Below, piece after piece: positions 1 through 64,000 of a stretch of DNA of 64,000 nt (within the stretch, counting starts at the first letter, position 1; every line of letters begins with the position of its first letter). This DNA comes from a virus. Taxonomy: Duplodnaviria > Heunggongvirae > Uroviricota > Caudoviricetes. Location: positions 109,064 through 173,063 of the IMG/VR virus record IMGVR_UViG_3300031998_000001, one strand, 5' to 3'. The notes beneath the pieces are model-generated. The model was not told the DNA's origin. It made no database searches and worked only from the letters and a program-made list of their open reading frames with translations. The translations under genes and the position numbers were made by a program.

Positions 1-330
1 GAACTTGCATACTGGGAGAAGTGGCTTGAACTGACGGGGCATAAGGTAGGCGATGAGGTGAAGTGCGCGTTCAGGCACGATATGGGCGATATGCTCCATT
101 CATACACGACGGTTACTATCGGCAAGGGTGTCATAGTCAGGCGGGACGAGGGCTTGTTCGTGGAGAGCGTGCAGAAGTACCGCAAGAGCCACGAGGTAAG
201 GGTGAACCCGAAGAGCAAGGTCGATTACAGCGTACAGTGGAAGTACAGGTACGAGCACATACTTGCGCGGATTGACGAGATAGAGGACGAGTATGCGGAG
301 GAAAGGAACGACAGGATAGTGGAGAAATAA
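1..330 (+). CDS. hypothetical protein, C-terminal part (reading frame open to window edge)
   Basis: Frame 1 has no stop from position 1 to the stop at 328-330. It is co-directional with the downstream genes. Confidence 0.45.
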   Translation, partial: ELAYWEKWLELTGHKVGDEVKCAFRHDMGDMLHSYTTVTIGKGVIVRRDEGLFVESVQKYRKSHEVRVNPKSKVDYSVQWKYRYEHILARIDEIEDEYAEERNDRIVEK

Positions 331-354
331 ACAATAAACAAAAAAAAATAAAAG

Positions 355-1254
355 ATGTACATTCAGTATTCGGAACAGATAAGCAATGACGCGAAGACGG
401 TCAAGGAGAAGTTGTCCGAAGCGGACTTGGCACTTGTGATAAAGGACATAACCAAGCGTGTTGTGTTCGGGTGCGTGTGCCTTGTTTCGGAAAGGGAACT
501 CGACGGTGTTGCGGGCGACAGCCTGTGGCGCAATTCGGCAAGGGAACTCATCTCGTACGACAACATAGGCGACTATCTGGGCTACTTTGCGAAGGGCAAA
601 ATCCGTATGCTTCCGTACCTCCGCCCTATGGAGAGTATGACGGAGGACGAGAGGGCGGAAATCCGCGTACTCATTCAGGAGAACTACAAGGAGCCGTACG
701 GGGAAGTGAAGATGTCGGGGGCGGACAATTTGTTGCTTTCGGTTTCGCTTTCGACGGAGGTCGTTTCCGACTACCTCGACTCACGGCAGTTCGACTGGCG
801 CGGGCTTATACCGAAGGGGCTTGCGGTTAAAATGGACGATGAGGTCTATGACAACTACAAGAGGCTATTCAAGGCATCGTACGCAGTCGGCTCGGAGTTC
901 CTGAAGAACGGTGGTAAGGAAACGGAAGCCGACAGCAAATACACGGACACCGTGCTTCTTTTCGGGGGAATCAATCCCGATGGCAAGCCCGACTACGAGT
1001 GGGGCTGTGTGCGAGGCTGGAGGGAGGCTGGCGCAATCTGCGTGACCATTCCCGCTTGCATTGCGGAATATGCGTTCGCGAACAGGGAACGGAAGGATTT
1101 TGCGAAATTCGTTGCCGACCTGAAGGAGCATATTGATTGTGCGTACAAGTCGTTCCCTTTGGACTTGCAGACAGTACACGACATAGATGCGAGCGTAAAT
1201 GCGTATTGCAAGGTGTTCAAGGACACGGACAAGTATTTGATTGTTAAGAAATAA
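355..1254 (+). CDS. hypothetical protein (299 aa)
   Basis: ATG-initiated ORF, packed tightly against its neighbours. No motif recognised. Confidence 0.6.
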   Translation: MYIQYSEQISNDAKTVKEKLSEADLALVIKDITKRVVFGCVCLVSERELDGVAGDSLWRNSARELISYDNIGDYLGYFAKGKIRMLPYLRPMESMTEDERAEIRVLIQENYKEPYGEVKMSGADNLLLSVSLSTEVVSDYLDSRQFDWRGLIPKGLAVKMDDEVYDNYKRLFKASYAVGSEFLKNGGKETEADSKYTDTVLLFGGINPDGKPDYEWGCVRGWREAGAICVTIPACIAEYAFANRERKDFAKFVADLKEHIDCAYKSFPLDLQTVHDIDASVNAYCKVFKDTDKYLIVKK

Positions 1255-1269
1255 AAATTTATAAGATAT

Positions 1270-2679
1270 ATGAGCGATACATTTAGCAAATCAAGTGAGA
1301 TGAGTGCGGAATATTGCTGCACTATTGTAAAGATAGGGGCGTTGAAGCCGATAGAGGGTTCGGATTTCCTCGCAACTACGGAGATAAACGGGCGCACGAT
1401 AGTAGTGCGCAAAGACCAAGTGAACGAGGGCGATGTTATGTTCTATGCGTCCAACGAGTCCCAGATTGACGCGGAGTTCCTCCGTGCCAACTCATTGTTC
1501 GAGGACAGGACTATGAACGCAGACCAAGAGCACAAGGGCTACTTCAACAAGTACGGGCGTGTCCGTATGGTCAAGTTGCGCGGAGTGCTTTCGATGGGGT
1601 ACATATTCTCCCTTGAGGAACTCGAAAGGTACGACCACATCGACATTACCCAGAGTGAACTCGAACACTTTGTCGGGGTGGACTTCGACGAGGTGAACGG
1701 CAAGTTGTTCATCAAGGCTTTCGTACCGCCTATGGCGTGCAACGGACACGGGAGCAGGGGTGCTGGCGGAAAGCCGATTAAGAGGGTGAACAGGCTTATT
1801 GCTGGCGAGTTGAGGTTTCATTATGACACGAACCAGTTGGAGCGCAACCCAGAGAAGTTGCAACCGTTCGATAGTGTGGCTATTTCGGTAAAAATGCACG
1901 GAACTTCGGGAATCTTTGCTAACATACCAGTCAAAGTTCCGTTGTTCGGAGGGTGGTATGCACGCAAGTTCAACCGACTCCCGAAGTGGCTTCGCTTTAT
2001 GAAGAAGGGCTATGACACGATATATTCTTCGAGGAAGATTATCCAGAACCCGTTTGTTGACTATGACACCGAGTTCAAGGTCAAGTCGGAGTATGACGAG
2101 TGGTACTCGATACTCAACGGGTGCATACCCCGCAACATTACAATCTACGGCGAGATAGTCGGCTACAAGCCGAGCGGGAAGGCTATACAGAAGAACTTCG
2201 ACTACGGTTGCAGGCAGGGAGAATCTGCCCTTATGATATACAGGGTGAAGTACCGCGACAAGCATACATCGCGCGAGTTCAGCGTGAACGAGGTCGTTGA
2301 CTTTACCCTTGACCTCCGCGACAGGCTCGAAGCGACGAAGAGTGCGGAGGTCGCATCAAGGCTCATTGCCTTGCCAGTGCTTTTCCACGGCTCGCTCGCG
2401 GACTTCTATCCCGACATACCGAAGGACGGGAACTGGGGGGCGAATGTCCTCGAAAGGCTCAAGACGGAAAAGAAGTTCGGTATGGAGCAGAACGAGCCTC
2501 TGTGCAGGAACAAAGTTCCGCGCGAGGGCATAGTCGTCCGCATAGACGGGGACTGCATTGCCGAAGCCTTCAAGTTGAAATGCCTGAAGTTCTTGGGCAA
2601 GGAGGCGGAGATGATTGACAAGGGTGAGATAGATGATGACGAGATGCTCTCCCGCTACGGCGATGGCGGTGAAATCTGA
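1270..2679 (+). CDS. ATP-dependent RNA ligase, Rnl2/Rnl5-like nucleotidyltransferase
   Basis: Covalent nucleotidyltransferase motifs are all present and in order. Motif I is KMHGTSG (compare T4 Rnl2 KIHGTN). Motif III is IYGEIVG. Motif IV is EGIVVR. Motif V is FKLKCLK. About 200 aa of N-terminal extension precede motif I. Confidence 0.7.
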   Translation: MSDTFSKSSEMSAEYCCTIVKIGALKPIEGSDFLATTEINGRTIVVRKDQVNEGDVMFYASNESQIDAEFLRANSLFEDRTMNADQEHKGYFNKYGRVRMVKLRGVLSMGYIFSLEELERYDHIDITQSELEHFVGVDFDEVNGKLFIKAFVPPMACNGHGSRGAGGKPIKRVNRLIAGELRFHYDTNQLERNPEKLQPFDSVAISVKMHGTSGIFANIPVKVPLFGGWYARKFNRLPKWLRFMKKGYDTIYSSRKIIQNPFVDYDTEFKVKSEYDEWYSILNGCIPRNITIYGEIVGYKPSGKAIQKNFDYGCRQGESALMIYRVKYRDKHTSREFSVNEVVDFTLDLRDRLEATKSAEVASRLIALPVLFHGSLADFYPDIPKDGNWGANVLERLKTEKKFGMEQNEPLCRNKVPREGIVVRIDGDCIAEAFKLKCLKFLGKEAEMIDKGEIDDDEMLSRYGDGGEI

Positions 2680-2708
2680 CATATCTTTTATTGCTTGTTG
2701 TTATTTTT

Positions 2709-2742
2709 CGGCGGGGCTGCCTTCTGGTTGCCCCGCCTTTCG
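2709..2742 (+). terminator. rho-independent terminator
   Basis: GC stem GGCGGGGC...GCCCCGCC followed by TTTCGC, right after the ligase stop. Confidence 0.55.
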
Positions 2743-2784
2743 CTATATATAAATAATTTATAATAGCATATTTCTAACGGCATT

Positions 2785-3495
2785 ATGAAGGTACTTGTTC
2801 TACTTGACAACGGACACGGGATAGACACTGCGGGGAAGAGAAGCCCGAAGTTGCCAGACGGCAGGCAGTTGCTCGAATACAAGTGGTGTCGGGAAACCGT
2901 AGCCCTTATAGCGAAACGGCTCGAAGTACTCGGCATAGAGTATAGGCTCGTAGCACCAGAGGAAAAGGACACCCCCCTCTCGACAAGGGTTTCGAGGGCG
3001 AACAAGTATTATGCCGATGCGAAGAAGGATGGCAAACTCGTTATGTTCATTTCAGTCCACGTGAACGCGAAGGGAATGGGGAACTGGGAGAATGCGCGGG
3101 GCTGGTCAACTTGGACTTCAAAGGGGGTTACGAAGGGCGATGCCCTTGCCCAGTGCCTCTGCGACGAGGCGAAGGAAATACTCCCGAAGCACAACCTCCG
3201 CTTCCGTAGCGACCGCTCGGACGGTGACGATGACTACGAGGCTAACTACTATGTCCTCGTCAATACGAATATGCCAGCCACATTGAGCGAGAACTTCTTT
3301 ATGGACAACAGGGAGGACTGCGAGTTCCTGCTCGACAGGAAGAGCAACGAACTCTGCGCCGACATACACACGGGGGGCATAGTCAGGTACATAAGGAAGT
3401 GCGGTTACTGGCAGGAGGGGGCGACAGAGGCGAGCGGGAGCACCCTTGTTATGAACACCCTCGAAGGCATATTCCACAAGTGCAGGCTCGTGTAG
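2785..3495 (+). CDS. N-acetylmuramoyl-L-alanine amidase (Amidase_3 family, endolysin-type)
   Basis: Amidase_3 signatures: LDNGHGIDTAG, FISVHVNA, ENFFMDNREDCEF. Confidence 0.75.
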   Translation: MKVLVLLDNGHGIDTAGKRSPKLPDGRQLLEYKWCRETVALIAKRLEVLGIEYRLVAPEEKDTPLSTRVSRANKYYADAKKDGKLVMFISVHVNAKGMGNWENARGWSTWTSKGVTKGDALAQCLCDEAKEILPKHNLRFRSDRSDGDDDYEANYYVLVNTNMPATLSENFFMDNREDCEFLLDRKSNELCADIHTGGIVRYIRKCGYWQEGATEASGSTLVMNTLEGIFHKCRLV

Positions 3496-3566
3496 GGGGC
3501 TGAAGCCCCAGAGAGAAGGCTATCGGGGGACACTCCGAAACGCCATCATAATATATCGTTATTGCT

Positions 3567-3740
3567 ATGGCGACATTCCAAGAAGTGTTTGACGAGATGC
3601 TCGCACGGCTTGAAAAGGCTGACGCGGAGATAAAGGAGAAAGACCTGATAATACACGACCTCGAATGCCGTGTAGCCGACTTGGAGAAACGGCTTGGGCG
3701 CATAACGAAGAAGAAACCGAAGAAGAAATCCGAAATTTAG
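3567..3740 (+). CDS. small coiled-coil protein with basic tail (57 aa)
   Basis: ATG ORF verified codon by codon. It is below the 60-aa track cutoff and sits in an otherwise empty 280-bp gap. Heptad-like pattern (LEKADAEIKEKDL...LEKRL) followed by KKKPKKK. Confidence 0.35.
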   Translation: MATFQEVFDEMLARLEKADAEIKEKDLIIHDLECRVADLEKRLGRITKKKPKKKSEI

Positions 3741-3778
3741 GATACGGACTTGCCCTTCGGTCTTGTGTTAGGCACACA

Positions 3779-5038
3779 TTAAAAGATTTTCTCGATTTCC
3801 TCTATGTATTTTCTACCGAACAGCGTATCGACAATCTTCCTTGCGAACGCCTCCTGCCTCTTGTCAACATCTGGTCTGTCGAGTTCTTTGTCTGAAATGT
3901 AATAGTTGATGCAAACTTCGACATCCCCGTCCAGATGCTTCCAATTTTCTTCGTCCATATATTGAACTGCAAACTCCACATTGCCTGCTCTGGTTCTTTC
4001 TTTTGAATACGGCTCAAACCTGCCCCTCTTCCAAACCGTGCCCCACGAGCATTCGTATCCGTTGCGCTTGAAATCCTCTTCATATGTATCTTCCATATCA
4101 TCTTGCCCTATTACCTCTACATCAAAATACTCACTCATAATTTTTCCAACGTAGATGCACATATCGTAAGGGTGTACACAAAACGGATAGCATACACCGT
4201 TGTCTTTGTATTCGTCATATAGGGGGGAACGCCCTCTATCTAAATTTGGTAGTGCGCGATACCCAAATTGCTTCAAAGCATTGTTAAATTTTCTTATGGT
4301 ATTTTCACCTGAAAATGATTTGTATTTTTCAACACCGTCCCAGTCGGTATTGTAGAAGTCAAAGTGCTTTTCCCACAACGGATAGAGGAAAGCGTCGATG
4401 TCTATGTGTATTGTTATTTTGTTTTCCTTTTCGGAGTGCGGGTCATACACCCGTTCAACATCCCAGTCGTTGACGATGCCTTGCTTGCGGTATTTGTCTG
4501 GCGCATTTGTAATGCCCCGTTCCAGTTTGTCCGACATAATCTTCCTGACATACCTGCTTCCGTCCCCATTGTAGAGTTTACCGTCCTTGCCGAGCAGGAG
4601 TTTGCTCCCGTCAACAACCACGCTTGCTATGATTGTGACACTCGACCTTGTGTCTGGTGTCTTGATTAGGTACGGGGTGAGGGGTGTCAAGTCAACCACC
4701 TCTACGCCTTTCGGCAATATAGCACCGTCAAGCATATCGCTCTGTACTTTGGCGCACGCCTCAAAGTCCTTTACACCAGAATATGTTACTGTGTGCTCGT
4801 GGTCTTTTCTGTCTTTCGATACAGCCTTTATACCAGCGTTCTTGTCCTTTGTGATTTCCTCGAACCAGATGTCGCTTATCAGGTTTCCGTTCCTGTCGGT
4901 CAGGTTGTAAAGCCCGTTCCTGTTCTTCACAATAAAATATGTCGAATCAAATATGTCGAACTCTTCATAGTCCTTGAACATATTTGGTCTCACCGCCATT
5001 TCATTGATAAATTCTTCAACTTTCAATATGCGTATCAT
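3779..5038 (-). CDS. hypothetical protein (about 419 aa), opposite orientation to flanking genes
   Basis: Long minus-strand ORF. The track start at 5044 is TTG; the first ATG is at 5038. No motif recognised. Confidence 0.55.
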   Translation of the reverse strand: MIRILKVEEFINEMAVRPNMFKDYEEFDIFDSTYFIVKNRNGLYNLTDRNGNLISDIWFEEITKDKNAGIKAVSKDRKDHEHTVTYSGVKDFEACAKVQSDMLDGAILPKGVEVVDLTPLTPYLIKTPDTRSSVTIIASVVVDGSKLLLGKDGKLYNGDGSRYVRKIMSDKLERGITNAPDKYRKQGIVNDWDVERVYDPHSEKENKITIHIDIDAFLYPLWEKHFDFYNTDWDGVEKYKSFSGENTIRKFNNALKQFGYRALPNLDRGRSPLYDEYKDNGVCYPFCVHPYDMCIYVGKIMSEYFDVEVIGQDDMEDTYEEDFKRNGYECSWGTVWKRGRFEPYSKERTRAGNVEFAVQYMDEENWKHLDGDVEVCINYYISDKELDRPDVDKRQEAFARKIVDTLFGRKYIEEIEKIF

Positions 5039-5126
5039 AATCAATATAGTTTATATGCTATCTTATTTATATTCTATGCTGGGCTTAAATATATAAATAA
5101 GTTGATTACAAATTATTTACATTCTT

Positions 5127-7508
5127 ATGGGAGAGAAAGAACAGGCTAACACGACCGTCTGGTCGTCGAAGTCGGTGGCGAAATATACCGATGACATAGA
5201 CTCTGGCGTTGAGCGCAAGGGAGAGTCCCCGTTCTTTATGGGCAACAAGAAGTATCGCAAGGCAAATCTATTGTTTGAATATACGCAGGAGGAGGTTGCC
5301 GAACTGCTCAAGTGCAAGAATGATGTCCGTTACTTCGCCAACCACTATGCGTGGGTCAAGAACGCTGCCGAGGGTGGTGCCGTCGCGCAGATAACATTGA
5401 GGGACTATCAGGAGGATGTCCTCAATGTCATTGATGAAAACAGGTTCTCAATTATTCTCGCAAGTAGGCAGTCGGGGAAATGCTCGATACATTCGACTAT
5501 AATTGATACGGAGAACGGCGAGAAACGGGCGATTGGCGAATTGTTCGATGACGGTGATACATTCCTGTCAAGGGTTAAACGCTTCTTATATAAGTTGCAC
5601 GGCATACGCTTCATCAAAAATATCACAGGGCATTTGATACAGTTCATTGAACACATCGAGAACAGGGGCAAGGCGGTTTATGACGGCAAGTTCATTGATG
5701 AGCAGGACATATCGCTTATGGTGAAAAGTGATACGGGGTTCGTGCCCGCCACGAAGGTATATAAGACAAAGCCGTACAATGTGTACGAGGTCTTTTTTAC
5801 GGACGGCACTAAAATAGAGTGTGCGGACACCCATATATTCTTTACAGGTGAACTTGCGGAGGTATTCTGCAAGGACTTGAAGTCAGGCGACCGCTTGTTC
5901 GGGGACGGGTGCATAAAGACCGTAAAGAGTGTCAGACGACATAACTACAAGTTCTGTATGTACGATGTGTCAGTTGACGATGACACGCACAGGTACTATA
6001 CCAACGGGGTGCTGTCCCATAACACTATCAGTTCTTCGATATACTTGGCTTGGTATCTCCTGTTCAACTATGACAAGAATGTCTTTCTTACCGCGAACAA
6101 GGAGCGCACCGCCCGCGATGTGCTGTCGAAAGTTCAGGAGATAATAGAGAATGTGCCGTTCTTTATGAAACCGGGCATATTGAAGTGGGGTGCGCTCGAC
6201 CTGAAGTTCGACAACGGTTGCAAGTGCATTGCCGAATCGACAACGCCCCGCTCTGGTATCGGCTTCACAATCAACCTGCTCTACTTGGACGAGTTCGCCC
6301 ACGTCGAGAAAGGCATCATAGACGAGTTCTACTCCAACATTATGCCTACCGTAACATCACTCCCAGACAGCAAGATTATCATCACTTCGACACCGAACGG
6401 AATGAACCTGTTTTATGAAATCTACTCGGCTGCGGAGAAGGGGCTTAACGGCTTCAAGCCGTACAGGATAGACTGGTGGCAAGTTCCCGACTGGGACAAG
6501 AACCAGCGCAAGTGGGTGAAGCGAGACGAGGAGTGGATGGAAAGGACGATAGCGATACTCGGAGGCGAGGACAGGGAACTCGGTCTTGAACGCTTCGGTG
6601 CGCAGTACGGCAACTCGTTCTTGGCTACGGGCAACCTGCTCATATCCCCGAACGGCTTGAAGCGTATGGAGGAGAGCAAGGTGCAGTTCGTTCAGGACGA
6701 GAGCGACATATTCGACAGGTACGAGATAGAGGAGGCGAAGTACCTGCGGTGGCATCCAGATATTGATGTGCCGTCGCTGAAAACCAACACGAAGGACTTT
6801 TTCCTCATAAGCGTTGACCTCTCGGAAGGCAACGGGGGCGACTTCCTCGTGTCGGACATTTTCCGCGCTGGGGTTATGTCCCGCGAGGATGTTGAGGCAT
6901 TGCACACCCCGAACAAGATTTCCGACTATGTGTGCTTGGAGCAGGTCGGGGTATGGGCGCACAACTATATGTCCCTGAAGAACTTTGCGAAGTTCCTCTA
7001 TGTGCTGACGCACAAGTTGATGAACCCAGAGAATTTGAAGATAATCCTCGAATGGAACGCATTTGGCGGGGAGGTTATGTCGGAACTCGGATATGTGTTC
7101 GGGGACAGGAACGACTTCTCGAAGGATGTCATACTCAAATTCAAGCACAGCATAGACAGCGACATATACAAGTACGGCTTGAAGGTCAATGCCGAGAACA
7201 AGAAGATACACTGCCAGATGATGCGCACCAACACGGCTTGCGGGCGTATGATAGTCCACGACATACCGACCATAAAGGAGTTCAACCTGTTCGGGCTACG
7301 GAAGAACAGTTATGCCGCCATAACGGGGCACGACGACTTGGCGATGACCTGCGTGAACGCAAACGCCTTCTTCGAGACGAGGGCTTTCGGGTGGATTTCC
7401 GACAATGTGATTGCGGAGAGCGGGCGTATGCAGGAACTGCTCGATGCGATGAAGGTCAACGGTGACCCCGATGTCGAGTACGGGAGCATATATTCGGCGG
7501 CATTCTGA
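5127..7508 (+). CDS. terL: terminase large subunit, intein-containing
   Basis: Walker A ASRQSGK|T is interrupted by an intein. Walker B-like LLYLDEFAHV is present. The C-terminal nuclease-like half is present. The size fits once the intein is removed. Confidence 0.85.
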   Translation: MGEKEQANTTVWSSKSVAKYTDDIDSGVERKGESPFFMGNKKYRKANLLFEYTQEEVAELLKCKNDVRYFANHYAWVKNAAEGGAVAQITLRDYQEDVLNVIDENRFSIILASRQSGKCSIHSTIIDTENGEKRAIGELFDDGDTFLSRVKRFLYKLHGIRFIKNITGHLIQFIEHIENRGKAVYDGKFIDEQDISLMVKSDTGFVPATKVYKTKPYNVYEVFFTDGTKIECADTHIFFTGELAEVFCKDLKSGDRLFGDGCIKTVKSVRRHNYKFCMYDVSVDDDTHRYYTNGVLSHNTISSSIYLAWYLLFNYDKNVFLTANKERTARDVLSKVQEIIENVPFFMKPGILKWGALDLKFDNGCKCIAESTTPRSGIGFTINLLYLDEFAHVEKGIIDEFYSNIMPTVTSLPDSKIIITSTPNGMNLFYEIYSAAEKGLNGFKPYRIDWWQVPDWDKNQRKWVKRDEEWMERTIAILGGEDRELGLERFGAQYGNSFLATGNLLISPNGLKRMEESKVQFVQDESDIFDRYEIEEAKYLRWHPDIDVPSLKTNTKDFFLISVDLSEGNGGDFLVSDIFRAGVMSREDVEALHTPNKISDYVCLEQVGVWAHNYMSLKNFAKFLYVLTHKLMNPENLKIILEWNAFGGEVMSELGYVFGDRNDFSKDVILKFKHSIDSDIYKYGLKVNAENKKIHCQMMRTNTACGRMIVHDIPTIKEFNLFGLRKNSYAAITGHDDLAMTCVNANAFFETRAFGWISDNVIAESGRMQELLDAMKVNGDPDVEYGSIYSAAF
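5481..6023 (+). other. mini-intein (181 aa, Hint domain, no homing-endonuclease domain) inside terL P-loop
   Basis: Starts with Cys immediately after the Walker A lysine (CSIHSTIIDT, block A). Block B is ECADTHIFFT. Blocks F/G are MYDVSVDDDTHRYYTNGVLSHN followed by the extein Thr. Confidence 0.8.
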
Positions 7509-7702
7509 CAGGCATTATAAATAGGTTATATATAGCATATTTGTTGCGGAACAAACTCTTAAAAACAACTTGGCAACGGGGCATACGAACCAAAGAAGAT
7601 GTCGAAGGACAGGGTGAAGGAAGTTCTGTTGTCGTATCGTACAGACAACCAAACGGTTGGAGAGAATGTATGAAAATAGTTCACTTTCTTCTAAATAATA
7701 AA

Positions 7703-7740
7703 TCCCGCCATAATGACGGGCTTTGCTTTTTCATATTTTT
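7703..7740 (+). terminator. weak terminator candidate
   Basis: Short stem CCCG...CGGG followed by a T-rich run (CTTTGCTTTTTCATATTTTT). Confidence 0.3.
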
Positions 7741-7796
7741 TCTGAAATCATTATTTATTAACTATATATTAGTTATGGAAAGAAAAACATAACACT
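7735..7796 (+). promoter_or_regulatory. conserved promoter/5'-UTR cassette, copy a
   Basis: TTTTCTGAAAT-N-CTATATATTAG...GGAAAG..ACA ending at the ATG of 7797. See the cassette finding for consensus. Confidence 0.55.
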
Positions 7797-8207
7797 ATGG
7801 ATAACAACAGCAACAGCAGAGAGAGATTTGGGGTGGCACTTGTAAAGTACGCCTGCCCGATTTGCGGAAAGGTCAACGAGGACGCAACCGCAGTAGCAGT
7901 GAACAGAAGGTTGACGAAGCCCTGCGCGGACAAGGTTCGTGAACTCAACGGACAATGCGTGGGCTTTTCGGAGAAGCCCTGCAAGGAGTGCCAGTCCTAT
8001 ATAGACAAGGGCGCATTCTTCATCATAGGCGTTGACGGGGAGAAGTCAACCGATATGCGCAACCCGTACCGTTCGGGACACCTTGTGGGCATAAGCAAGA
8101 AGTCCGACTTCTATGCCAGCCTGCCAGAAGAATACAAGAGGAAGCCAGCGGTGTTTATGGACTACCGCGAGATGATGGCTTTGAAAATGATAGCCGAAAA
8201 CAAGTAA
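7797..8207 (+). CDS. hypothetical Cys-rich protein (CPICG...CKEC)
   Basis: ORF directly after the cassette. Zinc-ribbon-like Cys pairs. Confidence 0.55.
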   Translation: MDNNSNSRERFGVALVKYACPICGKVNEDATAVAVNRRLTKPCADKVRELNGQCVGFSEKPCKECQSYIDKGAFFIIGVDGEKSTDMRNPYRSGHLVGISKKSDFYASLPEEYKRKPAVFMDYREMMALKMIAENK

Positions 8208-8211
8208 GCAT

Positions 8212-9090
8212 ATGGAGAAGCAACAGAGACCAGTCAGGCACTTCGAGTGGAACGACCTGATACTTACCGCAAAGGGCTGGTATGAATCGACTGACAGCCT
8301 TGCGCTCGACTTTGCATACGGCATTTCCGCCAACACGAACCGAAGCATTGTCACTTGGGACAGCGACGAGAGGATAGCGGGGATACTTATGAACTGCGTT
8401 ATGCCGACGATATGGAAACTTCTCACGGAGAATGAGTTGAAAAGTCCGTGCTGGCTCTACCGTGCAGACGACTTCTATCGGATTGTCGCGGACAATATGA
8501 GACTCTACAAGTGCGACTTCAACCACGCGGTGCTGCTCGCAGTCCACAATGTCCTGTGCAACTGCATAACGAGGGAGCATATCATACTCGACAAGCCTGT
8601 TTACAAGAGGGGTGGCAGAAGGCTGGGAAGCATTTTCCACAAGTACCCGAAGTCAATGACATACAAGCAGATGAACAGGATTGCGGAAAAGCATTTCGGA
8701 CGCGGGGACGAAGCCGAAGGCACGGAAAGGAAGGTGCGCTTCTTTACCCGTGACGGGAGGTGGTATGCCGATGTGAATGGCAGGACGCTTGAGGAGAACG
8801 AAATGGTTATGGGTGCGGACACGCTTCTCGGCTGTATTGCGGACGGGCGAAGCGAAATCACGCTTACTCTCGAAACGGAAGAGCCGAAACGCCACCTGCT
8901 TCACCTGCATATGGCATCGCACGATGGTGAGGGGGCGACATACGCCCCGACTGGAAGCCTGTATAACTCGCTTGCCGACAAGATGGCTGGCGGGGAGATA
9001 CAGCCGTTCTCGGAAGTCTGGCTGTGCAATGTGGTTCACGACATATTCGGAGACCACCCGAAGGACATATATGTAACGAAGATAGAATAG
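8212..9090 (+). CDS. hypothetical protein (292 aa)
   Basis: Tightly packed ORF. Confidence 0.55.
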   Translation: MEKQQRPVRHFEWNDLILTAKGWYESTDSLALDFAYGISANTNRSIVTWDSDERIAGILMNCVMPTIWKLLTENELKSPCWLYRADDFYRIVADNMRLYKCDFNHAVLLAVHNVLCNCITREHIILDKPVYKRGGRRLGSIFHKYPKSMTYKQMNRIAEKHFGRGDEAEGTERKVRFFTRDGRWYADVNGRTLEENEMVMGADTLLGCIADGRSEITLTLETEEPKRHLLHLHMASHDGEGATYAPTGSLYNSLADKMAGGEIQPFSEVWLCNVVHDIFGDHPKDIYVTKIE

Positions 9091-9097
9091 AGGAACT

Positions 9098-9523
9098 ATG
9101 ATAACGATAGAATACAACGAGAGGAAATCCACCGTGAAGGTGGTCGGGGAAGCGGGCGAGATGTACTCGTTCTCCAGAGTGAAGGTAAGCGATGAGACGC
9201 ACTATTACAGGCTCTACTACATCGGGAAGGACGGCAACCTTATGAGGTGCATAGCCAGATACCCGAAGGACGCGACCGCAGTCGTGTACTGCGATGTCGA
9301 TGTTACGGTGGAAGTTTCCCCGAACGGAGGCGGGACGGCAACTGGCGGAGGCTTCTACCCCTGCGGTGCGGGCGTGGTGCTCTCGGCAAAGGCTCGCGAG
9401 AACTATGCGTTCAGGAGGTGGGCGGACAGGGACGGCAAGACCATAGGCACTGTGCCGAATATGACGCTGGTCGCCGACACCGACACCTATGCCTGTGCGG
9501 AGTTTGTTTCTGAAAAGCAGTAG
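9098..9523 (+). CDS. InlB B-repeat-like (Bacteroidetes Ig-like repeat) domain protein
   Basis: The C-terminal half is NGGGTATGGGFYPCGAGVVLSAKARENYAFRRWADRDG...MTLVADTDTYACAEF. This fits the GGxVxGxGxY...VxLxAxP..GYxFxxW...TAxF repeat signature. Confidence 0.5.
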   Translation: MITIEYNERKSTVKVVGEAGEMYSFSRVKVSDETHYYRLYYIGKDGNLMRCIARYPKDATAVVYCDVDVTVEVSPNGGGTATGGGFYPCGAGVVLSAKARENYAFRRWADRDGKTIGTVPNMTLVADTDTYACAEFVSEKQ

Positions 9524-9528
9524 GCGGT

Positions 9529-9849
9529 ATGGGAAAGTTTGTTGTCATAGAGAGAGTGCCGAACAGGGAGGCTGAACTCCGTTTCGGGGGCGTGGACTTC
9601 CACAATGAACTCGTGCAGAGCGGGGAGAAGTGCCTCGGCGGTGGGTTGTTCGAGATAAGGGACACCGACAGGGCTGTGGTTATGTGGGACACCTCCTTCG
9701 AGTTCGGAGCACCGAGGTTCTGCGAGGTCAACATAGTCGATTCGTTCGCCTGCGAGGAGTGGGAGGACTACAGGTTCTACTATGTCGGCGACCCGCTTAT
9801 GCCAATTCGGGATGAGTATGAGGTCAATGTGCAACTTGAAGAATTGTAG
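9529..9849 (+). CDS. hypothetical protein
   Basis: Packed ORF. Confidence 0.5.
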   Translation: MGKFVVIERVPNREAELRFGGVDFHNELVQSGEKCLGGGLFEIRDTDRAVVMWDTSFEFGAPRFCEVNIVDSFACEEWEDYRFYYVGDPLMPIRDEYEVNVQLEEL

Positions 9850-9851
9850 GA

Positions 9852-10367
9852 ATGGACGGTGACAAGAAGAAATATGTCCTTCTTTCCCCAGTCGAATGGT
9901 GCGAGGACAATGAGGGCAACCTCGCTGAAACTCCCGCCTGCGCGGTGGTGGACGAGCAGCCCAGAGTCGTATATTCTAACCTATGGGACGAATATGTCGC
10001 GGAGATTGACGGGAGCAGGCACTTGTCCTTATGCACGGACACGGAGTTCAGGATTGCATACAAGCCCCTTCTGCAAGATGATGACGACTACTTCCCGTTG
10101 CCACAACTGTCCGCTCCAGACAACCCAGTGCGAAAGGAGCAGGGGATATACGAGGTCGATGAGGAGACTGCGGAACTGCTCGAAGGCATATATTCGGAGG
10201 GGAAGGAAACCCTCACTGGCATAGAGGATGAAATCAAGTTGCTCTTGGAGAAGCACCTGAAGGTCGCCCTTATGACGAACAAGTCGGTGGCTGGACTCGT
10301 GAAGGCGAAAGGACGGAAACTCACCGACGAGGAACTGATGGCGAGCATTGACGAACGATTTTTCTGA
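9852..10367 (+). CDS. hypothetical acidic protein
   Basis: Packed ORF. Confidence 0.5.
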   Translation: MDGDKKKYVLLSPVEWCEDNEGNLAETPACAVVDEQPRVVYSNLWDEYVAEIDGSRHLSLCTDTEFRIAYKPLLQDDDDYFPLPQLSAPDNPVRKEQGIYEVDEETAELLEGIYSEGKETLTGIEDEIKLLLEKHLKVALMTNKSVAGLVKAKGRKLTDEELMASIDERFF

Positions 10368-10416
10368 AATTACAATAGATAGACTATATATTAGTGTTGG
10401 AAAGGAGATAAATGTT
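10358..10416 (+). promoter_or_regulatory. conserved promoter/5'-UTR cassette, copy b
   Basis: TTTTTCTGAAATTACAATAGATAGACTATATATTAGTGTTGGAAAGGAGATAAATGTT, then ATG. Confidence 0.55.
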
Positions 10417-10932
10417 ATGGCAGAGAGAAGATATATGAACGGACACGCTTGGTCGGACGAATACTGCCCGTACAAGTTGAGTATGCAACTCAAGCGCAGG
10501 GGCTACGACGAGCCGAGCCACTCTATGTACTACACTGCGGTCACGCACGACGGCGAAAGCATATCGTATGACGAGGAACTTGACCTGAAGGGCGAGGGCA
10601 GGGGCAAGGAGATAGTCTATGTCGATGGCGGTGCGGTATGGGACACATACAACTACAACTCGGAGCACCGCTCCGCGAAGGTATGCTCCCGTCCGACGAT
10701 GTACGAGGCGGCGAGGTGGCTTCGCGAGGAGCACGGCATACTCATATCGGTTGACTACGACAGCCTTGAAACGAGGACATACATATACTGCATCACAATG
10801 GTCAACGACAGGGGCGTGAAGATAATCGCTTCGAGACCGAAGTGCTACGCCACATACGAGGAGGCGTTCCTTTCATCAGTGGAGAGGGCGGTCAAACTGG
10901 TAAGGACTGTAAAGAAACAGAAGAAACAATAA
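10417..10932 (+). CDS. hypothetical protein
   Basis: Start placed at the in-frame ATG right after the cassette. The track start at 10348 lies inside the cassette. Confidence 0.55.
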   Translation: MAERRYMNGHAWSDEYCPYKLSMQLKRRGYDEPSHSMYYTAVTHDGESISYDEELDLKGEGRGKEIVYVDGGAVWDTYNYNSEHRSAKVCSRPTMYEAARWLREEHGILISVDYDSLETRTYIYCITMVNDRGVKIIASRPKCYATYEEAFLSSVERAVKLVRTVKKQKKQ

Positions 10933-10937
10933 CGCTT

Positions 10938-11207
10938 ATGAGAAAGATATTTTTGGTACTAATGGTGTTTATGGGACTCATAGCCTGCGTATCCTGCTCC
11001 GACTGCGATTGCGCGGGCTGTGGCAAGTCCGACTACAAGGCAATCAAGGCGCACGGTACAATGAAACTTATTGATGATAGTTTCCGCCACGAGGTATGGA
11101 GGGACACGGAAACGGGTTGTGAATATTTTGTACGCAACACATCGCAAGGCGTAGCCGTGATACAGTTGACCGACAGGGAAGGCAGACCAAAGGTTACGGA
11201 GGAATAG
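10938..11207 (+). CDS. putative lipoprotein
   Basis: MRKIFLVLMVFMGLIAC: signal peptide with an L-I-A-C lipobox. The in-frame upstream track start is discarded. Confidence 0.5.
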   Translation: MRKIFLVLMVFMGLIACVSCSDCDCAGCGKSDYKAIKAHGTMKLIDDSFRHEVWRDTETGCEYFVRNTSQGVAVIQLTDREGRPKVTEE

Positions 11208-11209
11208 TT

Positions 11210-11506
11210 ATGGAACGGGGAATACTTAAATATCACCTGCTTGCGTTCATTACGGTATGCGTGCTTGTGTGGGGAGGCTGTCAGGAGATGAGCGACAGCG
11301 AGGTGCAGAAGGAGTTCAATATGTCGAGGACGGACAGGCTTGAACTCACGGGCTACGGTAAACTCGTTGACACGCTCCACATCGGGGAGACTTTCTATTC
11401 ATACGCCATAATGCACGACAAGGAGAGCGACCGCGAGTTCGCGGTGATATGGTTCAGAGGTGGCAATCCAGAGATAGTGTATCTCGGAAAGGACGAGGGG
11501 GAATAG
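11210..11506 (+). CDS. putative secreted/lipoprotein
   Basis: N-terminal hydrophobic signal ending VWGGC. Confidence 0.5.
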   Translation: MERGILKYHLLAFITVCVLVWGGCQEMSDSEVQKEFNMSRTDRLELTGYGKLVDTLHIGETFYSYAIMHDKESDREFAVIWFRGGNPEIVYLGKDEGE

Positions 11507-11508
11507 TT

Positions 11509-11970
11509 ATGGGAAGGAAGTACACGAACTTATTGCAGGAAACACTGGAGGCGGCTGGCTACAAGAGCGTCACCGAGTTCGCCCGAAAGATAATGTTCGC
11601 CCGCGTGGGTATTGACACGACAGTACCGCAGGAAAGGGCATACCTGAAGGAGAATGCGGTTGACGAGTACGGGCATACGAGGTTGTTCCTCACGCTTCCG
11701 CCATATCATATGGAGGAGGATGCCCACCTGTTCGCCAATATGCTTGATGTCCTCTACTACAACGGATTCGGGACGCAGGAAGTGTTCGGGGAGATTGCAC
11801 TTGCGGACGGGCAGTGGCTCTCCCGCAAGGAGTATGACGGAAGCGAGGAGTGGGAGTTGTGCTATTATCCGTCTTGGAACGATATGTGCAACGCCAACTG
11901 GAACGACGAGTTCAGGGACTGCAAGTTAAAAATAAATGAAAGCGATGAAAGCGAAGAAGAACATAGTTGA
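11509..11970 (+). CDS. hypothetical protein
   Basis: ATG MGRKYTNLL after an RBS-like GGGGGAATAG. In-frame with track ORF 11449. Confidence 0.5.
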   Translation: MGRKYTNLLQETLEAAGYKSVTEFARKIMFARVGIDTTVPQERAYLKENAVDEYGHTRLFLTLPPYHMEEDAHLFANMLDVLYYNGFGTQEVFGEIALADGQWLSRKEYDGSEEWELCYYPSWNDMCNANWNDEFRDCKLKINESDESEEEHS

Positions 11971-12472
11971 GAGGGGCAAGGAGTTGTCCTTCCTGTTGAG
12001 GCACGACAAGGAATATGCCTTTGACGAGCACGGCTGGCGCGAGGTCGCCGACCTGATTGAAAGGCACGGTTACACGATGGATGAACTCGAAGAGATAGTT
12101 GCGACCAACGACAAGAAGCGGTACGAGTTCTCGGATGACAGAAAGCGCATACGCGCCCGTCAGGGGCATAGCGTCGATGTCGATGTGGAATTGAAGGAGT
12201 GCGTACCGCCCGATACATTGTATCACGGGACTGCCGCAAGGTTCGTTGACCAGATACTCCGCGAGGGCATTACGAAGCAGTCGAGGCTTTATGTGCATTT
12301 GTCTGCGGATGTTTCGACAGCGTTCAAGGTCGGAAAGCGTCACGGGACACCATCGGTGCTTGCGGTGGATGCTATGGAAATGGTGGCGGACGGGCATAAG
12401 TTCTATTTGAGCAACAACGGTGTCTGGCTCACGGAGTATGTGCCGACCAGATACCTCAATGTCGTGATGTGA
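11936..12472 (+). CDS. RNA 2'-phosphotransferase Tpt1/KptA family
   Basis: Family motifs present: LSFLLRH (Arg-His), IRARQGHS, LYHGT, LYVHLS, VGKRHG, NNGVWLTEYVP. Confidence 0.75.
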   Translation: MKAMKAKKNIVERGKELSFLLRHDKEYAFDEHGWREVADLIERHGYTMDELEEIVATNDKKRYEFSDDRKRIRARQGHSVDVDVELKECVPPDTLYHGTAARFVDQILREGITKQSRLYVHLSADVSTAFKVGKRHGTPSVLAVDAMEMVADGHKFYLSNNGVWLTEYVPTRYLNVVM

Positions 12473-12474
12473 GA

Positions 12475-12536
12475 TTTTTCTGAAATTCCTATTTATTCAC
12501 TATATATTAGTGATGAAAGGAAAAACATCAGGAACA
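12475..12536 (+). promoter_or_regulatory. conserved promoter/5'-UTR cassette, copy c
   Basis: TTTTTCTGAAATTCCTATTTATTCACTATATATTAGTGATGAAAGGAAAAACATCAGGAACA, then ATG. Confidence 0.55.
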
Positions 12537-13163
12537 ATGGAAAGCAACAGGACATACAAGTTCGTAAGGATACACAGGAAGAACAGCGGCGAGTACGGCA
12601 CTTGGTATTTCAAGCCCCGCACCCGCGAGGATATGGAACTCCACTGGAAGGAGATTTGCGGTGCGCAGATGCGCCAGCACTGTCGGGAGCGTTTCGGTGG
12701 AATGACGGTTGCGGAAGGCAGGGACGGTAAAGCCTCCGTCCATTTCCCTCACCCCACGACAGAGTTCGGTATGGGCGTTGACGCTTTCGTTTCCGCCACG
12801 AACGCTATGTATGTGGAGGGTATGCTCAATGTGGAGAACGAGGCTTACAATTCCCGTATGCGTTCTTTTGACAGGGGCGAGGAAATCTACCTTGCCGAAG
12901 GTATGGTGGTGTTCAGCCTTGACGAGCGTTTCTGCGAGATTGCGGAGGAGGTCGAGAGCGAGAAGTTCGCATATCCGACAAAGAAGGCTTGGGACTTGGG
13001 TGATGTCCGCTATATGCAGTGGAATATGCTCGGCAATGTCGGTACGCACTGGTACGCAAAGGTGGGCAACCGAGACATTGTTGACAGGGACGGCAATATG
13101 AAGTGGAACACCCGCGTGGAGGCGGAGAGCGCAGCGAAGTATTTTCTGGAAACACTTGCATAA
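12537..13163 (+). CDS. hypothetical protein
   Basis: First ATG after the cassette, in-frame with track ORF 12510. Confidence 0.55.
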   Translation: MESNRTYKFVRIHRKNSGEYGTWYFKPRTREDMELHWKEICGAQMRQHCRERFGGMTVAEGRDGKASVHFPHPTTEFGMGVDAFVSATNAMYVEGMLNVENEAYNSRMRSFDRGEEIYLAEGMVVFSLDERFCEIAEEVESEKFAYPTKKAWDLGDVRYMQWNMLGNVGTHWYAKVGNRDIVDRDGNMKWNTRVEAESAAKYFLETLA

Positions 13164-13167
13164 GAGT

Positions 13168-13389
13168 ATGATAGTAAAAAGTACAAATCCATATCATTAT
13201 ATATTCGGAGAAATCAACGAGAATGAAGGCGTTGTTCATATCTTCGGCAACCGCCCTTTGAGTGAAAATGAAATCGAGAAGATTGAAAACGACATACAGA
13301 AGGCGATTGATGTGGAAGTGGAAGGGATGACCAATGAAATAAACAGTAGAATATTAAAACGAATGCTTAATGGAAAAGAAAGTATCTGA
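13168..13389 (+). CDS. hypothetical small protein
   Basis: The track start 13156 is TTG; the first ATG is 13168. Confidence 0.4.
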   Translation: MIVKSTNPYHYIFGEINENEGVVHIFGNRPLSENEIEKIENDIQKAIDVEVEGMTNEINSRILKRMLNGKESI

Positions 13390-13753
13390 AGCGAAGATTG
13401 CAGACAAGATAATGGAAGATGCCAAGCGCATTATGCGTAATTCGGCTGAATTGAGGCGTATGTGCGAACCGTATCTATATTCGGTATCCAGTGAGGCAAG
13501 CGACAGAATCGGAAGGACAATATTCGAGTTCAACCGCAAGTTGAGGAACAATTCTTCAAGGGACGAAGCATACGCTTGGCTTGAAAGGCAGAAAGATGAA
13601 ATTCTGTCAAAGTACGGGCAGGCACATTCGTATTCGTTTCTGTATCCCGAATTGCTGGGGGATATTCCAGAGACATACGAGGAGTGGAGGAATCAAATCA
13701 AAGGGCATTGCATTGACGGTGCGACAGTTTCGGAAGTACCGACTGGTGAATAA
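13370..13753 (+). CDS. hypothetical protein
   Basis: Packed ORF. Confidence 0.5.
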   Translation: MEKKVSEAKIADKIMEDAKRIMRNSAELRRMCEPYLYSVSSEASDRIGRTIFEFNRKLRNNSSRDEAYAWLERQKDEILSKYGQAHSYSFLYPELLGDIPETYEEWRNQIKGHCIDGATVSEVPTGE

Positions 13754-13772
13754 TTAAAAAAACAGAACAACA

Positions 13773-13922
13773 ATGGAAAGGAACAATCAAAAACTGATGG
13801 AAGAGATGTACCAGAGTATGCAAAGAAGGTACAATGTGCAAATCGCAGTGAATATCATTGGTGCGATAATCGGCGTGGCGTTTGTGGTCGGCGCGGTTAT
13901 AGCGTTGGTTAAACTCATTTAG
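13773..13922 (+). CDS. small C-terminal transmembrane protein (49 aa)
   Basis: ORF below the track cutoff. C-terminal hydrophobic helix IAVNIIGAIIGVAFVVGAVIALV. Confidence 0.35.
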   Translation: MERNNQKLMEEMYQSMQRRYNVQIAVNIIGAIIGVAFVVGAVIALVKLI

Positions 13923-13936
13923 ACGGAGGAAGCGCA

Positions 13937-14377
13937 ATGGACGACAGGATTAAGGCGTACATAGAAAGGGTGAAACTGGAAACCAAATGGGATATGGATG
14001 TTTACCGTGCCGTTATGGACAAGTGTTCGGGAAACAAGTACATAGACGAATGGCTTGGACATTATCTCCGCAAGAACGAACTTGTGGAGGAAAACTATGA
14101 TTTCGAGCACGCGGAAGTGTACGAGGAGAATGTGGACGGGCATACCCGTATAGAAATCCAAGCGCACAACGACGCGGAGTGCGGTACTATGTATTTCCGC
14201 ATTGCCGACCTTGAAAGGAGCGAGGCGGAATACAAGAAGCGCAAGGTCGCGCTCGTAGGCAAGATGTTTATGGACTTGTATAAGAAAAATCTTGATGCGA
14301 TTGATGCGTGTACGGAAAGGAACAATGTCTTGCTTCTGGCGAACAATGCGTTGTATCATACCGAAGGATTAAAATAG
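13937..14377 (+). CDS. hypothetical protein
   Basis: Packed ORF. Confidence 0.55.
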   Translation: MDDRIKAYIERVKLETKWDMDVYRAVMDKCSGNKYIDEWLGHYLRKNELVEENYDFEHAEVYEENVDGHTRIEIQAHNDAECGTMYFRIADLERSEAEYKKRKVALVGKMFMDLYKKNLDAIDACTERNNVLLLANNALYHTEGLK

Positions 14378-14404
14378 AATGACAGCGGAAAGGGGAGCAA
14401 TACT

Positions 14405-14701
14405 ATGGCATACTATAAGTTTAAAATAAAGAAAGTAACTTGGGAGAACGGAGATGTCCGCTATTTCGGGGTTGTGCGCAGCGGCTTGCTCGGACGGCTT
14501 GGCGTATGGCGTTACATCGAGGAGGGCGTGGAGGTTCTTTTGAACAACTACAACGGAAGGCACACGAAAGATGGCGCACTTGCCGACATTCGTGAGTACA
14601 AGCAGTTTCACGGCTTGATGCCGAGCGACGGGATGATTGACACGCACCACTTGTTCGAGAAGCCCGTCGAAGTCGAATACATAGACATTGAAGATGATTA
14701 A
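14405..14701 (+). CDS. GLLGRLGVWRY-motif family protein, member 1
   Basis: RYFGVVRSGLLGRLGVWRYIE. Shares the motif with 15897 and 34751. Confidence 0.55.
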   Translation: MAYYKFKIKKVTWENGDVRYFGVVRSGLLGRLGVWRYIEEGVEVLLNNYNGRHTKDGALADIREYKQFHGLMPSDGMIDTHHLFEKPVEVEYIDIEDD

Positions 14702-15095
14702 GGAAGTTATCAAATATTACACGGACATAGATTGCGCATACACCTTTGACAAGAGGGAGGACGCGGAGAAGTTTGAAAGGACATTCAAGCCGTTCTATGA
14801 CCTCAATGAAGAGGCGGAGCAGGTCTATGACAATGTTGTCGCCAACAGGGACAAGACCGACTGTGGCAGGATGAAACTGGCGGAGGAACTGTTTAACAAG
14901 GCAAAGCCGTTGCTCATAGCCTATGTCAAGGAAAGCGGAATGTTCAGGGACAAAACGGAGAAGGAACTTTGCAACCTTACATTCTGCAAGAGGGATGTGG
15001 GGCGCGTGGTTGACATATTCTTCCACGAGGACTTGGAGGACTGCATAATAGGACAGTTGTTCGATACGATTTACACGATAGTAATTGGCTGGTAG
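14694..15095 (+). CDS. tandem paralogue family B, member 1
   Basis: MIKEVIKYYTDID...AEKFERTFKPFYDLN. The track start 14688 is TTG. Confidence 0.55.
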   Translation: MIKEVIKYYTDIDCAYTFDKREDAEKFERTFKPFYDLNEEAEQVYDNVVANRDKTDCGRMKLAEELFNKAKPLLIAYVKESGMFRDKTEKELCNLTFCKRDVGRVVDIFFHEDLEDCIIGQLFDTIYTIVIGW

Positions 15096-15097
15096 TT

Positions 15098-15478
15098 ATG
15101 ATAGAGGAAATTAAAAAATACCGCACGGACATTGACCGCTCGTACATCTTTGAGACGAAGGATGAGGCGGAGAAGTTTGAAAGGACATTCAAGCCGTTCT
15201 ACGACCTTAACAGAGAGGCGGAGGATGAGCGGGTTCGTTGTGGCGATGACAGAATGGAGAAGGCGCAGGACTTGTTCGACAGGGCAAAGCCACTGCTTGC
15301 CGCCTATGTGAATGAAAACAGAATGTTCGATGACAATACCAAGAAGGAACTTTGTGGCATTGCCTTTTGTAGAACCGACATTGCGCGTGTGATTGGCATA
15401 TTCTTCCACGAGGATAAGAAGGATTGCATCATAGGGAGGTTGTTTGATACGATTTTTGCAATAATAGTTGGATGGTAG
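15098..15478 (+). CDS. tandem paralogue family B, member 2
   Basis: MIEEIKKYRTDID...AEKFERTFKPFYDLN. Confidence 0.6.
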   Translation: MIEEIKKYRTDIDRSYIFETKDEAEKFERTFKPFYDLNREAEDERVRCGDDRMEKAQDLFDRAKPLLAAYVNENRMFDDNTKKELCGIAFCRTDIARVIGIFFHEDKKDCIIGRLFDTIFAIIVGW

Positions 15479-15480
15479 TT

Positions 15481-15918
15481 ATGATAGAGGAAATTAAGAA
15501 AACGGTTTACCGCTCGGACATTGACGGGCAGTTTGAGTTCGATACTCTGGAGAAGGCGGAGAAGTTCGAGAGGACATTCAAGCCGTTCTACGACCTTCTC
15601 AAAGTAGCCAGACAGGAGTACGACTACATAAGCACATATTCGGAGGACAGTTCGATAGACAATGTGAAGATTGCCCGCGACTTGTTCAACAAGGCTATGC
15701 CGTTGCTTGCCGACTATGTGGCAAAAGTCGAGCCAGACCACTGTATGCCAGAAGATGTGGAGCACCACGGCAAGTTCTGCCCCGACAATGTGATGTGGCT
15801 TTCCAACGCCTTTGCCAATGTTGGCTTTGACGACAATGTAATCGGCGAACTCTTCAACGAGATATATGACATAATGAAATTTAGAAACTTCGGGATATGG
15901 ATATACAAAAAGGAATAA
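15481..15918 (+). CDS. tandem paralogue family B, member 3
   Basis: MIEEIKKTVYRSDID...AEKFERTFKPFYDL. Confidence 0.6.
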   Translation: MIEEIKKTVYRSDIDGQFEFDTLEKAEKFERTFKPFYDLLKVARQEYDYISTYSEDSSIDNVKIARDLFNKAMPLLADYVAKVEPDHCMPEDVEHHGKFCPDNVMWLSNAFANVGFDDNVIGELFNEIYDIMKFRNFGIWIYKKE

Positions 15919-16220
15919 GGTTCAAGATAGTCACCAAGACATACGATGACGGCAGGGTGCGGTATGTGCCGATGGCGAAGTGCGGGCTGTTGGGCTTGCT
16001 TGGTGTGTGGCGCAACATAATCTATGATACTCCGTACTTGGGCAACGATTACGGCTATCCGATAAAGGCGGACGCGGAAGAGGCTATACGGAGGTGCTGG
16101 AGGGAACTCAATCCAGCCCCAGAGCCGAAGTGCATATCGACGGAGGAAGAGGAAGTGATGTTAAGGTGCTGGAGGGAACTCAATCCAGCCCCAGAGTCGA
16201 AGCGCATATCAGCGGAATAA
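15897..16220 (+). CDS. GLLG-motif family protein, member 2, with internal 24-aa tandem repeat
   Basis: RYVPMAKCGLLGLLGVWRNI. The C-terminus has RCWRELNPAPEPK twice. Confidence 0.55.
   Translation: MDIQKGIRFKIVTKTYDDGRVRYVPMAKCGLLGLLGVWRNIIYDTPYLGNDYGYPIKADAEEAIRRCWRELNPAPEPKCISTEEEEVMLRCWRELNPAPESKRISAE
16094..16213 (+). repeat. in-frame direct repeat (2 copies, period 72 nt)
   Basis: GGTGCTGGAGGGAACTCAATCCAGCCCCAGAG occurs at 16094 and again at 16166. Confidence 0.7.
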
Positions 16221-16250
16221 ACAGAAGTGCTTGTTTCATAGGATTGGGGA

Positions 16251-16745
16251 ATGGAGACGGAGATTCACACATATTACAGGATTGAGAACGGCAGGTCGAG
16301 GATTTTCGGGCAACTCGCGGAGCAACTCAAGGACGAGTTCCTGAAACAGCCGACGGGCAACCCGTACAGCACGCCCGAAGGGTGCAGGTTTCTGCACACC
16401 GTCCGTTCGAGCGACCTCATCGGCTGGTCACCGCAGGGCATAAGGTGCGAAGGCGAACTCACTCCCGCCGAGAGCAGTATGGTGGAGAAAGTCCTGTATA
16501 TGAGGGGCACTCGCCACACTTCGTTTTCCGATGCGGTCAATATGCTCAAGAGGATTGCCACGAAGGGGGCGAGGGGCTGTCTGAACGGCAAGCGCAAGTA
16601 TCCCGAAAGGCGCGAGGGTGAAACCGCACAGGACTTCATCCGCAGGTCAACGGGACACTTCTACCACAACTTCAAGGTCTGGAAACTGACCGAGCAGGAT
16701 GTGGCGAGCATAAGGAATGTGCTGGTGAAAAACAATTTGCTTTAA
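16251..16745 (+). CDS. hypothetical protein
   Basis: Packed ORF. Confidence 0.55.
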   Translation: METEIHTYYRIENGRSRIFGQLAEQLKDEFLKQPTGNPYSTPEGCRFLHTVRSSDLIGWSPQGIRCEGELTPAESSMVEKVLYMRGTRHTSFSDAVNMLKRIATKGARGCLNGKRKYPERREGETAQDFIRRSTGHFYHNFKVWKLTEQDVASIRNVLVKNNLL

Positions 16746-16766
16746 ATATAGGCTATATATTATATT

Positions 16767-17531
16767 ATGGAAAACATATACGACATACTGAAAGGCGCAC
16801 CGAGAGGACTTGAACTCTGGTCATCGCTCTGCGGGGAGTGCAAACTGGTAAGCGTGTACGACAATGCCGAGAGGACGAATATGCGTACACCGAAAGGAAT
16901 CATAGTTCGAGGCAAGTATGCCGACATTACGGACTACGACTTTACATTCGACGAGTTCGGCAGGTTCAGTGAGCGTGGCGCGTGTCTGCTCTATCCGAGC
17001 AAGACGACAAGCACTTGGGAGTTCTGGCAGAATAGGCTTCTCCGCAGGGGCGACATAGTTACGGACGGGGACACGCTTTATCTTATAAAGGCTGAACCCA
17101 ATGAACTTATATGCGCTGACGGAAATCTTGGCGCATCGACACCTTACCGAGACCTTTCGTATGCAACAAGGGAGCAGGCGGAGAACTTCTGGAGGGAGTT
17201 CCGCGCCAACGGCTTCGAGTTCGATGAAGGCACTGGCGAAGTCCGCAGGAAGAAGAAGCCGAGCCTCCGTATGTTCTCGTTGAGCGAAAGCGAGTATCCC
17301 GAAAACAGGATGCGCATACTCGTATGGGACAGGGTTCGCGGAAGATGGGAGATAAGGCGTTACCTTGACGGAAGGCTGTGGGAGGACGACCGCTCGCGCG
17401 GAAGCGAGGATATGAGGGAACTCATACACCCAGACCGCACGGGCTTGCCGATATTCCGATTCCCGTACTGGATGCCGATGAGGGAAATCCCGATACCAAG
17501 TGGCGAGGAGAAATACTTTGGAGAATATTAA
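16767..17531 (+). CDS. tandem paralogue family C, member 1
   Basis: N-terminal APRGLELWSSLCGECKL and GACLLYP...WEFWQ are shared with the next two large ORFs. Confidence 0.6.
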   Translation: MENIYDILKGAPRGLELWSSLCGECKLVSVYDNAERTNMRTPKGIIVRGKYADITDYDFTFDEFGRFSERGACLLYPSKTTSTWEFWQNRLLRRGDIVTDGDTLYLIKAEPNELICADGNLGASTPYRDLSYATREQAENFWREFRANGFEFDEGTGEVRRKKKPSLRMFSLSESEYPENRMRILVWDRVRGRWEIRRYLDGRLWEDDRSRGSEDMRELIHPDRTGLPIFRFPYWMPMREIPIPSGEEKYFGEY

Positions 17532-17543
17532 ACAGGTTATGTG

Positions 17544-18533
17544 ATGAGAGATATAGTCGAGATATTGAGATACGCACCAGAGGGAACTACACTTTATTCC
17601 CCGCTGTGCGGAAAGGTGAAACTCGTGAAGGTAACGCCGAACATTGATGACAAGTTCGGCAAGATTGACGGGAGCATAAGGATACGCACGATAAAGGACC
17701 CGCACCCGTCCGAGCATACATTCGACCGCTACGGGCGGTATATGCTTTCGGACAATGTGGCGAGCGAGGAGTGTATGCTCTTCCCGCAGATACTTCACCG
17801 CACTTGGGACAACTGGCAGGATATACTCATACCGAAGGCTGTCGGGTGCGTGGTAAAGGACAACGATGCGGGCGAGTGCTATTTCGTGCCGAAGGTGAAG
17901 CGCATAGTCAATGTGAAGGGGGCGGAGGTCAAGTTCCCAGACGGATTCGGTTCATTGTGCTACGCATCGCCCGAAGATACAATCGCCTTTATTACCGCGC
18001 TCAACTGCAACCATATCAAGTGGTGCAAGGAGACTGGGGAGATGGTTGCGGATGTGAAGGGCTATGTGGAGGAAGTCGAAAGAAAGGCTTGCGCAGTCGA
18101 GTGCCTTTCACAGCACAGGTACAGTCGTGGTGACAAGGTGGTATGTATGGCGAAAGGTGACGGCAAGTGGCTCGATACCATACAGGAAGTTGATACTGCT
18201 TCCCGCGTGTACAGACTCGAAAGCGGTTTCGTCGTCCCGTTCGATACGCTCGACGACGAGGACGGAAACTTCCGCCCAGCCGAACTTGACAACAGAAAGC
18301 CGTTCACGGAGGACGACTTGCACCCGTTCGATGAGGTTCTTGTAAGGAAGGACAAATGGGACAGGTGGGTGGCAAGGCACTATTCCCACTTGGGTTGTAC
18401 GGAATATGTATGCACGGACGGGGAGCAGTACGAACAGTGCGTGCCGTACAACGAGGAGACGAAGCACTTGTTCCTCACCACCGACAACTATGCTGGCAGG
18501 TACAAGACTTGGTATGACGATGTTGAATATTAA
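17544..18533 (+). CDS. tandem paralogue family C, member 2
   Basis: APEGTTLYSPLCGKVKL, ECMLFP...WDNWQ, and C-terminal CVPYNEET. The track start 17541 is GTG. Confidence 0.6.
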   Translation: MRDIVEILRYAPEGTTLYSPLCGKVKLVKVTPNIDDKFGKIDGSIRIRTIKDPHPSEHTFDRYGRYMLSDNVASEECMLFPQILHRTWDNWQDILIPKAVGCVVKDNDAGECYFVPKVKRIVNVKGAEVKFPDGFGSLCYASPEDTIAFITALNCNHIKWCKETGEMVADVKGYVEEVERKACAVECLSQHRYSRGDKVVCMAKGDGKWLDTIQEVDTASRVYRLESGFVVPFDTLDDEDGNFRPAELDNRKPFTEDDLHPFDEVLVRKDKWDRWVARHYSHLGCTEYVCTDGEQYEQCVPYNEETKHLFLTTDNYAGRYKTWYDDVEY

Positions 18534-18543
18534 GCCGTGCGAT

Positions 18544-18735
18544 ATGAAGTTCAGGATAAGCAAGGAATCAAAGGAAAGGCTCGAAAGCATTATGAGCAAT
18601 GCGATGTGCGATTTCGTCAACGGCGAGGAGGACGACATTATGGTTGGCAGGATACGCAGGGCGACCGTCGAACTTACTGTCGAGTACGAGGGTAACAACC
18701 AGTGGATAACGGCAAAGTTGGTTAAATATGAATAA
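18544..18735 (+). CDS. hypothetical small protein (63 aa)
   Basis: ATG MKFRISKESKERLE, in-frame with the tail of track ORF 18406. Confidence 0.4.
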   Translation: MKFRISKESKERLESIMSNAMCDFVNGEEDDIMVGRIRRATVELTVEYEGNNQWITAKLVKYE

Positions 18736-18756
18736 TAACATAAAAAATATAATAGT

Positions 18757-19884
18757 ATGAATTACGATGTAAATATTGCAAGGGACTTGGTGAACGCTCC
18801 GAAGGGACTTCGCCTCTGGTCGCCCCTTTTCGGTCAGTGCCGACTTGAAGAGTTGGTAATACCCGCGCAGGGTGGGTATAATGTAAAGGTGTCAACGGTA
18901 AGGGACAACGGGGAGGTGATAGAGCACTTCTTCGAGAATGACGGAAGGTATTTTAACGGCTACACGAAAGGCGAGTGTATGTTGTTCCCAGACGAATACA
19001 AGCGTTGGGAGGAGTGGCAGTATTCGTGCTTCCGCAGGAGCATAGGGTATGTGATAGTTCCGATTGAGGGGAGCGCGGTAAACCACACTTTCCTTATCAC
19101 GAGCCAAGACTCGTGCGTAAGGTCGAAGAACCCGACATTCAACTTTGAACTCGAATACAAGTGCAAGGGATACCGCTACGCCACGCCCGCAGAGACGGAG
19201 GATTTCTTCCGAGAACTTGTGCAGGCTGGCTACGAGTGGGACACCAACGCTATGAAACTCGTGAAACTCCCGTCAAGGGAAAAGGCTGACTTCGAGAAAA
19301 TTATGGAGCGCAGGGGGACTTGCAACTCGATGTTGAGCCGTGATGTTGTTTCTGACCGTAGCAACGGTGGTGTTGACAATGACGAATCCAGCAAGGGCGT
19401 TGATGTATCAGACCGCAAATACGGCAACTCGGTCTATACGAAGGTGCTTCACCCGAAGTACAATGTGGGCGAGTACATAGTTGCCGAGCACTGTGGGGAA
19501 ATCCTCGTCGGACCCGAAATGATAACGGAAGTGCTTGCCGACAAGTATGTGCTTGGCGACGACATATACCCGATACTCCTCGTTGACAGCGACAGCGACT
19601 TCCGCCTTGCTACCGACAGGGAGATTGCCGAAGTTACCGACAACGCAGGCGAGGGCTTCGGGCTTCCGCCCTTCAAGCCCTTCCTCAAGGTTCTCGTAAG
19701 GGACACGGACGGCGACCCTTGGGACATAGCGATATTCAAGTATTACAATAATCGAGAGAAGAACCACTACAAGTACGCCTGTATGGACGACGACTGGGCG
19801 CAGTGCATACCCTACAACGAGGAGACGGAGAAACTGCTCCGCACCACCGACAAGCCAGACGAGAAATATGTAACTTGGAGATAA
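18757..19884 (+). CDS. tandem paralogue family C, member 3
   Basis: APKGLRLWSPLFGQCRL, ECMLFP...WEEWQ, and C-terminal CIPYNEET. Confidence 0.6.
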   Translation: MNYDVNIARDLVNAPKGLRLWSPLFGQCRLEELVIPAQGGYNVKVSTVRDNGEVIEHFFENDGRYFNGYTKGECMLFPDEYKRWEEWQYSCFRRSIGYVIVPIEGSAVNHTFLITSQDSCVRSKNPTFNFELEYKCKGYRYATPAETEDFFRELVQAGYEWDTNAMKLVKLPSREKADFEKIMERRGTCNSMLSRDVVSDRSNGGVDNDESSKGVDVSDRKYGNSVYTKVLHPKYNVGEYIVAEHCGEILVGPEMITEVLADKYVLGDDIYPILLVDSDSDFRLATDREIAEVTDNAGEGFGLPPFKPFLKVLVRDTDGDPWDIAIFKYYNNREKNHYKYACMDDDWAQCIPYNEETEKLLRTTDKPDEKYVTWR

Positions 19885-19889
19885 AGACG

Positions 19890-20306
19890 ATGGAGGCGAA
19901 GGGCGAAGTCAACAGCATAATACCGACGCTTATGGTCGGGGACATTGTTTCCGTGCCAGAGCAAGGCGTAGTGAGAGTGGATGAGATTGCAATGGACGAA
20001 AACAGGCAATGGTACATTTCATTCGCCTGCTCCGCCACACTGTTCCGTTCGTACAATCCAAGCGAAATACCTGTAACCCCGCAGTTGCTTGACCTGAACT
20101 TTGTTCGGGGCTGGGGCAGGGAGACTTGGGTGCTTCCGGAAGGTGCGATACTGAAGCGGATGGAACACGCAAACGGCAATACGGACTACCTGTACGAAGG
20201 CACTCCGATATTCCTCTGCGCGGTGGACGAACTCCAGCACCTGCTCCGTATGTTTGGTCAGGACGGAATAGAGAAGGCTAACAATATTAAACTTTCGGAA
20301 AAATAA
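19890..20306 (+). CDS. hypothetical protein
   Basis: ATG MEAKGEVNS, in-frame with track ORF 19803. Confidence 0.5.
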   Translation: MEAKGEVNSIIPTLMVGDIVSVPEQGVVRVDEIAMDENRQWYISFACSATLFRSYNPSEIPVTPQLLDLNFVRGWGRETWVLPEGAILKRMEHANGNTDYLYEGTPIFLCAVDELQHLLRMFGQDGIEKANNIKLSEK

Positions 20307-20315
20307 CATTAGGCT

Positions 20316-20696
20316 ATGGAAGAAAAAGTAAACACAAAGGAAGCGTTCTGGTGGGACGGGAAGAAGTTCGAGCAGTTCGACGATTTGTTCCGCCGTTGCA
20401 CCGACCTTGCGAAGAAAAGGCGCACGGAAAAGAAGGCTGTCGAGATGTTCAACGGCTACGCCAAGTACATAGGCGAGGTCAACGGCTTGTCGGATGAAAA
20501 GGCTATGGAGTGCGCGAAGCACAACTTCGGCTACCACGCTGGTCGGTACGACAGGGAGACGGAGGATGCGGTCAATAGGGTGCTCGGTGCTTTCCACCCG
20601 TACTTCGGGGGGAGGAACTCCCACGATGTAACGCCAGAGGAGGCGATGAACGCTGGAATGAGGTATTTCACGGAATTGCATAACGAAAACAAATAG
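20316..20696 (+). CDS. hypothetical protein
   Basis: Packed ORF. Confidence 0.5.
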   Translation: MEEKVNTKEAFWWDGKKFEQFDDLFRRCTDLAKKRRTEKKAVEMFNGYAKYIGEVNGLSDEKAMECAKHNFGYHAGRYDRETEDAVNRVLGAFHPYFGGRNSHDVTPEEAMNAGMRYFTELHNENK

Positions 20697-20701
20697 GAAC
20701 T

Positions 20702-21502
20702 ATGAAGGACGCATTAGGCGACAGGATGAAAAGGTACGAGGCGAACGCGGACATAAGGCTTGTCCGCAGGACACCCGTGATAATAAGGATTGACGGCAAG
20801 GCTTTCCACACATTCACAAAGAAGTTCGACAAGCCGTTCGACCAAGTTTTTATGAAGGCTATGTTCGGGACGGCTCTGACATTGTGCGAGAACATACAGG
20901 GCTGTCGGCTCGGCTATACCCAGAGCGACGAGATTTCGCTCCTGCTGACCGACTACGAGAAACTGAACACAGACCCGTGGTTCGACAACCGCATACAGAA
21001 GATGTGCTCGATAGCCGCCTCGATAGCGACGCTCGCATTCAATCGGGCTTTCGAGCGTGCGGTAAGGGAGATTTCGGGGGAATATCCAGCCGAAAAGGTT
21101 GCGACATACAAGAGGAGCATTGCAATGGGCGGGATTTTCGATGCACGCGCATACAATGTCCCGAAGGACGATGTTACCAACTACTTCCTGTGGAGGCAGA
21201 ACGATGCCACCCGCAACTCGATACTTGGGGTAGGTCAGAGCGAGTTTACGCGCAAGAGGCTGATGAACAAGTCGTGCGACGAGATACAGGAGATGCTCTT
21301 TTTGGAGAAGGGCATAAACTGGAACGACTACGACACACCTCTCAAGAGGGGCGTGTGCATAAGGAAGGTCGGCAAGGAGGTCAACGGCACAGTGAGGAAC
21401 TTCTGGGAGATAGACTACGATATTCCGATATTCAGGGGCGAAGGTCGGGAGTATGTCGAGCAACTTGTGTTTCCAAACATTGACGAAAATGGAAGGGAAT
21501 AA
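20702..21502 (+). CDS. Thg1-like protein (tRNA-His guanylyltransferase family; 3'-5' nucleotide addition enzyme)
   Basis: MKRYEAN...RTPVIIRIDGKAFHTFTKKFDKPFDQ...GYTQSDEISLLL. This matches the Thg1/TLP core VVRIDGRAFHKF..KP.D...AYGQSDEISF. Confidence 0.7.
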   Translation: MKDALGDRMKRYEANADIRLVRRTPVIIRIDGKAFHTFTKKFDKPFDQVFMKAMFGTALTLCENIQGCRLGYTQSDEISLLLTDYEKLNTDPWFDNRIQKMCSIAASIATLAFNRAFERAVREISGEYPAEKVATYKRSIAMGGIFDARAYNVPKDDVTNYFLWRQNDATRNSILGVGQSEFTRKRLMNKSCDEIQEMLFLEKGINWNDYDTPLKRGVCIRKVGKEVNGTVRNFWEIDYDIPIFRGEGREYVEQLVFPNIDENGRE

Positions 21503-21710
21503 CTACTTGGACGAAAAGAGGAAGTTGTCGAAGGACACATACCGATGCGAGTGGAAACCCGCCTGTCGGGAGTGTGCCTTCTTCAACCACTCGATACTGA
21601 TATGCAGGCTGAACGAAATGCCCGTCAGGGCTGACATCGGTATCTGCGACGCATTCGAGCAGAATACCCGTATGGACGGTATTCCGTTTTCGGACGGGCG
21701 AAGTTTGTGA
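21489..21710 (+). CDS. hypothetical small Cys-rich protein
   Basis: ATG MEGNNYLDEKRK; four CxxC-like cysteines. Confidence 0.35.
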   Translation: MEGNNYLDEKRKLSKDTYRCEWKPACRECAFFNHSILICRLNEMPVRADIGICDAFEQNTRMDGIPFSDGRSL

Positions 21711-21742
21711 TTTTTCTGAAATTATAATAAATAGCCTATATA
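21710..21742 (+). promoter_or_regulatory. conserved promoter cassette, short copy d
   Basis: TTTTTCTGAAATTATAATAAATAGCCTATATATTGGTC. Confidence 0.45.
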
Positions 21743-22399
21743 TTGGTCTTGATGAAGAAGTCGGAGGACAGGATAATGTTTCGGAGCGGTGACAGGTACG
21801 GGATAGCGGACGGCTATGACATTGACGGAAGGTACATATACCCGAAGTCGGCGCAGGTTACAATGGACACCAACGGCAATACGGGCGTGTACTTCACCGA
21901 CAAGTTGTGGACACCGCCGAGCGCAACGGCAGTCCTTTCGGATGATGAGTATGTTGCTTTGAATCGGGAGTTTATGAAGTTGAGGAAACTTACGGATATA
22001 CAGCGAAGCACGCTTGACGCTATGGTAACTGCGAAACTGCGCAGGTCGGAGTCGAAGGAAGGTGACGGCATCGTGTTCGGCAGGAAGGTGCTTGTCCGCG
22101 ACATAGGCGGGGACAGGAACACACGTTACGGGATAGCGGAAAGTTGCACGGTGTCGGAGAACGGACGCACACTCAATCCGAAGTCACCGAAGACAGTGAT
22201 GGAAAGTCTCGGTATTACGGGCACATTCTTCGACAGCAGGTACTGGATTGTGCCAGAAACAATGTTTGTTCTTACGGATAGTGAATACGATATGCTTGAA
22301 GCAGGCTTCACGGAGATAAGGGAGATTATGGGCGCACAGCGCAATGCGCTTGTCGCGCTCGGAGAATTAAAGTTAAGGGGTGAAACGAATGAAAACTAA
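21743..22399 (+). CDS. hypothetical protein with twofold internal duplication
   Basis: DRYGIADGYDIDG...YFTDKLW...LSDDEY...L is repeated later as TRYGIAESCTVSENG...FFDSRYW...LTDSEYDML. Confidence 0.55.
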   Translation: MVLMKKSEDRIMFRSGDRYGIADGYDIDGRYIYPKSAQVTMDTNGNTGVYFTDKLWTPPSATAVLSDDEYVALNREFMKLRKLTDIQRSTLDAMVTAKLRRSESKEGDGIVFGRKVLVRDIGGDRNTRYGIAESCTVSENGRTLNPKSPKTVMESLGITGTFFDSRYWIVPETMFVLTDSEYDMLEAGFTEIREIMGAQRNALVALGELKLRGETNEN

Positions 22400-23291
22400 A
22401 ACGAACAATAACGGACTGAAGATGGTCATATTGCAGGGTGTTCCCGCAAGTGGCAAGACGACTTGGGCGAAGGAGTTCACCAAGAAGAAAAAGAACTGGG
22501 TGATTGTTTCCCGCGATGCCCTCGAAGAAGCGTCTGGCGGTTGCAAGGGCGTAAACCAGAACGGCTATGTGAACCAACTCGTGAAGTTCTCGATTATGAG
22601 TGCTTTCGAGAGGGGGCTTAATGTCGTGGTTGACGGTATGAACCTTGCCACAGACGAGGTGCAGGTGCTTCAGGACATCGCAAGGGACTACGGCGCGGAG
22701 GCGGAGCGCAGGGAGTTCCGCATAAGCCTGCCCGATGCGCTCGAACGGAACGCCAAGCGCACGGACAAGCACATATCGCCCGACAAAATAAAGGAGTTGT
22801 ATCGGGAGTACATCCCAGAGGAGTACAGGTATTACAACACCGACCACCGCAGGATAATGAATGCCAACCCAGACCTCCCGCCAGCCGTGATATGCGACAT
22901 AGACGGGACTGTGGCGTTGAGGAACGGGCGTTATGTGTTCGACAACCAGAAGGCGATAGAGGATACTTTCGACCCGCGTATGAAAAGACTGCTCTCGTTG
23001 CTCGAAAAGTCGGGCGTTGAAATCATATTCCTTTCTGGTCGGGAGGGGACGGATGAGTGCAGGGATGTAACGGAACGCTGGCTTGCGCTTCACGGCTTCG
23101 GGCATTGCAAACTCCTTATGCGCCCGAAGGGTGACAGCAGAGGCGACGAGGATGTCAAGTACAGCCTGTGGCATACGCTCGTAGCACCCAACTATGATGT
23201 GGTTGCGGTGTTCGACGACAGGGACTGCGTGGTGAAGATGTGGAGAAGTCTTGGGCTTCTGTGCAATCAGGTCTATTACGGAAACTTTTAG
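22389..23291 (+). CDS. pnk: polynucleotide 5'-kinase / 3'-phosphatase (T4 Pnk-like, Pnkp)
   Basis: N-terminal P-loop VILQGVPASGKTTW. C-terminal HAD-type phosphatase DIDGT (DxDxT) with SGREG and FDDRD. The track start 22380 is GTG; ATGs are at 22389 and 22422. Confidence 0.75.
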   Translation: MKTKTNNNGLKMVILQGVPASGKTTWAKEFTKKKKNWVIVSRDALEEASGGCKGVNQNGYVNQLVKFSIMSAFERGLNVVVDGMNLATDEVQVLQDIARDYGAEAERREFRISLPDALERNAKRTDKHISPDKIKELYREYIPEEYRYYNTDHRRIMNANPDLPPAVICDIDGTVALRNGRYVFDNQKAIEDTFDPRMKRLLSLLEKSGVEIIFLSGREGTDECRDVTERWLALHGFGHCKLLMRPKGDSRGDEDVKYSLWHTLVAPNYDVVAVFDDRDCVVKMWRSLGLLCNQVYYGNF

Positions 23292-23302
23292 CATTGATAA
23301 AT

Positions 23303-23587
23303 ATGAATGATAATAACAGCATCGCAAGGAAGATTGTGAAGGACGGCGCGAAGAAAAGGTGCTGTCCCGAACTCTCGGACGGTGATATGTTCGACGGGGC
23401 GTTGAGGATGGCGCAGTGGAAGGACAGGAGAGCCAAGACGGTGATAATGGACATCGTGTCGAACATACTCATAGACACCGAATATACGGAGGGCAAGGTT
23501 GATGCCTGCTCCGAAATCTACGAGAGGCTGTTCGGGGAGAAACTCATAATAAGGGGCGGCGCAATGGACAATAGCAAGGAGGAATAG
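23303..23587 (+). CDS. hypothetical protein
   Basis: ATG MNDNNSIARK, in-frame with track ORF 23240. Confidence 0.45.
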   Translation: MNDNNSIARKIVKDGAKKRCCPELSDGDMFDGALRMAQWKDRRAKTVIMDIVSNILIDTEYTEGKVDACSEIYERLFGEKLIIRGGAMDNSKEE

Positions 23588-23589
23588 TT

Positions 23590-24036
23590 ATGGCAAGGGA
23601 ATTATCGGCGGGAATAATAATAAAGTGCAAGAGTGGCTACCTTATGTGCCACCCGACAGGAAGGAAGTACGAGCGCGGGAACTACGACATACCGAAAGGT
23701 CACGTGGAGGGCGATGACAATACATACCTCGATGCCTGCCTGCGCGAACTCGAAGAGGAGACTGGCATAGTGCTCTCGGAGAACGATGCAAGGCAAATCA
23801 GGACGATAGGTCGCACGGACTACAACCCGAAGAAAGACCTCTACCTGTTCTACCTGTGGCTTCCGTACGACATAGACACGAGGAAACTCACCTGCAAGTC
23901 TATGTTCACCGCGAAGGACGGGCGGGAAGTCCCAGAGATGAACGGGTATATGCTCTCTATGGACATTGGCTGGCTCTATCCGAATATGAAGAAGGTGTTT
24001 GACCGGCTGCTCGACATTGACGGCAACCTGATTTAG
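23590..24036 (+). CDS. Nudix hydrolase
   Basis: Nudix box GHVEGDDNTYLDACLRELEEETGI (Gx5Ex7REUxEExGU). Confidence 0.75.
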   Translation: MARELSAGIIIKCKSGYLMCHPTGRKYERGNYDIPKGHVEGDDNTYLDACLRELEEETGIVLSENDARQIRTIGRTDYNPKKDLYLFYLWLPYDIDTRKLTCKSMFTAKDGREVPEMNGYMLSMDIGWLYPNMKKVFDRLLDIDGNLI

Positions 24037-24046
24037 AAAATCCGAT

Positions 24047-24112
24047 ATTTTCTGAAATCGCTATATATTTCCAATATATTAGTGATGGAAAGAAATAAAA
24101 GAATATAAGGAT
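24047..24112 (+). promoter_or_regulatory. conserved promoter/5'-UTR cassette, copy e (variant)
   Basis: TTTTCTGAAATCGCTATATATTTCCAATATATTAGTGATGGAAAGAAATAAAAG. Confidence 0.5.
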
Positions 24113-24703
24113 ATGGATAAGAAGAAAAGACAAAGCAAGTGCAAGTTCAGTGTTGATTATGAAATCTTGTACACCCCCGAAACCAACAACTACAACATCG
24201 TGAACCCATTGCTGGTGTTGCACAAGGCAAACGATTCGAGTTGCTACTTCATAAGTTTCGACACTTTAGAGAAGTGGGGCTTCCCGCGTGAAAGGGCAGA
24301 GAAATACGACAAGTTGCCGTTCACTTTTGTATGTGATGGCATTATAGTTTGCGCTCTTACCTTTGTCAAGTGCGTGGACGGCTTCAAGTACATACCGCAG
24401 GGCGACTACAAGAAGGGCTTGGCGAAGGCGCACATAACTTTGGAAAACTGCGACAAGTGGTGCAACAAGGACTGGAAGTTGTACGCGCTTGATGTCGAAC
24501 TTGACACGGAGGTCAAGAACCCGCTTGTCGGCAAGACATCGATTGCCTGTTACAGCAGTGGCAACGGAATCTGGCATACGGCAAAGACCGCGAACCGCCC
24601 GAACACCGCCCAACTGACGCTTGTGAACAGGCACTTCCTCTCGATGGACTGCAAGCAGCCTATGGCTGGCGGAAAGCGCATTAAAGATGTAATTGTATTA
24701 TAA
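24113..24703 (+). CDS. hypothetical protein
   Basis: ORF after the cassette. Confidence 0.55.
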   Translation: MDKKKRQSKCKFSVDYEILYTPETNNYNIVNPLLVLHKANDSSCYFISFDTLEKWGFPRERAEKYDKLPFTFVCDGIIVCALTFVKCVDGFKYIPQGDYKKGLAKAHITLENCDKWCNKDWKLYALDVELDTEVKNPLVGKTSIACYSSGNGIWHTAKTANRPNTAQLTLVNRHFLSMDCKQPMAGGKRIKDVIVL

Positions 24704-24718
24704 GCAAAAGCAACTGAA

Positions 24719-26050
24719 ATGAAAACAACTGAAAACAGCAAGAGTATCGATGCCACAGGCAACGAACTTGCAAGGAAATACAATCTGACGCTCAACCCGA
24801 CCACAGGTCTGTACGACTGCGACGGGGATGTTAAGGTCGGAAAGGATTTGGTTAAGGACGGAAGACTGGTCATTAGGTTCGGAACGGTTGATGGGGGATT
24901 TGATTGTAGCAAGAACAAACTGACATCTCTTGAAGGTTGCCCGCAGAAGGTTGATGGATTTTTTGATTGTAGTGTCAACAACCTGACTTCACTTGAAGGT
25001 GCGCCACAGAAGGTCGGCAAGGATTTCTATTGCGACCATAACTACTTGACATCACTCAAGGGTTGTCCGCAGGAGGTCGGCTGCGATTTCTACTGCGAGC
25101 AGAACATCCTGTCTTCACTTGAAGGCGCACCCCAGCGCATCGGCGGGTGGTTCTATTGCGCTAATAATCAACTGACATCTCTTGAAGGCGCACCACGGAA
25201 GGTTGGCGGGCAATTCTATTGCTGGGAAAACAAACTATCTTCCCTTGAAGGAGCACCGCAGAGCGTCGGTGGGGATTTCGATTGTAGCAACAATAACCTG
25301 ACCACCCTCGAAGGAGCACCGCAGGAAGTCGGCAGGAGTTTCGAGTGTAGCGGAAACAGCCTGACATCGCTTGAAGGCGCACCGCAGGAAGTCAGTGGAA
25401 GTTTTGATTGCAGTCATAACAACCTAACATCGCTCAAGGGAGCACCACGGAAGGTTGATAGTAATTTTAATTGCAGTAACAACAAGTTGACTTCCCTCGA
25501 AGGCGCACCAAAGGAAATCATCGGCTGGTTCGATTGCAGTTTTAACAACCTCCCCTCACTCGAAGGCGCACCGCAGGAAGTTGGTGAAGATTTTTATTGC
25601 GTCGGGAACAACCTCGCCACCCTCGAAGGAGCACCAAAGGAAGTCGGCGGGGATTTTTATTGCCAAGGAGATGTATTGGACGGCAAGGGCACGGCTACGG
25701 CTGGAAGCGATAAGGACGACAATGTGGCGTGTAATGCACCCAGCACTACGAAAACGAAAATCAATGTCATAGTCCGCACGGACGAAGGCTTCACGGTGGA
25801 AACCCACCACCCGCTTGTCGAGGCAAGACTCGCAAAGGAGTTCTGCGACAAGGTGGCGAAGGAAGGCGGGGAGCACAATGTCAATACCGTTTCCACGGAT
25901 GCGACGGATGTGTATTACACATACGCCACCGAAGTATTGGGCATTGAAGTCCACATTTATCTTGACGGGAAGGAAGTTACGATGCCTGAACTTTTTACAG
26001 ATTACAACAAGTCGATAGACTATTGCGCTGAAATTCTGGGGAGGGAATAA
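24719..26050 (+). CDS. tandem-repeat protein: about 14 copies of a 20-residue FxCSxNxLTSLEGAPQxVGG unit, plus a unique C-terminal domain
   Basis: Perfect 20-aa periodicity from residue 56 to about 315. LRR-like Leu/Asn spacing. Confidence 0.65.
   Translation: MKTTENSKSIDATGNELARKYNLTLNPTTGLYDCDGDVKVGKDLVKDGRLVIRFGTVDGGFDCSKNKLTSLEGCPQKVDGFFDCSVNNLTSLEGAPQKVGKDFYCDHNYLTSLKGCPQEVGCDFYCEQNILSSLEGAPQRIGGWFYCANNQLTSLEGAPRKVGGQFYCWENKLSSLEGAPQSVGGDFDCSNNNLTTLEGAPQEVGRSFECSGNSLTSLEGAPQEVSGSFDCSHNNLTSLKGAPRKVDSNFNCSNNKLTSLEGAPKEIIGWFDCSFNNLPSLEGAPQEVGEDFYCVGNNLATLEGAPKEVGGDFYCQGDVLDGKGTATAGSDKDDNVACNAPSTTKTKINVIVRTDEGFTVETHHPLVEARLAKEFCDKVAKEGGEHNVNTVSTDATDVYYTYATEVLGIEVHIYLDGKEVTMPELFTDYNKSIDYCAEILGRE
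24884..25663 (+). repeat. 60-nt-period coding tandem repeat array
   Basis: Repeated ...TTGATTGTAGCAACAACAACCTGAC..CTCGAAGGAGCACCGCAGGAAGTCGG... units. Confidence 0.7.
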
Positions 26051-26051
26051 T

Positions 26052-26432
26052 ATGGATGCAAACAAGGAATACGCACAAAGCCTAATGAAGTTTTGGGAGA
26101 AGAATTTTAACAAGTTGGACAGAACCCAGTTCGAGAAGGGCGATATGCCCAAATCACTCGGAAAGTGGCTGTATGAAATTGAGCATTACAAGGATGTAAG
26201 GCATTGGTCTGTAATGGAGGCTGCTTGGCTCGGTCTTGGGTGGTACAAGGGTGACAGGCAAAACCTTCCGTGCCGTTTCAATGAAGAGAACAAGAAAGTG
26301 CCAGAGGGCTATTTCCTATGGGACTATGACGGGGAGCAGTTCCTCGTTGATTGCGAGACGCACGATGCGTACCGCACGAGGAAAGTGGAGAAGGTGATAA
26401 GATACGAGGTGTATGAACCGATAAATGAATAA
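26052..26432 (+). CDS. tandem paralogue pair D, member 1
   Basis: KEYAQSLMKFWEKNF...GYFLWDYDGEQFLVD...YEVYEPI. Confidence 0.55.
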   Translation: MDANKEYAQSLMKFWEKNFNKLDRTQFEKGDMPKSLGKWLYEIEHYKDVRHWSVMEAAWLGLGWYKGDRQNLPCRFNEENKKVPEGYFLWDYDGEQFLVDCETHDAYRTRKVEKVIRYEVYEPINE

Positions 26433-26826
26433 GATTATGAAGAACGCTAATAAAGAGTATCTGGAGTGCCTTGTGAAGTTCTGGAAGGAGCACTTCGACG
26501 AGATTGACCAGACGAAATTCAGGGGCAACGAAATGCCGAGGACATACGAGGGGCTGTGCAAGTTTATGCGGGGCGACGAATACGCCTGCTACTGGCTTCT
26601 TTCGGAGGTCGCTTGGTGGGGAATGAAGGAGGAGTGTCCGAGAAACATAGCGCAACTCCTGTATAACGACGGAACGGACTTGTGCGCAGTCCCCGACGGC
26701 TACTGCCTGTGGGAGTATGACGGCAGGAAGTTCCTCATAGACTACGCGGGCGACTACGACGCATATCTCGTGAACGAGAGGGATGTGACCGTTACATATC
26801 ATATTTACGAACCGATTAAGGATTAG
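26425..26826 (+). CDS. tandem paralogue pair D, member 2
   Basis: KEYLECLVKFWKEHF...GYCLWEYDGRKFLID...YHIYEPI. Confidence 0.55.
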   Translation: MNKIMKNANKEYLECLVKFWKEHFDEIDQTKFRGNEMPRTYEGLCKFMRGDEYACYWLLSEVAWWGMKEECPRNIAQLLYNDGTDLCAVPDGYCLWEYDGRKFLIDYAGDYDAYLVNERDVTVTYHIYEPIKD

Positions 26827-26830
26827 AGTT

Positions 26831-27490
26831 ATGTTCATACCAGTACCTTTCATATATGGCAGCACATACCAGAAGTCGCCAGAGGAACTGAAGGCTGATG
26901 CCGAACTCCGTGCGTTCAACCAGCAGATGGAGAACGAGAAGTTCGAGAAAAAGAAAAGGGGCGAGTTCTGCGAGTTCCTGCGCACGAAGGGATTTACCCC
27001 GATATTGAAGTGCAACTACGGAGTACGCTTTATAAGCGACGAGTATCCGAACCTCTGGGGGGAGTACGACAACGGCGGGAATGTCAACCTCATCTGGTGG
27101 GCGCAGGGAGTAACATACAACTACAAGATATGGGAGGTGGAGTTCAGGCGATACGCCGACACTGCGGTCGAGGACATCATACGGGCTGTGTCGGCTGGCG
27201 GCATAGGCGGATGGGTGAAGCCGAATGTGCTGTATTTTCGGCTACCGAAGGAGAATATTGCCATAGATTTGGTGCGTGGCAATCCAGAGGATATGCACAG
27301 GGCATCGGAGATTATAGCGCACAACGGGAAGTGCGAGTGGTACACCACGGAGTACAAGACGAACGGCAGGCTCGAAGTCTATGCCCTCCCGAAGAAACAC
27401 AGGGTGATATTCGACAACGCGATGCTTATGCTTGCGCACGGCTTTGTCGGAAACCTGAAGAACATTGACCTTGAAAGTTATGACATTTAA
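26831..27490 (+). CDS. hypothetical protein
   Basis: Packed ORF. Confidence 0.55.
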   Translation: MFIPVPFIYGSTYQKSPEELKADAELRAFNQQMENEKFEKKKRGEFCEFLRTKGFTPILKCNYGVRFISDEYPNLWGEYDNGGNVNLIWWAQGVTYNYKIWEVEFRRYADTAVEDIIRAVSAGGIGGWVKPNVLYFRLPKENIAIDLVRGNPEDMHRASEIIAHNGKCEWYTTEYKTNGRLEVYALPKKHRVIFDNAMLMLAHGFVGNLKNIDLESYDI

Positions 27491-27520
27491 TATATGGACT
27501 ATAAATAATCAGAACGATAA

Positions 27521-28315
27521 ATGATGACGGCTATGGAAATTAAGAAAACGGAAGATTTTTTAACGGGACGGACGGAAGCCAGCGCAGTCGCGGGGCTTGC
27601 TGGAAGCCCTGTGTATGAAAGTTCAATCAACAGGATAACGCACTGGATTGAAAATCACGAAATTGCCCTGATTACAGCATTCAGGGGTAAAAAGGAGAAC
27701 ATAGAGAATGCCGATGCCGTAAAGGATGACGGCAAGCCGATGGGCTACAGGTACACGCATAAGGAGAACAGGGAAAGAAACCGTGAACTTGGGGCGGCAC
27801 TGCTCGGTCTTGGGTACGGCATAACGAAGGTGGGCGGCGTTTATGTCGAGAACTTCGGTATGGACAACGCACGCCTTTCCGACGAGGAGACACTGCTTGT
27901 CGTCAACAAGGACGGCAGGGACGGGTTCTACGACAATATATTCAGGCTGTCCGAATACTACGACCAAGACTGCTTCTGCTACAAGCCGAAGGACGATAAT
28001 GTCGGATATAACATCGGGACGAACTCGTCGGACTATCCCGGCTATGGAAACCGTGTACGCAACGGCAAGTTTACGGTCGGTGTCAAGAATATGTTTATGA
28101 CAAGGCTTGGAAACAAGGGGTTTGCTTTCACGGATGCCGAAGACCTTGGCAGTTTCTCGACGACACACAAAACGAGAAAGGCGGAGCGTATTTCAAAGCG
28201 GACGGAGAGCGCGATTAACGAAGTGTTCGATTATTTTTCCGACTACGGTCTCGGAGGAAAGCAGTCTATCTGGAACATAGCGAACCCGATTATGAAAATC
28301 TTGGAGAAGAAGTAG
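27521..28315 (+). CDS. hypothetical protein
   Basis: Packed ORF. Confidence 0.55.
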   Translation: MMTAMEIKKTEDFLTGRTEASAVAGLAGSPVYESSINRITHWIENHEIALITAFRGKKENIENADAVKDDGKPMGYRYTHKENRERNRELGAALLGLGYGITKVGGVYVENFGMDNARLSDEETLLVVNKDGRDGFYDNIFRLSEYYDQDCFCYKPKDDNVGYNIGTNSSDYPGYGNRVRNGKFTVGVKNMFMTRLGNKGFAFTDAEDLGSFSTTHKTRKAERISKRTESAINEVFDYFSDYGLGGKQSIWNIANPIMKILEKK

Positions 28316-28370
28316 GGGGGCAACCGCTTGTAATGCGTAAGATAAAATATTCATTTAAAACATATCGAAA

Positions 28371-28673
28371 ATGATGACGAACGGACAGAAAATGGACAAG
28401 AAGAGAAATGTACTTGCGGACGAGGATATGCTCCGTATGGAACTGTTCCTCCGTGCGAGGGAGGAAGGAAGAATAGTGTGGCTCGCGAAGGACGGAAGGG
28501 TGATTGACATCCGCGATATGAGCACGAACTATGTGGCTAATGCGCTCAATATGCTACGCAGGAAGGCTGGCACGAAGCGTTATGCGGAGGTGTGTACTCT
28601 CGGTGGCATAGGGAGAATCGAGGAGCAACCGCCAGTTGCGGAATGTGATGCGACCGAAGCCGACATATACTGA
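28371..28673 (+). CDS. hypothetical protein
   Basis: ORF. Confidence 0.5.
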   Translation: MMTNGQKMDKKRNVLADEDMLRMELFLRAREEGRIVWLAKDGRVIDIRDMSTNYVANALNMLRRKAGTKRYAEVCTLGGIGRIEEQPPVAECDATEADIY

Positions 28674-28717
28674 CATAATAGTTATCCATAATTATATTGT
28701 TTTTGATTTTTTCTTTT

Positions 28718-28751
28718 CCGCCCCGACGCTCGCCGCGCTGGGGCGGTTTTG
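28718..28751 (+). terminator. rho-independent terminator
   Basis: CCGCCCCGACGCTCGCCGCGCTGGGGCGG followed by TTTTGCTT. Confidence 0.6.
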
Positions 28752-28800
28752 CTTCGATAGGCGGCAAGATATAAATAATGAATAATATAATGTTTTTGTT

Positions 28801-29589
28801 ATGAGAAGAATTTGCAAGCAGGAACTGCTCGAAATGGCGAAAGCGAAGGGGGGGGGTGATTGGACTGAACAGTACAACAAAGTATTGGTTGAGTCGATAA
28901 GCGATTTGAACCGCATCCGCGACTACCTTATCAATGATTGCGGTGTTGACAGCGAGTGCATAAATGAGATTCTCGCGAAGTCAGACGTGGGAGGCTATCC
29001 GACATTATCGTATAAAGAATGTCAAGTCCCAGTGAATACCCTCGCTAACATATCATATTCATATTATCTTGTCTATGGTTTCCAGAGGGGAGAATTAAAA
29101 GACTTATACAATATGATAGTCGATGCAGTCGGGTGCGAGAATATCCACGAACCGTATGACGATTATATGTTTTATCTCCATACGCCACAGGACATATTCA
29201 ATGAATCATATTCGGGTTCACAATATTGGAACAACTGCGATAATGTTTTCACGGAGATATTCCGCCACTCGTTCGGAATAGAGGAAGTGTACCTTGCCTT
29301 CCTTCTGTGTGATGAAGATTTGGAAACATTCTACGAATTTGTGGGCTACGGTGCAGAGCCAGAGCCGTCGCCCGAACCAGAGCCAGAGCCAGAGCCATCA
29401 GACCTTCCAGCCGACAGGCAGGTGCTCATAGGCGACCTGTACGGCACAACCAACCCGATAGGCAGAATGTATGAAATCCTTAAATCAGACGAGCCGATTG
29501 ACAAGGCTGAATTGAGGAAGTGTATAACCCAGTTGGATATGAGGTGCAAGGCGTTGTCTGCGGACTTCGAGAACATACTCAATATGTAG
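28801..29589 (+). CDS. hypothetical acidic protein with (PE)n linker
   Basis: GAEPEPSPEPEPEPEPSD linker. Confidence 0.55.
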   Translation: MRRICKQELLEMAKAKGGGDWTEQYNKVLVESISDLNRIRDYLINDCGVDSECINEILAKSDVGGYPTLSYKECQVPVNTLANISYSYYLVYGFQRGELKDLYNMIVDAVGCENIHEPYDDYMFYLHTPQDIFNESYSGSQYWNNCDNVFTEIFRHSFGIEEVYLAFLLCDEDLETFYEFVGYGAEPEPSPEPEPEPEPSDLPADRQVLIGDLYGTTNPIGRMYEILKSDEPIDKAELRKCITQLDMRCKALSADFENILNM

Positions 29590-29612
29590 TGCCATATTCA
29601 AGTCAATATGTG

Positions 29613-29647
29613 GAAGCCCGAAAAACATTCGGGCTTTTTTATTTTTT
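29613..29647 (+). terminator. rho-independent terminator
   Basis: GAAGCCCGAAAAACATTCGGGCTTTTTTATTTTTT. Confidence 0.65.
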
Positions 29648-29709
29648 CTGAAATTATTATTTATTGACTATATATTAGTGTTGGAAAGGAAACATTAAAC
29701 TTAAAGACT
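29641..29709 (+). promoter_or_regulatory. conserved promoter/5'-UTR cassette, copy f
   Basis: TTTTTTCTGAAATTATTATTTATTGACTATATATTAGTGTTGGAAAGGAAACATTAAACTTAAAGACT, then ATG. Confidence 0.6.
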
Positions 29710-30006
29710 ATGAATACTACAGAAAAGAGAAACAGGGACGAGGTTATCAGGCTTATCCAGAGGGAGGAAAGCACAATAAAGGAATACAAGAGGCATCTCA
29801 AGGCTACGCACAAGTCGCACGACGAGTACGAGAAGATGCTGGTGGAAGTTCCGAAGGAGGTGTTCGGCGACAAGTATGACGAGATTGCCAGACTTGTGAA
29901 GGAGGACGCGGATTTGGTCAGCCAGATGGACACTAAACTCTCGGAGATGGAGAAGGCACTGGACGAGTTGAAGGCTTCAGTCGGGGACGAGGGCAACTGC
30001 AATTAA
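29710..30006 (+). CDS. coiled-coil protein
   Basis: ORF after the cassette. Confidence 0.5.
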   Translation: MNTTEKRNRDEVIRLIQREESTIKEYKRHLKATHKSHDEYEKMLVEVPKEVFGDKYDEIARLVKEDADLVSQMDTKLSEMEKALDELKASVGDEGNCN

Positions 30007-30024
30007 AATCAGGAGGGACTGGTT

Positions 30025-30822
30025 ATGGATAACAACAGCACGATATTCCCAGAGAGACTCTACAAGCACCGCTACTGCGCGGGCGATGCCGAGTATGTCC
30101 ACATCGAGGGCGACATATACGAGGACACGACCTGCTCACACTACGGGGGCAAGTGCCGTATCCGCGTGAAGAAGGTTGACGACCATTTCGAGTTTGTTGA
30201 GACGGCTAATAAAATTGCGAATGAGTATGTGTACTTCCACAGGTACGCGAAGGGGGACACCCACTACTTGACAAGCAAGACCCGCGTTTCGTTGCTTACC
30301 AACGAAAGCACAATAGAATCATACCGCAAGGAAGTAGAGAGTGCGAAAGCCGAACTCGCGAGCGCAGAGAAGTGCCTCGCCGTCTGCACGAAGCCAGAGA
30401 AACTCAACAACCAGAGCCTTGACGGGCTTGACTTCGGAAGCACGGTCTATGTGGTTGACGAGAACAAGAAGGTGTGCCAGCAGAAGGTCGAGTACAAGCG
30501 GTTCAGCAAGAACGGCATAGAGGACATCGAGACACCCGCGTACTATATCAGCAGGGACAAGGACAACAAGAAACGCCTCCGTGCGATATGCAAGTTCAAC
30601 AATGGGTATGACGAGGAGGGGTATGATGAGACGGAGTATGATGCTTTCACCTCATTGGATGACGCAAACAACTACCTCCTCGACACGAGTTACGAATATT
30701 TCAAGAAGAAGGTTGACGAGTGGAAGAATAAACTGGCGAAGGTCGAGACCTCGCTCGCCAATGCGCTTGCACGCAAGGCAGACCTCGAAAGGATTTTGAA
30801 GGAGGAGGAAGCAAATTCATAA
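30025..30822 (+). CDS. hypothetical protein
   Basis: ORF. Confidence 0.55.
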   Translation: MDNNSTIFPERLYKHRYCAGDAEYVHIEGDIYEDTTCSHYGGKCRIRVKKVDDHFEFVETANKIANEYVYFHRYAKGDTHYLTSKTRVSLLTNESTIESYRKEVESAKAELASAEKCLAVCTKPEKLNNQSLDGLDFGSTVYVVDENKKVCQQKVEYKRFSKNGIEDIETPAYYISRDKDNKKRLRAICKFNNGYDEEGYDETEYDAFTSLDDANNYLLDTSYEYFKKKVDEWKNKLAKVETSLANALARKADLERILKEEEANS

Positions 30823-30826
30823 CGCT

Positions 30827-31180
30827 ATGGAAACGATAGACGGCAAGACATACTATACGACCGATGAGGTTGCCGAGATGATGAGGCGGCACATTGCGGA
30901 GGAGTCGGAACGCAAGGACTGGTATATGTCCTTTCCAGAAGGCTCGGAGCAGAGGAACTTGATGGAAAGGCGCAACAAGGCACTCAACGACTACTTCTAT
31001 GTTCAGGCTCGGACTTCGGAGGTCGCCCTGCTCTATGAAACGGGGCTTGTTACAAGGGAACTTACCCCGCAGGAGCAGAAGGAGTATGAACGCTATATGT
31101 CTATGAAGGAGGCATACTACAAACTCAATGCGGAGTATGAGGAGATGCACCGCAGGGCAACACAAATTGACGAAAAATAA
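30827..31180 (+). CDS. hypothetical protein
   Basis: ORF. Confidence 0.5.
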   Translation: METIDGKTYYTTDEVAEMMRRHIAEESERKDWYMSFPEGSEQRNLMERRNKALNDYFYVQARTSEVALLYETGLVTRELTPQEQKEYERYMSMKEAYYKLNAEYEEMHRRATQIDEK

Positions 31181-31207
31181 TTGTATAACATATAAAATAT
31201 CAGGAAG

Positions 31208-31543
31208 ATGAAAGAGTTGATAGAAGCATTGCAGTATTTGCTCAAGTTTATAAAGAACCCAGAGGAGAACCTTGTGGCTTGCGAGCACGACATTATGCGT
31301 ATCTGGGATGTCGATGTGAAGTCGATGACGCTCGAAGATGTGAAGAAACTTTATGCTTTCGGCTTCTATGTCGGGGACATCGAGTATGACGACTATCACT
31401 TCTGGGACAAGGACGGCAAGCGCACCGACAGGGAGTTCGATGTTTCCCCCTATGCCGATGATGAGATGACCGAAGCCGACTGGGAGGCGATAAAAGACGA
31501 ACTTTCCGAATGCGTGTCGAGTTACCGCTACGGGAGTTGCTGA
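31208..31543 (+). CDS. hypothetical acidic protein
   Basis: ORF. Confidence 0.5.
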   Translation: MKELIEALQYLLKFIKNPEENLVACEHDIMRIWDVDVKSMTLEDVKKLYAFGFYVGDIEYDDYHFWDKDGKRTDREFDVSPYADDEMTEADWEAIKDELSECVSSYRYGSC

Positions 31544-31598
31544 CCGAATGTGAAAATTTAACGAATAAATAATAGTCAAACTTAAAATTCAAATTAGT

Positions 31599-32435
31599 AT
31601 GGAAAAAAGAACAAAAGTAATCGTAGGCGTAATAATCGCCGCATTGTTTATGTTAGTTATGTGCTTTGTAACCCGCTGCTCGAAGGTCGATACGGCGGAG
31701 GTCGGCATCAAGTTCAACAAGTTGAGCCTCACCGAGCAGGGGACGCTCGACGCGACAATAGTTTCGGGCTACACTTGGTACTGCCCGATAACGACAGACC
31801 TGCACACATACCCGACATTCGTGCAGAGAAAGAACTACCCGCCGTTTACCGTAAATACGAAGGATGCTGCCGAGTTCACTATGGACCCGAACATCGCATA
31901 CCAGATTAACCGAGACCGAGCGATAGACATATTCCAGAAATACCGCAAGGCACTTGAGGAGATAGAGGACGGGTATATGCTCACGGTCATAAAGGATGCG
32001 TACAGGATAACGGCAAACAGATATACATCCGACAGCATAATGGGAAACCGAGCAAGATTCGAGAGCGAGGTGCGGACAATGCTTGACACGGCACTCTCCA
32101 ACGAAGGCTTTATGGTGACGGAATTTACCTCCCAGATTACACCGCCAGCGTCCCTGCGTGCAATGATAGACTCGAAGAATGCAGCGATACAGTCGGCACT
32201 CAAAGCCGAAAATCAGGTGAAGGAGGCGGAAGCCAACGCCAAGATAGCCGTTGCAAAGGCGCAGGGGGAAGCGGAAGCCCTGAAGATAAAGGCTGACGGT
32301 GAGGCTTACTACAACCGAACCGTTGCTGCCTCGTTGAACCAGATACTCGTCCAGCAGTATGCGATAGAGAAGTGGAACGGCGTGATGCCACAGGTCACTG
32401 GCACTGGCTCTATGCCAATGATTGACCTCAAATAG
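31599..32435 (+). CDS. SPFH/band-7 (HflK/C- or prohibitin-like) membrane protein
   Basis: N-terminal TM helix VIVGVIIAALFMLVMCFV. SPFH-like core. C-terminal AENQVKEAEANAKIAVAKAQGEAEALKIKADGEA helix typical of HflK/C. Confidence 0.6.
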   Translation: MEKRTKVIVGVIIAALFMLVMCFVTRCSKVDTAEVGIKFNKLSLTEQGTLDATIVSGYTWYCPITTDLHTYPTFVQRKNYPPFTVNTKDAAEFTMDPNIAYQINRDRAIDIFQKYRKALEEIEDGYMLTVIKDAYRITANRYTSDSIMGNRARFESEVRTMLDTALSNEGFMVTEFTSQITPPASLRAMIDSKNAAIQSALKAENQVKEAEANAKIAVAKAQGEAEALKIKADGEAYYNRTVAASLNQILVQQYAIEKWNGVMPQVTGTGSMPMIDLK

Positions 32436-32484
32436 TTTCTTACGCAATCTGTAAATCTCATATTTAATTTTATTCATTGATTTG

Positions 32485-32520
32485 TCCCCTGCGTATTGTA
32501 CTGCGCGGGGGATTTTTTTT
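32485..32520 (+). terminator. rho-independent terminator
   Basis: TCCCCTGCGTATTGTACTGCGCGGGGGA followed by T8. Confidence 0.65.
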
Positions 32521-32582
32521 CTGAAATTCCTATTTATTAACTATATATTAGTGTTGGAAAGGAAACATTAAAACTTAAAGAT
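32513..32582 (+). promoter_or_regulatory. conserved promoter/5'-UTR cassette, copy g
   Basis: TTTTTTTTCTGAAATTCCTATTTATTAACTATATATTAGTGTTGGAAAGGAAACATTAAAACTTAAAGAT, then ATG. Confidence 0.6.
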
Positions 32583-33035
32583 ATGGCGAAACCGAACTGC
32601 ATAAAGATAGGCGACACGCTCGAATGCGACAGGGTGGTGGTGAAGCGCACGGACTGCAACGGCAGGGACTTGGGTGAAGTCAGGACGCTGGACGGGAGGG
32701 ACTTTATGTGCTACCCAGTGGAGCATCACCCGTTCACGGTAACATTCGTGGAGGACAAGAGATACGACTTGGAGAAGTGCGTGGAGATTGCCAAGAAAAC
32801 AAGGAAGGACAAGCGTGGCGAGAAGATACTCGCCGTAGGCGTAGCCACCGACTTTATGCCGAAGGAGGGCAGGTATGTGCGGGCGATGTGCGTGAGCGCG
32901 GAGGAGGTGCTCGACAGGGACTTGCTCGAAAGCCACATAAACGAGAAACCGCAGACTATGTGGTTTCGCACATACGGTATGTGCTCGGACACGGAGGACA
33001 TCCCCCGCTGCCCAGCACCAGCAAGCAACATTTAA
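32583..33035 (+). CDS. hypothetical protein
   Basis: ORF after the cassette. Confidence 0.5.
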   Translation: MAKPNCIKIGDTLECDRVVVKRTDCNGRDLGEVRTLDGRDFMCYPVEHHPFTVTFVEDKRYDLEKCVEIAKKTRKDKRGEKILAVGVATDFMPKEGRYVRAMCVSAEEVLDRDLLESHINEKPQTMWFRTYGMCSDTEDIPRCPAPASNI

Positions 33036-33046
33036 ACATAAAGGAT

Positions 33047-33472
33047 ATGAATGAAGAACTAAAATTCGATGAGGTGTTGAGGACGGTGTTCGGGGATATG
33101 GACGACCTGCTCCGCAACATAGACGGGCACGCATACAAGACTAACCTGTGGGTGCGCGAGTTCATAACTGACGGGGGCTGTGGCGTGTATGTCCTTGCGA
33201 ACTCATACGAAGCCTGCGGGCATACAATCATCTACAAGTATGTGTTCCCAGAGAACAGCGTGAAGGCTGTCCTTGACAGCACGGTTAAATGCGCGGACGA
33301 ACGCCATTTCAGCGACCTGCCGTATGAAACGGTCGGTGAGATGTATGTCAGTTCCATAAGGGACGGCTGGAAGGCGAAGGAAGCCGTGCTTAAAGTCCAC
33401 GAGGCTGAATTTGAACACCTGCTTCAGGACGCACAGGTGGAAATGTTAAGCAAGATGACATCCAAATTGTAA
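33047..33472 (+). CDS. hypothetical protein
   Basis: ATG MNEELKFDEV, in-frame with the tail of track ORF 32708. Confidence 0.5.
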   Translation: MNEELKFDEVLRTVFGDMDDLLRNIDGHAYKTNLWVREFITDGGCGVYVLANSYEACGHTIIYKYVFPENSVKAVLDSTVKCADERHFSDLPYETVGEMYVSSIRDGWKAKEAVLKVHEAEFEHLLQDAQVEMLSKMTSKL

Positions 33473-33477
33473 CGGCT

Positions 33478-33825
33478 ATGGACGAAAAGACAAAAAGGGA
33501 ATATATCGAAAGTTGCATAGACGACTTTCTCGAAGCGAAGAAGAAGAGTATGTGCGAACTTACCACGCAGGACATCGTTGAACTCTGCGGGGAGTTCCTC
33601 GATACGGTCATATTCAAGGATATGTCGCACATTGGCGTTGAGGGCGTATTCACTTGGAAACTGGGGTGCGTGCTTGACGCATTATCGAAGGCTGGTCAGC
33701 AGGGTGAGTATATGATAAGCAGGACGCACGAAGACCTTGACGACTTTCTGTTTTTCTCGGACAAGTTCTTCGGGCTTCATTTCGAGGACGGGCTTATGGT
33801 TGAATCAAAGGAAAAGGAGGAATAG
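33478..33825 (+). CDS. hypothetical protein
   Basis: ORF. Confidence 0.5.
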   Translation: MDEKTKREYIESCIDDFLEAKKKSMCELTTQDIVELCGEFLDTVIFKDMSHIGVEGVFTWKLGCVLDALSKAGQQGEYMISRTHEDLDDFLFFSDKFFGLHFEDGLMVESKEKEE

Positions 33826-33827
33826 GT

Positions 33828-34346
33828 ATGAAGTATAACGGGCACGACATCGCGGACAACGAGTTCCACTCCGAACTTGCATCCTCGCTGGTCGTTTCGG
33901 ACGGTTGCTGTATGGGAACGGAGGCGATTGAAAAGTTGTTCTCGGACGGCAGGGAGTATATCAGGCAGCACACGGAGGCTGGCAACAGGTATTCGGACAG
34001 GATGGACTTCCTGTGCAACATAAGGTCGGGCGATTCCGAATGGAGGGACGAGGGCGATATGGTCGAGATTTCGCTCATCGCCGAGAGGTACGAGACCGAA
34101 CTCGAAAGGGAAACCCGCATAGGCAGGGAGAAGGAATACTGGGACAGGGTTGATGCCAAGAAGCCCGACTACGAGGCGATGCGCAGGGCTGAAAGAAAGA
34201 TGATTGCGACAATGCGCAACGGGGACGAACTGTTCTGCCGATACGAGTACGAGCGCGAGATTATGAAGAAGAACGGGTGTACGAACATACCCTCGTTCAA
34301 CAAGTGGAAGAAGTGCAACGGGATAATTGAACAACCAAAAATTTAG
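33828..34346 (+). CDS. hypothetical protein
   Basis: ORF. Confidence 0.5.
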   Translation: MKYNGHDIADNEFHSELASSLVVSDGCCMGTEAIEKLFSDGREYIRQHTEAGNRYSDRMDFLCNIRSGDSEWRDEGDMVEISLIAERYETELERETRIGREKEYWDRVDAKKPDYEAMRRAERKMIATMRNGDELFCRYEYEREIMKKNGCTNIPSFNKWKKCNGIIEQPKI

Positions 34347-34351
34347 GAATT

Positions 34352-34735
34352 ATGAAGATATACAGCGGACAGGTTTGCTTGGGCGTATGCGGTACGCCGA
34401 CGAACCTTTATGACGACTATTGCAGTTACGAGGAAACGGACGGCGACGAAAACCTTGAGTTGAAGCCGATACCAAACCTGTTTGTCGGGGACATCGTGGT
34501 TGCGGTAACAACGGACACACTCACGAACAAGATTGAAAACATCAGCGGACTGTGCGTGGTCGTTGAAGATATGGACAGCGGAAAGCCGTTTGTGATGGGG
34601 CTGAAGTCGATAGACTTCTCGACGGAGAACGACGGGCGCAGCAAGTGGCTGATAAGAAAAGTCAAGGGCTGGGAGAATTGCATCCACGGCGAAATGGTAA
34701 CGGACAACGGACGAATGGTTTACAGGAACGAATAA
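34352..34735 (+). CDS. hypothetical protein
   Basis: ORF. Confidence 0.5.
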   Translation: MKIYSGQVCLGVCGTPTNLYDDYCSYEETDGDENLELKPIPNLFVGDIVVAVTTDTLTNKIENISGLCVVVEDMDSGKPFVMGLKSIDFSTENDGRSKWLIRKVKGWENCIHGEMVTDNGRMVYRNE

Positions 34736-34750
34736 TAAAGGCAGGGGATT

Positions 34751-35107
34751 ATGTTAGGCAGATTATTGAGATGGCTGCACTCCAATATGGAGTTCAGGAT
34801 ACGAGAGGAAAGACGGGGCAATTATGTGCTGTACTACCCGCAGGTCAGGGGCGGACTGCTCGGCAGGCTTGGCGTATGGAGATACTTCCACCCGATTGGA
34901 TTTAACAACAATAGATATACGATATGGGCGAAGAGCAGCATCGTAAAGGACTTTCCGTACAGGTCGGAGTTCAAGGACTTCGCGGAGGAGTCAATCGACA
35001 AGTTCGTCAAGTCATTGATACCGCTGGGGATGCCCAGATATGAGAAGAAGAGAGTTTCCTACAAGTACCGCACGGTCGGTTCGGACGGAACGGTAAGGTA
35101 CATTTAA
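34751..35107 (+). CDS. GLLG-motif family protein, member 3
   Basis: YYPQVRGGLLGRLGVWRYFH. Confidence 0.55.
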   Translation: MLGRLLRWLHSNMEFRIREERRGNYVLYYPQVRGGLLGRLGVWRYFHPIGFNNNRYTIWAKSSIVKDFPYRSEFKDFAEESIDKFVKSLIPLGMPRYEKKRVSYKYRTVGSDGTVRYI

Positions 35108-35120
35108 AGGCATAGCAGTT

Positions 35121-35999
35121 ATGGTGCATATCAAGAGAACGAACGAGATGGCTGGTTTCCAGCCAAGACACATAAAGGTTGATGACTTTTTTGACATCAG
35201 TTCAATATCCCGCAAGGACATCACATCAATATCGACGGACTTGCGCGTGTTTTTTCAAGTCAAATTATTTGACTCGAATATTGATTACTCCGACGGCGAG
35301 CATATCAACGAAAGCGTCGAAAGGACACTAACCATAAGCGAAATCAAAAGAGAGTTGAGGAAACTCAAGTTCAAGAGGTGGCAGATTTCATCAGAAATGG
35401 GTCAAAACGGAAACAGGATAGCCATCCTGTATGCGGACATAGCGATGAACACCGACATAATCAGCCAGAAGATGGAATCGTTCGGGTGGGAATGTGCGGA
35501 TATTTCCGATGCGATGGAAATATACGGCGTTATGTGCCGAGTTATGACATTCGACCCGTCGTATCCGCAGGAAATATCGGACTATGTGTTCGGATGCAGA
35601 TATATTTATCATTGGACACCGAAGGCAAGGGTTGCATCTATTCTTTCGGACGGCATAGAACCACGTAGCGAAAATGAATACTTGAAGTTCAAGCCCAAGG
35701 TGCATCTGATGAAAGAGAATGTCACGAAACGAGTTGCTTCAAATCTCGGATGGCAGTTATACAATAGGAAATCGGAATCGAATGAGGGTGAATACTGCCT
35801 GTTGAGAATAGCCGTGAACAAGATACCCAGCAATGTCAAGTTTTATGGAGATACGAGATGCGGTTGCGGAATTACCACGAAATGTACGATACCGCCCGAA
35901 GCGATAACGATATTCGGGAAGATAGAATACAGGGACAAGCAGAAATATCACAACGAGAAGATTATAGTGCTCGTGGATGACGATACAATGAACCAATAG
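35121..35999 (+). CDS. protein with divergent Tpt1/ADP-ribosyltransferase-fold C-terminal domain
   Basis: The C-terminal 100 aa align motif by motif with the window's Tpt1 gene (11936). IYHWTPKARVASILSDGI matches LYHGTAARFVDQILREGI. KVHLM matches YVHLS. KFYGD...ITT..IPPEAI matches KFYLSNNGVWLTEYVPTRYL. Confidence 0.4.
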   Translation: MVHIKRTNEMAGFQPRHIKVDDFFDISSISRKDITSISTDLRVFFQVKLFDSNIDYSDGEHINESVERTLTISEIKRELRKLKFKRWQISSEMGQNGNRIAILYADIAMNTDIISQKMESFGWECADISDAMEIYGVMCRVMTFDPSYPQEISDYVFGCRYIYHWTPKARVASILSDGIEPRSENEYLKFKPKVHLMKENVTKRVASNLGWQLYNRKSESNEGEYCLLRIAVNKIPSNVKFYGDTRCGCGITTKCTIPPEAITIFGKIEYRDKQKYHNEKIIVLVDDDTMNQ

Positions 36000-36017
36000 A
36001 ACATAAAATCATAAGTT

Positions 36018-36467
36018 ATGGACGACGAAAGAAAGTATATGGACGACGAGAAGTCGATGGCTAACACGCTCCCGTTTGATGCGGAGCAAGCCAAGCAGGG
36101 AAAGCCCGTGTGTACAAAGGACGGACGACCAGTAAGAATATTGTGCTACGACAGGGACAATGACCTTCCGATAGTTGCACTCATAAGGGAGTGGGACGGG
36201 GAACAGAGCGTGGCGACATACACAATGGAAGGCGTTGCGGGGACTGGTGATGCTATGGACAACCTCGCGATAATCGGGGTGGTGTGCAAGGGCTACACGG
36301 CAGTCCTGAAGGACGCACCGTACAACCCAGAAAAGTTGCCCTGCTATAATGACAGGTGCGTGAACGGCTTGATATTCGATAAGCCCGAAGATGTCATCGA
36401 AACTATGAAGAAGTTGGAACTCGCCGATTTGCTTGTGGGAGTTGCCGAAACCAAATGGATTGAATAA
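36018..36467 (+). CDS. hypothetical protein
   Basis: ORF. Confidence 0.5.
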   Translation: MDDERKYMDDEKSMANTLPFDAEQAKQGKPVCTKDGRPVRILCYDRDNDLPIVALIREWDGEQSVATYTMEGVAGTGDAMDNLAIIGVVCKGYTAVLKDAPYNPEKLPCYNDRCVNGLIFDKPEDVIETMKKLELADLLVGVAETKWIE

Positions 36468-36468
36468 A

Positions 36469-37320
36469 ATGCTGAAAGATATGGAAGGAAAGGAGTATAA
36501 AAACAGAGGCGTGGGTGTCGTAACGCTTGTTATGACATTCATAGGAGGCAAGGCTCACATACTTGCCAACCAGAGGGGCGACAAGACTTCCGAGCAGGGC
36601 TTGCTGTGGAACTTGCCGAGCGGATACCTCGACTGGAATGAAACTGCGGAGATGGCTGCGGCGAGGGAAATCAGGGAGGAGTGCGGTGTCGAAATTGCAC
36701 CGAGCGAACTCACGGAACTGGAACACTCGACAGACCCGGCGGAGAACAGGCAGAACATAATGTTCCGATACATTGCGGTCGTGGAAGCCGAACGCCTCCG
36801 CGACTTCAAGGCTATGGACGCGGACGAAGTTAGGGACATAAGGCTCATACCGCTTTCCGACATAGAGCAGTACAGGTGGGCTTGGGGGCAGAACCGCAAG
36901 ATATACCGCCTGATAAACAAGTACAACGAGTATGCGGAGAAGAAGGTTATGACATTCGGCAGGTTCAAGGGCTGTGTAATCGACGAAGCGTTTACAAGCC
37001 AGAATTGGGCATATCTCGAATGGGCTTATAAGAATGTCGGGGAAGTCGTAAAGTGGTTCAAGAACGGCTTGAAAAAGCCCCGTACGGCATATACGCCAAA
37101 GCCCGCTCCAAGCATCAGCCGATATTATGGCTCTGGACACGGCTACGGTGATGACGACGATGATGAGAACAGGCGTTGCGGGAACTGCCCGCACGGTGGC
37201 TACGACTCCTGTTCGGACTACTGCGATGCCTGTCGGCACGACCCAGACACGGGCTGGGGCGGGGAGACCGACCATAGCCTGTGCAGTGATAGCGAGGAGA
37301 CGGGCTGGGGTGGGGATTAG
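36469..37320 (+). CDS. Nudix hydrolase fused to DUF3820-like segment and Cys-rich acidic tail
   Basis: Nudix box GYLDWNETAEMAAAREIREECGV. Middle segment is FGRFKGCVIDE...YLEWAYKN. The tail is CGNCPHGGYDSCSDYCDACRHD plus two GWGG motifs. Confidence 0.65.
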   Translation: MLKDMEGKEYKNRGVGVVTLVMTFIGGKAHILANQRGDKTSEQGLLWNLPSGYLDWNETAEMAAAREIREECGVEIAPSELTELEHSTDPAENRQNIMFRYIAVVEAERLRDFKAMDADEVRDIRLIPLSDIEQYRWAWGQNRKIYRLINKYNEYAEKKVMTFGRFKGCVIDEAFTSQNWAYLEWAYKNVGEVVKWFKNGLKKPRTAYTPKPAPSISRYYGSGHGYGDDDDDENRRCGNCPHGGYDSCSDYCDACRHDPDTGWGGETDHSLCSDSEETGWGGD

Positions 37321-37323
37321 GAC

Positions 37324-37381
37324 TTTTTTCTGAAATCCCTATTTATTAACTATATATTAGTGTTGGAAAGGAAACAAAGAT
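37324..37381 (+). promoter_or_regulatory. conserved promoter/5'-UTR cassette, copy h
   Basis: TTTTTTCTGAAATCCCTATTTATTAACTATATATTAGTGTTGGAAAGGAAACAAAGAT, then ATG. Confidence 0.6.
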
Positions 37382-37624
37382 ATGATGACATTCAAGCAGA
37401 TAGAACAGAAGGGACGCTCGATGACACGCAAGGGCGAGTGCCAGCACATAGGCGATGCGGAACTCAACGGGCGCATATACCATTGCTACCTGTGCGACAA
37501 CTTCTGCCTCGCCAAGTACCGCTACAAGGTGATTTGCGAGGGTTGTGTGGTTTACACCTCGCACTTCGACATCGAACTTGTGGAGAAAGTTGAACAGAGA
37601 TTAAAGGAAAGGGATGCGGAATGA
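37382..37624 (+). CDS. small Cys-rich protein
   Basis: CQH...CYLC...C..C zinc-ribbon-like. Confidence 0.45.
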   Translation: MMTFKQIEQKGRSMTRKGECQHIGDAELNGRIYHCYLCDNFCLAKYRYKVICEGCVVYTSHFDIELVEKVEQRLKERDAE

Positions 37625-37875
37625 CTGGGAAAGAAATAGAAACGAACGGGCAGACTATGCGGGAGACGATAGCAGTCCTCGAAGCGCAGGTCAAGGCGAA
37701 GGACAAGGCAATCGCTCACCTTACCAATATGCTTCTCAAGGCGGAGGCTGCCCACAAGGAGCATTTCGGGGAAACGGAGAACTTCCGAGATGCCCTTTTC
37801 GAGTTCCTGTGGAAGCGCATAGAGCAACGGCTCTACGAGGTTGTCCCGAAGATTGTACAGGAAATGAACAAATAA
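37621..37875 (+). CDS. small coiled-coil protein
   Basis: ATGA start/stop overlap with the previous gene. Confidence 0.45.
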   Translation: MTGKEIETNGQTMRETIAVLEAQVKAKDKAIAHLTNMLLKAEAAHKEHFGETENFRDALFEFLWKRIEQRLYEVVPKIVQEMNK

Positions 37876-37895
37876 CATTTATAAGGACAAAGGAT

Positions 37896-38090
37896 ATGGC
37901 AAAGGTTGTATTAAGCGAAAAGATAAGCGATGCGGATAATTGCCCGTTTGCAAAGTTTGATTACCAGAAGGATGTGCATATGTGCCTCTTCGGGCTGTAC
38001 CAGCGCAGGTGTATGGCGGAGGACGCATACAGCGGCGGCTTCAACTTGGGAATGTGTGATTTTGTGGATAACGAAAATCAGGAGGATTGA
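37896..38090 (+). CDS. small Cys protein, tandem pair member 1
   Basis: MAKVVLSEK..CPFAKFDYQKD...MCDFVDNE. Paralogue of 38094. Confidence 0.4.
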   Translation: MAKVVLSEKISDADNCPFAKFDYQKDVHMCLFGLYQRRCMAEDAYSGGFNLGMCDFVDNENQED

Positions 38091-38093
38091 CAA

Positions 38094-38282
38094 ATGGCAA
38101 AACTTTTGTTGGACGGAAAACTGAAATGTGCGGTCGAGTGCCCGTTCGAGAACTATGACCGCACGCTCGACAGGACATTCTGCAAGTTGAGCACGAAGGA
38201 ATGTACTGCCGAATCTGCGCTCAACCATAGTTTCGATATAACTATGTGCGACTATGTTACTGACAATATAAAATATAAATGA
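38094..38282 (+). CDS. small Cys protein, tandem pair member 2
   Basis: MAKLLLDGK..CPFENYDRTLD...MCDYVTDN. Confidence 0.4.
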   Translation: MAKLLLDGKLKCAVECPFENYDRTLDRTFCKLSTKECTAESALNHSFDITMCDYVTDNIKYK

Positions 38283-38283
38283 T

Positions 38284-38562
38284 ATGGCACAGAAATTTTA
38301 TTTTACATTCGGGTGCGGGATTGACGCACCGCACCGCAACTGCTACACGGTGATAGAGGCTGGTAGTTTTATGGAGGCAAGGAACATAATGATTGAACGC
38401 TTCGGCAGGGAATGGGCTTTCCAGTACGACGAGAAGTCGTGGTACATCGACCCCAAGACGGACGAAAATTTTAAGTTCAAGGCGCGTATGCACGGCATCG
38501 ACGCAAATCGCACCGAGCCTATTTCGCAGGCGGAACTTTACGGTTTGAGGGAAATAAAATAG
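38284..38562 (+). CDS. hypothetical protein
   Basis: ORF. Confidence 0.45.
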   Translation: MAQKFYFTFGCGIDAPHRNCYTVIEAGSFMEARNIMIERFGREWAFQYDEKSWYIDPKTDENFKFKARMHGIDANRTEPISQAELYGLREIK

Positions 38563-38566
38563 GCGT

Positions 38567-38863
38567 ATGAGAAAGTATATCATAACATATTGGATTAGGA
38601 ATGTCGGTGAGAACTACTCGAAGTTCTACGAGGCGATAAAGGCGAACTTCCCCGACCATACGCATCCGCAGGAAAACCTGTGGGTTGTTCGGAGCGATGA
38701 CACGGCAAGGCGCATAGCGGACAAAATAAAGCCGTTTATGAAGGATAATGATTCGCTGTTCGTCTCGGAGATAACCGACGACCACGCTGGCTGGATGCCG
38801 AAGACTATGTGGGAATGGATGTTGGAATGTACAACAAAGGAAATAAAGGAACGCCGTGGATAA
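38567..38863 (+). CDS. hypothetical protein
   Basis: ORF. Confidence 0.45.
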   Translation: MRKYIITYWIRNVGENYSKFYEAIKANFPDHTHPQENLWVVRSDDTARRIADKIKPFMKDNDSLFVSEITDDHAGWMPKTMWEWMLECTTKEIKERRG

Positions 38864-39311
38864 CAAGTTTGAAATAAACAGGACGGACAACGGGCTTGAG
38901 TTCCTTACGAGGAAGGACGCGCCAGAGTACATATTGTGCGCAGCGATACACTATGACAACGGCATAGAGTACAAGTTCCAGAAGTTGTACGGCATAAGCA
39001 CTGGCTTCGTGCTGTGCGGTTTCCGACACCCGTACATAATAGATGTGCTTCCGACCAACCCGTACTTCCTGAAAAGGCTTTACGAGGACGAGGAGATAGA
39101 CGAGGCGGAGAGGCAGAAGTACGAGGAACTCAAATACAAGTACGGCTGGCAGGAAAAGGACTTGCTACGATGCGAGACCACGCAGGGCTTCCTCACGAGC
39201 AAGGGGCGTTTCGTCAACCGCGAGGAAGCGTTGGCTATCGCCCGCAAGGTCGGTCAGGTGAAGGACGACGCTGGCTACAAGGGCGAACTTTTTTCGGAGG
39301 ACTTGTACTGA
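38856..39311 (+). CDS. hypothetical protein (GTG start)
   Basis: There is no in-frame ATG in the whole ORF. GTG at 38856 overlaps the upstream stop. Confidence 0.4.
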   Translation: MDNKFEINRTDNGLEFLTRKDAPEYILCAAIHYDNGIEYKFQKLYGISTGFVLCGFRHPYIIDVLPTNPYFLKRLYEDEEIDEAERQKYEELKYKYGWQEKDLLRCETTQGFLTSKGRFVNREEALAIARKVGQVKDDAGYKGELFSEDLY

Positions 39312-39373
39312 AATCATCATATATTTCCAATATATTATGTACGGAAAGATATATGCAATAAACGGACAAGGAA
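39307..39373 (+). promoter_or_regulatory. promoter cassette variant, copy i
   Basis: ACTGAAATCATCATATATTTCCAATATATTATGTACGGAAAGATATATGCAA. Confidence 0.45.
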
Positions 39374-39904
39374 ATGCTTGATGTGATATACATACAATCG
39401 ACACCCGACACCCTTGAATTTGAAGAAATGTTCAGGGGGCTGGATGCCAGCATCCTCGTAAATCCGACTTATGGACGGATAAACGACTTTCTGGCATCGT
39501 CGAGCAACAGGCTGCTTATCTGCGGTCACGGGACGGAGTTCGGGCTGTTCAACCCGTCTATGGACGACTATTGCATAGACAGGAGCAATGTCCACCTTCT
39601 TTCGGGAAGGGAAGTAATCGGGATATGGTGCTTCGCTGGGAACTTCGCCGACAGGTACAACCTGCACGGGTTCTTTACCTCTATGTTCGTTTCCAATGTG
39701 AACGAGGCGTTGGACTTGGGCTTCACGGCGGACGCGGAAACAATATCGAGGGAAAACACATTCTTCTCGGCGCAGGTGCGGAGGCTCATAGAGGATAATG
39801 TCCCGCTGTCGCAATGGGCGGGGATACTTCGGGGCAACGCCCACGCGGACATACCTTTTGTGAGGTACAACTACGAGGCGTTGGCATACTATCCAGAACA
39901 ATGA
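39374..39904 (+). CDS. hypothetical protein (HGT...VHL motif pair)
   Basis: ORF after the cassette. See finding for the motif pair. Confidence 0.5.
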   Translation: MLDVIYIQSTPDTLEFEEMFRGLDASILVNPTYGRINDFLASSSNRLLICGHGTEFGLFNPSMDDYCIDRSNVHLLSGREVIGIWCFAGNFADRYNLHGFFTSMFVSNVNEALDLGFTADAETISRENTFFSAQVRRLIEDNVPLSQWAGILRGNAHADIPFVRYNYEALAYYPEQ

Positions 39905-39920
39905 CTTAAAGGCAAAAAAT

Positions 39921-40490
39921 ATGGAAAGGAAGAGAGTGGAATACTATATTAACGGAAAGTTCTTCAAGTCCTGCGCATACTCGAAGTGGGACAAACTTGA
40001 CACGCAAATCGACAACCTCATCGACAGGAAGGGCTATGTCTATGTTTACAGTGACCACTTCAAGGGGATAAGCCACAAGGCGAAGGTCTATGCCAACCCC
40101 TCGAAGGGAAGGTGCATAACGGTCGAGTACAAGATTTTCACGGGCTACACGGATGCACGCAAGAACAGGCTCTACGAGGGCGACTATGTGAAGAACATAG
40201 GTTTATGGAACTCAATGGAGGGCGAACTCAACCACAGGGCACTGGTGACCGGGGATTCGGGCGGCTACTATGTCAGGAACTATGAGTCTGGCTACGACTA
40301 CGACTTGGAGGATAGCGTGTTCGGGGACTTGGTTAAGGTGAAGGATGTCAACGGCACTCCGAAGAAATACTGGAAGAATCCGCAGGCGGAAAAGGACAAG
40401 CCCAAGAAGGCGGAGGAAACGGTCGTCGTGTATGGGGGCTTGGACGACATTGTGTTTTCAAAATGTTCAACTGAAAAATCCTTACTATGA
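39921..40490 (+). CDS. hypothetical protein
   Basis: ORF. Confidence 0.5.
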   Translation: MERKRVEYYINGKFFKSCAYSKWDKLDTQIDNLIDRKGYVYVYSDHFKGISHKAKVYANPSKGRCITVEYKIFTGYTDARKNRLYEGDYVKNIGLWNSMEGELNHRALVTGDSGGYYVRNYESGYDYDLEDSVFGDLVKVKDVNGTPKKYWKNPQAEKDKPKKAEETVVVYGGLDDIVFSKCSTEKSLL

Positions 40491-40954
40491 TAGACGAGAG
40501 TAAATTTAAGAAATTTGAGAAGAGCGAGCGCAGTTCGTTCGCGTACTGGTTCAACCACTGGCGGGCGTTCAACGCGGTCGCCCGCGACCTCGGTGCTTGG
40601 AGGTTCAAGTACCTGTTCCACGACTTCGGCAAGCCGTGGCTCAAACTCCTCTGGGGCGACTACTCCCGCGTGCAGAAGTGGCACAGGGAGCACAACGACC
40701 ACCACATAGAGTACAAGGGCGGAAAGATTGACTGGGAGGCACTCGTTATTGACTGGGAGTGTTCAAGGTACACGAAGAAGGCATCACCTCTCACCGCGAG
40801 GGAGGAGGCTTGGATGCAGTACACGCACGGGGAACTCTCACCAATGGACTACGAGATGATACTGGCTACTGCGGACAAACTCGGTCTTGACAAGAGTTAC
40901 AGGTCGCTGCCGTTGCACAAGGAGTTCTTGCACAAGCATCAAAATGTTGAATAG
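40487..40954 (+). CDS. hypothetical protein, possible HD-motif phosphohydrolase
   Basis: NHW...LFHDFGKP...HREHNDHH gives an H..HD..H..H pattern. Weak. Confidence 0.45.
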   Translation: MIDESKFKKFEKSERSSFAYWFNHWRAFNAVARDLGAWRFKYLFHDFGKPWLKLLWGDYSRVQKWHREHNDHHIEYKGGKIDWEALVIDWECSRYTKKASPLTAREEAWMQYTHGELSPMDYEMILATADKLGLDKSYRSLPLHKEFLHKHQNVE

Positions 40955-40956
40955 AT

Positions 40957-41337
40957 ATGGCTACGGAAATGGATGGCAGGATAGGCAGTCCGCTGGCGAA
41001 AGGGACGAAAGTCCGCAAGGTGTCGGGCAAGCCGTTCAAGTCGCATAAATGGGTGAACACCATAAGGGGGGTTGAAGAAATCACCAATCCCGCAGGCAAG
41101 ACGGTTACGGCGTATGTGTTCGACGAGGACGACAGTTTCGTGGCTTGCGACCTGTGCGTTGAAGATACAACGAAAGAGCAGGACATTACGCAACGGGAGA
41201 AAGAGATATGTCAGGCTGCCGACGACTTGGGACTTTGGCGAGCAGGCAAGGCGTTGTTCATACTTGGCGCAAAGTGGGCTGATGAACACCCGAAGTTCGC
41301 TTCTCCAGATATTGATAGCAATAATGAGAAAGGATAG
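40957..41337 (+). CDS. hypothetical protein
   Basis: ORF. Confidence 0.5.
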   Translation: MATEMDGRIGSPLAKGTKVRKVSGKPFKSHKWVNTIRGVEEITNPAGKTVTAYVFDEDDSFVACDLCVEDTTKEQDITQREKEICQAADDLGLWRAGKALFILGAKWADEHPKFASPDIDSNNEKG

Positions 41338-41339
41338 TT

Positions 41340-41849
41340 ATGGAAAAGGAAAGGAAAGAAACATTAAAGGATATGTTCGCCGACCGCAAGTGCATAGCGG
41401 TGGGGCAGGAAAACCCGAATGTGTGCATTGACTTCAGCGACCTGTGCAGGTGCATCGACGAGATATTCGAGAAGGCATCGGAGAACGAGCGGATGAAGAA
41501 GGACGGGCGGTTGCTCGCCGAAGTCCTCGCTGGGAAGAAGAAGGAGATGTTCGATATGTGCCTCGCCTTCGTGAAGAACTATGTCAGGGAACACGGGCTT
41601 AAAAGGAACAGGAACAATACGCTCTCGGTTGATGTGGGCAAGTGGGACATCCTGTACCGTTTCGGGTACAACGAGGACGGCTGGTGTACGCTCGACTATG
41701 TGGAGTATGTTCCCGACAAGGACGAACTCCGCTACCTGATAATCGACGAGGAGACTGGCAACCCGTTCAGGAACGAGAAGTTCGAGGTGGGCGACTACGC
41801 CTTGCTCGAACAGGTATTCGATATGATGGTTAGATTAAATAATGATTAG
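41340..41849 (+). CDS. hypothetical protein
   Basis: ORF. Confidence 0.5.
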   Translation: MEKERKETLKDMFADRKCIAVGQENPNVCIDFSDLCRCIDEIFEKASENERMKKDGRLLAEVLAGKKKEMFDMCLAFVKNYVREHGLKRNRNNTLSVDVGKWDILYRFGYNEDGWCTLDYVEYVPDKDELRYLIIDEETGNPFRNEKFEVGDYALLEQVFDMMVRLNND

Positions 41850-41852
41850 TAT

Positions 41853-42284
41853 ATGGACACACATATCAAGAAAGTAAATGAAATGGAGCAGTCGGAGTTC
41901 ATTGACGACTGCGAGATACGCGAGAAGGTGTGCCAGATGGCGGGGATAGACGACATCGGCGAGTTCTCGGACGGCTTCCATACATTCAATTCGCTCTATC
42001 GGCAGAGGTGCGTGCTTTTCGCCGCGCTCGTGAACTCGTACCCGCAGATAAGTTGGAAGTCGAAACGGCACGATGACGGCGAACTGTGCTTCGGCGGGGG
42101 CTGGTTCATAGTGGGCATAGACACGCCCGAAGGCTCGTACACATACCACTACGAGTTGAAGGACTGGGATATGTTCAGGTGCAAGGAACTTGAAAGGGGC
42201 AAGAAGTGGGACGGACACACGGATGCCGATGTGGAACGCCTGCTCTCGCTCGATGCGTATAACAAATATGCGAAGGTATGGTAA
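41853..42284 (+). CDS. hypothetical protein
   Basis: ORF. Confidence 0.5.
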   Translation: MDTHIKKVNEMEQSEFIDDCEIREKVCQMAGIDDIGEFSDGFHTFNSLYRQRCVLFAALVNSYPQISWKSKRHDDGELCFGGGWFIVGIDTPEGSYTYHYELKDWDMFRCKELERGKKWDGHTDADVERLLSLDAYNKYAKVW

Positions 42285-43078
42285 GGGAAAGGATAGTTGA
42301 CTACGAACTTGCGTCAATGCTGAAGGACGCTGGCTTTGATGCCCCTGTGGAAAGGGTGATATACCCAGACGGGACTGTTATGTTCATTGATGAGAACAGC
42401 GTGTCGAGGGACAAGCACATTGAACTCCCGAACTCGAAACTCAATATATGGGACTCCTGCGTCTCCGCGCCCACGCTCGATATGGCGTGCGAGTGGATGC
42501 TCTCGGAGAAGGGGCTGTTCGTCGCGGTGTTCTGCTCGACTGACGGGCGGTGGTTCTCGTACAGGCTCTACTCGGACAAGGGCGAGAGGTTCGTCCTGCT
42601 CGGCGACTACGGGGACGAGTACAAGGCGACAGACCCAGTTGCTGCGAGGGCAATGGGCTTGCGCAATGCGCTTATGCTCGAACTCCCGACGAGGGATAAC
42701 GGTGATGGATGTTTAACTGAAAATGGCAATACGATGAAAGACAACGAAAAGAACTTTGGCAAGTACGCTCTTGCCTTCAATACGGAGGGCAAGGAGGGTT
42801 CACCCGAAACCGTTGTGATGAAGAGGGAATTGCAGATGGATTGCAAGACCGTCGGCAACTGCACGGACGAGCGTCCGAGCGACGAGTGGATACGGAGGTT
42901 CATAACGGCTTCCTGTGGCTGGCTGAAGAAGAACTCCGTAGGCTTCGTGATGGAGGATGAGAAAGGCAACGAGGTGATGTTCAACGGCTGCCACCTTGTT
43001 GACGGGGATGCGCTCGCCAATGCGTATCGGGAATACTTCGAGAAGCACTGGCTCGGCAGACCGAAGTCGGAAAAATAA
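42278..43078 (+). CDS. hypothetical protein
   Basis: ORF. Confidence 0.5.
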   Translation: MVRERIVDYELASMLKDAGFDAPVERVIYPDGTVMFIDENSVSRDKHIELPNSKLNIWDSCVSAPTLDMACEWMLSEKGLFVAVFCSTDGRWFSYRLYSDKGERFVLLGDYGDEYKATDPVAARAMGLRNALMLELPTRDNGDGCLTENGNTMKDNEKNFGKYALAFNTEGKEGSPETVVMKRELQMDCKTVGNCTDERPSDEWIRRFITASCGWLKKNSVGFVMEDEKGNEVMFNGCHLVDGDALANAYREYFEKHWLGRPKSEK

Positions 43079-43107
43079 TATAAATAGGTTATATATAATG
43101 ATTTGCT

Positions 43108-43425
43108 ATGGACAATACCAACGGAAACACGGACAAGAGGATAGTGTGCAGGATTGATGTACGCAGGTACGGCTGGAATATTGATGCAGGGATGGAGTGC
43201 GAACTGTGCCTCCGCTCGCTTGGCTTCGACTATGTGTCGCTCGACAAGCGCAAAGGCTCCCACGGGGCTGAACTCTACATACCAGAAGAGGACAGGGAAC
43301 GCTTCGAGAAGGAGGTGGTCAACAGGACGCTCGTGGGCGAGTGGCGCACTTTCCACATCAGCCAGATGTCTGGCTTCGGTATGGCACGCTGGGGGTTGTA
43401 CTATGTGAGTTACGGACGCAAGTAA
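43108..43425 (+). CDS. hypothetical protein
   Basis: ORF. Confidence 0.45.
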   Translation: MDNTNGNTDKRIVCRIDVRRYGWNIDAGMECELCLRSLGFDYVSLDKRKGSHGAELYIPEEDRERFEKEVVNRTLVGEWRTFHISQMSGFGMARWGLYYVSYGRK

Positions 43426-43436
43426 ACCGAAACAAA

Positions 43437-43763
43437 ATGGCATACTATATTGCGAAGGAGGCTGGGCTGTACATTCTCTTCACGGGGAAATACAGGCGCA
43501 TCGATACCGTCCACCTGTTCGACAGGTACTACAACTATCGGGCGGAGATTGACGGCGACCGCTGGTACGGTGCTTTCGGGGAGCAGGAAATCAAGGGGAA
43601 GTGGCACTACTTCAGCGAAGCACCCGTGAGGGTCAAAAAGAAGGAGTGGGATGCGCTCTATGACAGCATAGTGAAGATAGGGAGGATGAAGGACTTGTAT
43701 ATGACAACAGCAAAAATATTGTATTCAAACCATAAAAGGAAAGGAAGTAAGAATGGCAAGTAG
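43437..43763 (+). CDS. hypothetical protein
   Basis: ATG MAYYIAKEAG, in-frame with track ORF 43341. Confidence 0.45.
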   Translation: MAYYIAKEAGLYILFTGKYRRIDTVHLFDRYYNYRAEIDGDRWYGAFGEQEIKGKWHYFSEAPVRVKKKEWDALYDSIVKIGRMKDLYMTTAKILYSNHKRKGSKNGK

Positions 43764-44019
43764 CAAGGAAGAGAAAGGAAAATACTCGGTGGTGCTTTTC
43801 TTCGAGAGAAACCAATGCAGGACATTCACCTGCACAGGGCATTCGCCGATATTCGAGGAATACTGGCAGGCACTGGAAACATACGCGAACACCCCGAACC
43901 CAGCCTCTCGGCTCATATCGGCTGACGATATGAAGACGCTCACATTGAGGATGAACGAGACGAAGGCGGAGATGAGTAACATTTTGTTCGTGAAGGAACA
44001 TATTGACCCGTATCTCTAA
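43753..44019 (+). CDS. hypothetical protein
   Basis: ORF. Confidence 0.4.
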   Translation: MASSKEEKGKYSVVLFFERNQCRTFTCTGHSPIFEEYWQALETYANTPNPASRLISADDMKTLTLRMNETKAEMSNILFVKEHIDPYL

Positions 44020-44031
44020 ACAGGCTGGACT

Positions 44032-44238
44032 ATGGACGGAAGGAAAGTTATGCGGGAGGTGGTGCTGTGCAGGGACTGCAAGCACCGCGCGAAGTATGCG
44101 GAGGGAAGGGAGGACGACTGCACGGGATTCGCCCTCGACTTTCCAGACAGCGTTTGCCCGTGCCAGTGCGAGGACGGGTGGTACTCGTGGCGACCAGCCG
44201 ACGACTGGTTCTGCCCGAAAGGTGAACTTGACGACTGA
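44032..44238 (+). CDS. small Cys-rich protein
   Basis: CRDCKH...CPCQCEDG...C. Confidence 0.4.
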   Translation: MDGRKVMREVVLCRDCKHRAKYAEGREDDCTGFALDFPDSVCPCQCEDGWYSWRPADDWFCPKGELDD

Positions 44239-44263
44239 TATAAATATTTTGTGAACTATACGA

Positions 44264-44316
44264 TTTTTCTGAAATCACAATAGATAAACTATATATTAGT
44301 GTTGGAAAGAAATTCA
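44264..44316 (+). promoter_or_regulatory. conserved promoter/5'-UTR cassette, copy j
   Basis: TTTTTCTGAAATCACAATAGATAAACTATATATTAGTGTTGGAAAGAAATTCA, then ATG. Confidence 0.6.
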
Positions 44317-44754
44317 ATGGCTATGTTTCTACAGAAGTGCGGATTGAGAAGATACACGGGGAAGTCGGTTGACGGGCTTCGTAAAATCGGGTATGAGACC
44401 GATGTGTTGCAGGGCGAACCCTGCCTTATGACGCTCTGCCTCCGACAGCCACAGCCGATGGCGGTTTCGTGCGAGAACGACAAACTCACGCTGGAGAGGG
44501 ACGCAATCGACTGCAACGGCAACGAGGACTTGTTCCTCGCTCTGGCTGCCCTCAACGACGAGACGGACTATATGCAGTGGTTCGTTTCGAGCGGTCAGTT
44601 GCCAGAGTGGATACGCCACGAAGAGAGGGGCAGGAGGTTCAAGGACTGCGCTGGATACTACCGCAACCTTGCGGGCATAGCCGACATAGCGAAGTTCCAC
44701 AAGGCTTCGGTTTCCGAACTTGTGGTTCACTTCGGAGGCACGCAGGACAAATGA
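44317..44754 (+). CDS. hypothetical protein
   Basis: ATG right after the cassette, in-frame with track ORF 44299. Confidence 0.5.
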   Translation: MAMFLQKCGLRRYTGKSVDGLRKIGYETDVLQGEPCLMTLCLRQPQPMAVSCENDKLTLERDAIDCNGNEDLFLALAALNDETDYMQWFVSSGQLPEWIRHEERGRRFKDCAGYYRNLAGIADIAKFHKASVSELVVHFGGTQDK

Positions 44755-44773
44755 TAATTAAACATTTACCGAT

Positions 44774-44995
44774 ATGAACAGTATGTATATTGCAAGGGAC
44801 GAAGACGGGTCGCTGAACCTATACAGGGGGAAGCCCGCAAGAAATGACAGCGAATGGTATCCAGTGGATGTTGACGGGAAGTTCTCGGAATGCTTCTTTG
44901 AACTCAACGAGAGCCTGTTCCCCGAAGTCAAGTGGACGGACAAAGAGCCGACAATGGTTGAACTTCACATAGTCGGGGATAAGATAGCGGAATAG
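44774..44995 (+). CDS. hypothetical small protein
   Basis: ORF. Confidence 0.4.
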   Translation: MNSMYIARDEDGSLNLYRGKPARNDSEWYPVDVDGKFSECFFELNESLFPEVKWTDKEPTMVELHIVGDKIAE

Positions 44996-44999
44996 CGAA

Positions 45000-45575
45000 A
45001 TGTCATTATTGAGCAGGATAATCGGGTTTTTTAACAAAAGCAAGGACAAGATGGAAGATTACAGGGAAGAATATCAGGCGGAGCATCCAGACATAGACTT
45101 GGAGGCGAAGCGTTTTGAGCAGGAGCACGCGGAGGAGATAGCGAATATGCCGATAAAGGTCGAGGTCGTCTCCCACACCGAGCCGAAGATTTACGAGAGC
45201 AACACTGGTCGGGATGTAACGCCAGACAGGAGTTCGGGAAGGAAGCCGAAGTCCTCGCAGGCGGTAGCAACACAGGACAACGGCTCGTTTGACGAGGGCT
45301 ACCAGCAGGGCTACGCAGCGGGGTTTGCGGACGGTCAGGAGAGCGTGCCGAAGCCGAAGGCTGTGTCGGGCGAAGTTCAGGAAAGGGACGAGGCGGTATG
45401 CACGAAGCCCGTGCCGAAGGACATAAAGGTCTTCCGCATAGAGTTCAAGGGCGGAAGAAAGTTGTCGTGCATAGCGGAGTCCATAGGGCAGGCAATCGCA
45501 CGCATAGGCAGGGACAGCGACATCAGCGAGGTGGTGTCGATAGGCGAGGACACGGAGATAATAAACGCACTGTAG
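45000..45575 (+). CDS. hypothetical protein
   Basis: ORF. Confidence 0.5.
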   Translation: MSLLSRIIGFFNKSKDKMEDYREEYQAEHPDIDLEAKRFEQEHAEEIANMPIKVEVVSHTEPKIYESNTGRDVTPDRSSGRKPKSSQAVATQDNGSFDEGYQQGYAAGFADGQESVPKPKAVSGEVQERDEAVCTKPVPKDIKVFRIEFKGGRKLSCIAESIGQAIARIGRDSDISEVVSIGEDTEIINAL

Positions 45576-45578
45576 GGT

Positions 45579-46421
45579 ATGAACACGGAGAATGAACTCG
45601 TATATGCAAGCAAGCACGACCTCGAAGGGAAGGTCGGGGAGGTCGTAGTCGAGAGGTACGGCGGGAAGAAGGCGTACATCGGCAACGACAAGGTGATATT
45701 CGTGGCGTATCGGAACAACATATACAAGGGGGTGTTCGGGAACGACCCGCTCTCGCTTGTAACGCCTATGACCACATTCACCCTCGACAGCCAAGAAGAG
45801 GTCGATATGTTCAACAAGTTGCAGGAGTATGTGAAGGCTAACGGCAAGCCGTACCACGAGACAATCATACTCGAAAGGGAGGACGAACGCTACAAGGACA
45901 ACAGGGGCGGGGTGCTCCTTGACGAGCAACTCGGATGGTCTTTCGGGGCTGACTTGGACGGGGAGGTATGCGAACTCTACTCCAACCTTCGGGCGATTGA
46001 GGAACTCGAAGCGAAGGGTGCGGTTGACACCCGCTTCGCGAGCAATTCGGAAGCAATAAACTTCTCGATAGGAAGTTCGGAAGCCGACCTGCGTGCAGAG
46101 TACAAGAGGCAGAGGCTCGAACGGGGCTTCGATGATACGGAGATTTGGAATCTCGACTACACATTCGCGAAATTCGTGCTTCCGAGGCTCAAACGCTTCA
46201 AGGAGGTAAATCAGGGATACCCCGCGACAATAACATACGATGTGTGGGACGAATACCTCGACAAGATGATATACGCATTCGAGAACATAGACTATGACGA
46301 CAAGTCGTACGATGGTGTCGAATGGTTCGATATGCCGCAGGAGGCGCGTGATGCGGTCGTGGAGAAGGTCAACGAAGGTCTTGACCTGTTCCGCAGGCAC
46401 TACTTCTCGCTGTGGTGGTGA
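45579..46421 (+). CDS. hypothetical protein
   Basis: ORF. Confidence 0.5.
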   Translation: MNTENELVYASKHDLEGKVGEVVVERYGGKKAYIGNDKVIFVAYRNNIYKGVFGNDPLSLVTPMTTFTLDSQEEVDMFNKLQEYVKANGKPYHETIILEREDERYKDNRGGVLLDEQLGWSFGADLDGEVCELYSNLRAIEELEAKGAVDTRFASNSEAINFSIGSSEADLRAEYKRQRLERGFDDTEIWNLDYTFAKFVLPRLKRFKEVNQGYPATITYDVWDEYLDKMIYAFENIDYDDKSYDGVEWFDMPQEARDAVVEKVNEGLDLFRRHYFSLWW

Positions 46422-46449
46422 TGCACACTTAATTCATTCCATATCTTTT

Positions 46450-46491
46450 GCCCGCCCGAAAGGAACTCAATCCGACTGGGCGGGCTTTTTG
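46450..46491 (+). terminator. rho-independent terminator
   Basis: GCCCGCCC..(20-nt loop)..GGGCGGGC followed by TTTTT. Confidence 0.55.
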
Positions 46492-46533
46492 CTGTCTTAT
46501 AAATAATCTATATATAACATAATTTAAGGAACT

Positions 46534-47733
46534 ATGTATATCGCACCGTCGGATGTATTCATATTCGAGAACTACGGGGACGACCTGTTGAGGCTCACCC
46601 CCGAAACAAAGGGCGCACTCCTCCGCTGTGACAGGCGTTTCCACAAGTTGATGGAGGAGTATGAGAGGGAACACGTGCATTTCGCAAATGTGAAGAATGT
46701 CCGTTCCGAGATAGACAAGTACCTTGAAGCGAGGAAGAAGGGCAAGAGCCACAGGTTGAGGCTCGAATACGAGGACAGCAAGTTCTCGGACGACAAGTGG
46801 TGCGACGGGATGATTGGGAAACTCGGAGAACTCAAGAACGATTTGATAACCGTTGACTGCTACCTCACGAAGTTCTACATATACAGGATTGACCGAACGA
46901 TAGACAGCATAATGTTCCTCAACGAATACTCGCACGATGAAAACGCCTTCCCGAAGAACATAAAGCGTCCTTCGGAGAAACTCTACCGCAAGGCACTCGA
47001 ATACCTCGTGAAGTACAAGTACCAGAGCGTACAGGAACTCGCGGACAAGGACGAGGACTACAGGAGGGTGTTCACCCCAGAGGAGAGCAGGAAGCGTTTA
47101 CAGAAAATCATCGACAAACTCGGCTACGGCTGGAAGGTCATCATAGACGACAATATGGTTCCGAGAATGAGCGTGAGACCGTATCGGGAGTTCAGGATAA
47201 ATGCGAAAAACAACTTCAGCGAGGTTGACCTCCGCTCCCTCGAAGTCCACGAGATAGAAGTCCACACGGCTCGCAAGGCGAATGCGTTGAAAACAGGGCT
47301 GTACCTGTTCCTATACGGGCTTGAGGGGGACAACATATATGACGAGGGGCTTGCAATCTACAACTCCCTCAACAAGGCGGAGAAGCCGAAGCCGAACATA
47401 ATCTTCTTCATAGCGATAAAGATTGCCATACTCTACAACCTCTACATTATGGACACGGACGCTCTGTACGAGATGCTACTCGGCTTGACCGAAGCACCAG
47501 AGGAGGTCGTGGTGTACGCAATCATAAGGGCGATGAGGGTGTTCTCGTTCACGACGACCGAGACGGCATACACGGACACCGACTACCTTGACGGGTACGA
47601 GAGGGTTAAGGAGATGGACTCGGCACTCAAGAAAGACCTCCTGCTCTACACGATAGGACCCGACCAGTTGTATGAACTCCCGATAATAAAGAAGTTTATG
47701 CAGGTAAACAAGTTCAAGCCTCTGGAGGTGTAG
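46534..47733 (+). CDS. DUF1704/QEGLA-motif (MATCAP-like) putative metallo-carboxypeptidase
   Basis: HEIEVH (HExxxH spacing), then DEGLA about 30 residues later. Size about 400 aa is typical of the family. Confidence 0.4.
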   Translation: MYIAPSDVFIFENYGDDLLRLTPETKGALLRCDRRFHKLMEEYEREHVHFANVKNVRSEIDKYLEARKKGKSHRLRLEYEDSKFSDDKWCDGMIGKLGELKNDLITVDCYLTKFYIYRIDRTIDSIMFLNEYSHDENAFPKNIKRPSEKLYRKALEYLVKYKYQSVQELADKDEDYRRVFTPEESRKRLQKIIDKLGYGWKVIIDDNMVPRMSVRPYREFRINAKNNFSEVDLRSLEVHEIEVHTARKANALKTGLYLFLYGLEGDNIYDEGLAIYNSLNKAEKPKPNIIFFIAIKIAILYNLYIMDTDALYEMLLGLTEAPEEVVVYAIIRAMRVFSFTTTETAYTDTDYLDGYERVKEMDSALKKDLLLYTIGPDQLYELPIIKKFMQVNKFKPLEV

Positions 47734-47752
47734 GAATATAAAAATCAATTTT

Positions 47753-47818
47753 AAACGGAATTATCCCTTTTAGTCTTGTAGTCGTCATCCCGATATAACG
47801 GCATACCGTCATAACGAA
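47753..47818 (+). repeat. left terminal inverted repeat
   Basis: AAACGGAATTATCCCTTTTAGTCTTGTAGTCGTCATCCCGATATAACGGCATACCGTCATAACGA. Confidence 0.65.
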
Positions 47819-47894
47819 TTTTCTGCTACTCGCAGAATTTACACCTGCATTATTATAGTCCCTACCTTTGCGATGTAACCAAAGGCAACGGACT

Positions 47895-48827
47895 ATGAAC
47901 CAGTTTGAATTTTTTGAGAAGTTTCCTACGGAGGACGACGCAATCGACTTCATCGTGGAAACGAAGTACAGGGACGGATATGTCTGCCCCAAGTGCGGAT
48001 GCGTGCATCACAAAATCTATCATCAGAAGTACAACCGCAGAAATCTTTATTGCAACAACTGCAAGAGCGAGTTCTCGGCATTGTCTGGAACTATCTTTGA
48101 ACACACCCATCTTGACCTGCGTATGTGGCTCTTTGCAATAAACTTGGTGCTTATTGCACGCAAGGGCATAAGCGGATTGCAGTTGCAAAGGGAACTCGGT
48201 ATGGTGTCCTACAAGGGTGCTTTCCGTATGCTCAAACTGATAAGGCAAGCGATGGGGACGGAAGCCCATAAAGATACATTCGAGGCAATCGTTGAAATAG
48301 ATGAAACCTATGTCGGTGGGAAGCCACGCAAGGAAAACAGACACAAGGGCAAGGTGTCCAAAAAGTCAAAGCGAGGACGAGGAACAAGCAAGACACCAGT
48401 CGTGGGCGTGGTCGAACGCAGTAGCGGGCGCATATACGCCAAAGTTGCACTGCCGAACAAGGAAGGCAAGAAGTTAAGCGGAAAGCAACTGCTGTCCATA
48501 CTGGACGAGGTGTGCAAGTCGAACACTACCGTTATGACCGACCAGTTGAGCAGTTACGGGATTCTGGACGGCAAGACCGACAGGAAGTACATACACATAA
48601 AGATTGACCATAGTATGACTTATTCGCTTGGGGACGGCAAGCATACGAACACCATCGAATCCTGCTGGGCGATATTGAAGCGCGGTGTATATGGTATCTA
48701 CCACCACATATCAACAAGGCACTTGCAGGAGTATGTGGACGAGTTCTGCTACCGCCTTAACCACCGCCAGCCCGATGATGCTTGGAAGCATCTGGTCGGG
48801 CTGGGGATAGGGTGTATGGCGGTGTGA
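47895..48827 (+). CDS. IS1595-family (ISXO2-like) DDE transposase
   Basis: N-terminal transposase zinc-ribbon (FPTEDDAIDFIVETKYRDGYVCPKCGC...CNNC). DDE_Tnp_IS1595-like core (IDETYVGG...MTDQLSSY...HTNTIESCW). Confidence 0.8.
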   Translation: MNQFEFFEKFPTEDDAIDFIVETKYRDGYVCPKCGCVHHKIYHQKYNRRNLYCNNCKSEFSALSGTIFEHTHLDLRMWLFAINLVLIARKGISGLQLQRELGMVSYKGAFRMLKLIRQAMGTEAHKDTFEAIVEIDETYVGGKPRKENRHKGKVSKKSKRGRGTSKTPVVGVVERSSGRIYAKVALPNKEGKKLSGKQLLSILDEVCKSNTTVMTDQLSSYGILDGKTDRKYIHIKIDHSMTYSLGDGKHTNTIESCWAILKRGVYGIYHHISTRHLQEYVDEFCYRLNHRQPDDAWKHLVGLGIGCMAV

Positions 48828-48830
48828 CTA

Positions 48831-49697
48831 TTATTTGCTGAAATCAACAAAGTTTCTTATTTCTTCCGCCCATTGCTTATATTGGGAATTGTCGAAGTGC
48901 TCGCCGTTCTTCATAGTGTAGAACACATTTCGATTCGTGTTTTTCAAAAACTTTCCACTTTCAACGATTTCGATGAACTGTTCAGCGTTTATCTTTTCTA
49001 AAATTTTGTCAATGAAAAACCATTTGACAAAATCGGTAGAACACGGTAACAATCCAGAAATATCAGTAAAGGCATAATCATAACATTCTTTAAAAAGAGT
49101 CGTGTCTGAATGATTTGGCAATGTTTCATATACGGCAACAAGTCCTTCTACTGTCATAGAATACTTGTTATAGTCATTATAAGAATCAAGTTGGTTTCTC
49201 AATATATCTTTTAACGAATATTTTTTATTAGGGTCTAAATCAAAATCCTCATATCCGTCATCATATTGACCATCTTCAATCGCTCCTTCTGCTTCATTGA
49301 TTGCCCTGAAGCCTCTGCGCGAAGCACGGCTTTCGATTGTGCGTCCCGACAATAACTGTCTGACATAACTCATAACGGGTGTCAAGTCAACTATCCAACT
49401 TCCCCAACTGCCTTCTTCCTCTTGTTTTATATCCATCATATAGTAAACACCGTCTTTTTCGTAAATTTCAGTATCACCATCGGAAAAATCGTAAATGTGC
49501 GTATAACCCTCGTTTTTCAAATAATTTAACACATCATTCCAAGTGTCACCCATAAGTTCCCAAAATGAATCGTCTGTATTTTTATGCAAACCATTAACAC
49601 CATCGGCATAATAAGTTTGAAGTTTATTTTCAGCGGGAGATGTATATACCTCGTTAACTTTCATTTCGTTTAATCTTCTAATATGTACCATATTCAA
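48831..49697 (-). CDS. cargo gene, hypothetical (288 aa), AT-rich
   Basis: Minus-strand ORF inside the IR-bounded unit. Confidence 0.5.
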   Translation of the reverse strand: MNMVHIRRLNEMKVNEVYTSPAENKLQTYYADGVNGLHKNTDDSFWELMGDTWNDVLNYLKNEGYTHIYDFSDGDTEIYEKDGVYYMMDIKQEEEGSWGSWIVDLTPVMSYVRQLLSGRTIESRASRRGFRAINEAEGAIEDGQYDDGYEDFDLDPNKKYSLKDILRNQLDSYNDYNKYSMTVEGLVAVYETLPNHSDTTLFKECYDYAFTDISGLLPCSTDFVKWFFIDKILEKINAEQFIEIVESGKFLKNTNRNVFYTMKNGEHFDNSQYKQWAEEIRNFVDFSK

Positions 49698-49812
49698 ATC
49701 AATTATATTATTCTACTATTATTTATATTTTGTGCTTCCGCTGGGATTTGTTACCTTTGCCGATGAAAAGATGGAAAGTTTCCAATATATTATATAGTAA
49801 ATAATTCCGACT

Positions 49813-50289
49813 ATGAAGTACAAGAATATGGAAGTTGAATACATAACGAAGGACAACTTGCCGAAAGTCGCGGAACTGCTTGGCGACGAATCGCTGCTTG
49901 CCTACGATGACATCTGCTTTGAGCATAGTATGTACAGTATGAATAAAAAAGGTGAAATAACATCGGTAGTCATATTACGCCGAAATTCGTTGTTTGACTA
50001 TTATGGCGGGGAGATTCCAGACGACATAAATTTCGATGAACACAAGGATGTTATCAGGCAGAGTTTGAATGATTTGTACCCAGATGGCAATGTCCATTAT
50101 GAAATGGTCTGTTGCTATATGAAAAGCAGAAATTATTTCATTCATATCCACGAACTCTATAATTTGATTGGCATTCTGCCAACGGGAATAGTCTGGTGTA
50201 AATATCAAATGGACAAAGAATTTCCGTTACATTGCGTATTTTATAACTTTAACAATGACATTTGGATTCATTTGAGTATCGAGGATTGA
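49813..50289 (+). CDS. cargo gene, hypothetical (158 aa)
   Basis: ORF inside the unit, preceded by a promoter-cassette-like variant. Confidence 0.45.
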   Translation: MKYKNMEVEYITKDNLPKVAELLGDESLLAYDDICFEHSMYSMNKKGEITSVVILRRNSLFDYYGGEIPDDINFDEHKDVIRQSLNDLYPDGNVHYEMVCCYMKSRNYFIHIHELYNLIGILPTGIVWCKYQMDKEFPLHCVFYNFNNDIWIHLSIED

Positions 50290-50333
50290 TACTATAATAT
50301 CCATATAAATATTACATAAGATATTTGTAATGG

Positions 50334-51023
50334 ATGAAACGACTTAATTTTTCAAAAGTAGAACCATACGCCGTTGCTGATTGGATAGAAAGCAATAAAA
50401 ACGGTAATCGACTTGACTATATCAAAGGGAAGGAAGATACAAAAGAGGTAATCAGAAGACTGGGAAGATTGCCGTATGGTATGTTTAATGATATTGAGAA
50501 ACTGAAGGGGTGGTTTCTAAAGAACTTGGAAATGAGAGCGGCACAAACCAATTCATTGTATCGTGCATTTCTTTCTATAAAGAATGACAAAATCATTAAC
50601 TTGAGGGTTGCCGACCATTTTTCGACAATGAACTCCGCTACAAAGGCATTTGGATTATATGGCAAATCGGATTACGAATACCACATTTCCCCAGAACAGT
50701 CGGGAAATGCAAATGGCGATAGCATTGATGACGATTGCATTATTAACTATAAAGGGAAACGCATTGAAATAATCGTTGCGACAATTTGGTTGGATGAATT
50801 TATTGTAGATGGAAACGAAAACTGCAAAAAGATAATAGACGACTTAATATTTCTGCTTCAAAAAGGTCGAAAGCGCAATAGTACACAAGAGAATTTTACA
50901 TTTGTGGTTTCAAATGGGGATGTTTTTGAAAATGCAAATGTATATAATATAGCCAAATTGAACACGAATCACATTTTAACCATTGACGAATTTCTTGCGG
51001 AAAGTAGTAATGATGGATTGTGA
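50334..51023 (+). CDS. cargo gene, hypothetical (229 aa)
   Basis: ORF inside the unit. Confidence 0.45.
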   Translation: MKRLNFSKVEPYAVADWIESNKNGNRLDYIKGKEDTKEVIRRLGRLPYGMFNDIEKLKGWFLKNLEMRAAQTNSLYRAFLSIKNDKIINLRVADHFSTMNSATKAFGLYGKSDYEYHISPEQSGNANGDSIDDDCIINYKGKRIEIIVATIWLDEFIVDGNENCKKIIDDLIFLLQKGRKRNSTQENFTFVVSNGDVFENANVYNIAKLNTNHILTIDEFLAESSNDGL

Positions 51024-51081
51024 TAATCCCAGCCTATGACATTCCGTCCTACCCCGATTTGCGGTGGGCGAGTACACCATA

Positions 51082-51148
51082 TCGTTATGACGGTATTCCG
51101 TTATGTCGGGATGTCGGCTACAAGACTAAAAGGGATAATTCCGATTTT
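51082..51148 (-). repeat. right terminal inverted repeat
   Basis: TCGTTATGACGGTATTCCGTTATGTCGGGATGTCGGCTACAAGACTAAAAGGGATAATTCCGATTTT is the reverse complement of the left IR. Confidence 0.65.
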
Positions 51149-51154
51149 AAATAT

Positions 51155-51183
51155 GAAAAAGCCCGATATGAAATCGGGCTTGC
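51155..51183 (-). terminator. terminator for minus-strand gene 51235-51768
   Basis: On the minus strand: CAAGCCCGATTTCATATCGGGCTTTTTCATATTT. Confidence 0.55.
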
Positions 51184-51234
51184 AAGTGTCGCCCTGACGA
51201 CACCGTAACTCCTTCTACATCTTGGTAGGCGAGC

Positions 51235-51768
51235 CTATTTCTTCACATTCTCCGTGTAGTTCCTGAAGAACTCCTGACGATAGACCTCCCCGTAGTAGCC
51301 CTCTTTCGCCATAACAGCGAGTGCCTTGCTGCCAGTCCACTCTCCGAGCACGGCATAGTTCCTGTCGGAGAGGTCGTCATTGAGGGCGAGTTCGAGGGTT
51401 ATATCGACATACACCCCGTCAACCTTGTTGAAGGCGTGCTCTATCGGAAGCCCGAACACCGTAACGAAGCCCTCGCAGTAGAGTATCTCCCTGCCGAGTT
51501 CACCGAGCCTTGACGAGAAGTGGAATGCGTTTTCATAGCAAGCCTTCTGCTTCGGGTGAACCGCACGCCTTATGCGCCCTATCTCGTCCTCCGTGAATAT
51601 TTCCCGCAGGGGGTGTACGACCACTGGCTTGATGTCCTTGAGCATCTGGGAGTAGTAGTCCTTGCCAGCCCCGCTCGATATGCTGGCTATCTCGGAGACA
51701 TACCTTACAATCGGGTTATCTCCGCCCGCGCTTTCAAGAAGCCTGTATTCGTTGTATTTCCTGACCAT
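51235..51768 (-). CDS. hypothetical protein
   Basis: First gene of the minus-strand block. Confidence 0.5.
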   Translation of the reverse strand: MVRKYNEYRLLESAGGDNPIVRYVSEIASISSGAGKDYYSQMLKDIKPVVVHPLREIFTEDEIGRIRRAVHPKQKACYENAFHFSSRLGELGREILYCEGFVTVFGLPIEHAFNKVDGVYVDITLELALNDDLSDRNYAVLGEWTGSKALAVMAKEGYYGEVYRQEFFRNYTENVKK

Positions 51769-51788
51769 ACCCGTCCTGTCCTATTATC

Positions 51789-52532
51789 CTACATTTCGTC
51801 CATATAGCAGTTGAGGGACGGATTCCATACCCTTGTTCCGCTCACCTTTCCCTTCGGTGCATTGTTCACCGCCACAGCCTTCTTCGTTTCGGGCTTGACC
51901 TCCTCCGCAGGTGTTTCTGGCTCTGGTTCGGGTGTCGCTTCGGGTGTCGGCTCTGGCAATGGCACTTCGGCTGGTGCTTCGGCTTCCACCTCCGCTTCGG
52001 GAACTGGCTCTGGCTCTGGTTCGGGCAGAGGCTCTGCAATCGGCTCTTCCGCCACCTTGTCCTTCTTCGGCTGTAACACATTGACCATAGTCCTTACGAA
52101 GCCGAGCGCGACAAGAGGAAGTATCGCGCCAGATATGCAGGCGAGCACCCGCTTCTGCGCAATCGGTTCGAGTTCCTCAAGCCCGAAGAGTTCTATCCAG
52201 CCCTGAAAGTTGTCGAGGGCGGAGTAGGCTGCGTATGTGTTGCCCATCATCTGGAAGAGGGTAAGCAACACGAACATAAGCCAGACGAGTGCCTGCTTCT
52301 CCTTCGGAAGTATGAGCGTGCTCAATAGGCAGCACATCGCACCGAGTTCAAAGCCTATGGCAAGCACCCAAGACATAGTTCCTGCGTGCGCAAGGCGGAA
52401 GAACTCCACCGAGCAGATAAGGCTTATGCACGCCACGAGGACATAGAGAAGCCCGAAAGCCGAGCAACTCACATACTTTATTATGTTATGCCTGTCAATC
52501 TTCATAGTTGTATTTGTTAAAGTTAGACACAT
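51789..52532 (-). CDS. polytopic membrane protein with Pro/Glu-rich tail
   Basis: Four or more hydrophobic helices, then PEPEPEPVPEAEVEAEAPAEVPLPEPTPEATPEPEPETPAEE. Confidence 0.55.
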   Translation of the reverse strand: MCLTLTNTTMKIDRHNIIKYVSCSAFGLLYVLVACISLICSVEFFRLAHAGTMSWVLAIGFELGAMCCLLSTLILPKEKQALVWLMFVLLTLFQMMGNTYAAYSALDNFQGWIELFGLEELEPIAQKRVLACISGAILPLVALGFVRTMVNVLQPKKDKVAEEPIAEPLPEPEPEPVPEAEVEAEAPAEVPLPEPTPEATPEPEPETPAEEVKPETKKAVAVNNAPKGKVSGTRVWNPSLNCYMDEM

Positions 52533-52609
52533 TATTTATATGAGTGCGGAAAGGCGGGCACGGGGACAATCCCCAGCCCGCCTTGCGAGTATCGGAAAAG
52601 AGTTGCACA

Positions 52610-53596
52610 TTAGTCGCACCCGTTCTCGCGGAGAGTATCGCCGAAACGCCTTATGATGCGTTCCATAGTAGCGACGCAATCGTGCAACGGACGGATTTTG
52701 TTCTCCATTAAGAGTGTTTCCATCTTATCAAATTGGAGCCCAATGTTTCGGTACATTTCCGAAACAGCAGTGTATATCGCCTTCTGTGTCGGTGTCAAGC
52801 CCTTCTCCCTGTCCTTCTCGGCTTCATCCCAGTCATATCGGGTTTCATAGTAAACGAGGTTGAACACTGGATTGTTTTCGGTGTTGTAGTCGGCATCTGT
52901 CGAATACTCCGTGAGGTCTCCGCTCCAGTCATCGTACACATCCTCATAATTTCTTCTTACCGCCGCTATCTTGTTGTACTTGCCAGATACGGACACTATG
53001 ACCTCCGTGGTGTACTTGTCTGGTATCACACGCCTTTCGACCTCCTGCGGCTCTATCGGGGTGTCGCCTCCGTTGTAGTCGTTGAACCTGCCCGCGATGT
53101 ACGCCACCGTCGGGTATGTCGGGTTGAAGTTTACGCTCTTCCAGACGTTGAAAGGCTCTTCTCCGTGGGCGGTTCTCCATTGGTTTATTGCATCTAACGA
53201 TTGTGCATCATCCCAGCCTTTGTATGTTCGGTTGCACTCCACATACGAGTACAACTGGTATTCATTGTCAAAATCCGAGATGTTTCCGTTGCTATACTTT
53301 TTCATAGTATCAGCATACTCCCTCCCTTCAATCTTCCAAGCACCGAACAGGTCGGTGGTCATTGTTTCCTGACTGAAACCGCAAAGGTAGGCGAGCATTA
53401 CGAACATTCTTGGGTCGTTACCGACTATTTCGGTCATCGTCAATATCCTCTCCCCGTCAATACCCTTGCTTGAAAGGTAAGCCTTTACTTCATCAAAGCC
53501 CCCCCCCTCTCCGAAAGGAGCAAGTTCATTGTCTATGAACCCATCAAACCTGCCGTTCAGTTCGGCAAGCAGTTCAGATAAACTGTTCATTCCCAT
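52610..53596 (-). CDS. paralogue family E, member 1
   Basis: C-terminus LTPTQKAIYTAV...LHDCVATMERIIRRFGDTLRENG is shared with 53631. Confidence 0.55.
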   Translation of the reverse strand: MGMNSLSELLAELNGRFDGFIDNELAPFGEGGGFDEVKAYLSSKGIDGERILTMTEIVGNDPRMFVMLAYLCGFSQETMTTDLFGAWKIEGREYADTMKKYSNGNISDFDNEYQLYSYVECNRTYKGWDDAQSLDAINQWRTAHGEEPFNVWKSVNFNPTYPTVAYIAGRFNDYNGGDTPIEPQEVERRVIPDKYTTEVIVSVSGKYNKIAAVRRNYEDVYDDWSGDLTEYSTDADYNTENNPVFNLVYYETRYDWDEAEKDREKGLTPTQKAIYTAVSEMYRNIGLQFDKMETLLMENKIRPLHDCVATMERIIRRFGDTLRENGCD

Positions 53597-53630
53597 AATT
53601 AAAAAATCTTATATTATATCAAATTAAATT

Positions 53631-54728
53631 CTAATATACTCCGTTTTCGCGCAATGCGGTTTCGAGCCTGTTCAACGCCATCTGCATAGCCGAGACAGAC
53701 CTGTGGAGCGTGCCGTAGTTCCCGCCAGATAATATGGTTCCCATACCTTTCTCGAACGGTACATTCAGGCTTTCCGCGAAAGAGTTGAACGCATAGTACA
53801 AAGCCTTGCCAGTGGGCGAGAGCCTGTCGAGAGCCTCTTCCTCATAGTCCTTGTAGTATTCCGCGCTCACCACGCATATATGGGGGTTATAATAAAAGGG
53901 AGTATTGAACTTGACATCAAAGGTGAATGTCTTGTCACCCTCTTCAACCCAGTAGTCCATACCCGGCAGTGCCTGATTGCCGTTGTAGTCGCACTCCACG
54001 CTCCGCAGGTAGCAATACTTGGGGGCTACTATGTTCACGGTAATCGGGTTCGGTTCGCTGTTGTCGAAGTACGGCACGAAGTCGGTAAGGAGCACGGAAG
54101 TTTCGGGCGGATAGTCTGGCTGACCGTCTCCGTCCTTGTCATCGATGTTTCCGTTGCTCAAAAGGACATAATCCCTTATCATCGCATCATACTCGTCGAG
54201 CAAGTGTATTCCATCCCTTCCGCAGGAATCCAGATAGTCGTTGACAAAATCAACGGCAGCCAAATTACCAGCCTGCCTGTGTGAAATCGCGTACATCTCG
54301 ACCACATATCTTGGGAACACATATTCCCTGCTTTCGTCGAATGCGAACGATTCGTCTTGGGAGATGCGGTCTGTTATCTCATACAGCCAACCCCAATATT
54401 GCGGCTCTGATTCTGCTGTCTGTGCAAGTCCGACACACAGGGCTTCGAGCATCTGTTCCCAGTTGCCACCGCAGAAAAAGTATAATGACGGGGAATAGTG
54501 GTTTATCATTTCACCGTTGTTCCCAGCGAATACGCTTATCACGGATGGCGGAAAATTCTGTGCGCCATAGAAACTTTGAAGAAACTCCTTTTTGGCTTCT
54601 TCACCGTCATTGTTAGACCAGCGTTCCTGTATGCCGTATTGCTTCGCAAGTTCATTCAGCCTGCGCTCGATGTAATTGTCGTGTGTGCTTTTCCATTGTC
54701 CCAAACAACCAAAGAAATCCATAATCAC
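53631..54728 (-). CDS. paralogue family E, member 2
   Basis: C-terminus LSPTGKALYYAF...LHRSVSAMQMALNRLETALRENG. Confidence 0.55.
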   Translation of the reverse strand: MIMDFFGCLGQWKSTHDNYIERRLNELAKQYGIQERWSNNDGEEAKKEFLQSFYGAQNFPPSVISVFAGNNGEMINHYSPSLYFFCGGNWEQMLEALCVGLAQTAESEPQYWGWLYEITDRISQDESFAFDESREYVFPRYVVEMYAISHRQAGNLAAVDFVNDYLDSCGRDGIHLLDEYDAMIRDYVLLSNGNIDDKDGDGQPDYPPETSVLLTDFVPYFDNSEPNPITVNIVAPKYCYLRSVECDYNGNQALPGMDYWVEEGDKTFTFDVKFNTPFYYNPHICVVSAEYYKDYEEEALDRLSPTGKALYYAFNSFAESLNVPFEKGMGTILSGGNYGTLHRSVSAMQMALNRLETALRENGVY

Positions 54729-54738
54729 AAATATTATA

Positions 54739-55128
54739 TTATATCATTTCATTTTTCCTTGCTTCGAGAAGCCGAAAGGCTGACTCGAAGGCTATGCCGT
54801 GCGCGAACACCCCGACCAGTGCGACCACCCAGCAGGACAGAGCCACACCGAGTGCCGACCAGAGAAGCGCAATCTTCACGGCTTTCATAAAGTGCCAGAA
54901 GTCCGTGAGCCAGACGAGGAATGTCGAACTCCCGAAGAAGCGTTCACCCTTGCCCGCGTCACCGTCCTTCCACTTGTTCCGCCAACTTATTGACGGGTCG
55001 AACCACTGCCTGCGCTTCACATTTCGGAACACGGATGTATCATAGTGGTAAGCCACCGTGTCCTGCATCGCGTCACAGACAACCCAAGCGAGCATAAGCG
55101 CGGATATTGAAACGAGCGTCCAGACCAT
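54739..55128 (-). CDS. small membrane protein (about 129 aa)
   Basis: Start moved to the internal Met MVWTLVSISALMLAWVV. This creates a TAATG overlap with the upstream gene. Confidence 0.4.
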   Translation of the reverse strand: MVWTLVSISALMLAWVVCDAMQDTVAYHYDTSVFRNVKRRQWFDPSISWRNKWKDGDAGKGERFFGSSTFLVWLTDFWHFMKAVKIALLWSALGVALSCWVVALVGVFAHGIAFESAFRLLEARKNEMI

Positions 55129-55418
55129 TACTCGACCTTCTCCCTTATCGAATTTACTATCCCGCTCACGAGCCACGGCACATAGACCGCACCCGTTATG
55201 CAGAGGCTCACCCAGAAGAATGTCGAGCAGTCCTCGCTGAAGTTCCAAGCGACTGCCGATGCAAGCAGAAGCGCAAGCGACAACGCCATAGGTATCCAGT
55301 TGACGAACATCACCCACCAGAGCAACTTCCCGAAGAAGCCGAGCGTCTCATACGAGTCGTAAAAATTCGCAATCTTTCCGACCTTGTTCCTATCCTTTAA
55401 CCAGTTGAATATTACCAT
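55128..55418 (-). CDS. small membrane protein (96 aa)
   Basis: Two hydrophobic helices. Confidence 0.45.
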   Translation of the reverse strand: MVIFNWLKDRNKVGKIANFYDSYETLGFFGKLLWWVMFVNWIPMALSLALLLASAVAWNFSEDCSTFFWVSLCITGAVYVPWLVSGIVNSIREKVE

Positions 55419-55430
55419 AATACTAATGTT

Positions 55431-55769
55431 TTAATATACATATACAGCCCCAGCGGTCGGGGTGTCGAACTTCACCGAGAGTGTGTTGCCGTCGATGTAC
55501 CTGACCGTGCAGCCCACCTTCTCGCCGTCCTTGTTCTCCACGAGGACATTCGGTTCTCCGCCAAGCCCGTGCCTTACAGTCCACTCCGCGCTCGGCTCTG
55601 CGAACGACTCCTCGTAGTGTCCTCCGCTTGTCGGGCATTCCGCCACCTTCTCCGCCATTATGTCGAGAGCGTCCTGATAGTTGTCCGCGACCTGCCCGTC
55701 CGAGAACACTATGTTGCAGGCGATGTCCTTTGCCGAAGCCCCGTCGCAGGGGTATATCTTCCTTGCCAT
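55431..55769 (-). CDS. hypothetical protein
   Basis: ORF. Confidence 0.45.
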   Translation of the reverse strand: MARKIYPCDGASAKDIACNIVFSDGQVADNYQDALDIMAEKVAECPTSGGHYEESFAEPSAEWTVRHGLGGEPNVLVENKDGEKVGCTVRYIDGNTLSVKFDTPTAGAVYVY

Positions 55770-55807
55770 ATTCCTATTGTGTTATATATAGATTATTTAT
55801 ATCTCGG

Positions 55808-55840
55808 CAAAAAAGGAAGGGCGGGACGGTAAGCCCGCCC
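55808..55840 (-). terminator. rho-independent terminator for gene 55875-56984
   Basis: On the minus strand: GGGCGGGCTTACCGTCCCGCCCTTCCTTTTTT. Confidence 0.6.
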
Positions 55841-55874
55841 AGCCCTTCGCGTGGGTGTATCGCACGGGGAACTC

Positions 55875-56984
55875 CTACTGGAGCATATCCCTTATCGAAT
55901 CAACCATAGACTTGTACGCGATGTCAATCGAGGAGAGAACCTTGCCAGCCTTGCGAAGCCCGTTCCTTTCCGTGAGGACTGCCGAGAGCCTCGACATCAT
56001 AGACGACATCCTGACCGAATACTCGTCAACCTTCTGGGCGACCAGTTCGGCTGGGGTGATGTCATTGCCAGAATATTCAATGGTGTAGTTGCCTCTTGTA
56101 ACACCAAACGCCAACGCGACATAGCCTACGCTAACCCACATACCATTTATGTATAAGAACATCTCGTCGGGATTGGTCGTGGTACGGCTCTTGAAGTAGC
56201 ACCTGCCGTCGTCTATCAAGCATACGGGTTCGCAGTATTCGCGAACCACCGTGTTCGGCAACGGATTTTCATTTTCCCTTTCGTATGTGCGCCACCCATA
56301 GTTCTCCGTTACATCCACAACATAGTAACTTACTCCGTCGATTACGGCTTTCTCTCCGCTGAAACCGCCCTTGAGGTGGAACTCATAGAAGTTCTGTTTG
56401 TCTCCGCTTATGGCAGTAGTCCCGTTTATCTCCACATACCTCCCGTATGTCTTCCCGCTGTTCCGTATGCGGTTGAATGTGTATTCCAACCCTGTCATAC
56501 CGCCCGCATACTCCCAGACCGTCATTATGTCCAAATGAGTGTACCCGTCCGACAGGAGTCCGTTTATATAGTCGGCGTTCAAATCGTCGCCCCTGCCCCA
56601 GAAATCATTTATGAACCATTCCGCGAAGTCGGGCGAGCCTGCTTCGATATAACTGTCATAATCAACAAGTGCCTTCTGGTAGATTTCATTGAAGTCGTCC
56701 CTTGCCGAGATGTACTCGACTATCGCTTCCGTACACTGCGTCTGGTCGCCATCGTTGCTTGGAGCGTCTGGTGTCGGTTCTTCTGGTTTCGGCGGGTCGC
56801 TCGGCTCTGATGGGTTTGACGGATTGTCATTTCCACCGTTGCCATTGTCTTCATCATACGGAGTGTTGGTGATTGTGATTGTCGGGTTATCGCCCAAAAC
56901 GGCTTCGTATTGAGCACCACCCAACGAAAGTTTTACATTGTTCGGTTTGTTGCTGTCTGGCTCTGAATAATAGTACGCATACAT
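55875..56984 (-). CDS. paralogue family E-related protein, member 3
   Basis: Large Asp/Tyr/Asn-rich protein with Pro-rich NPSEPSDPPKPEEPTPD N-terminus. The C-terminal helical segment resembles 52610 and 53631. Confidence 0.5.
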   Translation of the reverse strand: MYAYYYSEPDSNKPNNVKLSLGGAQYEAVLGDNPTITITNTPYDEDNGNGGNDNPSNPSEPSDPPKPEEPTPDAPSNDGDQTQCTEAIVEYISARDDFNEIYQKALVDYDSYIEAGSPDFAEWFINDFWGRGDDLNADYINGLLSDGYTHLDIMTVWEYAGGMTGLEYTFNRIRNSGKTYGRYVEINGTTAISGDKQNFYEFHLKGGFSGEKAVIDGVSYYVVDVTENYGWRTYERENENPLPNTVVREYCEPVCLIDDGRCYFKSRTTTNPDEMFLYINGMWVSVGYVALAFGVTRGNYTIEYSGNDITPAELVAQKVDEYSVRMSSMMSRLSAVLTERNGLRKAGKVLSSIDIAYKSMVDSIRDMLQ

Positions 56985-56990
56985 TTTATA

Positions 56991-57051
56991 TTTTTTCTGA
57001 AATCATTATTTATTAACTATATATTAGTGTTGAACACAAAACAAACTTACG
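56991..57051 (+). promoter_or_regulatory. conserved promoter/5'-UTR cassette, copy k
   Basis: TTTTTTCTGAAATCATTATTTATTAACTATATATTAGTGTTGAACACAAAACAAACTTACG, then ATG. Confidence 0.6.
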
Positions 57052-57726
57052 ATGAAAAGATTTATTATTATTGACGGACAGAACTATATGCAGAAGTTTG
57101 CAATATCAAAGGCACTGGCGATAGCAACGGCGATATTCGTCGTCCTTGTTGTCGCATCGGCTACTGGGGGAGTGGCGTTCGCGCTCCGCAAGGCGGAACA
57201 GGCACGCTACGAGAGGGCGATGGACGAACTCGACAGCCTGCGGGCGCAGAATGCGGAACTCGCGGGTGCGCTTTCAGCCTTCGAGGACTTGGAGAGGGAC
57301 TACAGCATAAACTCCCTCATTGGTGAACTCACCCTCCTGCACAGCACTGAAGTCCCGCAGAGGGACACCCTCGTAGCCTTCACAAAGTCGATAGGCTTGT
57401 GGTATCCCGACATCACCCTCGCCCAGTTCCGACAGGAGACGGGTATGGGCACGAACCCGCAGTCGATATACGGCAAGTCCAACAACCTTATGAATATGAA
57501 GCGGGTGTCGAAGCGTCCGACCACGCAGTGCGGGGAGTACAACGGCTACGGCACATACCACAACTGGAAACTCGCGGTCATTGATATGTACCTGTGGGAA
57601 CGCTTCGTGTTCGGCGGAGTGAAGCCGACAAAGGAGCAATACTTCGAGAAGTTGAAAGGCTTTGCGGAGGACGGGGAGTATATAAATAGGATTACAGTGT
57701 TTTCAAAGCAATATACCGATGAGTAA
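57052..57726 (+). CDS. peptidoglycan hydrolase, glucosaminidase/FlgJ-type muramidase domain with N-terminal signal-anchor
   Basis: TM helix AIATAIFVVLVVA. LAQFRQETGMGTNPQSIYGKSNNLMNMK matches the AQAxLESGWGxS...NNLFGIK glucosaminidase signature. Confidence 0.65.
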   Translation: MKRFIIIDGQNYMQKFAISKALAIATAIFVVLVVASATGGVAFALRKAEQARYERAMDELDSLRAQNAELAGALSAFEDLERDYSINSLIGELTLLHSTEVPQRDTLVAFTKSIGLWYPDITLAQFRQETGMGTNPQSIYGKSNNLMNMKRVSKRPTTQCGEYNGYGTYHNWKLAVIDMYLWERFVFGGVKPTKEQYFEKLKGFAEDGEYINRITVFSKQYTDE

Positions 57727-58414
57727 CATAATATCAAGCAACGAGCATATCCTCTTCAAGTATGTGCTCGAAAAGCCAGAATACTACGGGTACATAAAGA
57801 GGGGCTTCTTCAAGAGCAAGGAACTGGACGAACTTATGGGGCTTGCCGAAAGGCACTACGAAACCTACAAGAGCATACCGAGTTCGGCGCAGATGTGTGC
57901 GCTTGTCACGGAGAGCGAGTCGGACATACCCAGAGATGTGATAACCACGATATACTCGATTGACACGAGGGAGTATGACGGGGAGTGGATGGAGCGCACC
58001 GTTCAGGCGTGGATTCGGTGGAGGCAGTTGCAGACAGACCTCGTGAAGTCGGTGGAGATTTCAAAACTCGCGGAGGTCAACTTCGAGAATGTGGAGAGCG
58101 TCATAAACGACATAACGGGGCGCATAGCGACGGTCAACACGATAACATTCGACGAGGACGACGGGCTTGACTTCTTCGATGCGACCTCGCACAACCAGTT
58201 GCAGACCGAGAAGGTCAAGAGCGGATACTCGTATGTTGACCAGTGCCTCGGCGGTGGCTATGACAAGAAGGAACTCATATTCTATATGGGGCAGTCCAAC
58301 ATCGGAAAGTGCGTCTGCGGGGATATGAAGGTCACGGTGAGGAACAAGCGCACTGGCGAGGTCAGGACTATGCCGATAAGGGAGTTCTACGAAACGGTGT
58401 CGGCTGGAAGATAG
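57719..58414 (+). CDS. DnaB/gp4-like replicative helicase N-terminal fragment ending in a 34-aa intein N-fragment
   Basis: Helicase N-domain plus P-loop ELIFYMGQSNIGK, then CVCGDMKVTVRNKRTGEVRTMPIREFYETVSAGR, then stop. No continuation in any frame. Confidence 0.6.
   Translation: MSNIISSNEHILFKYVLEKPEYYGYIKRGFFKSKELDELMGLAERHYETYKSIPSSAQMCALVTESESDIPRDVITTIYSIDTREYDGEWMERTVQAWIRWRQLQTDLVKSVEISKLAEVNFENVESVINDITGRIATVNTITFDEDDGLDFFDATSHNQLQTEKVKSGYSYVDQCLGGGYDKKELIFYMGQSNIGKCVCGDMKVTVRNKRTGEVRTMPIREFYETVSAGR
58310..58411 (+). other. intein N-terminal fragment (candidate atypically split intein IntN)
   Basis: Cys after the Walker A lysine. Block A CVCGDMKV. The two beta strands GEVRTMPIREFY resemble the IntN of DnaB inteins (CISGDSLISLASTGKRVSIKDLL). 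Confidence 0.55.
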
Positions 58415-58638
58415 CGGGAAAGGGAAGCGTTATGAAGGTCGAGAGGATAACGGGCGGTATGATATTCGTAGGCAGGAAGAGATATGCCGAAGTCTCCGTC
58501 TCCCTGCGGGACACATCCGCAGTGCGCCTGCTTCCGAGCATAGAGGTCTGTCGCGGGCGTATCGTGCTCGCATTCGCCTGCTTCTGGCTCGCAATCGCTT
58601 TCGGCAGGAGGTATGATGCCCGAAAAAAATCCAGAAAA

Positions 58639-58698
58639 ATCTGAAATGTTCGGCAGACCACTATATATTAGTAATGTATTGGGAATAAAAACTAAAAT
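58639..58698 (+). promoter_or_regulatory. promoter cassette variant, copy l
   Basis: ATCTGAAATGTTCGGCAGACCACTATATATTAGTAATGTATTGGGAATAAAAACTAAAAT, then ATG. Confidence 0.5.
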
Positions 58699-58974
58699 AT
58701 GGCAACACTATACAAGACGGACGGGACGAAGGTTGAAGTAAGCCCCGTGAACGGAAAGGACTTCAAGTACGACGAGTTGAAGAATTTTGTCGGGGGCTAC
58801 ATCGAGATAGTCAACCTCGGCAAGAAGAAGGTGATGGTCGTGAACGAGGAGGGCAAACTTATGGGGCTTCCCGCCAACAACGAGGCGACAAGGATAATGG
58901 CTGAAATGCTCCCTATGGTACGCGACTATATTGTGGGCAACGCCCTCGTGTGCAAGACAAGTGAAATCAAATAG
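58699..58974 (+). CDS. hypothetical protein
   Basis: ORF after the cassette. Confidence 0.45.
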   Translation: MATLYKTDGTKVEVSPVNGKDFKYDELKNFVGGYIEIVNLGKKKVMVVNEEGKLMGLPANNEATRIMAEMLPMVRDYIVGNALVCKTSEIK

Positions 58975-58983
58975 GCTGGGGAT

Positions 58984-59613
58984 ATGAAAGGAACTATGCT
59001 TGACACTGGCTATCTTGGGACTTGGCTTGAGCACAAGTACCCCTGCACTATATTGCGCGACAGGTACTCTGGGACATATTCGGGCGGACTGTTCGTGGCG
59101 TTCCCGCTTTCCCCGAACGACATCCCTGCGGATGCCGACGGAAGCGATGCGGACTGCGCATCGTTCTACGGTCGGGAAGACATAATCTTCGGCAAGGGCG
59201 ACTCGCCAGACGGCGCATACTGGAATATGGTGGACAATGTTCGGAAAAGATATGTCGAACTCTCGAAGTCGGAAGAAAGCGAAAGGAACGGGACGAAACT
59301 CCTCACGATAAGGAAGCGTCCAGACTTCGTTGATTTTAACTTCAGCCCAGAGCACTCGTACACGATAGCGATGAATGTGTACCGCGACGGGGCGGAGATG
59401 GAGGTCGAGATATACCAAGAGCCTCTCGGTGATGTGAAATGGTGCGCGGGGGATACGCTCAATCGCCCGCTGGTATGTTCAGAGCCTGTTCTGGAACGCC
59501 TGAAACGGACATTCGGAAGCGTGTTCACTGGTTGCAGGCTTGCAACGGAGAATGGCGGGGAATATGTGCTGAAGTATGACAATGCGTTCCGCAAGGAGAA
59601 ACAGAACTATTAA
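58984..59613 (+). CDS. hypothetical protein
   Basis: ORF. Confidence 0.5.
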   Translation: MKGTMLDTGYLGTWLEHKYPCTILRDRYSGTYSGGLFVAFPLSPNDIPADADGSDADCASFYGREDIIFGKGDSPDGAYWNMVDNVRKRYVELSKSEESERNGTKLLTIRKRPDFVDFNFSPEHSYTIAMNVYRDGAEMEVEIYQEPLGDVKWCAGDTLNRPLVCSEPVLERLKRTFGSVFTGCRLATENGGEYVLKYDNAFRKEKQNY

Positions 59614-59630
59614 CAAAAAAGATACGGATT

Positions 59631-59888
59631 ATGGTAAAGCAGGGTGACAAGATACACTTCCGCGCATATCTCGCAAAGGACGACAACGGGTATGCGAAGG
59701 GCGACCTGACATTGTTCGGAAATCCGAAGCCGATACATATGGGCGAGGGCAAGGTGTGGTCTAACGGAGGGAACGGGCTTGTAGTCAACCGACTCGACGA
59801 TGTGTATATAACGGGTGTCGATTCGAGGAAACTCTACCGCGTGAATGTGGAAGTGACAATAGAGGAGGAGATGGAGTATGACAGGTAG
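59631..59888 (+). CDS. hypothetical protein
   Basis: ORF. Confidence 0.4.
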   Translation: MVKQGDKIHFRAYLAKDDNGYAKGDLTLFGNPKPIHMGEGKVWSNGGNGLVVNRLDDVYITGVDSRKLYRVNVEVTIEEEMEYDR

Positions 59889-60249
59889 CATCAATCCAGC
59901 GGAGAACTGGTACTTCGAGGACATAGTGAACAATGTAAATGCGCTCATACTGCGCGATATGTACTATAACGGTTGCTGGCACTCTGGCAATATGTCGGAG
60001 TGGAGGAAGTGGCGCAGGTACAAGCACTGGGAGAGAAAGGCTGAACGCTATCAGGAGAAACTCCGCCTGCCCAACACGATAGTACGCGGGCACGGGGACT
60101 TCCAGAACTACTTTGAGGAATATTCGTGGAAACCGTGCGACTGGTTGGACGACATAAGGCTCTTCGTAAGCCGATGCCTGTTCCGCTACGCCAAGCACCT
60201 CGAAGGCAATCTGAAGAACTTTAACGAATTTAAACAAAATAATTTTTAG
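59878..60249 (+). CDS. hypothetical protein
   Basis: ORF. Confidence 0.45.
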   Translation: MTGSINPAENWYFEDIVNNVNALILRDMYYNGCWHSGNMSEWRKWRRYKHWERKAERYQEKLRLPNTIVRGHGDFQNYFEEYSWKPCDWLDDIRLFVSRCLFRYAKHLEGNLKNFNEFKQNNF

Positions 60250-60250
60250 T

Positions 60251-61366
60251 ATGTGTAATTATATCGTAAGAAGTGCCGTCGTCGAGAACTCCGACGGCAA
60301 TGTGATTGGCGGGACGATAGAGCCTATGGGCGAGGTTTCCGTTGAAGAGGGAACAAAGAAAGTGTTTAACATCAAGGTGTCGAATCCGGGTGCGTATATG
60401 GTCGAGAAGGTCATAGTGGACGGTGTGATTGACAAGACAAAGGAGGCTATAGAAACAAACTCCGTTGAGTTGTTCGGAGATGCAGACCACACCATAAGCG
60501 TTTCTTTCAAGGAAAGGCAGAGCGTAGAGGTCATCACCCCAGAACTTGCAAAGATGTACCTTTCCAATATGGTGTCAAACCGCAAGCCGAACCAGAACAG
60601 GATACACGCATACGCAAAGATTATGGCAAGCGGAAAGTGGCGTGCGAACGATGAGAGCATAAAGTTCAACACCGACGGGCAGTTGTGTGATGGTCAGCAC
60701 AGGCTTCTTGCGGCGATAGTTGCCAATACAAGTGTCCCTATGTCTGTGATAAGGGGTTGCAACAAGTTAGATATGAAGACATACGACACTGGCAAGCCAA
60801 AGAGTGCAAGGGATGCGCTTTACGCAAACGGTGGGAACGGTGATTGTGCGACTGGCATAGTGTCGTATCTCGGCATTTCCACAGGTTATTCCGTAGATAA
60901 TACCAACCCAGTATCCATAAGGGTTTCAAATGAAACAATCTGCGATGTGTACAATTCGGACAGCGAATATTGGAATGACTTGTGCAAGTTTGCGAAGAAG
61001 TTAAGGAATCCAGACCAGCACGGGTCAATGATGATGCCCGACAAGAACCGTATGATAGGCGTGATAGCGTTCCTTGAAAGGACAAGGAAATACGAAAGCG
61101 ACTTCGTAAGGTGGTTCTTTGAGTCACTTGCCGATTTCAGGGACAGCAGCAACAAGGCAATCTCGGTGTTAAGGGAAAATATACGCAAGGAGTTCGAGAG
61201 GGGTGTGAAAAAGACCAATATTGAACGCTGGGCGGACATACTGTATGTGCTCAACAAGGTATATAGCGGGGTGAATAGGATAGCGGCTTCATCATTGCCC
61301 GTTGAAGAACCCACAGAGGTAAAGAGCATCAGAAAACCAAGCGTGTGCAAATGGCAAAGACAGTAA
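60251..61366 (+). CDS. ParB-like nuclease domain protein (DGQHR motif)
   Basis: IHAYAKIMASGKW...IKFNTDGQLCDGQHRLLAAI is ParB-N/DUF262-like. Confidence 0.5.
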   Translation: MCNYIVRSAVVENSDGNVIGGTIEPMGEVSVEEGTKKVFNIKVSNPGAYMVEKVIVDGVIDKTKEAIETNSVELFGDADHTISVSFKERQSVEVITPELAKMYLSNMVSNRKPNQNRIHAYAKIMASGKWRANDESIKFNTDGQLCDGQHRLLAAIVANTSVPMSVIRGCNKLDMKTYDTGKPKSARDALYANGGNGDCATGIVSYLGISTGYSVDNTNPVSIRVSNETICDVYNSDSEYWNDLCKFAKKLRNPDQHGSMMMPDKNRMIGVIAFLERTRKYESDFVRWFFESLADFRDSSNKAISVLRENIRKEFERGVKKTNIERWADILYVLNKVYSGVNRIAASSLPVEEPTEVKSIRKPSVCKWQRQ

Positions 61367-61611
61367 TTTTCATAATGACCGTCATAGTGGCTGTGGTGCT
61401 TATTACCGCAGTCACGCTTGTCGCGTCATACTTCGAGTACAAGGGCTGGAACGGTGGCGTGTGCCCGAAGTGCGGGAAGCCGTTGAGATACTTCGACACC
61501 GACTCGCAGGGAGGCGAGGGCTGGACTTGCGACGGGTGCGACTACACGGCTTGGGTTTCATATCACACGATGGTCTATCGTTTCTGGAACAGGAGAAAAA
61601 GAGCAAAGTAA
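61345..61611 (+). CDS. small membrane-anchored zinc-ribbon protein
   Basis: TM helix VIFIMTVIVAVVLITAVTLVA, then CPKCG...CDGC. Confidence 0.45.
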   Translation: MQMAKTVIFIMTVIVAVVLITAVTLVASYFEYKGWNGGVCPKCGKPLRYFDTDSQGGEGWTCDGCDYTAWVSYHTMVYRFWNRRKRAK

Positions 61612-61628
61612 CTTAATTAAAAATACAA

Positions 61629-62165
61629 ATGAAAAAACCAACATTCAAGATTATCAACAAGAGCAAGGAGGGTGCTACGGTCATTTCGCACGGACAGAAG
61701 GTCGTGATACCGTGGGACGAGTTCAACAGGCTTTACATTATGGCGGAGGACAAGGTGCATTGCACCCTGACGGACGAGGAGTTCGAGAAGTGGAAGAAGG
61801 CGGACGACATACTTTCGGCAATAGTCGTGGAGATGTTCGCGAGCAACGGGAACGATGCGGTATTGAAACTCTCGGCACTCTCGAAATTGCCAGCACTCGT
61901 GTCGAAACTTGCGGAGACAATGGGCATATCGGAAGGCGATGCGCTTGAACTTGCCCGCACCAGATACCAGTCGGCAAAGAACATATTTGCTGGGGACGGG
62001 GGGAAGCGTTCGTACAGGTCGAGCGTAAAGCCTTCGGGCGACAGGAAGCAAAAGCCGAGGTCGGAAAGCGTAACTTCGCACAGCGGGGAATGTCTTGGCG
62101 ACAACCCCCTGCTCCAGCAGTTGAAGAAAGAGATGCAGGCGACGGATAACAAGCAACCGAAATAA
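61629..62165 (+). CDS. hypothetical protein
   Basis: ORF. Confidence 0.5.
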   Translation: MKKPTFKIINKSKEGATVISHGQKVVIPWDEFNRLYIMAEDKVHCTLTDEEFEKWKKADDILSAIVVEMFASNGNDAVLKLSALSKLPALVSKLAETMGISEGDALELARTRYQSAKNIFAGDGGKRSYRSSVKPSGDRKQKPRSESVTSHSGECLGDNPLLQQLKKEMQATDNKQPK

Positions 62166-62176
62166 ATGCGCGAGTT

Positions 62177-62548
62177 ATGAAACCAGATGAAGCACAGGTG
62201 AATCCGTACATACGGAAGGACGAACTCGAAAGGGGCAAGATTGCGGAGATTATCGAAAGCAACGGCTTGGGCGGTGTCCCGCAGGACATCCGCGAGCGTG
62301 TGTTCAATGCGTGCCGAGAGGTCTTGAAGTGGAAGAACGAGCAGGTGCAAGGCTTCCTGTTCTCCGACACTATATACACCGCACCGACGGGGATGCTCGA
62401 AGGGCTGGGCGCACTGAACGACAAGGTGAACTCGCGGTGGATAGACTACCAAGCGGGCATCATAAAGGACTACAACGACTGCGACGGGCACATAATGGCG
62501 GTCAGGCGTGCGAACGCAACCATTTCTACGGACGGGAAATTCTTTTAG
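62177..62548 (+). CDS. hypothetical protein
   Basis: ORF. Confidence 0.45.
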   Translation: MKPDEAQVNPYIRKDELERGKIAEIIESNGLGGVPQDIRERVFNACREVLKWKNEQVQGFLFSDTIYTAPTGMLEGLGALNDKVNSRWIDYQAGIIKDYNDCDGHIMAVRRANATISTDGKFF

Positions 62549-62723
62549 CGATGCTCGAATGCAAGTGGTGCATATATTTTCAGCCAGCCGACCAGTACAA
62601 CTGGAACGGAAGGTGCGGTCTGCTCGGCAGGGAGAGGGAGGTCAACCCAAGCGGTGAGGCGTGCGCCTCGTTTGCAAATGCGATAGGTGGCTTCCCGTTT
62701 ACAAGCGGGATAGGAGGAAGCGT

Positions 62724-63194
62724 ATGATATATCTCTATGACTTGGACGGAAAGGCGGATGCGTACACTGCGGAGAGCGTGCCCATTGTGCTTATGTACGA
62801 TGTGATAGCCTATGTCGCGAGCGGAGGTCGGATAGACTTTCAGGAGGCGGAGTTTCCGAGCAGGGATGTGTACGCAAGACCGATTGGCGGGGAATACCAC
62901 TCCGACTACAAGCCGTATCACTTCGGTGCGTACATCGCCTGCCCCGACATCGGATATGCGGAGGAATGGGCGAGAAGGCACGAGTGGAAGGACGAGAAGG
63001 GCAGGACATTCGTTGACCTTATGTTCGAGGGACTGCTCGGCATAGCGCAATGCGTACCCGTGATGCCAGCGTTGCTCTACGGGCAGAGGATAATAACGAA
63101 GATAAATCCCAACAAGGACTATCACTTCTACGCGGACAGCCCGTTGGAAAGAAACCGAGTGGTCGGCAGAATAACCGATATTATTAACAGGTGA
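62724..63194 (+). CDS. hypothetical protein
   Basis: ATG after an AGGAGG RBS, in-frame with track ORF 62661. Confidence 0.45.
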   Translation: MIYLYDLDGKADAYTAESVPIVLMYDVIAYVASGGRIDFQEAEFPSRDVYARPIGGEYHSDYKPYHFGAYIACPDIGYAEEWARRHEWKDEKGRTFVDLMFEGLLGIAQCVPVMPALLYGQRIITKINPNKDYHFYADSPLERNRVVGRITDIINR

Positions 63195-63589
63195 AAGATA
63201 TGGAAGATAAATTCTTATTAAGGCATAGACTTAATGATGTTGCGACAATTTCACGCCCGACGGATAACATACCAAGAAACGCAAGGTTAATCGTATATGG
63301 TGAGAATGATGAGCAAGGTATGGAAACGCCTCATTTTCACATTCAAATAGTTGATGGTGACATTGAACTGGAGGTCAAGTTTGAGCACATCAAGGATATG
63401 GACATCTGGAGAACCAAGAACGATTATCCGAAAAACTGGAACGGCATCGCCGATGTCAGGGATAGAATCAAAGAATGGCTCGACGAAGCACCAAAGAAAA
63501 ATTTTGGAGTTAGCAACCTAAATAGAATGATAATGGCGTGGAATGATGGAAACCCCACAAATGAAATCGATGAACATTTTACTGAATAA
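63191..63589 (+). CDS. hypothetical protein (DUF4160-like HFHI motif)
   Basis: ETPHFHIQIVDGDIELEVKF. Confidence 0.45.
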   Translation: MKDMEDKFLLRHRLNDVATISRPTDNIPRNARLIVYGENDEQGMETPHFHIQIVDGDIELEVKFEHIKDMDIWRTKNDYPKNWNGIADVRDRIKEWLDEAPKKNFGVSNLNRMIMAWNDGNPTNEIDEHFTE

Positions 63590-63612
63590 TTTACGAAACT
63601 AAAATTATTGCA

Positions 63613-64000
63613 ATGAAAGGAATGGACGAGATTGTAAACGAGATAGACAGCCTTCACCCGTGCATACAGGGGAAGATTGTGTTCAAGTTCAACTGGAAGT
63701 TCGCTGATACGGCTACACCGCAGGAGAAGAAGGACGAAATTAACTTCCTGCGCTGGACAATCCACGAAGCCGTTATGAAGCACTTGGAGCATTTCGACAG
63801 GAAAAGGACGGAGGAATACTACATAGACCTTCCGTACGAGCCAGACGGGGAAGCCGAAGCAAAGCCCGACGGGACTGCGAATGATGAGATAATTGCGTGC
63901 GGTTCGGCGGAGGAACTTCGCGCGGAGTATGAAGCGGAGTGCAAAAGCGGTCGCTCGATACTTCCGTATTCCGAATGGCTTGTGGCAAGGGGACACGGCT
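63613..64000 (+). CDS. hypothetical protein, N-terminal part (runs off window)
   Basis: ORF open to the window end. Confidence 0.45.
   Translation, partial: MKGMDEIVNEIDSLHPCIQGKIVFKFNWKFADTATPQEKKDEINFLRWTIHEAVMKHLEHFDRKRTEEYYIDLPYEPDGEAEAKPDGTANDEIIACGSAEELRAEYEAECKSGRSILPYSEWLVARGHG

Follow-up and report, generated by a model that had tools for sequence, protein, structure and literature searches.

Composite cassettes known as PeSL (promoter-early stem-loop) were reportedly described in T4-like phages by Arbiol in 2010. In Bacteroides, Whitaker is said to have presented in 2017 a phage promoter, P_BfP1E6, together with a phage RBS. As citing papers describe it, P_BfP1E6 resembles the cassette studied here in that a strong phage-derived promoter and its native leader serve as a single unit in Bacteroides. 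A PeSL is a repeated composite of a stem-loop terminator, an AT-rich region, a -35/N17/-10 promoter and a start codon (Comeau 2014, PMC4122927). The early promoters of T4 have a consensus that extends beyond the -35 and -10 elements and lies off the host consensus, yet they are read by the unmodified host polymerase (PMC2988021, PMC4122927).

The cassette described here was found in a stretch of 64 kb (the window) that is part of a 387-kb T4-like phage genome. The PeSL cassette is its nearest known counterpart. Both contain a -35/-10 promoter with a 17-bp gap that is repeated many times in one phage genome, both are concentrated among small ORFans in variable regions, and both show deviations from the host consensus that are specific to the phage. 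Both also lie at indel or replacement breakpoints between close relatives (here two events). In contrast to PeSL, the present cassette follows a -33/-7 box grammar and has no Shine-Dalgarno part, the start codon lying within 13–31 nt, because the host is, in all likelihood, a member of the Bacteroidales. Only ~30% of the cassettes have a stem-loop, the phage, at 387 kb, is only distantly allied to T4, and neither mini-circle formation nor recombination between two cassettes was observed here. As in the T4 early 'uber' and middle promoters, the consensus reaches past the core elements to cover the full footprint of the polymerase (PMC2988021), and a class that would be prereplicative is opposed to late TATAAATA promoters, but the sequences are unrelated.

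Distribution of the cassette in the phage

The phage encodes a T4-type TerL, T4_Y16D, T4-gp15, topoisomerase II, RNA ligase and PNK. TerL is only 26–36% identical to that of known phages. An IS1595 element in the phage shows 87% nucleotide and 97% amino acid identity to rumen Bacteroidales MAGs, and because the element is common to both, the sequence points to a rumen Bacteroidales (Bacteroidota) host. The phage genes generally have no Shine-Dalgarno sequence and are A-rich at positions -11 to -14, which fits Bacteroidota and supports this assignment.

A search of the window with an nhmmer profile built from the 12 copies returned exactly these 12, with scores of 31.4–54.2 bits (E values of 9e-9 to 6e-16); the next-best match scored 4 bits, and the - strand gave no match. 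All the copies proposed in the initial annotation are where they had been placed. The gene start that it gave as 21743 is a TTG inside the -10 box; the gene probably begins at ATG 21752, as in the public gene call, or at ATG 21776. With a 24-mer core and up to 3 mismatches, there were 4 matches in the window compared with 0 in 100 shuffles. Every copy in the window is on the + strand, 13–31 nt upstream of a + strand start codon. The copies are as follows.

7735–7796, + strand: copy 1 (46.4 bits), with T-run, CTGAAA, spacer and TATATATTAG; predicted +1 G at 7777 and a 20-nt UTR; heads gene 7797–8207
10357–10416, + strand: copy 2 (48.0 bits); gene 9852–10367 has the TGA within this CTGAAA box as its stop codon; heads gene 10417–10932
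12473–12536, + strand: copy 3 (48.6 bits), directly 3' of the Tpt1 gene (11936–12472); heads gene 12537–13163
21709–21775, + strand: copy 4 (37.1 bits), of the spacer subfamily with sense AATAAATA; heads an operon of a 207/215-residue ORF, PNKP and NUDIX
24045–24112, + strand: copy 5 (47.2 bits), with spacer variant GCTATATATTTCC; heads gene 24113–24703, followed by an LRR protein gene
29641–29709, + strand: copy 6 (48.9 bits), fused to a terminator at 29612–29638 (-15.6 kcal/mol); heads gene 29710–30006
32514–32582, + strand: copy 7 (50.2 bits), fused to a terminator at 32484–32513 (-21.4 kcal/mol); heads gene 32583–33035
37323–37381, + strand: copy 8 (54.2 bits), closest to the consensus; heads gene 37382–37624
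39301–39373, + strand: copy 9 (35.3 bits), degenerate (TACTGAAAT, TATATTATG), with the stop codon of the T4_Y16D gene inside the upstream box; heads gene 39374–39904
44262–44316, + strand: copy 10 (50.0 bits), with a TATAAATA motif 28 nt upstream at 44239 (tandem promoters); heads gene 44317–44754
56990–57051, + strand: copy 11 (43.3 bits), in a divergent intergenic region; heads gene 57052–57726
58634–58698, + strand: copy 12 (31.4 bits), whose T-run and spacer are degenerate; heads the DUF3846 gene 58699–58974

Degeneration affects the upstream box or the leader in the copies at 39306 and 58639. At least 14 further distinct copies are present elsewhere in the same phage species, each species-wide copy being co-oriented with its downstream gene. 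The species-wide set comprises 33 non-identical copies, or ~26 once strain variants are removed by eye.

Anatomy of the promoter and leader

In the information profile, conservation sets in abruptly at the T-run (-40). CTGAAA is invariant at -35 to -30, and the invariant upstream box, TTTTTCTGAAAT, measures 12 bp, which is more than a sigma region 4 site needs and counts as a point against the explanation that we favor below. In the species-wide profile, CTGAAA and ATATATT form invariant blocks 17 bp apart, and all 12 copies of the window contain CTGAAA-N17-TATATT. The spacer is AT-periodic, with a fixed length of 17 bp and a variable sequence. The positions from -15 to -5 are occupied by C-TATATATTAG, and the predicted +1 is an invariant G (profile position 38) five nucleotides past the TATATTAG box. 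This G sits where a Bacteroidota start is expected, ~5 nt past the G of the -7 box. Beyond it, conservation decays smoothly and fades by ~+10, with 0.6–1.8 bits at +1 to +10.

Because of the edge at -40, the CTGAAA, the 17-bp spacer, the C-TATATATTAG, the +1 G and the fading by +10, the cassette is, judged by its sequence, the footprint of one promoter of a sigma-70-family RNA polymerase, without a separate leader element. The promoter-type assignment of the initial annotation holds, given an orientation locked to the downstream gene, a -35/-10 (equivalently -33/-7) geometry and the invariant predicted +1 G. Its TCTG-N20-TATATTAG spacing is correct, whereas the gap between TTTTCTGAAAT and CTATATATTAG, reported as 10–14 nt, is fixed at 13 nt in each copy.

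The very high identity among the copies, which extends over +1 to +6 and in this resembles T7-type promoters, could also be expected of a promoter for a phage-encoded RNA polymerase, either T7-like single-subunit or phiKZ-like multisubunit, and some giant phages do carry their own polymerases. However, a T7-type promoter is contiguous (~23 bp, -17 to +6) and is accompanied by a phage RNAP gene, whereas the cassette is bipartite, with a spacer of variable sequence and fixed length (17 bp), as is usual where a sigma factor recognizes the promoter. Among 233 ORFs (~170 kb of 387 kb), no RNAP family was detected, and the T4-like lineage to which the phage belongs (TerL, gp15, Y16D, topoisomerase II) relies on the host polymerase. 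We consider a phage polymerase very improbable.

The predicted 5' UTRs are 13–31 nt long and A/G-rich; the mode of 5' UTR length in B. thetaiotaomicron is 23 nt (PMC7366714). The initial annotation had described conservation as reaching down to the start codon, with ~10 nt between the block and the ATG, and had suggested that a conserved leader may add translational or RNA-level control. Instead, conservation ends at ~+10. Its distance to the -7 box is constant, whereas between the end of the GGAAAGGAAACA block and the ATG there are 1–19 nt, a variation of 18 nt. In another reading, the transcribed part (GGAAAGGAAACA and what follows) would be a class-wide RNA-level operator, on which a phage repressor of translation or a nuclease (RegA/RegB-like) acts, or would enhance translation. 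RegB and RegA act on early mRNAs in T4, and the 0.6–1.8 bits at +1 to +10 would be compatible with such a role. The A/G-rich composition would be as well, since A-rich leaders raise translation in Bacteroidota (PMC6847099, PMC7366714). On the other hand, the smooth fading of conservation leaves no separate block that extends to the ATG, and the copies at 56995, 58639 and 21714 keep the promoter without the GGAAAGGAAACA block. The leader plus 30 nt is predicted to be unstructured, with minimum free energies of 0 to -8.3 kcal/mol and z scores of -0.6 to +1.7 that are mostly above 0, and no Rfam family matched in the window. An operator in the leader is therefore doubtful.

Fit to host promoters and transcription classes

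The promoters of the Bacteroidota primary sigma follow the pattern -33 TTTG/-7 TAnnTTTG. In the numbering used for F. johnsoniae, the conserved bases are T-12, A-11, T-8, T-7, T-6 and G-5; AT-rich motifs occur around -18 and -28, and T-6 is nearly invariant (PMC6847099). The cassette shares the register of T-12, A-11, T-8, T-7 and G-5, the spacing (20 nt, compared with 19–21 nt in the host), the AT-rich sequence near -18 and -28, and a short leader without Shine-Dalgarno sequence. In contrast, TATATTAG fits 7 of the 8 positions of the -7 box, T-6 being replaced by A in nearly all copies, the -33 element reads TCTG instead of TTTG in all copies, and the block from -35 to -29 is invariant where the host -33 element is weak. 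Of the sigma-A match claimed earlier, the register and the 20-nt spacing stand, but TTTG to TCTG and T-6 to A are systematic departures. These two replacements of host-consensus positions are a further point against the favored explanation.

The genes headed by cassettes are ORFans, the PNKP operon, RtcB, topoisomerase II and DNA ligase. None of 10 first genes after cassettes has a significant Pfam match; two sub-threshold matches among them (E values of ~0.004–0.006) are below the curated cut-offs. A second motif, TATAAATA, of T4-late type and without any -35 box, occurs in 14 copies compared with 1.4 expected and precedes the terminase (TerL) and endolysin (amidase) genes. Because TATAAATA heads terminase and endolysin genes and the cassette heads ORFans and genes for RNA repair, topoisomerase and ligase, the two motifs likely mark two temporal classes, and the co-regulated class proposed in the initial annotation is plausible. 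A canonical TAHHTTTG class was not found in 227 upstream regions (9 matches, compared with 6 in the reverse-complement control), which also weighs against the favored explanation, nor was any other candidate early promoter class seen in ~170 kb.

We consider it probable that each copy is a complete promoter (~-40 to +10) for a sigma-70-family holoenzyme, that it marks a pre-late class, and that it serves as a module boundary. Anatomy, copy number, locked orientation, the two motif classes, the associated genes and the strain breakpoints were observed; where transcription starts, which sigma factor is used and when the class is expressed, we infer. The enzyme would most likely consist of the core polymerase of the Bacteroidales host and the primary sigma of that host. 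The -35/-33 position would belong to the T-run with the CTGAAA box, followed by the 17-bp AT-periodic spacer and by TATATTAG as the -7 box, with a start at the invariant G five nucleotides downstream. The short (13–31 nt), A/G-rich and unstructured leaders would suit initiation independent of Shine-Dalgarno sequences. The near-identical copies would mark pre-late (early or middle) transcription units, as opposed to the TATAAATA-led class. They sometimes fuse to a preceding terminator and, as with PeSL cassettes in T4-like phages, would provide boundaries for module exchange.

It is possible, although unlikely, that the promoter is not read by the unmodified host holoenzyme and that the TTTTTCTGAAAT box is the site of a phage activator (MotA/AsiA-like) or a phage sigma. 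The A at -6 and the C at -35 would then keep the promoter silent until the factor appears, resulting in a middle class. The departure from near-invariant host positions and the 12-bp length of the invariant upstream block are in line with this. A relative, L012 (TerL 58%), pairs a canonical TATTTTTG -7 box with an upstream repeat of its own, 2 x GTTGATAAC; this points to lineage-specific upstream sites as a recurrent feature of the clade. Moreover, cassettes lead topoisomerase II and DNA ligase; in T4, the corresponding genes are prereplicative and are transcribed largely from middle promoters. P39 is listed as a T4 middle promoter (PMC2988021). However, no sigma, RNAP, MotA or AsiA family was found among the 233 ORFs scanned (~170 kb of 387 kb), and no homologues of Alt, MotA or AsiA were identified in the phage sequence examined (~170 kb). 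Because no other early class was seen in the same ~170 kb, something must be read first. The upstream box fits a -35 element with a 17-bp spacer, whereas the MotA box lies 12 ± 1 bp from the -10 (PMC2988021), and systematic departures from the host consensus are also seen in the early promoters of T4, which need no phage factor (PMC4122927). A phage-private promoter class that is unreadable by the naive host enzyme and needs a sigma-appropriation pair or a phage sigma would follow from the replacement of sigma-A-required bases by C at -35 and A at -6, together with the 12-bp TTTTTCTGAAAT box; we regard it as slightly less likely again.

Terminators, strain variants and possible module exchange

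The initial annotation placed several copies immediately after terminators. This applies to 3 of the 12 window copies, where clear hairpins directly adjoin the cassette: they are strong for the copies at 29646 and 32519 and weak for the copy at 7740 (copy 1), whose hairpin lies just 5' of it at 7704–7720. The other copies have none. Species-wide, a terminator hairpin adjoins the T-run in ~7–8 of ~26 distinct copies (~30%), and the remainder have none.

Both structural variants among strains that are not insertion sequence events end at cassette edges (n = 2 events), and the remaining two are TnpB and IS1595 insertions. The left edge of copy 11 is the breakpoint of a strain-level replacement, and in two strains the -10 half of copy 12 is duplicated in tandem (30 nt). 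Among strains at 98–99% identity, the point changes in the cassettes all fall outside the invariant blocks (in the T-run, at position 9, at spacer positions 10–12 and 21, and once near +8), and some of them turn one copy into the spacer variant of another. From the two events we infer that the cassettes may also act as PeSL-like boundaries for the exchange of gene modules, a role absent from the initial annotation.

These strain breakpoints at the edges, the partial tandem duplication, spacer changes that resemble gene conversion, and the many near-identical copies with sharp edges could also suggest a mobile repeat of the selfish kind (MITE- or REP-like), or a site that serves recombination alone, without a role in expression. 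Yet alignment of the copies and their flanks revealed no evident terminal inverted repeats or target-site duplications. All examined copies face the next gene, with its start within 13–31 nt, none is misoriented or located within a coding region, and internally they are built like promoters. We hold such a repeat to be extremely improbable.

To place the same promoter module before many operons of accessory genes and nucleic-acid enzymes is the ordinary way for large phages to mark a pre-late class, and current understanding is not overturned. To our knowledge, there is no earlier description of a repeated pre-late promoter module for this phage group, and we know of no polymerase-retargeting system described in Bacteroidota phages. 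If the phage-private class were true, it would represent polymerase retargeting in these phages, with a ready-made orthogonal promoter. The 50-bp module is a candidate strong and compact promoter with leader for engineering in Bacteroidales or Prevotella, and its two fixed departures from the host consensus offer a clean test of the tolerance of Bacteroidota sigma. With the analysis, the transcription units of an uncultivated 387-kb rumen Bacteroidales phage and their likely temporal classes are mapped for the first time, with two promoter classes and composite terminator-promoters. It would also extend the PeSL idea, in which cassettes drive accessory genes and act as shuffling seams, to a new host phylum, in which promoters and translation follow a different grammar.

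Copies of the cassette and its profile

The initial annotation had listed 12 copies of the cassette, and all of them were found in place. A profile HMM run on both strands recovers exactly these 12 in the window, with scores of 31–54 bits, and everything else scores at most 4 bits. None lies on the minus strand of the window. Allowing up to three mismatches, the 24-nt core matches four times, whereas 100 shuffles yield no match. Every window copy is located within the gap preceding a plus-strand ORF, and in two of them the preceding gene ends on the TGA of the CTGAAA box (10365–10367 and 39309–39311).

An exact-pattern scan of IMG/VR led to ten loci (L001–L010). These were rejected as divergent relatives, since their contigs overlap the source genome with 99.9% identity; they come from elsewhere in this phage species and therefore provide no deep evolutionary test. 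Counting the window's 10-kb flanks as well, 33 non-identical copies were collected, or about 26 once strain variants were removed by eye, and each is oriented toward its downstream gene. The exact pattern has no match in 185,579 bacterial genomes, so the cassette is not a host promoter or prophage repeat there. In metagenome contigs it is present in only three stretches, two of which match copies from this species exactly. Occurrence in related phages, raised in the initial annotation, holds for further copies within the species and does not extend to two loci related by their large terminase (TerL), L011 and L012 (56–58% identity), where the cassette is absent within 22 kb. A literature search on the motif strings found nothing relevant. 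The two relatives carry repeats of their own. In L011, TACAATTTGAATATAACAAAAAA is repeated three times, and L012 (413 kb) has a repeated module in which two direct repeats of GTTGATAAC are followed after about 30 nt by a canonical Bacteroidota TATTTTTG box and then a short leader before the ATG (minus strand; 8108–8147, 17415–17442 and 18862–18889).

The profile of the 33 collected copies, aligned on TTCTGAAAT, contains no information upstream of the T-run and rises steeply at about −40. CTGAAA at −35 to −30 is invariant, as are C-TATATATTAG at −15 to −5 and a G seven nucleotides after TATATT, and conservation is back to background by about +10. The spacer has a constant length and conserved AT steps (WATWWATW). 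Indels between −40 and +10 are absent except in two copies, and the distance from cassette to ATG varies by 18 nt. Transcription would start at the invariant G, five nucleotides after TATATTAG. Numbered from this G as +1, the box is T-12 A-11 T-10 A-9 T-8 T-7 A-6 G-5, which is in exactly the same register as the Flavobacterium/Bacteroides −7 element TAHHTTTG, save for an A in place of T-6; 20 nt upstream, the cassette has TCTG where the TTTG of the Bacteroidota −33 element is expected. A sigma-70 scan reads the same DNA as cTGAaA-N17-TATAtT. Since TTG-N20-TA belongs to both grammars, these readings amount to a single alignment. Given this profile and the fixed spacing, the conserved stretch is therefore one polymerase footprint.

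Conservation through a leader down to the start codon, as described in the initial annotation, is not borne out; the "leader" corresponds to the first ten transcribed bases, with no separate element. Predicted leaders are 13–31 nt long. Folded together with the first 30 coding nucleotides, they give 0 to −8 kcal/mol, a stability that shuffled sequences also reach. With conservation lost so early, no notable fold and no Rfam family matched in the window, the suggested translational or RNA-level control by the leader is unsupported. A hairpin spanning the −7 box in two copies was rejected by inspection, as it fails in the remaining copies.

A second motif class and the genes headed

The motif TATAAATA, the T4 late-promoter core, is found 14 times in the window versus 1.4 expected, on both strands, and 13 of the 14 copies are intergenic.

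Copies of TATAAATA in the window
2748, 5092, 7516, 27500, 28770, 43079, 44239, 46498, 50304, 57681: plus strand
5064, 49720, 52533, 55794: minus strand

These copies are without a conserved −35 region, often have a GC-rich hairpin directly before them, and almost always lie 10–40 nt ahead of a start codon. Two fall within an IS1595 element. The motif heads the terminase and amidase genes, and elsewhere large unannotated proteins; its position before the terminase and amidase genes indicates that it is probably a late promoter class. The 227 upstream regions of this species contain 33 copies of TATAAATA and 23 cassette-type boxes. The canonical TAHHTTTG occurs nine times in these regions versus six in the reverse-complement control, mostly too near the ATG to work, so that neither these regions nor the window's intergenic DNA contain a canonical host −7 class. 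All ten cassette-headed first genes examined are ORFans without a significant Pfam match, and the cassette also heads a PNKP-NUDIX operon, RtcB, DUF4241, a topoisomerase II subunit and a DNA ligase operon. The division between cassette-headed and TATAAATA-headed genes parallels that of T4 genes into prereplicative and late classes. A few genes are preceded by both motifs; TATAAATA at 44239, for instance, is located 28 nt upstream of the cassette at 44267.

A likeness to the late motif also appears inside the cassette. At cassette positions 13–20, one subfamily has the 8-mer TATTTATT and another has its reverse complement AATAAATA (for example at 37340–37347 and 21726–21733), and the copy at 10755 of L007 contains a perfect TATAAATA within its spacer. 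The 8-mer could be an embedded late or antisense promoter, but the AT-periodic spacer WATWWATW accounts for the likeness more simply.

Between 7516 and 7735, about 190 nt separate TATAAATA from a terminator hairpin, and the only ORF inside encodes 24 residues (7599–7673). The stretch might yield a short late transcript or encode a micro-protein; the fold of 7530–7735 is not significant (z = −1.25). The minus-strand genes 52610–53596 and 53631–54728 are preceded by TGATATAATATAA (53597–53630 and 54729–54760), an extended −10-like motif that is unlike either main class and was seen in two copies only.

Terminators and strain variation

The placement of copies after terminators stood for some of them. 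Strong hairpins whose U-tract is the cassette T-run are at 29612–29638 and 32484–32513, with a weak one at 7704–7720. The fusion is found in about 7–8 of the roughly 26 distinct copies, and most are without it.

The comparison of 22 strain contigs over 82 kb revealed four structural differences.

Structural differences among strains
3498: TnpB insertion
About 47,745–51,150: IS1595 insertion
Right end at the left edge of cassette 56995: 533-nt replacement
Start at the ATG following cassette 65,002: 424-nt gene indel

In addition, the −10 half of copy 58639 is duplicated in tandem in two strains over 30 nt (TTCGGCAGACCACTATATATTAGTAATGTA), which leaves them with two −7 boxes in a row (L025 6432–6510 and L027 4113–4190; window equivalent 58639–58698). 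Point differences between strains within cassettes are confined to the T-run, position 9, spacer positions 10–12 and 21, and one near +8; the invariant blocks have none, and some differences turn one copy into another copy's spacer variant. Substitution density is about 0.8% in cassettes (duplication excluded), 1.15% in coding DNA and 2.0% in other intergenic DNA, although the numbers are small. A role at module boundaries goes beyond the initial annotation.

One or two TnpB (IS605 OrfB) genes are inserted at 3498–3502, just past the amidase terminator, in L023 and L024, and L023 is unrelated to the window beyond this point. The minus-strand block 51235–56984 has inverted GC and AT skew and encodes unannotated proteins of 177–369 residues, among them a proline-rich protein (51789–52532). 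The N-terminal 177 codons of gene 55875–56984 are replaced in two strains.

The phage, its host and recognition of the cassette

The window is identical to about 117,396–181,395 of ENA contig ERZ27257204:k141_2358260 (387,452 bp), and 12 kb searched by megablast matched no phage record. It encodes a T4-type large terminase, RNA ligase, Tpt1, Thg1, PNKP, two NUDIX proteins, an amidase and T4_Y16D; topoisomerase II, DNA ligase, RtcB and T4-gp15 are found elsewhere in the same species. The closest TerL relatives are from uncultured phages of 462–642 kb (32–36% identity). The N-terminal part of the terminase itself (5127–7508, 793 residues) contains an insert with a weak similarity to an intein splicing domain (34.5 bits, slightly below the Pfam cut-off of 35.8). 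No tRNAs were found, and no sigma, RNAP, MotA or AsiA domain among the 233 ORFs scanned.

The RNA-repair set is unusually full, with RNA ligase, Tpt1 2′-phosphotransferase, Thg1-like guanylyltransferase, PNKP and RtcB, and RlaP in a variant strain (1270–2679, 11936–12472, 20702–21502 and 22380–23291; L026 18478–19722), suggesting a defence against tRNA or anticodon nucleases of the host. Leucine-rich-repeat proteins are built of 63-nt (21-residue) units (24719–26050; L002 924–2291; L012 12071–14646), and their genes are present in several copies; apart from these, which match at about 70% identity, no coding DNA of the window cross-matches another locus.

Sequence evidence makes a rumen member of the Bacteroidales the very probable host. 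The IS1595-family composite is a 3.4-kb element with inverted ends of roughly 65 bp, a transposase (47868/47895–48827), three passenger ORFs and a low GC content (41–44%), and it is missing from one phage strain (contig Ga0265298_10003788). Copies in buffalo and yak rumen Bacteroidales MAGs share 83–88% nucleotide and 92–97% amino acid identity with it, and MAG matches to the phage are confined to this element; the sharing points to the host. Start codons are without a Shine-Dalgarno sequence, and 52–64% of genes have an A at −11 to −14, a pattern described for Bacteroidota (PMC6847099; PMC7366714).

The simplest account of the cassettes is a sigma-70-family promoter family. They are likely to be strong, near-identical promoters that are used by a sigma-70-family holoenzyme and head the pre-late operons of a T4-like megaphage. 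If so, recognition by the host enzyme alone is favoured. The less likely alternative is that a naive Bacteroidales holoenzyme cannot read the cassette and a phage factor is needed, which would fit the two fixed bases, A-6 and C-35, as well as the length of the invariant upstream box TTTTTCTGAAAT. However, the geometry of this box is −35-like, and no other early-type class was seen in the roughly 170 kb covered. T4 also provides a precedent, as its early promoters show a phage-specific deviation from the host consensus (TTTACW for TTGACA) and are nevertheless read by the unmodified host enzyme (PMC4122927); their consensus, moreover, extends past the core elements and fills the polymerase footprint (PMC2988021). 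The PeSL (promoter-early stem-loop) cassettes of T4-like phages also join a terminator to a promoter and a start codon, as the terminator-fused copies do here, and are likewise located among ORFans and at strain breakpoints (PMC4122927).

The cassette is an ordinary kind of phage feature, soundly observed, and one that to our knowledge has no prior description in this phage lineage and host phylum.

What the first reader, a model, noticed from the sequence alone, without database searches (positions are those of the whole stretch)
11936..12472. Canonical Tpt1/KptA RNA 2'-phosphotransferase that does not fit a T4-type healing pathway
All Tpt1 motifs are present: Arg-His (LLRH), RxQGHS, HGT, VHLS. 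Tpt1 normally removes the junction 2'-phosphate left by yeast/plant-type (Trl1) ligation. The Pnkp here is T4-like, and T4 Pnk is thought to leave 2',3'-OH ends, so no 2'-phosphate is expected. That raises three possibilities. The ligase at 1270-2679 might work via a 2'-phosphate junction. Tpt1 might act as an NAD-dependent ADP-ribosyltransferase on 5'-phosphorylated RNA/DNA ends, a known side activity. Or it might reverse a host-imposed 2'-phosphate mark.
Basis: partly seen in the sequence, partly recalled or inferred. Interest (0 to 1): 0.7.

Follow-up and report, generated by a model that had tools for sequence, protein, structure and literature searches.

The report
Phage copy of RNA 2'-phosphotransferase Tpt1
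A huge gut or rumen phage carries an intact copy of Tpt1, the enzyme that removes 2'-phosphates from RNA, alongside other RNA-repair genes; such phage copies are already described, and what RNA they act on is an open question for all bacterial and phage Tpt1 enzymes.

Summary
ORF 11936-12472 (+) encodes a full-length 178-aa Tpt1/KptA (Pfam PF01885, E=3e-43). It is 51.5% identical to the characterised Runella slithyformis Tpt1. The catalytic tetrad is intact as R22-H23-R62-R117. The third arginine lies in the KKRY motif, not in RxQGHS.

The window is part of a 387-kb huge-phage contig, probably with a Bacteroidales host. It also encodes an OB-fold RNA ligase of the Rnl5 type (1270-2679), a Thg1-like 3'-5' polymerase (20702-21502), a T4/Pnkp1-type kinase-phosphatase (22380-23291) and two Nudix proteins. 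No 2H/LigT, Macro or ARH gene is among 101 called genes.

The "misfit" is correct biochemistry but is not peculiar to this phage. KptA in jumbo phages has been described. Bacterial clusters of ligase, HD-Pnk and Tpt1 show the same paradox. I found four more such clusters.

Relatives of the ligase sit beside Tpt1 in two other loci, beside 2H phosphodiesterases in two loci, and beside metallophosphoesterases. This gives circumstantial support to a 2'-phosphate junction branch of repair.

Verdict: a new member of a known kind, of modest interest.

The parts
11936..12472 (+). Tpt1/KptA NAD+-dependent RNA 2'-phosphotransferase, 178 aa; catalytic tetrad R22, H23, R62, R117
   Evidence: PF01885 E=3.1e-43. 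PHROG 5470 E=4.7e-62. 7kw8 RslTpt1 E=6.9e-48. Tetrad columns conserved in 121-123 of 123 sequences; 51.5% identity to RslTpt1.
1270..2679 (+). ATP-dependent RNA ligase, 469 aa: N-terminal OB fold plus nucleotidyltransferase domain, Rnl5/DraRnl/NgrRnl-like. Putative motif I K208-M-H-G, motif IV E419-GIVVR, motif V K435-L-K437.
   Evidence: PF21189 PHA02142 OB E=2.5e-9. PF09414 RNA_ligase E=1.1e-5, 26 bits, just under the cut-off of 27. PHROG 968 RNA ligase E=4.7e-44. TIGR02306 RNA_lig_DRB0094 E=5.4e-10. Weak NgrRnl N-domain match. Motif residues invariant against a 36-44% identical homologue.
22380..23291 (+). T4/Pnkp1-type polynucleotide 5'-kinase / 3'-phosphatase, 303 aa (P-loop kinase plus DxDxT HAD phosphatase)
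   Evidence: P-loop and DIDGT motifs. PF25109 HAD_PNKP 7.2e-41 and AAA_33. 4xrp Pnkp1 1.6e-35 and T4 Pnk 1ltq 2.7e-34, full length.
20702..21502 (+). Thg1-like protein (TLP), a 3'-5' nucleotidyltransferase of the type that repairs tRNA 5' ends
   Evidence: PF04446 1.3e-33. PHROG 4717 5.7e-91. Bacillus thuringiensis TLP 4kgk E=3.2e-67.
23590..24036 (+). Nudix hydrolase, 148 aa, 300 nt downstream of Pnkp. A role in processing ADP-ribose derivatives or RNA 5' ends is inferred only.
   Evidence: PF00293 E=1.8e-10.
36433..37320 (+). Second Nudix protein, 295 aa, with a canonical Nudix box and an ExoX-like C-terminal motif. Its link to Tpt1 is speculative.
   Evidence: PF00293 6.8e-15. Nudix box GX5EX7REX2EEXG at residue 64.

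Best explanation
The gene encodes a catalytically competent Tpt1/KptA. The enzyme uses NAD+ to take a 2'-monophosphate off RNA. The 2'-phosphate attacks C1'' of NAD+, which expels nicotinamide and gives RNA-2'-phospho-ADP-ribose. [quoted passage not shown]

The phage is a 387-kb huge phage, probably of rumen or gut Bacteroidales. The gene looks as if it was acquired from that bacterial lineage. It is kept as an accessory part of a multi-enzyme RNA/tRNA break-repair kit: an OB-fold RNA ligase, a T4-type Pnkp and a Thg1-like 5'-end repair polymerase.

Its most likely job is junction polishing. Host ribotoxins cut tRNA and leave 2',3'-cyclic phosphate ends. Some of these ends are opened to 3'-OH/2'-phosphate, by a host or phage 2H-type or metallo-phosphodiesterase, before Pnkp strips them. 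If the phage ligase seals such ends, the junction carries an internal 2'-phosphate that blocks tRNA function. Tpt1 erases it. This would be a yeast/plant-style branch of repair running beside the T4-style branch.

Shown here: family membership, an intact active site, the phage context, and co-location with repair genes here and in relatives. Inferred: enzymatic activity, the source of the 2'-phosphate, and tolerance of the ligase for 2'-phosphate ends.
For: Identity and active site.

The closest characterised relative, RslTpt1 (51.5% identity), is a bona fide internal 2'-phosphate remover (PMC6097658). It is inept at removing terminal 2'/3' phosphates (PMC6573784) and inactive in 5'-phosphate capping (PMC6182162). 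Homology therefore points to the canonical internal reaction.

The repair kit sits on one strand within 23 kb: ligase, Thg1-like, Pnkp and Nudix.

Recurrent linkage elsewhere:
- A 69% identical Tpt1 lies 3.7 kb from a 36% identical ligase of the same family, between two metallophosphoesterase genes, in another huge-phage contig (L007/L008).
- A window-type ligase lies 1.8 kb from Tpt1 in L070.
- Tpt1 lies 0.65 kb from a Thg1 homologue in phage-like L091.
- A PF09414 ligase lies 5 kb from Tpt1 in L022.
- Four cellular loci from four lineages carry RNA_ligase + HD-Pnk + Tpt1.

Window-type ligases also sit beside 2H phosphodiesterases: PF13563 0.9 kb away in L031, and PF08302 (fungal tRNA-ligase CPD domain) 3.7 kb away in L033. 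From established knowledge of the family, not tested here, 2H enzymes open cyclic phosphates to 2'-phosphates.

The closest cellular homologues (60-67% identity) are rumen or gut Prevotella and other Bacteroidales. Gene starts have A-rich upstream regions with few Shine-Dalgarno motifs, which fits a Bacteroidota host.

Published comparative work assigns phage KptA to this role.
Against: No 2H/LigT, Metallophos, HD, Macro or ARH family is detectable in any of 101 called genes of the window at Pfam E<=0.01. None was recorded in the 10 kb upstream.

The phage's own Pnkp type removes 2'-, 3'- and cyclic phosphates completely.

Tpt1 is 9.3 kb from the ligase and 9.9 kb from Pnkp, separated by many unrelated small genes. 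This is not an operon.

Eight of ten ligase-homologue loci outside this phage have no Tpt1 within 10 kb. One of them (L034) has the same metallophosphoesterase neighbourhood but lacks Tpt1. The ligase family clearly does not depend on a phage-borne Tpt1.

From my own knowledge, not checked here, characterised Rnl5 ligases contact the terminal 2'-OH, and none is known to accept a 2'-phosphate.

In most cellular genomes the Tpt1 neighbourhood is not conserved.

No experiment exists for any phage Tpt1.
Confidence: 0.5

Rival explanations
1. Tpt1 acts as an ADP-ribosyltransferase that caps 5'-monophosphate RNA or DNA ends with ADP-ribose in a single step. This would protect or mark phage or host nucleic-acid ends, or block their ligation or degradation.
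For: The activity is documented for a subset of Tpt1 enzymes (PMC6182162). It has been proposed as the bacterial and mammalian function (PMC12678800; PMC11833690). In Prevotella genomes the 67% identical Tpt1 is directly flanked by an ADP-ribosylglycohydrolase. In L038 it is fused to gp30.3 and NT5C domains and followed by an ARH. ARH-type enzymes reverse 5'-phosphate ADP-ribosylation.
Against: RslTpt1, the closest characterised relative, was inactive in DNA 5'-capping. No ARH, Macro or PARG reversal enzyme was found in the window. In phages the recurrent neighbours are ligases, phosphoesterases and Thg1, not ADP-ribose hydrolases.
Confidence: 0.13
2. Tpt1 erases an internal RNA 2'-phosphate that was installed by a kinase rather than by ligation. 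The mark could be an ArkI-like tRNA modification (2'-phosphouridine 47) or a host defence kinase that inactivates tRNA or phage RNA.
For: KptA is the proven eraser of ArkI-written 2'-phosphouridine 47, in vitro and in E. coli. ArkI homologues exist in some bacteria (PMC9095486). The window encodes no enzyme that would generate a 2'-phosphate.
Against: ArkI is mainly found in thermophilic archaea. No RNA 2'-kinase defence system is known to me. No evidence was gathered that Bacteroidales hosts carry ArkI. Co-location with ligases and end-healing enzymes fits break repair better.
Confidence: 0.1
3. Tpt1 is an NAD+-dependent end-healing back-up. It removes terminal 2'- or 3'-monophosphates from broken RNA, overlapping with or replacing the Pnkp phosphatase.
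For: Clostridium thermocellum and Aeropyrum Tpt1 remove terminal 2'- and 3'-phosphates. Chaetomium Tpt1 removes terminal 2'-phosphate (PMC6573784). Jumbo phages often carry redundant repair enzymes.
Against: RslTpt1 (51.5% identical) and human Tpt1 are ineffective on terminal phosphates. The phage already encodes a HAD phosphatase of the type that does this job.
Confidence: 0.1
4. The relevant substrate is not RNA. Tpt1 transfers the 2'-phosphate of NADP(H), or of another small nucleotide, to NAD+, and so alters cofactor or signalling-nucleotide pools during infection. Alternatively, the gene is a recently captured host gene with no selected role.
For: Tpt1 can use NADP(H) as a phosphate donor (title and significance statement of PMC10622864). 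The gene is patchily distributed among related phages and is host-like in sequence.
Against: The gene is conserved at 90-97% identity in several independent metagenome contigs of this phage lineage. Its active site is intact throughout. It recurs near RNA-repair genes in several phage lineages.
Confidence: 0.07

Closest known systems
Runella slithyformis Tpt1 and its four-gene cluster (ligase, HD-Pnk, Tpt1, MTase-HIT)
   Same: It is the closest characterised enzyme (51.5% identity, E=6.9e-48), of the same length, with an identical catalytic tetrad. It likewise sits near an ATP-dependent ligase and a kinase-phosphoesterase, so it has no obvious source of 2'-phosphate. It comes from Bacteroidota, like the inferred host lineage.
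   Different: Here the healing enzyme is a T4-type kinase-HAD rather than HD-Pnk. The ligase is a 469-aa OB-fold type with no pairwise similarity to the ~265-aa PF09414 ligases of such clusters. The genes are spread over 23 kb of a phage genome rather than forming an operon.
KptA genes of jumbo phages (Iyer, Anantharaman, Krishnan, Burroughs, Aravind 2021; Iyer et al. 2022)
   Same: It is a stand-alone KptA in a very large phage that also encodes ATP-dependent RNA ligase, PNK-HAD and Thg1. These genes are predicted to clean up 2'-phosphates in tRNA repair.
   Different: Those authors pair KptA with phage 2H and Macro domains, and none is seen in this window. This lineage is absent from the isolate phage collection at DNA level. 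Its protein is only 43-52% identical to isolate-phage KptA.
Yeast/plant tRNA splicing: Trl1 (CPD, kinase, ligase) plus Tpt1
   Same: The final enzyme and its chemistry are the same. A 5' kinase and an ATP-dependent ligase are present.
   Different: No 2H CPD domain was found. The ligase is not of the Trl1 type, and no 2'-phosphate requirement has been shown for it. The phosphatase domain of Pnkp would destroy the 2'-phosphate that Trl1 needs.
Phage T4 Pnkp-Rnl1 tRNA repair
   Same: The kinase plus DxDxT phosphatase healing enzyme is homologous (E=2.7e-34 to T4 Pnk). The presumed purpose, countering anticodon nucleases, is the same.
   Different: T4 has no Tpt1 or Thg1. The ligase here belongs to a different family (Rnl5-like, not Rnl1 or Rnl2).
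ArkI/KptA reversible tRNA 2'-phosphorylation (2'-phosphouridine 47) in archaea
   Same: A KptA acts on an internal tRNA 2'-phosphate that does not come from ligation.
   Different: No ArkI-like kinase was seen here. That system belongs mainly to thermophiles.

Membership tests
Tpt1/KptA RNA 2'-phosphotransferase (PF01885) | Full-length match to the family profile above the curated threshold | tested here: met
   148.3 bits against a cut-off of 26; profile positions 4-176 of 177. PHROG 5470 E=4.7e-62.
Tpt1/KptA RNA 2'-phosphotransferase (PF01885) | Catalytic Arg-His-Arg-Arg tetrad (RslTpt1 R16/H17/R64/R119; yeast R23/H24/R71/R138) | tested here: met
   R22, H23, R62 and R117 align to the RslTpt1 and CthTpt1 tetrads. 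Positions defined in PMC6097658.
Tpt1/KptA RNA 2'-phosphotransferase (PF01885) | NCBIfam equivalog-level score for 'RNA 2'-phosphotransferase' | tested here: not met
   The best model, NF002014, scores 207.7 bits against a cut-off of 239. This is below the strict naming threshold of these narrow subfamily models. It reflects divergence of the phage/Bacteroidales clade, not a missing feature.
Tpt1/KptA RNA 2'-phosphotransferase (PF01885) | Two-lobed fold with an NAD+-binding C-terminal lobe | not tested
   No structure prediction was run for Tpt1. Gap-poor end-to-end sequence alignment to solved structures 7kw8 and 6e3a makes the fold very likely.
Tpt1/KptA RNA 2'-phosphotransferase (PF01885) | NAD+-dependent transfer of an internal RNA 2'-phosphate | not testable with these tools
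   Needs an enzyme assay or yeast tpt1-delta complementation.
Yeast/plant-type healing-and-sealing pathway (2H CPD + kinase + 2'-phosphate-dependent ligase + Tpt1) | A 2H cyclic phosphodiesterase that produces 3'-OH/2'-phosphate ends | tested here: not met
   No gene with a paired HxT/S motif and no 2H Pfam family among 101 window genes. No Pfam family is on record for any gene in the 10 kb upstream. About 313 kb of the genome could not be read.
Yeast/plant-type healing-and-sealing pathway (2H CPD + kinase + 2'-phosphate-dependent ligase + Tpt1) | A ligase that requires or accepts a 2'-phosphate at the 3'-OH end | not testable with these tools
   The ligase is Rnl5-like, not Trl1-like. Homologues lie next to 2H genes in L031 and L033, which is only suggestive.
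T4-type Pnkp-Rnl repair | Bifunctional P-loop 5'-kinase plus DxDxT 3'-phosphatase | tested here: met
   Full-length matches to Pnkp1 and T4 Pnk; P-loop and DIDGT motifs present.
T4-type Pnkp-Rnl repair | Rnl1- or Rnl2-family ligase | tested here: not met
   Hits are to PHA02142 OB, DRB0094-type and NgrRnl (Rnl5) only.
Runella-type bacterial cluster (PF09414 ligase + HD-Pnk + Tpt1) | HD-domain phosphoesterase fused to a P-loop kinase, adjacent to the ligase and Tpt1 | tested here: not met
   No HD domain in the window. The window Pnkp matches only the kinase part of an HD-Pnk (E=0.002). The cluster itself was recovered in L038, L053, L063 and L083.

The most novel reading that the evidence does not exclude
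The OB-fold ligase family represented by 1270-2679 can seal, or even prefers, 3'-OH/2'-phosphate ends. Huge phages of Bacteroidales would then run a complete yeast/plant-style tRNA repair route: a 2H or metallo-phosphodiesterase makes the 2'-phosphate end, the ligase seals it, and Tpt1 removes the junction phosphate. The Tpt1 would be either phage-borne, as here, or borrowed from the host. This would give the long-sought natural source of internal 2'-phosphate RNA for bacterial-type Tpt1 enzymes.
Probability: 0.15. Interest if true: 0.7.

Novelty: new member of a known kind. Interest (0 to 1): 0.3.

Why it matters
Why bacteria, and their phages, keep Tpt1 when no pathway in them is known to make internal RNA 2'-phosphates has been an open question since the 1990s. 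It is restated in papers from 2018 to 2024.

This locus does not answer it. It adds one more uncultured phage carrying the gene.

Its modest value is as a compact, testable set. It holds one Tpt1, one ligase of an uncharacterised OB-fold subfamily, one T4-type Pnkp and one Thg1-like enzyme. In relatives, the same ligase family sits beside 2H and fungal-CPD-like phosphodiesterases. Testing that ligase on 2'-phosphate ends would be a cheap experiment with a clear outcome.

Tried and rejected
**DNA similarity.** A DNA-level search of isolate phages found no match.

**ORF 355-1254.**
- It has no P-loop or DxDxT motif and no family hits.
- Its N-terminal 170 residues belong to a large family of ~140-aa proteins of unknown function.
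- It is not a recognisable healing enzyme.

**ORF 12510-13163, immediately downstream of Tpt1.**
- Its homologues in other huge phages are not next to Tpt1.
- I dropped it as a partner.

**Upstream overlapping ORF 11449-11970.** It matches only PHROG 3972, of unknown function.

**Conserved operon partners of Tpt1 in 80 cellular loci.** Most neighbourhoods are unconserved. The second-largest 'cluster' was the antisense ORF of Tpt1 itself.

**Window ligase against cluster-type PF09414 ligases.** Pairwise comparison found no similarity.

**Reading the rest of the 387-kb contig.** I could not do this, because only genes encoded in the window can be used as anchors. One look-up at the downstream end failed.

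**tRNA genes.** I found none in the window.
Full report
**1. The observation**

The ORF at 11936-12472 (+) is real and encodes 178 aa.
- It matches Pfam PF01885 (Tpt1/KptA) over the whole profile at E=3.1e-43.
- It matches PHROG 5470 at 4.7e-62.
- It matches four NCBIfam 'RNA 2'-phosphotransferase' models. The best scores 207.7 bits, below that narrow model's equivalog cut-off of 239.
- Against solved structures, the best matches are Runella slithyformis Tpt1 (7kw8, E=6.9e-48) and Clostridium thermocellum Tpt1 (6e3a, 1e-33).

I aligned the query with RslTpt1, CthTpt1 and 120 database homologues using MAFFT. The experimentally defined tetrad is RslTpt1 R16/H17/R64/R119 (PMC6097658). It corresponds to R22, H23, R62 and R117 here. 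These columns are conserved in 121-123 of 123 sequences.

However, the third catalytic arginine lies in KKRY (R62), not in RxQGHS. Identity is 51.5% to RslTpt1 and 42.5% to CthTpt1.

**2. What the window is**

No isolate phage matches at DNA level. The exact protein is encoded on a 387,452-bp ENA metagenome contig and on shorter JGI and Logan contigs. The window corresponds to roughly positions 117.4-181.4 kb of that contig.

Several features mark a huge phage:
- Genes are almost all on the + strand.
- There is a large terminase subunit with an intein (5127-7508).
- There is an amidase endolysin.

Upstream regions of genes are A-rich, and only 25 of 101 carry a Shine-Dalgarno-like motif. The closest cellular Tpt1 sequences (60-67% identity) come from rumen or gut Prevotella, Prevotellaceae, Muribaculaceae and other Bacteroidales genomes. 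I infer a Bacteroidales host and acquisition of the gene from that lineage.

**3. The repair kit in the window**

All of the following are on the + strand:
- **RNA ligase, 1270-2679.** It has a PHA02142-type N-terminal OB fold and a nucleotidyltransferase domain. Hits are PF21189 at 2.5e-9, PF09414 at 1.1e-5, PHROG 968 at 4.7e-44, TIGR02306 (DRB0094 type) at 5.4e-10, and a weak match to the NgrRnl N-domain. Putative motifs I, IV and V are invariant against a distant homologue.
- **Thg1-like protein, 20702-21502.** E=3.2e-67 to the Bacillus thuringiensis TLP.
- **Kinase-HAD Pnkp, 22380-23291.** Full-length matches to Capnocytophaga Pnkp1 (1.6e-35) and T4 Pnk (2.7e-34).
- **Nudix proteins** at 23590-24036 and 36433-37320.

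ORF 355-1254, just upstream of the ligase, is not a Pnkp.

A motif scan found no gene with paired HxT/S motifs other than incidental ones in the ligase. Pfam scans of all 101 called genes found no 2H/LigT, Metallophos, HD, Macro, ARH, NADAR or RtcB family at E<=0.01. The 10 kb upstream of the window has no Pfam hits on record. The remaining ~313 kb of the genome could not be read.

**4. Is the 'misfit' real?**

In biochemical terms it is. T4 Pnkp converts 2',3'-cyclic, 3'- and 2'-phosphate ends to hydroxyls (PMC3592404). A Pnkp-plus-ligase route therefore leaves no 2'-phosphate.

This is not a peculiarity of this phage:
- Comparative surveys list KptA in some jumbo phages together with ATP-dependent RNA ligases, PNK-HAD phosphatases and Thg1. 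They assign it to clean-up of 2'-phosphates (PMC7824862; PMC9503650).
- The closest characterised enzyme, RslTpt1, lies in a cluster with a ligase and HD-Pnk. That ligase adenylylates itself but did not seal any ordinary 3'-OH/5'-phosphate substrate tested (PMC6097658).
- That Tpt1 has no known substrate in bacteria is stated repeatedly and again in the 2022 ArkI/KptA study.

**5. Comparative genomics done here**

*Close relatives of this Tpt1 (64-70% identity)* are mostly on other huge-phage contigs.
- In L007/L008 and L024/L025 the gene lies between two calcineurin-like phosphoesterase genes, next to a DUF2828/DUF7788 protein.
- In L007 a ligase of the window's family (36% identity, E~1e-84) lies 3.7 kb downstream.
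- In L022 a PF09414 ligase lies 5 kb upstream.
- In L070 a window-type ligase lies 1.8 kb from Tpt1.
- In phage-like L091 a Thg1 homologue lies 0.65 kb from Tpt1.

*Ligase homologues.* Ten loci outside this phage carry a homologue of the window ligase.
- Two of them, L007/L008 and L070, have Tpt1 within 10 kb.
- The eight found in IMG/VR (L028-L035) have none.
- One of those eight, L034, has the L007-type phosphoesterase neighbourhood but lacks Tpt1.
- Within 6 kb of the ligase in those eight loci and L070 there are Metallophos genes (4 proteins), P-loop kinases, a CCA-adding-type enzyme, RlaP and a second RNA ligase.
- There are also two 2H phosphodiesterases. One matches PF13563 in L031, 0.9 kb from the ligase. 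The other matches the fungal tRNA-ligase CPD domain PF08302 in L033.

*Cellular loci.* Among 80 cellular loci the Tpt1 neighbourhood is mostly unconserved. Four loci from four lineages share RNA_ligase(PF09414)-HD-Pnk-Tpt1, which is the Runella arrangement. These are a Prevotella MAG, a Clostridium sp., a Muribaculaceae member and a Coriobacteriaceae member. In Prevotella genomes Tpt1 is also flanked by an ADP-ribosylglycohydrolase. In one case it is fused to gp30.3 and NT5C domains.

**6. Interpretation**

The enzyme is almost certainly an active Tpt1. Its nearest characterised relative performs only the canonical internal 2'-phosphate removal. It recurs next to RNA ligases, end-healing phosphoesterases and Thg1 in several phage and bacterial lineages.

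The best-supported role is therefore removal of internal 2'-phosphates that arise during RNA break repair. This would be a junction-polishing branch alongside the T4-style branch.

The patchy distribution, the host-like sequence and the presence of Tpt1 in candidate host genomes fit a dispensable accessory gene that some phages carry and others can borrow.

The source of the 2'-phosphate is inferred, not shown. It could be a host or phage 2H enzyme, a metallophosphoesterase, or a kinase. Lambda phosphatase and a CthPnkp mutant do yield 2'-NMP from cyclic phosphates.

I put 0.5 on this role. The remainder is split between 5'-phosphate ADP-ribosylation, erasure of kinase-written 2'-phosphates (precedent: ArkI/KptA), terminal phosphate healing, and non-RNA or no function.

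**7. Dead ends**

**8. Verdict**

This is a new member of a known kind: phage-borne KptA within an RNA-repair gene set.

The interest is modest. It lies in the uncharacterised OB-fold ligase family, whose association with 2H/CPD-like enzymes and Tpt1 makes the 2'-phosphate-junction hypothesis directly testable.

Noticed in passing
window 5127-7508 (+): The large terminase subunit is 793 aa and carries an intein. The Intein_splicing hit covers residues 187-257, ahead of the Terminase_6N domain at 304-437.
   Followed up: no
window 47868-48827 (+) and ~48000-57000: There is an IS1595-family transposase (DDE_Tnp_IS1595, 4.9e-33). The adjoining ~8 kb has lower GC (0.43), flat or negative GC skew, and genes on the minus strand (51235-56984), unlike the rest of the window. 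This is probably an inserted mobile segment.
   Followed up: partly
window 20702-21502 (+); L091 9209-10024: A bacterial-type Thg1-like protein (3.2e-67 to the B. thuringiensis TLP) is encoded 1 kb upstream of Pnkp. In another phage-like contig its homologue lies 0.65 kb from Tpt1. A Tpt1-Thg1 pairing may be worth a systematic look.
   Followed up: partly
L038 7980-9500 and 9500-10561 (Prevotella sp. MAG JAFQQY010000047.1): Tpt1 is fused in one 507-aa ORF to a T4 gp30.3-family domain and an NT5C 5'-nucleotidase domain. An ADP-ribosylglycohydrolase follows it, and RNA_ligase, HD-Pnk and RtcB lie upstream. This is an RNA-repair and ADP-ribose-processing island in the candidate host lineage.
   Followed up: partly
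L031 8591-9112; L033 15302-15745: 2H phosphodiesterase genes lie 0.9 and 3.7 kb from homologues of the window's ligase in other huge-phage contigs. One matches PF13563. The other matches the fungal tRNA-ligase CPD domain PF08302.
   Followed up: partly
L034 2613-5939 compared with L007 6050-10080: Two related phage contigs share a Metallophos - unknown - Metallophos - ligase neighbourhood. L007 has Tpt1 (with a GIY-YIG gene) inserted between them and L034 does not. Tpt1 looks like a gain or loss cassette.
   Followed up: no
window 355-1254 (+): This 299-aa ORF sits directly upstream of the ligase. Residues 21-167 belong to a very large family (467 hits) of ~140-aa proteins with no Pfam family and no structural match. 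The rest is lineage-specific.
   Followed up: yes
window 24719-26050 (+): This is a 443-aa leucine-rich-repeat protein with about 13 near-identical 'LTSLEGAPQxV' repeats (BspA-like). Homologues at 40-44% identity lie near the ligase in L029 and L035.
   Followed up: no
window 26052-26432 and 26425-26826 (+): These are two adjacent paralogous small genes (126 and 133 aa) with clearly similar sequences, apparently a tandem duplication.
   Followed up: no
L006 13269-16981 compared with window 3565-5044: A sibling contig that is identical through the ligase and amidase carries two TnpB/IS605 OrfB genes and an RlaP nucleotidyltransferase. The window instead has a minus-strand 421-aa ORF of unknown function at that position. 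This is a variable spot next to the repair genes.
   Followed up: no

Follow-up and report, generated by a model that had tools for sequence, protein, structure and literature searches.

The stretch of DNA analysed here (the window, 64 kb) was taken from the 387,452 bp contig of an uncultured jumbo phage, and it raises the question of whether three of its genes, encoding a Thg1-like protein, a polynucleotide kinase/phosphatase (Pnkp) and a Nudix hydrolase, form an RNA end-repair module. All three lie on the + strand within positions 20702-24036, as a preliminary description of the window had it, and all other features given below are on the + strand too. The run was put forward there as co-directional. 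The shared strand stands, but it has no evidential weight, because nearly every gene between 5 and 47 kb of the window is on the + strand.

The 266-aa product of 20702-21502 is a Thg1-like protein (TLP) of the bacterial BtTLP type. Its proposed placement in the Thg1 family was borne out by a profile search against Pfam PF04446 (E value 1.3e-33, 116 bits, cut-off 29), with a further match to phrog_4717 (5.7e-91). The TLP of Bacillus thuringiensis (BtTLP; 4KGK) was matched nearly full length, at residues 3-259, with an E value of 3.2e-67, whereas matches to eukaryotic Thg1 were far weaker (1e-8 to 1e-12). Loss of the catalytic carboxylates, which had been named as a possible objection, is not seen: all three are kept, D31, D76 and E77 aligning with D30/D75/E76 of BtTLP (PMC3701042). 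The protein is predicted to restore the 5' ends of RNA as a templated 3'-5' nucleotidyltransferase. Homologues were found in 164 deposited phage records, and most of those among the matches listed are annotated as tRNA-His guanylyltransferase.

The gene at 22389-23291 (start at 22380 or 22389) encodes a 300-aa bifunctional polynucleotide 5'-kinase/3'-phosphatase of the T4 Pnkp/Pnkp1 type, in agreement with the earlier reading; its P-loop is GVPASGKT and its phosphatase motif DIDGT. Profile searches detected AAA_33 and HAD_PNKP domains (7.2e-41), and the closest solved structures were Pnkp1 (4XRP, 1.6e-35) and T4 Pnkp (1LTQ, 2.6e-34). Conserved residues include K23/T24 of the P-loop, D43, R120/R124, D170xD172GT, R218 and D276/D277. 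The one exception is Glu46, which occupies the position of T4 Arg38, while more distant homologues in IMG/VR retain Arg. According to mutagenesis of T4 Pnkp, Arg38 is an essential kinase residue, and kinase activity on polynucleotides is therefore not certain for this protein. Pnkp enzymes act upon DNA as well as RNA.

The Nudix hydrolase at 23590-24036 matches PF00293 (1.8e-10) with an intact REx2EE core and is a full-length homologue of T4-type NudE (e.1). By tblastn, it matched 1255 phage records, mostly T4-like, and it is 34% identical over its whole length to nudE of Shigella phage SP18 (E value 1e-22). Relative to T4 NudE.1, homology thus extends over the full length and the catalytic core is kept, with a Nudix-box spacer one residue longer; in T4-type phages, however, the nudE gene adjoins the lysozyme gene e and not pseT, whereas here it is in a run with Pnkp. 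In vitro, T4 NudE.1 not only hydrolyses NAD but also removes the cap from NAD-RNA, giving 5'-P RNA, and it does not trim 5'-ppp RNA (bioRxiv 10.1101/2024.04.04.588121). A second Nudix hydrolase with a canonical Nudix box is encoded at 36469-37320 (PF00293, 6.8e-15; phrog_1198, 3e-19), with an ExoX-like_C stretch (PF20600, 5.7e-5) and a Cys/Asp-rich tail. Both Nudix genes were correctly recognized from the start.

Other RNA end-processing genes are present elsewhere in the window, and the assignments of the ligase and of Tpt1 held up. The 469-aa product of 1270-2679 is an ATP-dependent, DraRnl/NgrRnl or Rnl5-like RNA ligase with an N-terminal OB domain (PHA02142 OB, 2.5e-9; RNA_ligase, 1.1e-5; phrog_968, 4.7e-44). 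It matched TIGR02306 (RNA_lig_DRB0094) at 5.4e-10, under the family cut-off, and the NgrRnl N-domain at an E value of ~0.004, and its motifs KMHG, IYGEIVG, EGIVV and KLK agree with those of DraRnl (PMC1807946). A 178-aa Tpt1/KptA RNA 2'-phosphotransferase is encoded at 11936-12472 (PF01885, 3.1e-43; phrog_5470, 4.7e-62; NF002014, 1.3e-61), with R22-H23, the RARQGHS arginines and R117 all present. The 292-aa protein at 35121-35999, initially taken for a second Tpt1-fold protein, does not belong to the Tpt1 family: it is without the Tpt1 N-terminal lobe and has only a C-terminal ADP-ribosyltransferase-fold domain (Tpt1/DarT/pertussis-like).

The idea of one tight module did not survive inspection of the layout. 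The RNA end-processing genes of the window are dispersed across 36 kb, with the ligase, Tpt1 and the second Nudix 8-20 kb distant from the run. Within 20702-24036, gaps between genes are -50 to 41 nt and no + strand terminator was found, and the run contains three more ORFs that the preliminary description did not list. One, at 21453-21710, encodes a Cys-rich protein of 85 aa and shares 50 nt with the 3' end of the Thg1 gene; it is called as a gene in public contigs and retained in a relative (~84% identity), with no family match at the thresholds applied. The second, at 21752-22399, is a lineage-specific 215-aa ORF with an internal duplication and without a family match; close homologues numbered only 7 among 5.8 billion clusters, 3 matches were found among 1.84 billion representatives, and its AlphaFold model was unusable (pLDDT 39). 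The third, a 94-aa ORF between Pnkp and Nudix (23303-23587), is also called in public contigs and gave no match in family profile searches. Immediately upstream of the 215-aa ORF, at 21712-21751, lies a promoter-like repeated intergenic element (TTTTCTGAAAT ... CTATATATT). Its 11-mer occurs in 10 exact copies in the window, and in 14 when up to one mismatch is allowed, against 1.5 expected; all matches are on the + strand and ahead of gene starts. The copy at 21712-21751 is atypical, and relative L087 is without its 5' half, while a canonical copy at 24048-24095, in the same place in L087, marks the end of the group. The group bounded by these copies thus comprises the 215-aa ORF, Pnkp, the 94-aa ORF and Nudix, leaving the Thg1 gene outside. 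In a 381-kb relative, the gene order is unchanged. Considering ~600 genes in 387 kb, we estimate that a Pnkp gene would fall within three positions of Thg1 by chance in ~1% of cases. This adjacency carries some weight, and the pairing is also seen in unrelated phages.

To survey linkage, we used 80 IMG/VR loci around Thg1 homologues, corresponding to 18 Thg1 lineages at 75% identity. A Pnkp homologue was located within 10 kb of Thg1 in 44 of the 80 loci and an Rnl5-like ligase in 21, in several gene orders. A Pfam scan of 20 representative loci, extending up to 4 kb from Thg1, most often detected AAA_33 (6 proteins), Metallophos (5) and RNA_ligase (4), followed by PolyA_pol/CCA-adding head, NADAR, PHA02142 OB and HD (3 each) and HAD_PNKP and RlaP (2 each). 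Of the 18 phage lineages, 4 have polynucleotide-kinase-like genes no more than 4 kb away from Thg1, either of the HAD type or as a kinase alone (L001, L038 and L048) or as a kinase-HD fusion (L058, L077 and L061). This variety of phosphatase modules and of gene orders speaks for selection on Thg1-kinase proximity rather than for shared descent, and from these comparisons the TLP-kinase pairing looks functional. No annotated kinase lies close to Thg1 in the isolates BcepSaruman, BSP38 and CBB. The Nudix hydrolase showed no such recurrence: no homologue of the 23590-24036 protein was detected near Thg1 by tblastn in the 80 loci, and Nudix was not among the frequent families in the 20 representative loci. 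An RNA end-repair set is a reasonable description of these genes, and in the case of Thg1 and Pnkp their repeated linkage in other phages supports it; the Nudix hydrolase is no recurrent partner of Thg1.

The Thg1-like protein might instead mature tRNA, with Pnkp and Nudix as unrelated neighbours, by adding G-1 to a tRNA-His encoded by the phage or the host, with C73 as the template, or by trimming and rebuilding phage tRNA 5' ends. We regard this as rather unlikely, although the prevailing annotation of the deposited phage homologues fits it, as does a jumbo-phage review that cites 5' restoration 'especially in the histidinyl tRNA' (PMC7824862). The mycobacteriophage Thg1 gene adjoins a tRNA nucleotidyltransferase, CCA-adding enzymes are common near Thg1 in the 20-locus scan, and the BtTLP assay measured G-1 addition to tRNA-His (PMC3701042). 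However, the 64-kb window contains no tRNA gene and no Rfam match, the protein resembles the repair-type BtTLP (3e-67) much more closely than it does bona fide Thg1, and recurring kinase and ligase neighbours suit the healing of broken ends better. Substrates other than tRNA, such as 5' ends of phage or host mRNA and small RNA, or DNA ends, appear highly improbable. On the RNA version, the Nudix hydrolase would remove an NAD cap before re-phosphorylation and 5' extension, in keeping with the location of Pnkp and Nudix inside one unit flanked by promoter-like elements; T4-type Pnkp also acts on DNA, and NAD-RNA is decapped by T4 NudE.1 in vitro (bioRxiv 10.1101/2024.04.04.588121). Yet all characterized Thg1/TLP substrates are tRNA-like stems, and the CCA-adding enzyme and RlaP found near Thg1 elsewhere indicate tRNA.

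There may also be no module at all, the genes being independent auxiliary functions brought close by the pile-up of accessory genes in the same-strand arrays of large phages. The strand bias between 5 and 47 kb, the three interleaved orphan ORFs, the 8-20 kb separating ligase, Tpt1 and second Nudix from the run, and the promoter-like element that sets the Pnkp group apart from the Thg1 gene would all be expected here; moreover, the three isolates show no annotated kinase beside Thg1, and synteny in relatives at ~84% identity is too recent to be a sign of selection. We nevertheless find this quite unlikely, considering the kinase-like genes that 4 of 18 lineages have at most 4 kb from Thg1, with their varied orders and phosphatase domains, the RNA ligases near Thg1 in several further lineages and the Thg1-kinase association independently reported in bacteria (PMC2904730).

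We consider it probable that the phage carries a set of genes for healing and sealing RNA ends, with Pnkp and the Thg1-like protein as a functionally coupled core pair. The sequences establish the identities of the genes, the conservation of the catalytic residues save one in the kinase, and the repeated closeness of Thg1, kinase and ligase genes in other phages; all substrates, the order of the steps and a role in counter-defence are inferred. The kinase domain of Pnkp would turn the 5'-OH ends that metal-independent ribonucleases of the host produce into 5'-phosphates, and its HAD domain would take off 2',3'-cyclic or 3'-phosphates. Next, the Thg1-like protein would use ATP or GTP to activate this 5'-phosphate and would restore lost 5' nucleotides in the 3'-5' direction, using the opposite strand of the tRNA stem as template, and the Rnl5-like ligase, sealing nicks in duplex RNA, would close the healed breaks. 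To our knowledge, no host nuclease leaves 5'-truncated tRNAs as an outcome of phage defence. The NudE.1-like Nudix would most likely act on NAD, ADP-ribose or NAD-capped RNA, the last giving 5'-monophosphate RNA; with such substrates, it would be an NAD/ADP-ribose and RNA 5'-end neighbour rather than a constant part of the tRNA repair pathway. Like Nudix, Tpt1 and the ADP-ribosyltransferase-fold protein would belong to the NAD-linked side of the toolkit. Because nothing of the 2',3'-cyclic phosphate remains after the action of a T4-type Pnkp, the set should yield no 2'-phosphate substrate for Tpt1.

Several known systems resemble this set in part. T4 tRNA repair, in which Pnkp and Rnl1 act against the PrrC anticodon nuclease, has the same two-domain Pnkp architecture (1LTQ, 2.6e-34) and an ATP-dependent RNA ligase encoded in the same genome; the present phage has, instead of Rnl1, a DraRnl/Rnl5-like ligase that carries an OB domain at its N-terminus and is encoded 20 kb from Pnkp, and its kinase has Glu where T4 Pnkp has R38. 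The bacterial Pnkp1-Rnl-Hen1 complex (4XRP) provides the best solved-structure match of Pnkp, over its full length, but searches of the window detected neither a Hen1 methyltransferase nor a 2H or CPDase-type enzyme, Macro, RlaP or a CCA-adding enzyme. As in bacterial TLP operons, some of which also include Macro and RNA ligase, a BtTLP-type TLP (4KGK) adjoins a P-loop polynucleotide kinase, and the predicted logic is common to both, the kinase giving a 5'-phosphate that the TLP activates (Anantharaman, Iyer and Aravind 2010, PMC2904730). Unlike those operons, the present genes are phage-encoded, with a kinase-HAD fusion, orphan ORFs in between and no Macro found in the window. With jumbo-phage repertoires (Iyer et al. 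2021, 2022), the phage shares ATP-dependent RNA ligases, PNK-HAD, KptA, Nudix and the sporadic Thg1. In those surveys, the usual ligases are Rnl1/Rnl2 and RtcB, and KptA is described as acting together with 2H or Macro domains (PMC7824862, PMC9503650), whereas the ligase here is Rnl5-like and the window lacks detectable 2H, Macro, RlaP and CCA-adding enzyme.

The preliminary description was not aware of any account of this combination for a phage, but as a concept it is not new: 164 phage Thg1 records exist, and the concept and most pairings are already published. Thg1-polynucleotide kinase neighbourhoods in bacteria, with Macro and RNA ligase, were reported in 2010 together with viral Thg1 (PMC2904730), repair repertoires of jumbo phages that comprise RNA ligases, PNK-HAD, KptA, Nudix and Thg1 in 2021 (PMC7824862), and the coupling of KptA with Nudix in 2022 (PMC9503650). 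Such repertoires have been interpreted as a means of countering attack on tRNAs by the host (PMC7824862, PMC9503650). In a partial comparison of deposited and IMG/VR phages, no second phage with both Thg1 and Tpt1 was found, and the exact gene set may be uncommon. The gene set adds a new member to a kind of system that is already known.

The product of 20702-21502, the first gene of a plus-strand run at 20702-24036, is a Thg1-like protein (TLP). It matched PF04446 at 1.3e-33 (116.1 bits, above the curated cut-off of 29.2) and phrog_4717, annotated as tRNA-His guanylyltransferase, at 5.7e-91. The Bacillus thuringiensis TLP (BtTLP, structure 4KGK) was matched over residues 3-259 at 3.2e-67, whereas eukaryotic Thg1 structures were matched far less (3WBZ, 5.7e-12; 3OTB, 9.5e-9), and in sequence the phage protein resembles the repair-type TLP of bacteria more than the tRNA-His-specific Thg1 of eukaryotes. 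The conserved carboxylates of the family are D30, D75 and E76 in BtTLP and D29, D76 and E77 in the human enzyme (PMC3701042). The alignment to BtTLP is ungapped across the catalytic core, so that D31, D76 and E77 of the phage protein correspond to the three BtTLP residues. The preliminary description had raised two possible objections to this assignment, failure of profile searches and loss of the catalytic carboxylates; the profile matched, and since all three carboxylates are kept, the second objection fails too. Templated 3'-5' addition to 5'-truncated tRNA is the predicted activity. No publication testing a phage-encoded TLP was found in the literature, and to our knowledge the biological role of bacterial-type TLPs is still unsettled.

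The gene at 22389-23291 (plus strand; start as in the public gene call) encodes, as first described, a bifunctional kinase/3'-phosphatase (Pnkp); its P-loop is GVPASGKT and its phosphatase motif DIDGT. Both domains lie in one polypeptide (Pfam AAA_33, residues 15-132; HAD_PNKP, residues 167-303), which can be aligned over its full length with Pnkp1 (4XRP, 1.6e-35) and T4 Pnkp (1LTQ, 2.6e-34). Kinase residues K23, T24, D43 and R120/R124 are kept, as are the phosphatase residues D170 and D172 of DxDGT, R218 (the SGR arginine) and the distal D276/D277. Mutagenesis of T4 Pnkp identified K15, S16, D35, R38 and R126 as catalytic residues of the kinase, R38 being essential. The position of T4 R38 is occupied by Glu46 in this phage and in a close relative, and by arginine in more distant IMG/VR homologues; judged from the alignment, this substitution would be a weak point for a kinase step.

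What the analysis shows is gene identities, motifs and genomic linkage. Same-strand orientation carries no meaning in this genome; what counts instead is the layout of the run itself, described below, and gene proximity in other phages, in 80 listed of 178 IMG/VR loci around Thg1 homologues (46-59% identical). A Pnkp homologue lay within 10 kb of Thg1 in 44 of these 80 loci and an Rnl5-like ligase in 21; the kinase was found upstream or downstream of Thg1, with varying intervening genes. The 80 loci fall into 18 Thg1 lineages at 75% identity, and a kinase-like protein near Thg1 was found in 4 of the 18 lineages sampled. When 20 representative loci were scanned for families up to 4 kb from Thg1, the commonest were polynucleotide-kinase-type P-loop proteins (six), calcineurin-like phosphoesterases (five) and RNA ligases (four). 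They were followed by the CCA-adding/poly(A) polymerase head, NADAR, NAPRTase, NAD synthase and HD families, with three proteins each, and by HAD_PNKP and RlaP, with two each. In three loci, each of a different Thg1 lineage, the polynucleotide-kinase domain is fused to an HD phosphohydrolase rather than to HAD (L058, 8309-9211; L077, 9105-9974; L061, 9054-9974), and in L077 and L061 this gene directly abuts Thg1. The variety of phosphatase modules and gene orders is the strongest evidence suggesting that the proximity of TLP and kinase is selected. No annotated kinase or ligase was found beside Thg1 in BcepSaruman, BSP38 and CBB, where the neighbours are mostly unannotated hypothetical genes. 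The proposal of an RNA end-repair module built on Thg1, kinase and Nudix is therefore upheld in part: the Thg1-kinase proximity recurs in other phages, but NUDIX was not among the most frequent families within 4 kb of Thg1 in the 20 loci and shows no recurrence.

The Nudix assignment itself stands. The protein encoded at 23590-24036 carries a Nudix box (G37...RELEEETG) with an intact REx2EE core and a spacer that exceeds the canonical length by one residue. Using tblastn, homologues were detected in 1255 phage records, mainly T4-like, and the protein is 34% identical to the nudE (e.1) product of Shigella phage SP18 over its full length (148 aa, E 1e-22). Searches of solved structures and NCBIfam gave generic matches only, and the T4 NudE.1 type was assigned through the phage-collection search. 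In T4-type phages, nudE (e.1) adjoins the lysozyme gene. T4 NudE.1 acts on ADP-ribose, Ap3A, FAD and NAD, and in vitro it decaps NAD-RNA to 5'-monophosphate RNA, leaving 5'-triphosphates untrimmed (bioRxiv 10.1101/2024.04.04.588121). Hydrolysis of NAD and ADP-ribose and NAD-RNA decapping are known for T4 NudE.1 only, to which the protein at 23590-24036 is likened by sequence; by this analogy, a link to RNA 5' ends and NAD/ADP-ribose turnover is plausible. A Pfam search also confirmed the second Nudix protein, at 36469-37320.

Three further enzymes named in the preliminary description lie outside the run, and they fared differently. The ligase at 1270-2679 (469 aa), described as Rnl2/Rnl5-like, has a PHA02142 OB domain (residues 17-114) and an RNA_ligase adenylyltransferase domain (202-426), and ends about 30 residues past KLK, motif V being followed by no further domain. 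Deinococcus DraRnl is built alike, from an OB module at the N terminus and an adenylyltransferase domain that closes the chain, and its motifs are TEKLHG, VQIFGEVV, EGVVV and SVK (PMC1807946); those of the phage ligase (I, KMHG; III, IYGEIVG; IV, EGIVV; V, KLK) match them. Family profiles remained below their cut-offs (TIGR02306, the DraRnl equivalog, 38.7 versus 151 bits; PF09414, 26.0 versus 27), the NgrRnl N-domain was matched weakly (E about 0.004), and DraRnl is shorter by about 130 residues. Architecture and motifs thus favour Rnl5, but given the sub-threshold matches and the extra residues, we call the ligase Rnl5-like and not a member of Rnl5. The Tpt1 at 11936-12472 is a clear PF01885/KptA family member (148 bits, cut-off 26). 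The catalytic tetrad of Tpt1 is Arg-His-Arg-Arg, and the phage protein keeps R22-H23, R73/R75 and R117. The protein at 35121-35999, initially taken for a second Tpt1-fold protein, did not show the Tpt1/KptA profile match together with the tetrad, and it is referred to here as an ADP-ribosyltransferase-fold protein.

The run also contains three ORFs, of 85, 215 and 94 aa, that had been passed over, lying among the Thg1, Pnkp and Nudix genes; none of them matched a known family. The 215-aa ORF (21752-22399) is restricted to this phage lineage, two deep protein searches having returned close relatives alone, and the AlphaFold model of its product (pLDDT 39) was discarded. This protein arose by internal duplication, its two units each measuring about 100 aa, and it shares a motif of about 30 residues with a 2228-aa protein, in which 13 matched stretches were reported. 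Directly 3' of the run, 24719-26050 encodes a 443-aa protein made of many leucine-rich-type repeats of about 22 residues.

A repeated intergenic element of about 45–50 nt, of the form TTTTCTGAAAT-N3-TATTTATT-N-ACTATATATTAGTGTTGGAAAGGAAA, was spotted by eye and then located by pattern search. The 11-mer TTTTCTGAAAT has ten exact copies in the window, and 14 matches with at most one mismatch were found against 1.5 expected. The exact copies, all on the plus strand, are at 7738, 10360, 12476, 21712, 24048, 29644, 32517, 37326, 44265 and 56993, each directly past a stop codon and 20–60 nt ahead of the next plus-strand gene. The element resembles a promoter specific to this phage, followed by a conserved leader, and would split the region into transcription units. 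The copy at 21712 lies between the 85- and 215-aa ORFs, and the next, at 24048, right after the Nudix gene. If the element is a promoter, the 215-aa ORF, Pnkp, the 94-aa ORF and Nudix would form one unit, and Thg1 would be the penultimate gene of the preceding one, with read-through possible. Intergenic gaps inside the run are tiny, and no plus-strand terminator was found there; a promoter/terminator consensus scan was uninformative. Conservation of the element in a relative is partial, and the copy at 21712 is atypical, its 5' half being absent in the relative.

The source, an uncultured jumbo phage, has no close relative among described phages. The identical TLP sequence is present on 11 public contigs, the longest of which, k141_2358260 of ENA record ERZ27257204, is a metagenome contig of 387,452 bp, further copies being on JGI metagenome contigs; a 381-kb scaffold represents a relative in which protein identity is about 84%. 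The large terminase subunit (5127-7508) has a T4-type N-terminal domain and, around residues 187-257, an intein splicing domain; its identity to terminases from uncultured huge phages (460–640 kb) reaches 36% at most, and megablast of 20000-25000 against the deposited phage collection gave no match at the nucleotide level. About 105 ORFs are densely packed in the window, which has strong purine skew; from 5 to 47 kb they lie almost wholly on the plus strand. No tRNA genes or Rfam families were detected within its 64 kb. It also encodes an SPFH/Band-7 protein (31599-32435) and a protein matching MATCAP-like metallopeptidase (46534-47733); a match to the S-adenosylmethionine lyase family, as yet without a specific ORF, is present too. 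An IS1595-family transposase lies inside the phage genome at 47868-48827 (DDE_Tnp_IS1595, 4.9e-33, and its zinc ribbon); around it G+C falls to 41–44% and the strand skew is gone, and gene orientation is mixed at about 48.8–57 kb. Two small proteins, a 136-aa protein (7797-8207) and a WDGH-domain protein (41853-42284), have homologues near Thg1 or Pnkp elsewhere, in a large group of IMG/VR phage contigs of roughly 100–270 kb (L001-L036). In 36 loci Thg1 is followed some 2.5 kb downstream by a homologue of the 136-aa protein, that of L001 having a weak Ada zinc-binding match, and homologues of the WDGH-domain protein adjoin Pnkp in 18 loci; in the window, both genes are placed away from Thg1 and Pnkp.

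The most persistent neighbour of bacterial Thg1 was reported to be a polynucleotide kinase, at times with Macro and RNA ligase genes, and an RNA repair role was proposed in the same work, which noted Thg1 in phage 201phi2-1 and mimivirus (Anantharaman, Iyer, Aravind 2010, PMC2904730). Jumbo-phage RNA repair sets with RNA ligases, PNK-HAD, KptA, Nudix, RlaP, the CCA-adding enzyme and sporadic Thg1 have since been described (Iyer et al. 2021, PMC7824862), and viral KptA and a KptA-Nudix fusion have been discussed (Iyer et al. 2022, PMC9503650). Thg1 homologues were present in 164 deposited phage records (100 listed), many from jumbo phages, including CBB, BcepSaruman, Lak phages, 201phi2-1, Xoo-sp13, RsoM2USA and Caulobacter phages, and Tpt1 in 98. 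Given these reports and records, the statement that the combination was undescribed for a phage fails as far as the concept is concerned. No phage with both Thg1 and Tpt1 was found among the 80 listed of 178 IMG/VR Thg1 loci and the 100 listed of 164 GenBank records, a comparison by which the exact gene set in one genome may be uncommon. The whole genome of Bacillus phage C30-3 contains Tpt1 and no Thg1, Tpt1 is isolated in the 40 kb considered of Erwinia phage Ea35-70, and eight IMG/VR Tpt1 contigs have no other gene in common with the window and are not among the 80 listed Thg1 contigs. The initial observation is confirmed, and its interpretation is partly supported.

From genomic linkage, the healing and sealing enzymes may be considered as one phage RNA repair system; its substrates, the order of its steps and a role in counter-defence we infer. 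Pnkp would heal the ends made by metal-independent ribonucleases, the TLP would activate the resulting 5'-phosphate and rebuild lost 5' nucleotides on the complementary strand, and the Rnl5-like ligase would seal nicks in duplex RNA, while the NudE.1-like enzyme, Tpt1 and the ADP-ribosyltransferase-fold protein would work on the NAD/ADP-ribose side. This mechanism has two weak points besides Glu46: the window encodes no enzyme that would leave a 2'-phosphate for Tpt1, and no defence nuclease that shortens tRNAs at the 5' end is known to us. A more specific reading takes the whole set as a pathway devoted to restoring tRNA 5' ends against a host nuclease, with orphan subunits and ADP-ribose enzymes; as a whole, we consider it quite improbable. 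Under it, Pnkp may phosphorylate, the TLP extend 3'-5' and the ligase seal; the target may be an undescribed host defence nuclease by which the acceptor stem of tRNA is shortened on its 5' strand. The 85-, 215- and 94-aa ORFs may be specificity or regulatory subunits, and ADP-ribose marks at RNA ends may be taken off or recycled by Tpt1, the ADP-ribosyltransferase-fold protein and both Nudix enzymes.

The locus opens no new way into the TLP question, because the same enzyme is found in Bacillus, Caulobacter and Burkholderia phages that can be cultivated, and these offer a better experimental entry. It adds one example, from a 387-kb uncultured phage, in which the enzyme stands in an uncommon combination with Tpt1 and an Rnl5-like ligase, and is of mild specialist interest as one more comparative argument that TLP and kinase are coupled in phages. 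Kinase proximity, with varied phosphatase modules in several lineages, gives fair genomic support to the view that 3'-5' polymerisation is part of phage RNA end repair, and the recurrent placement of TLP and kinase hints that some host nucleases damage tRNAs at the 5' end.
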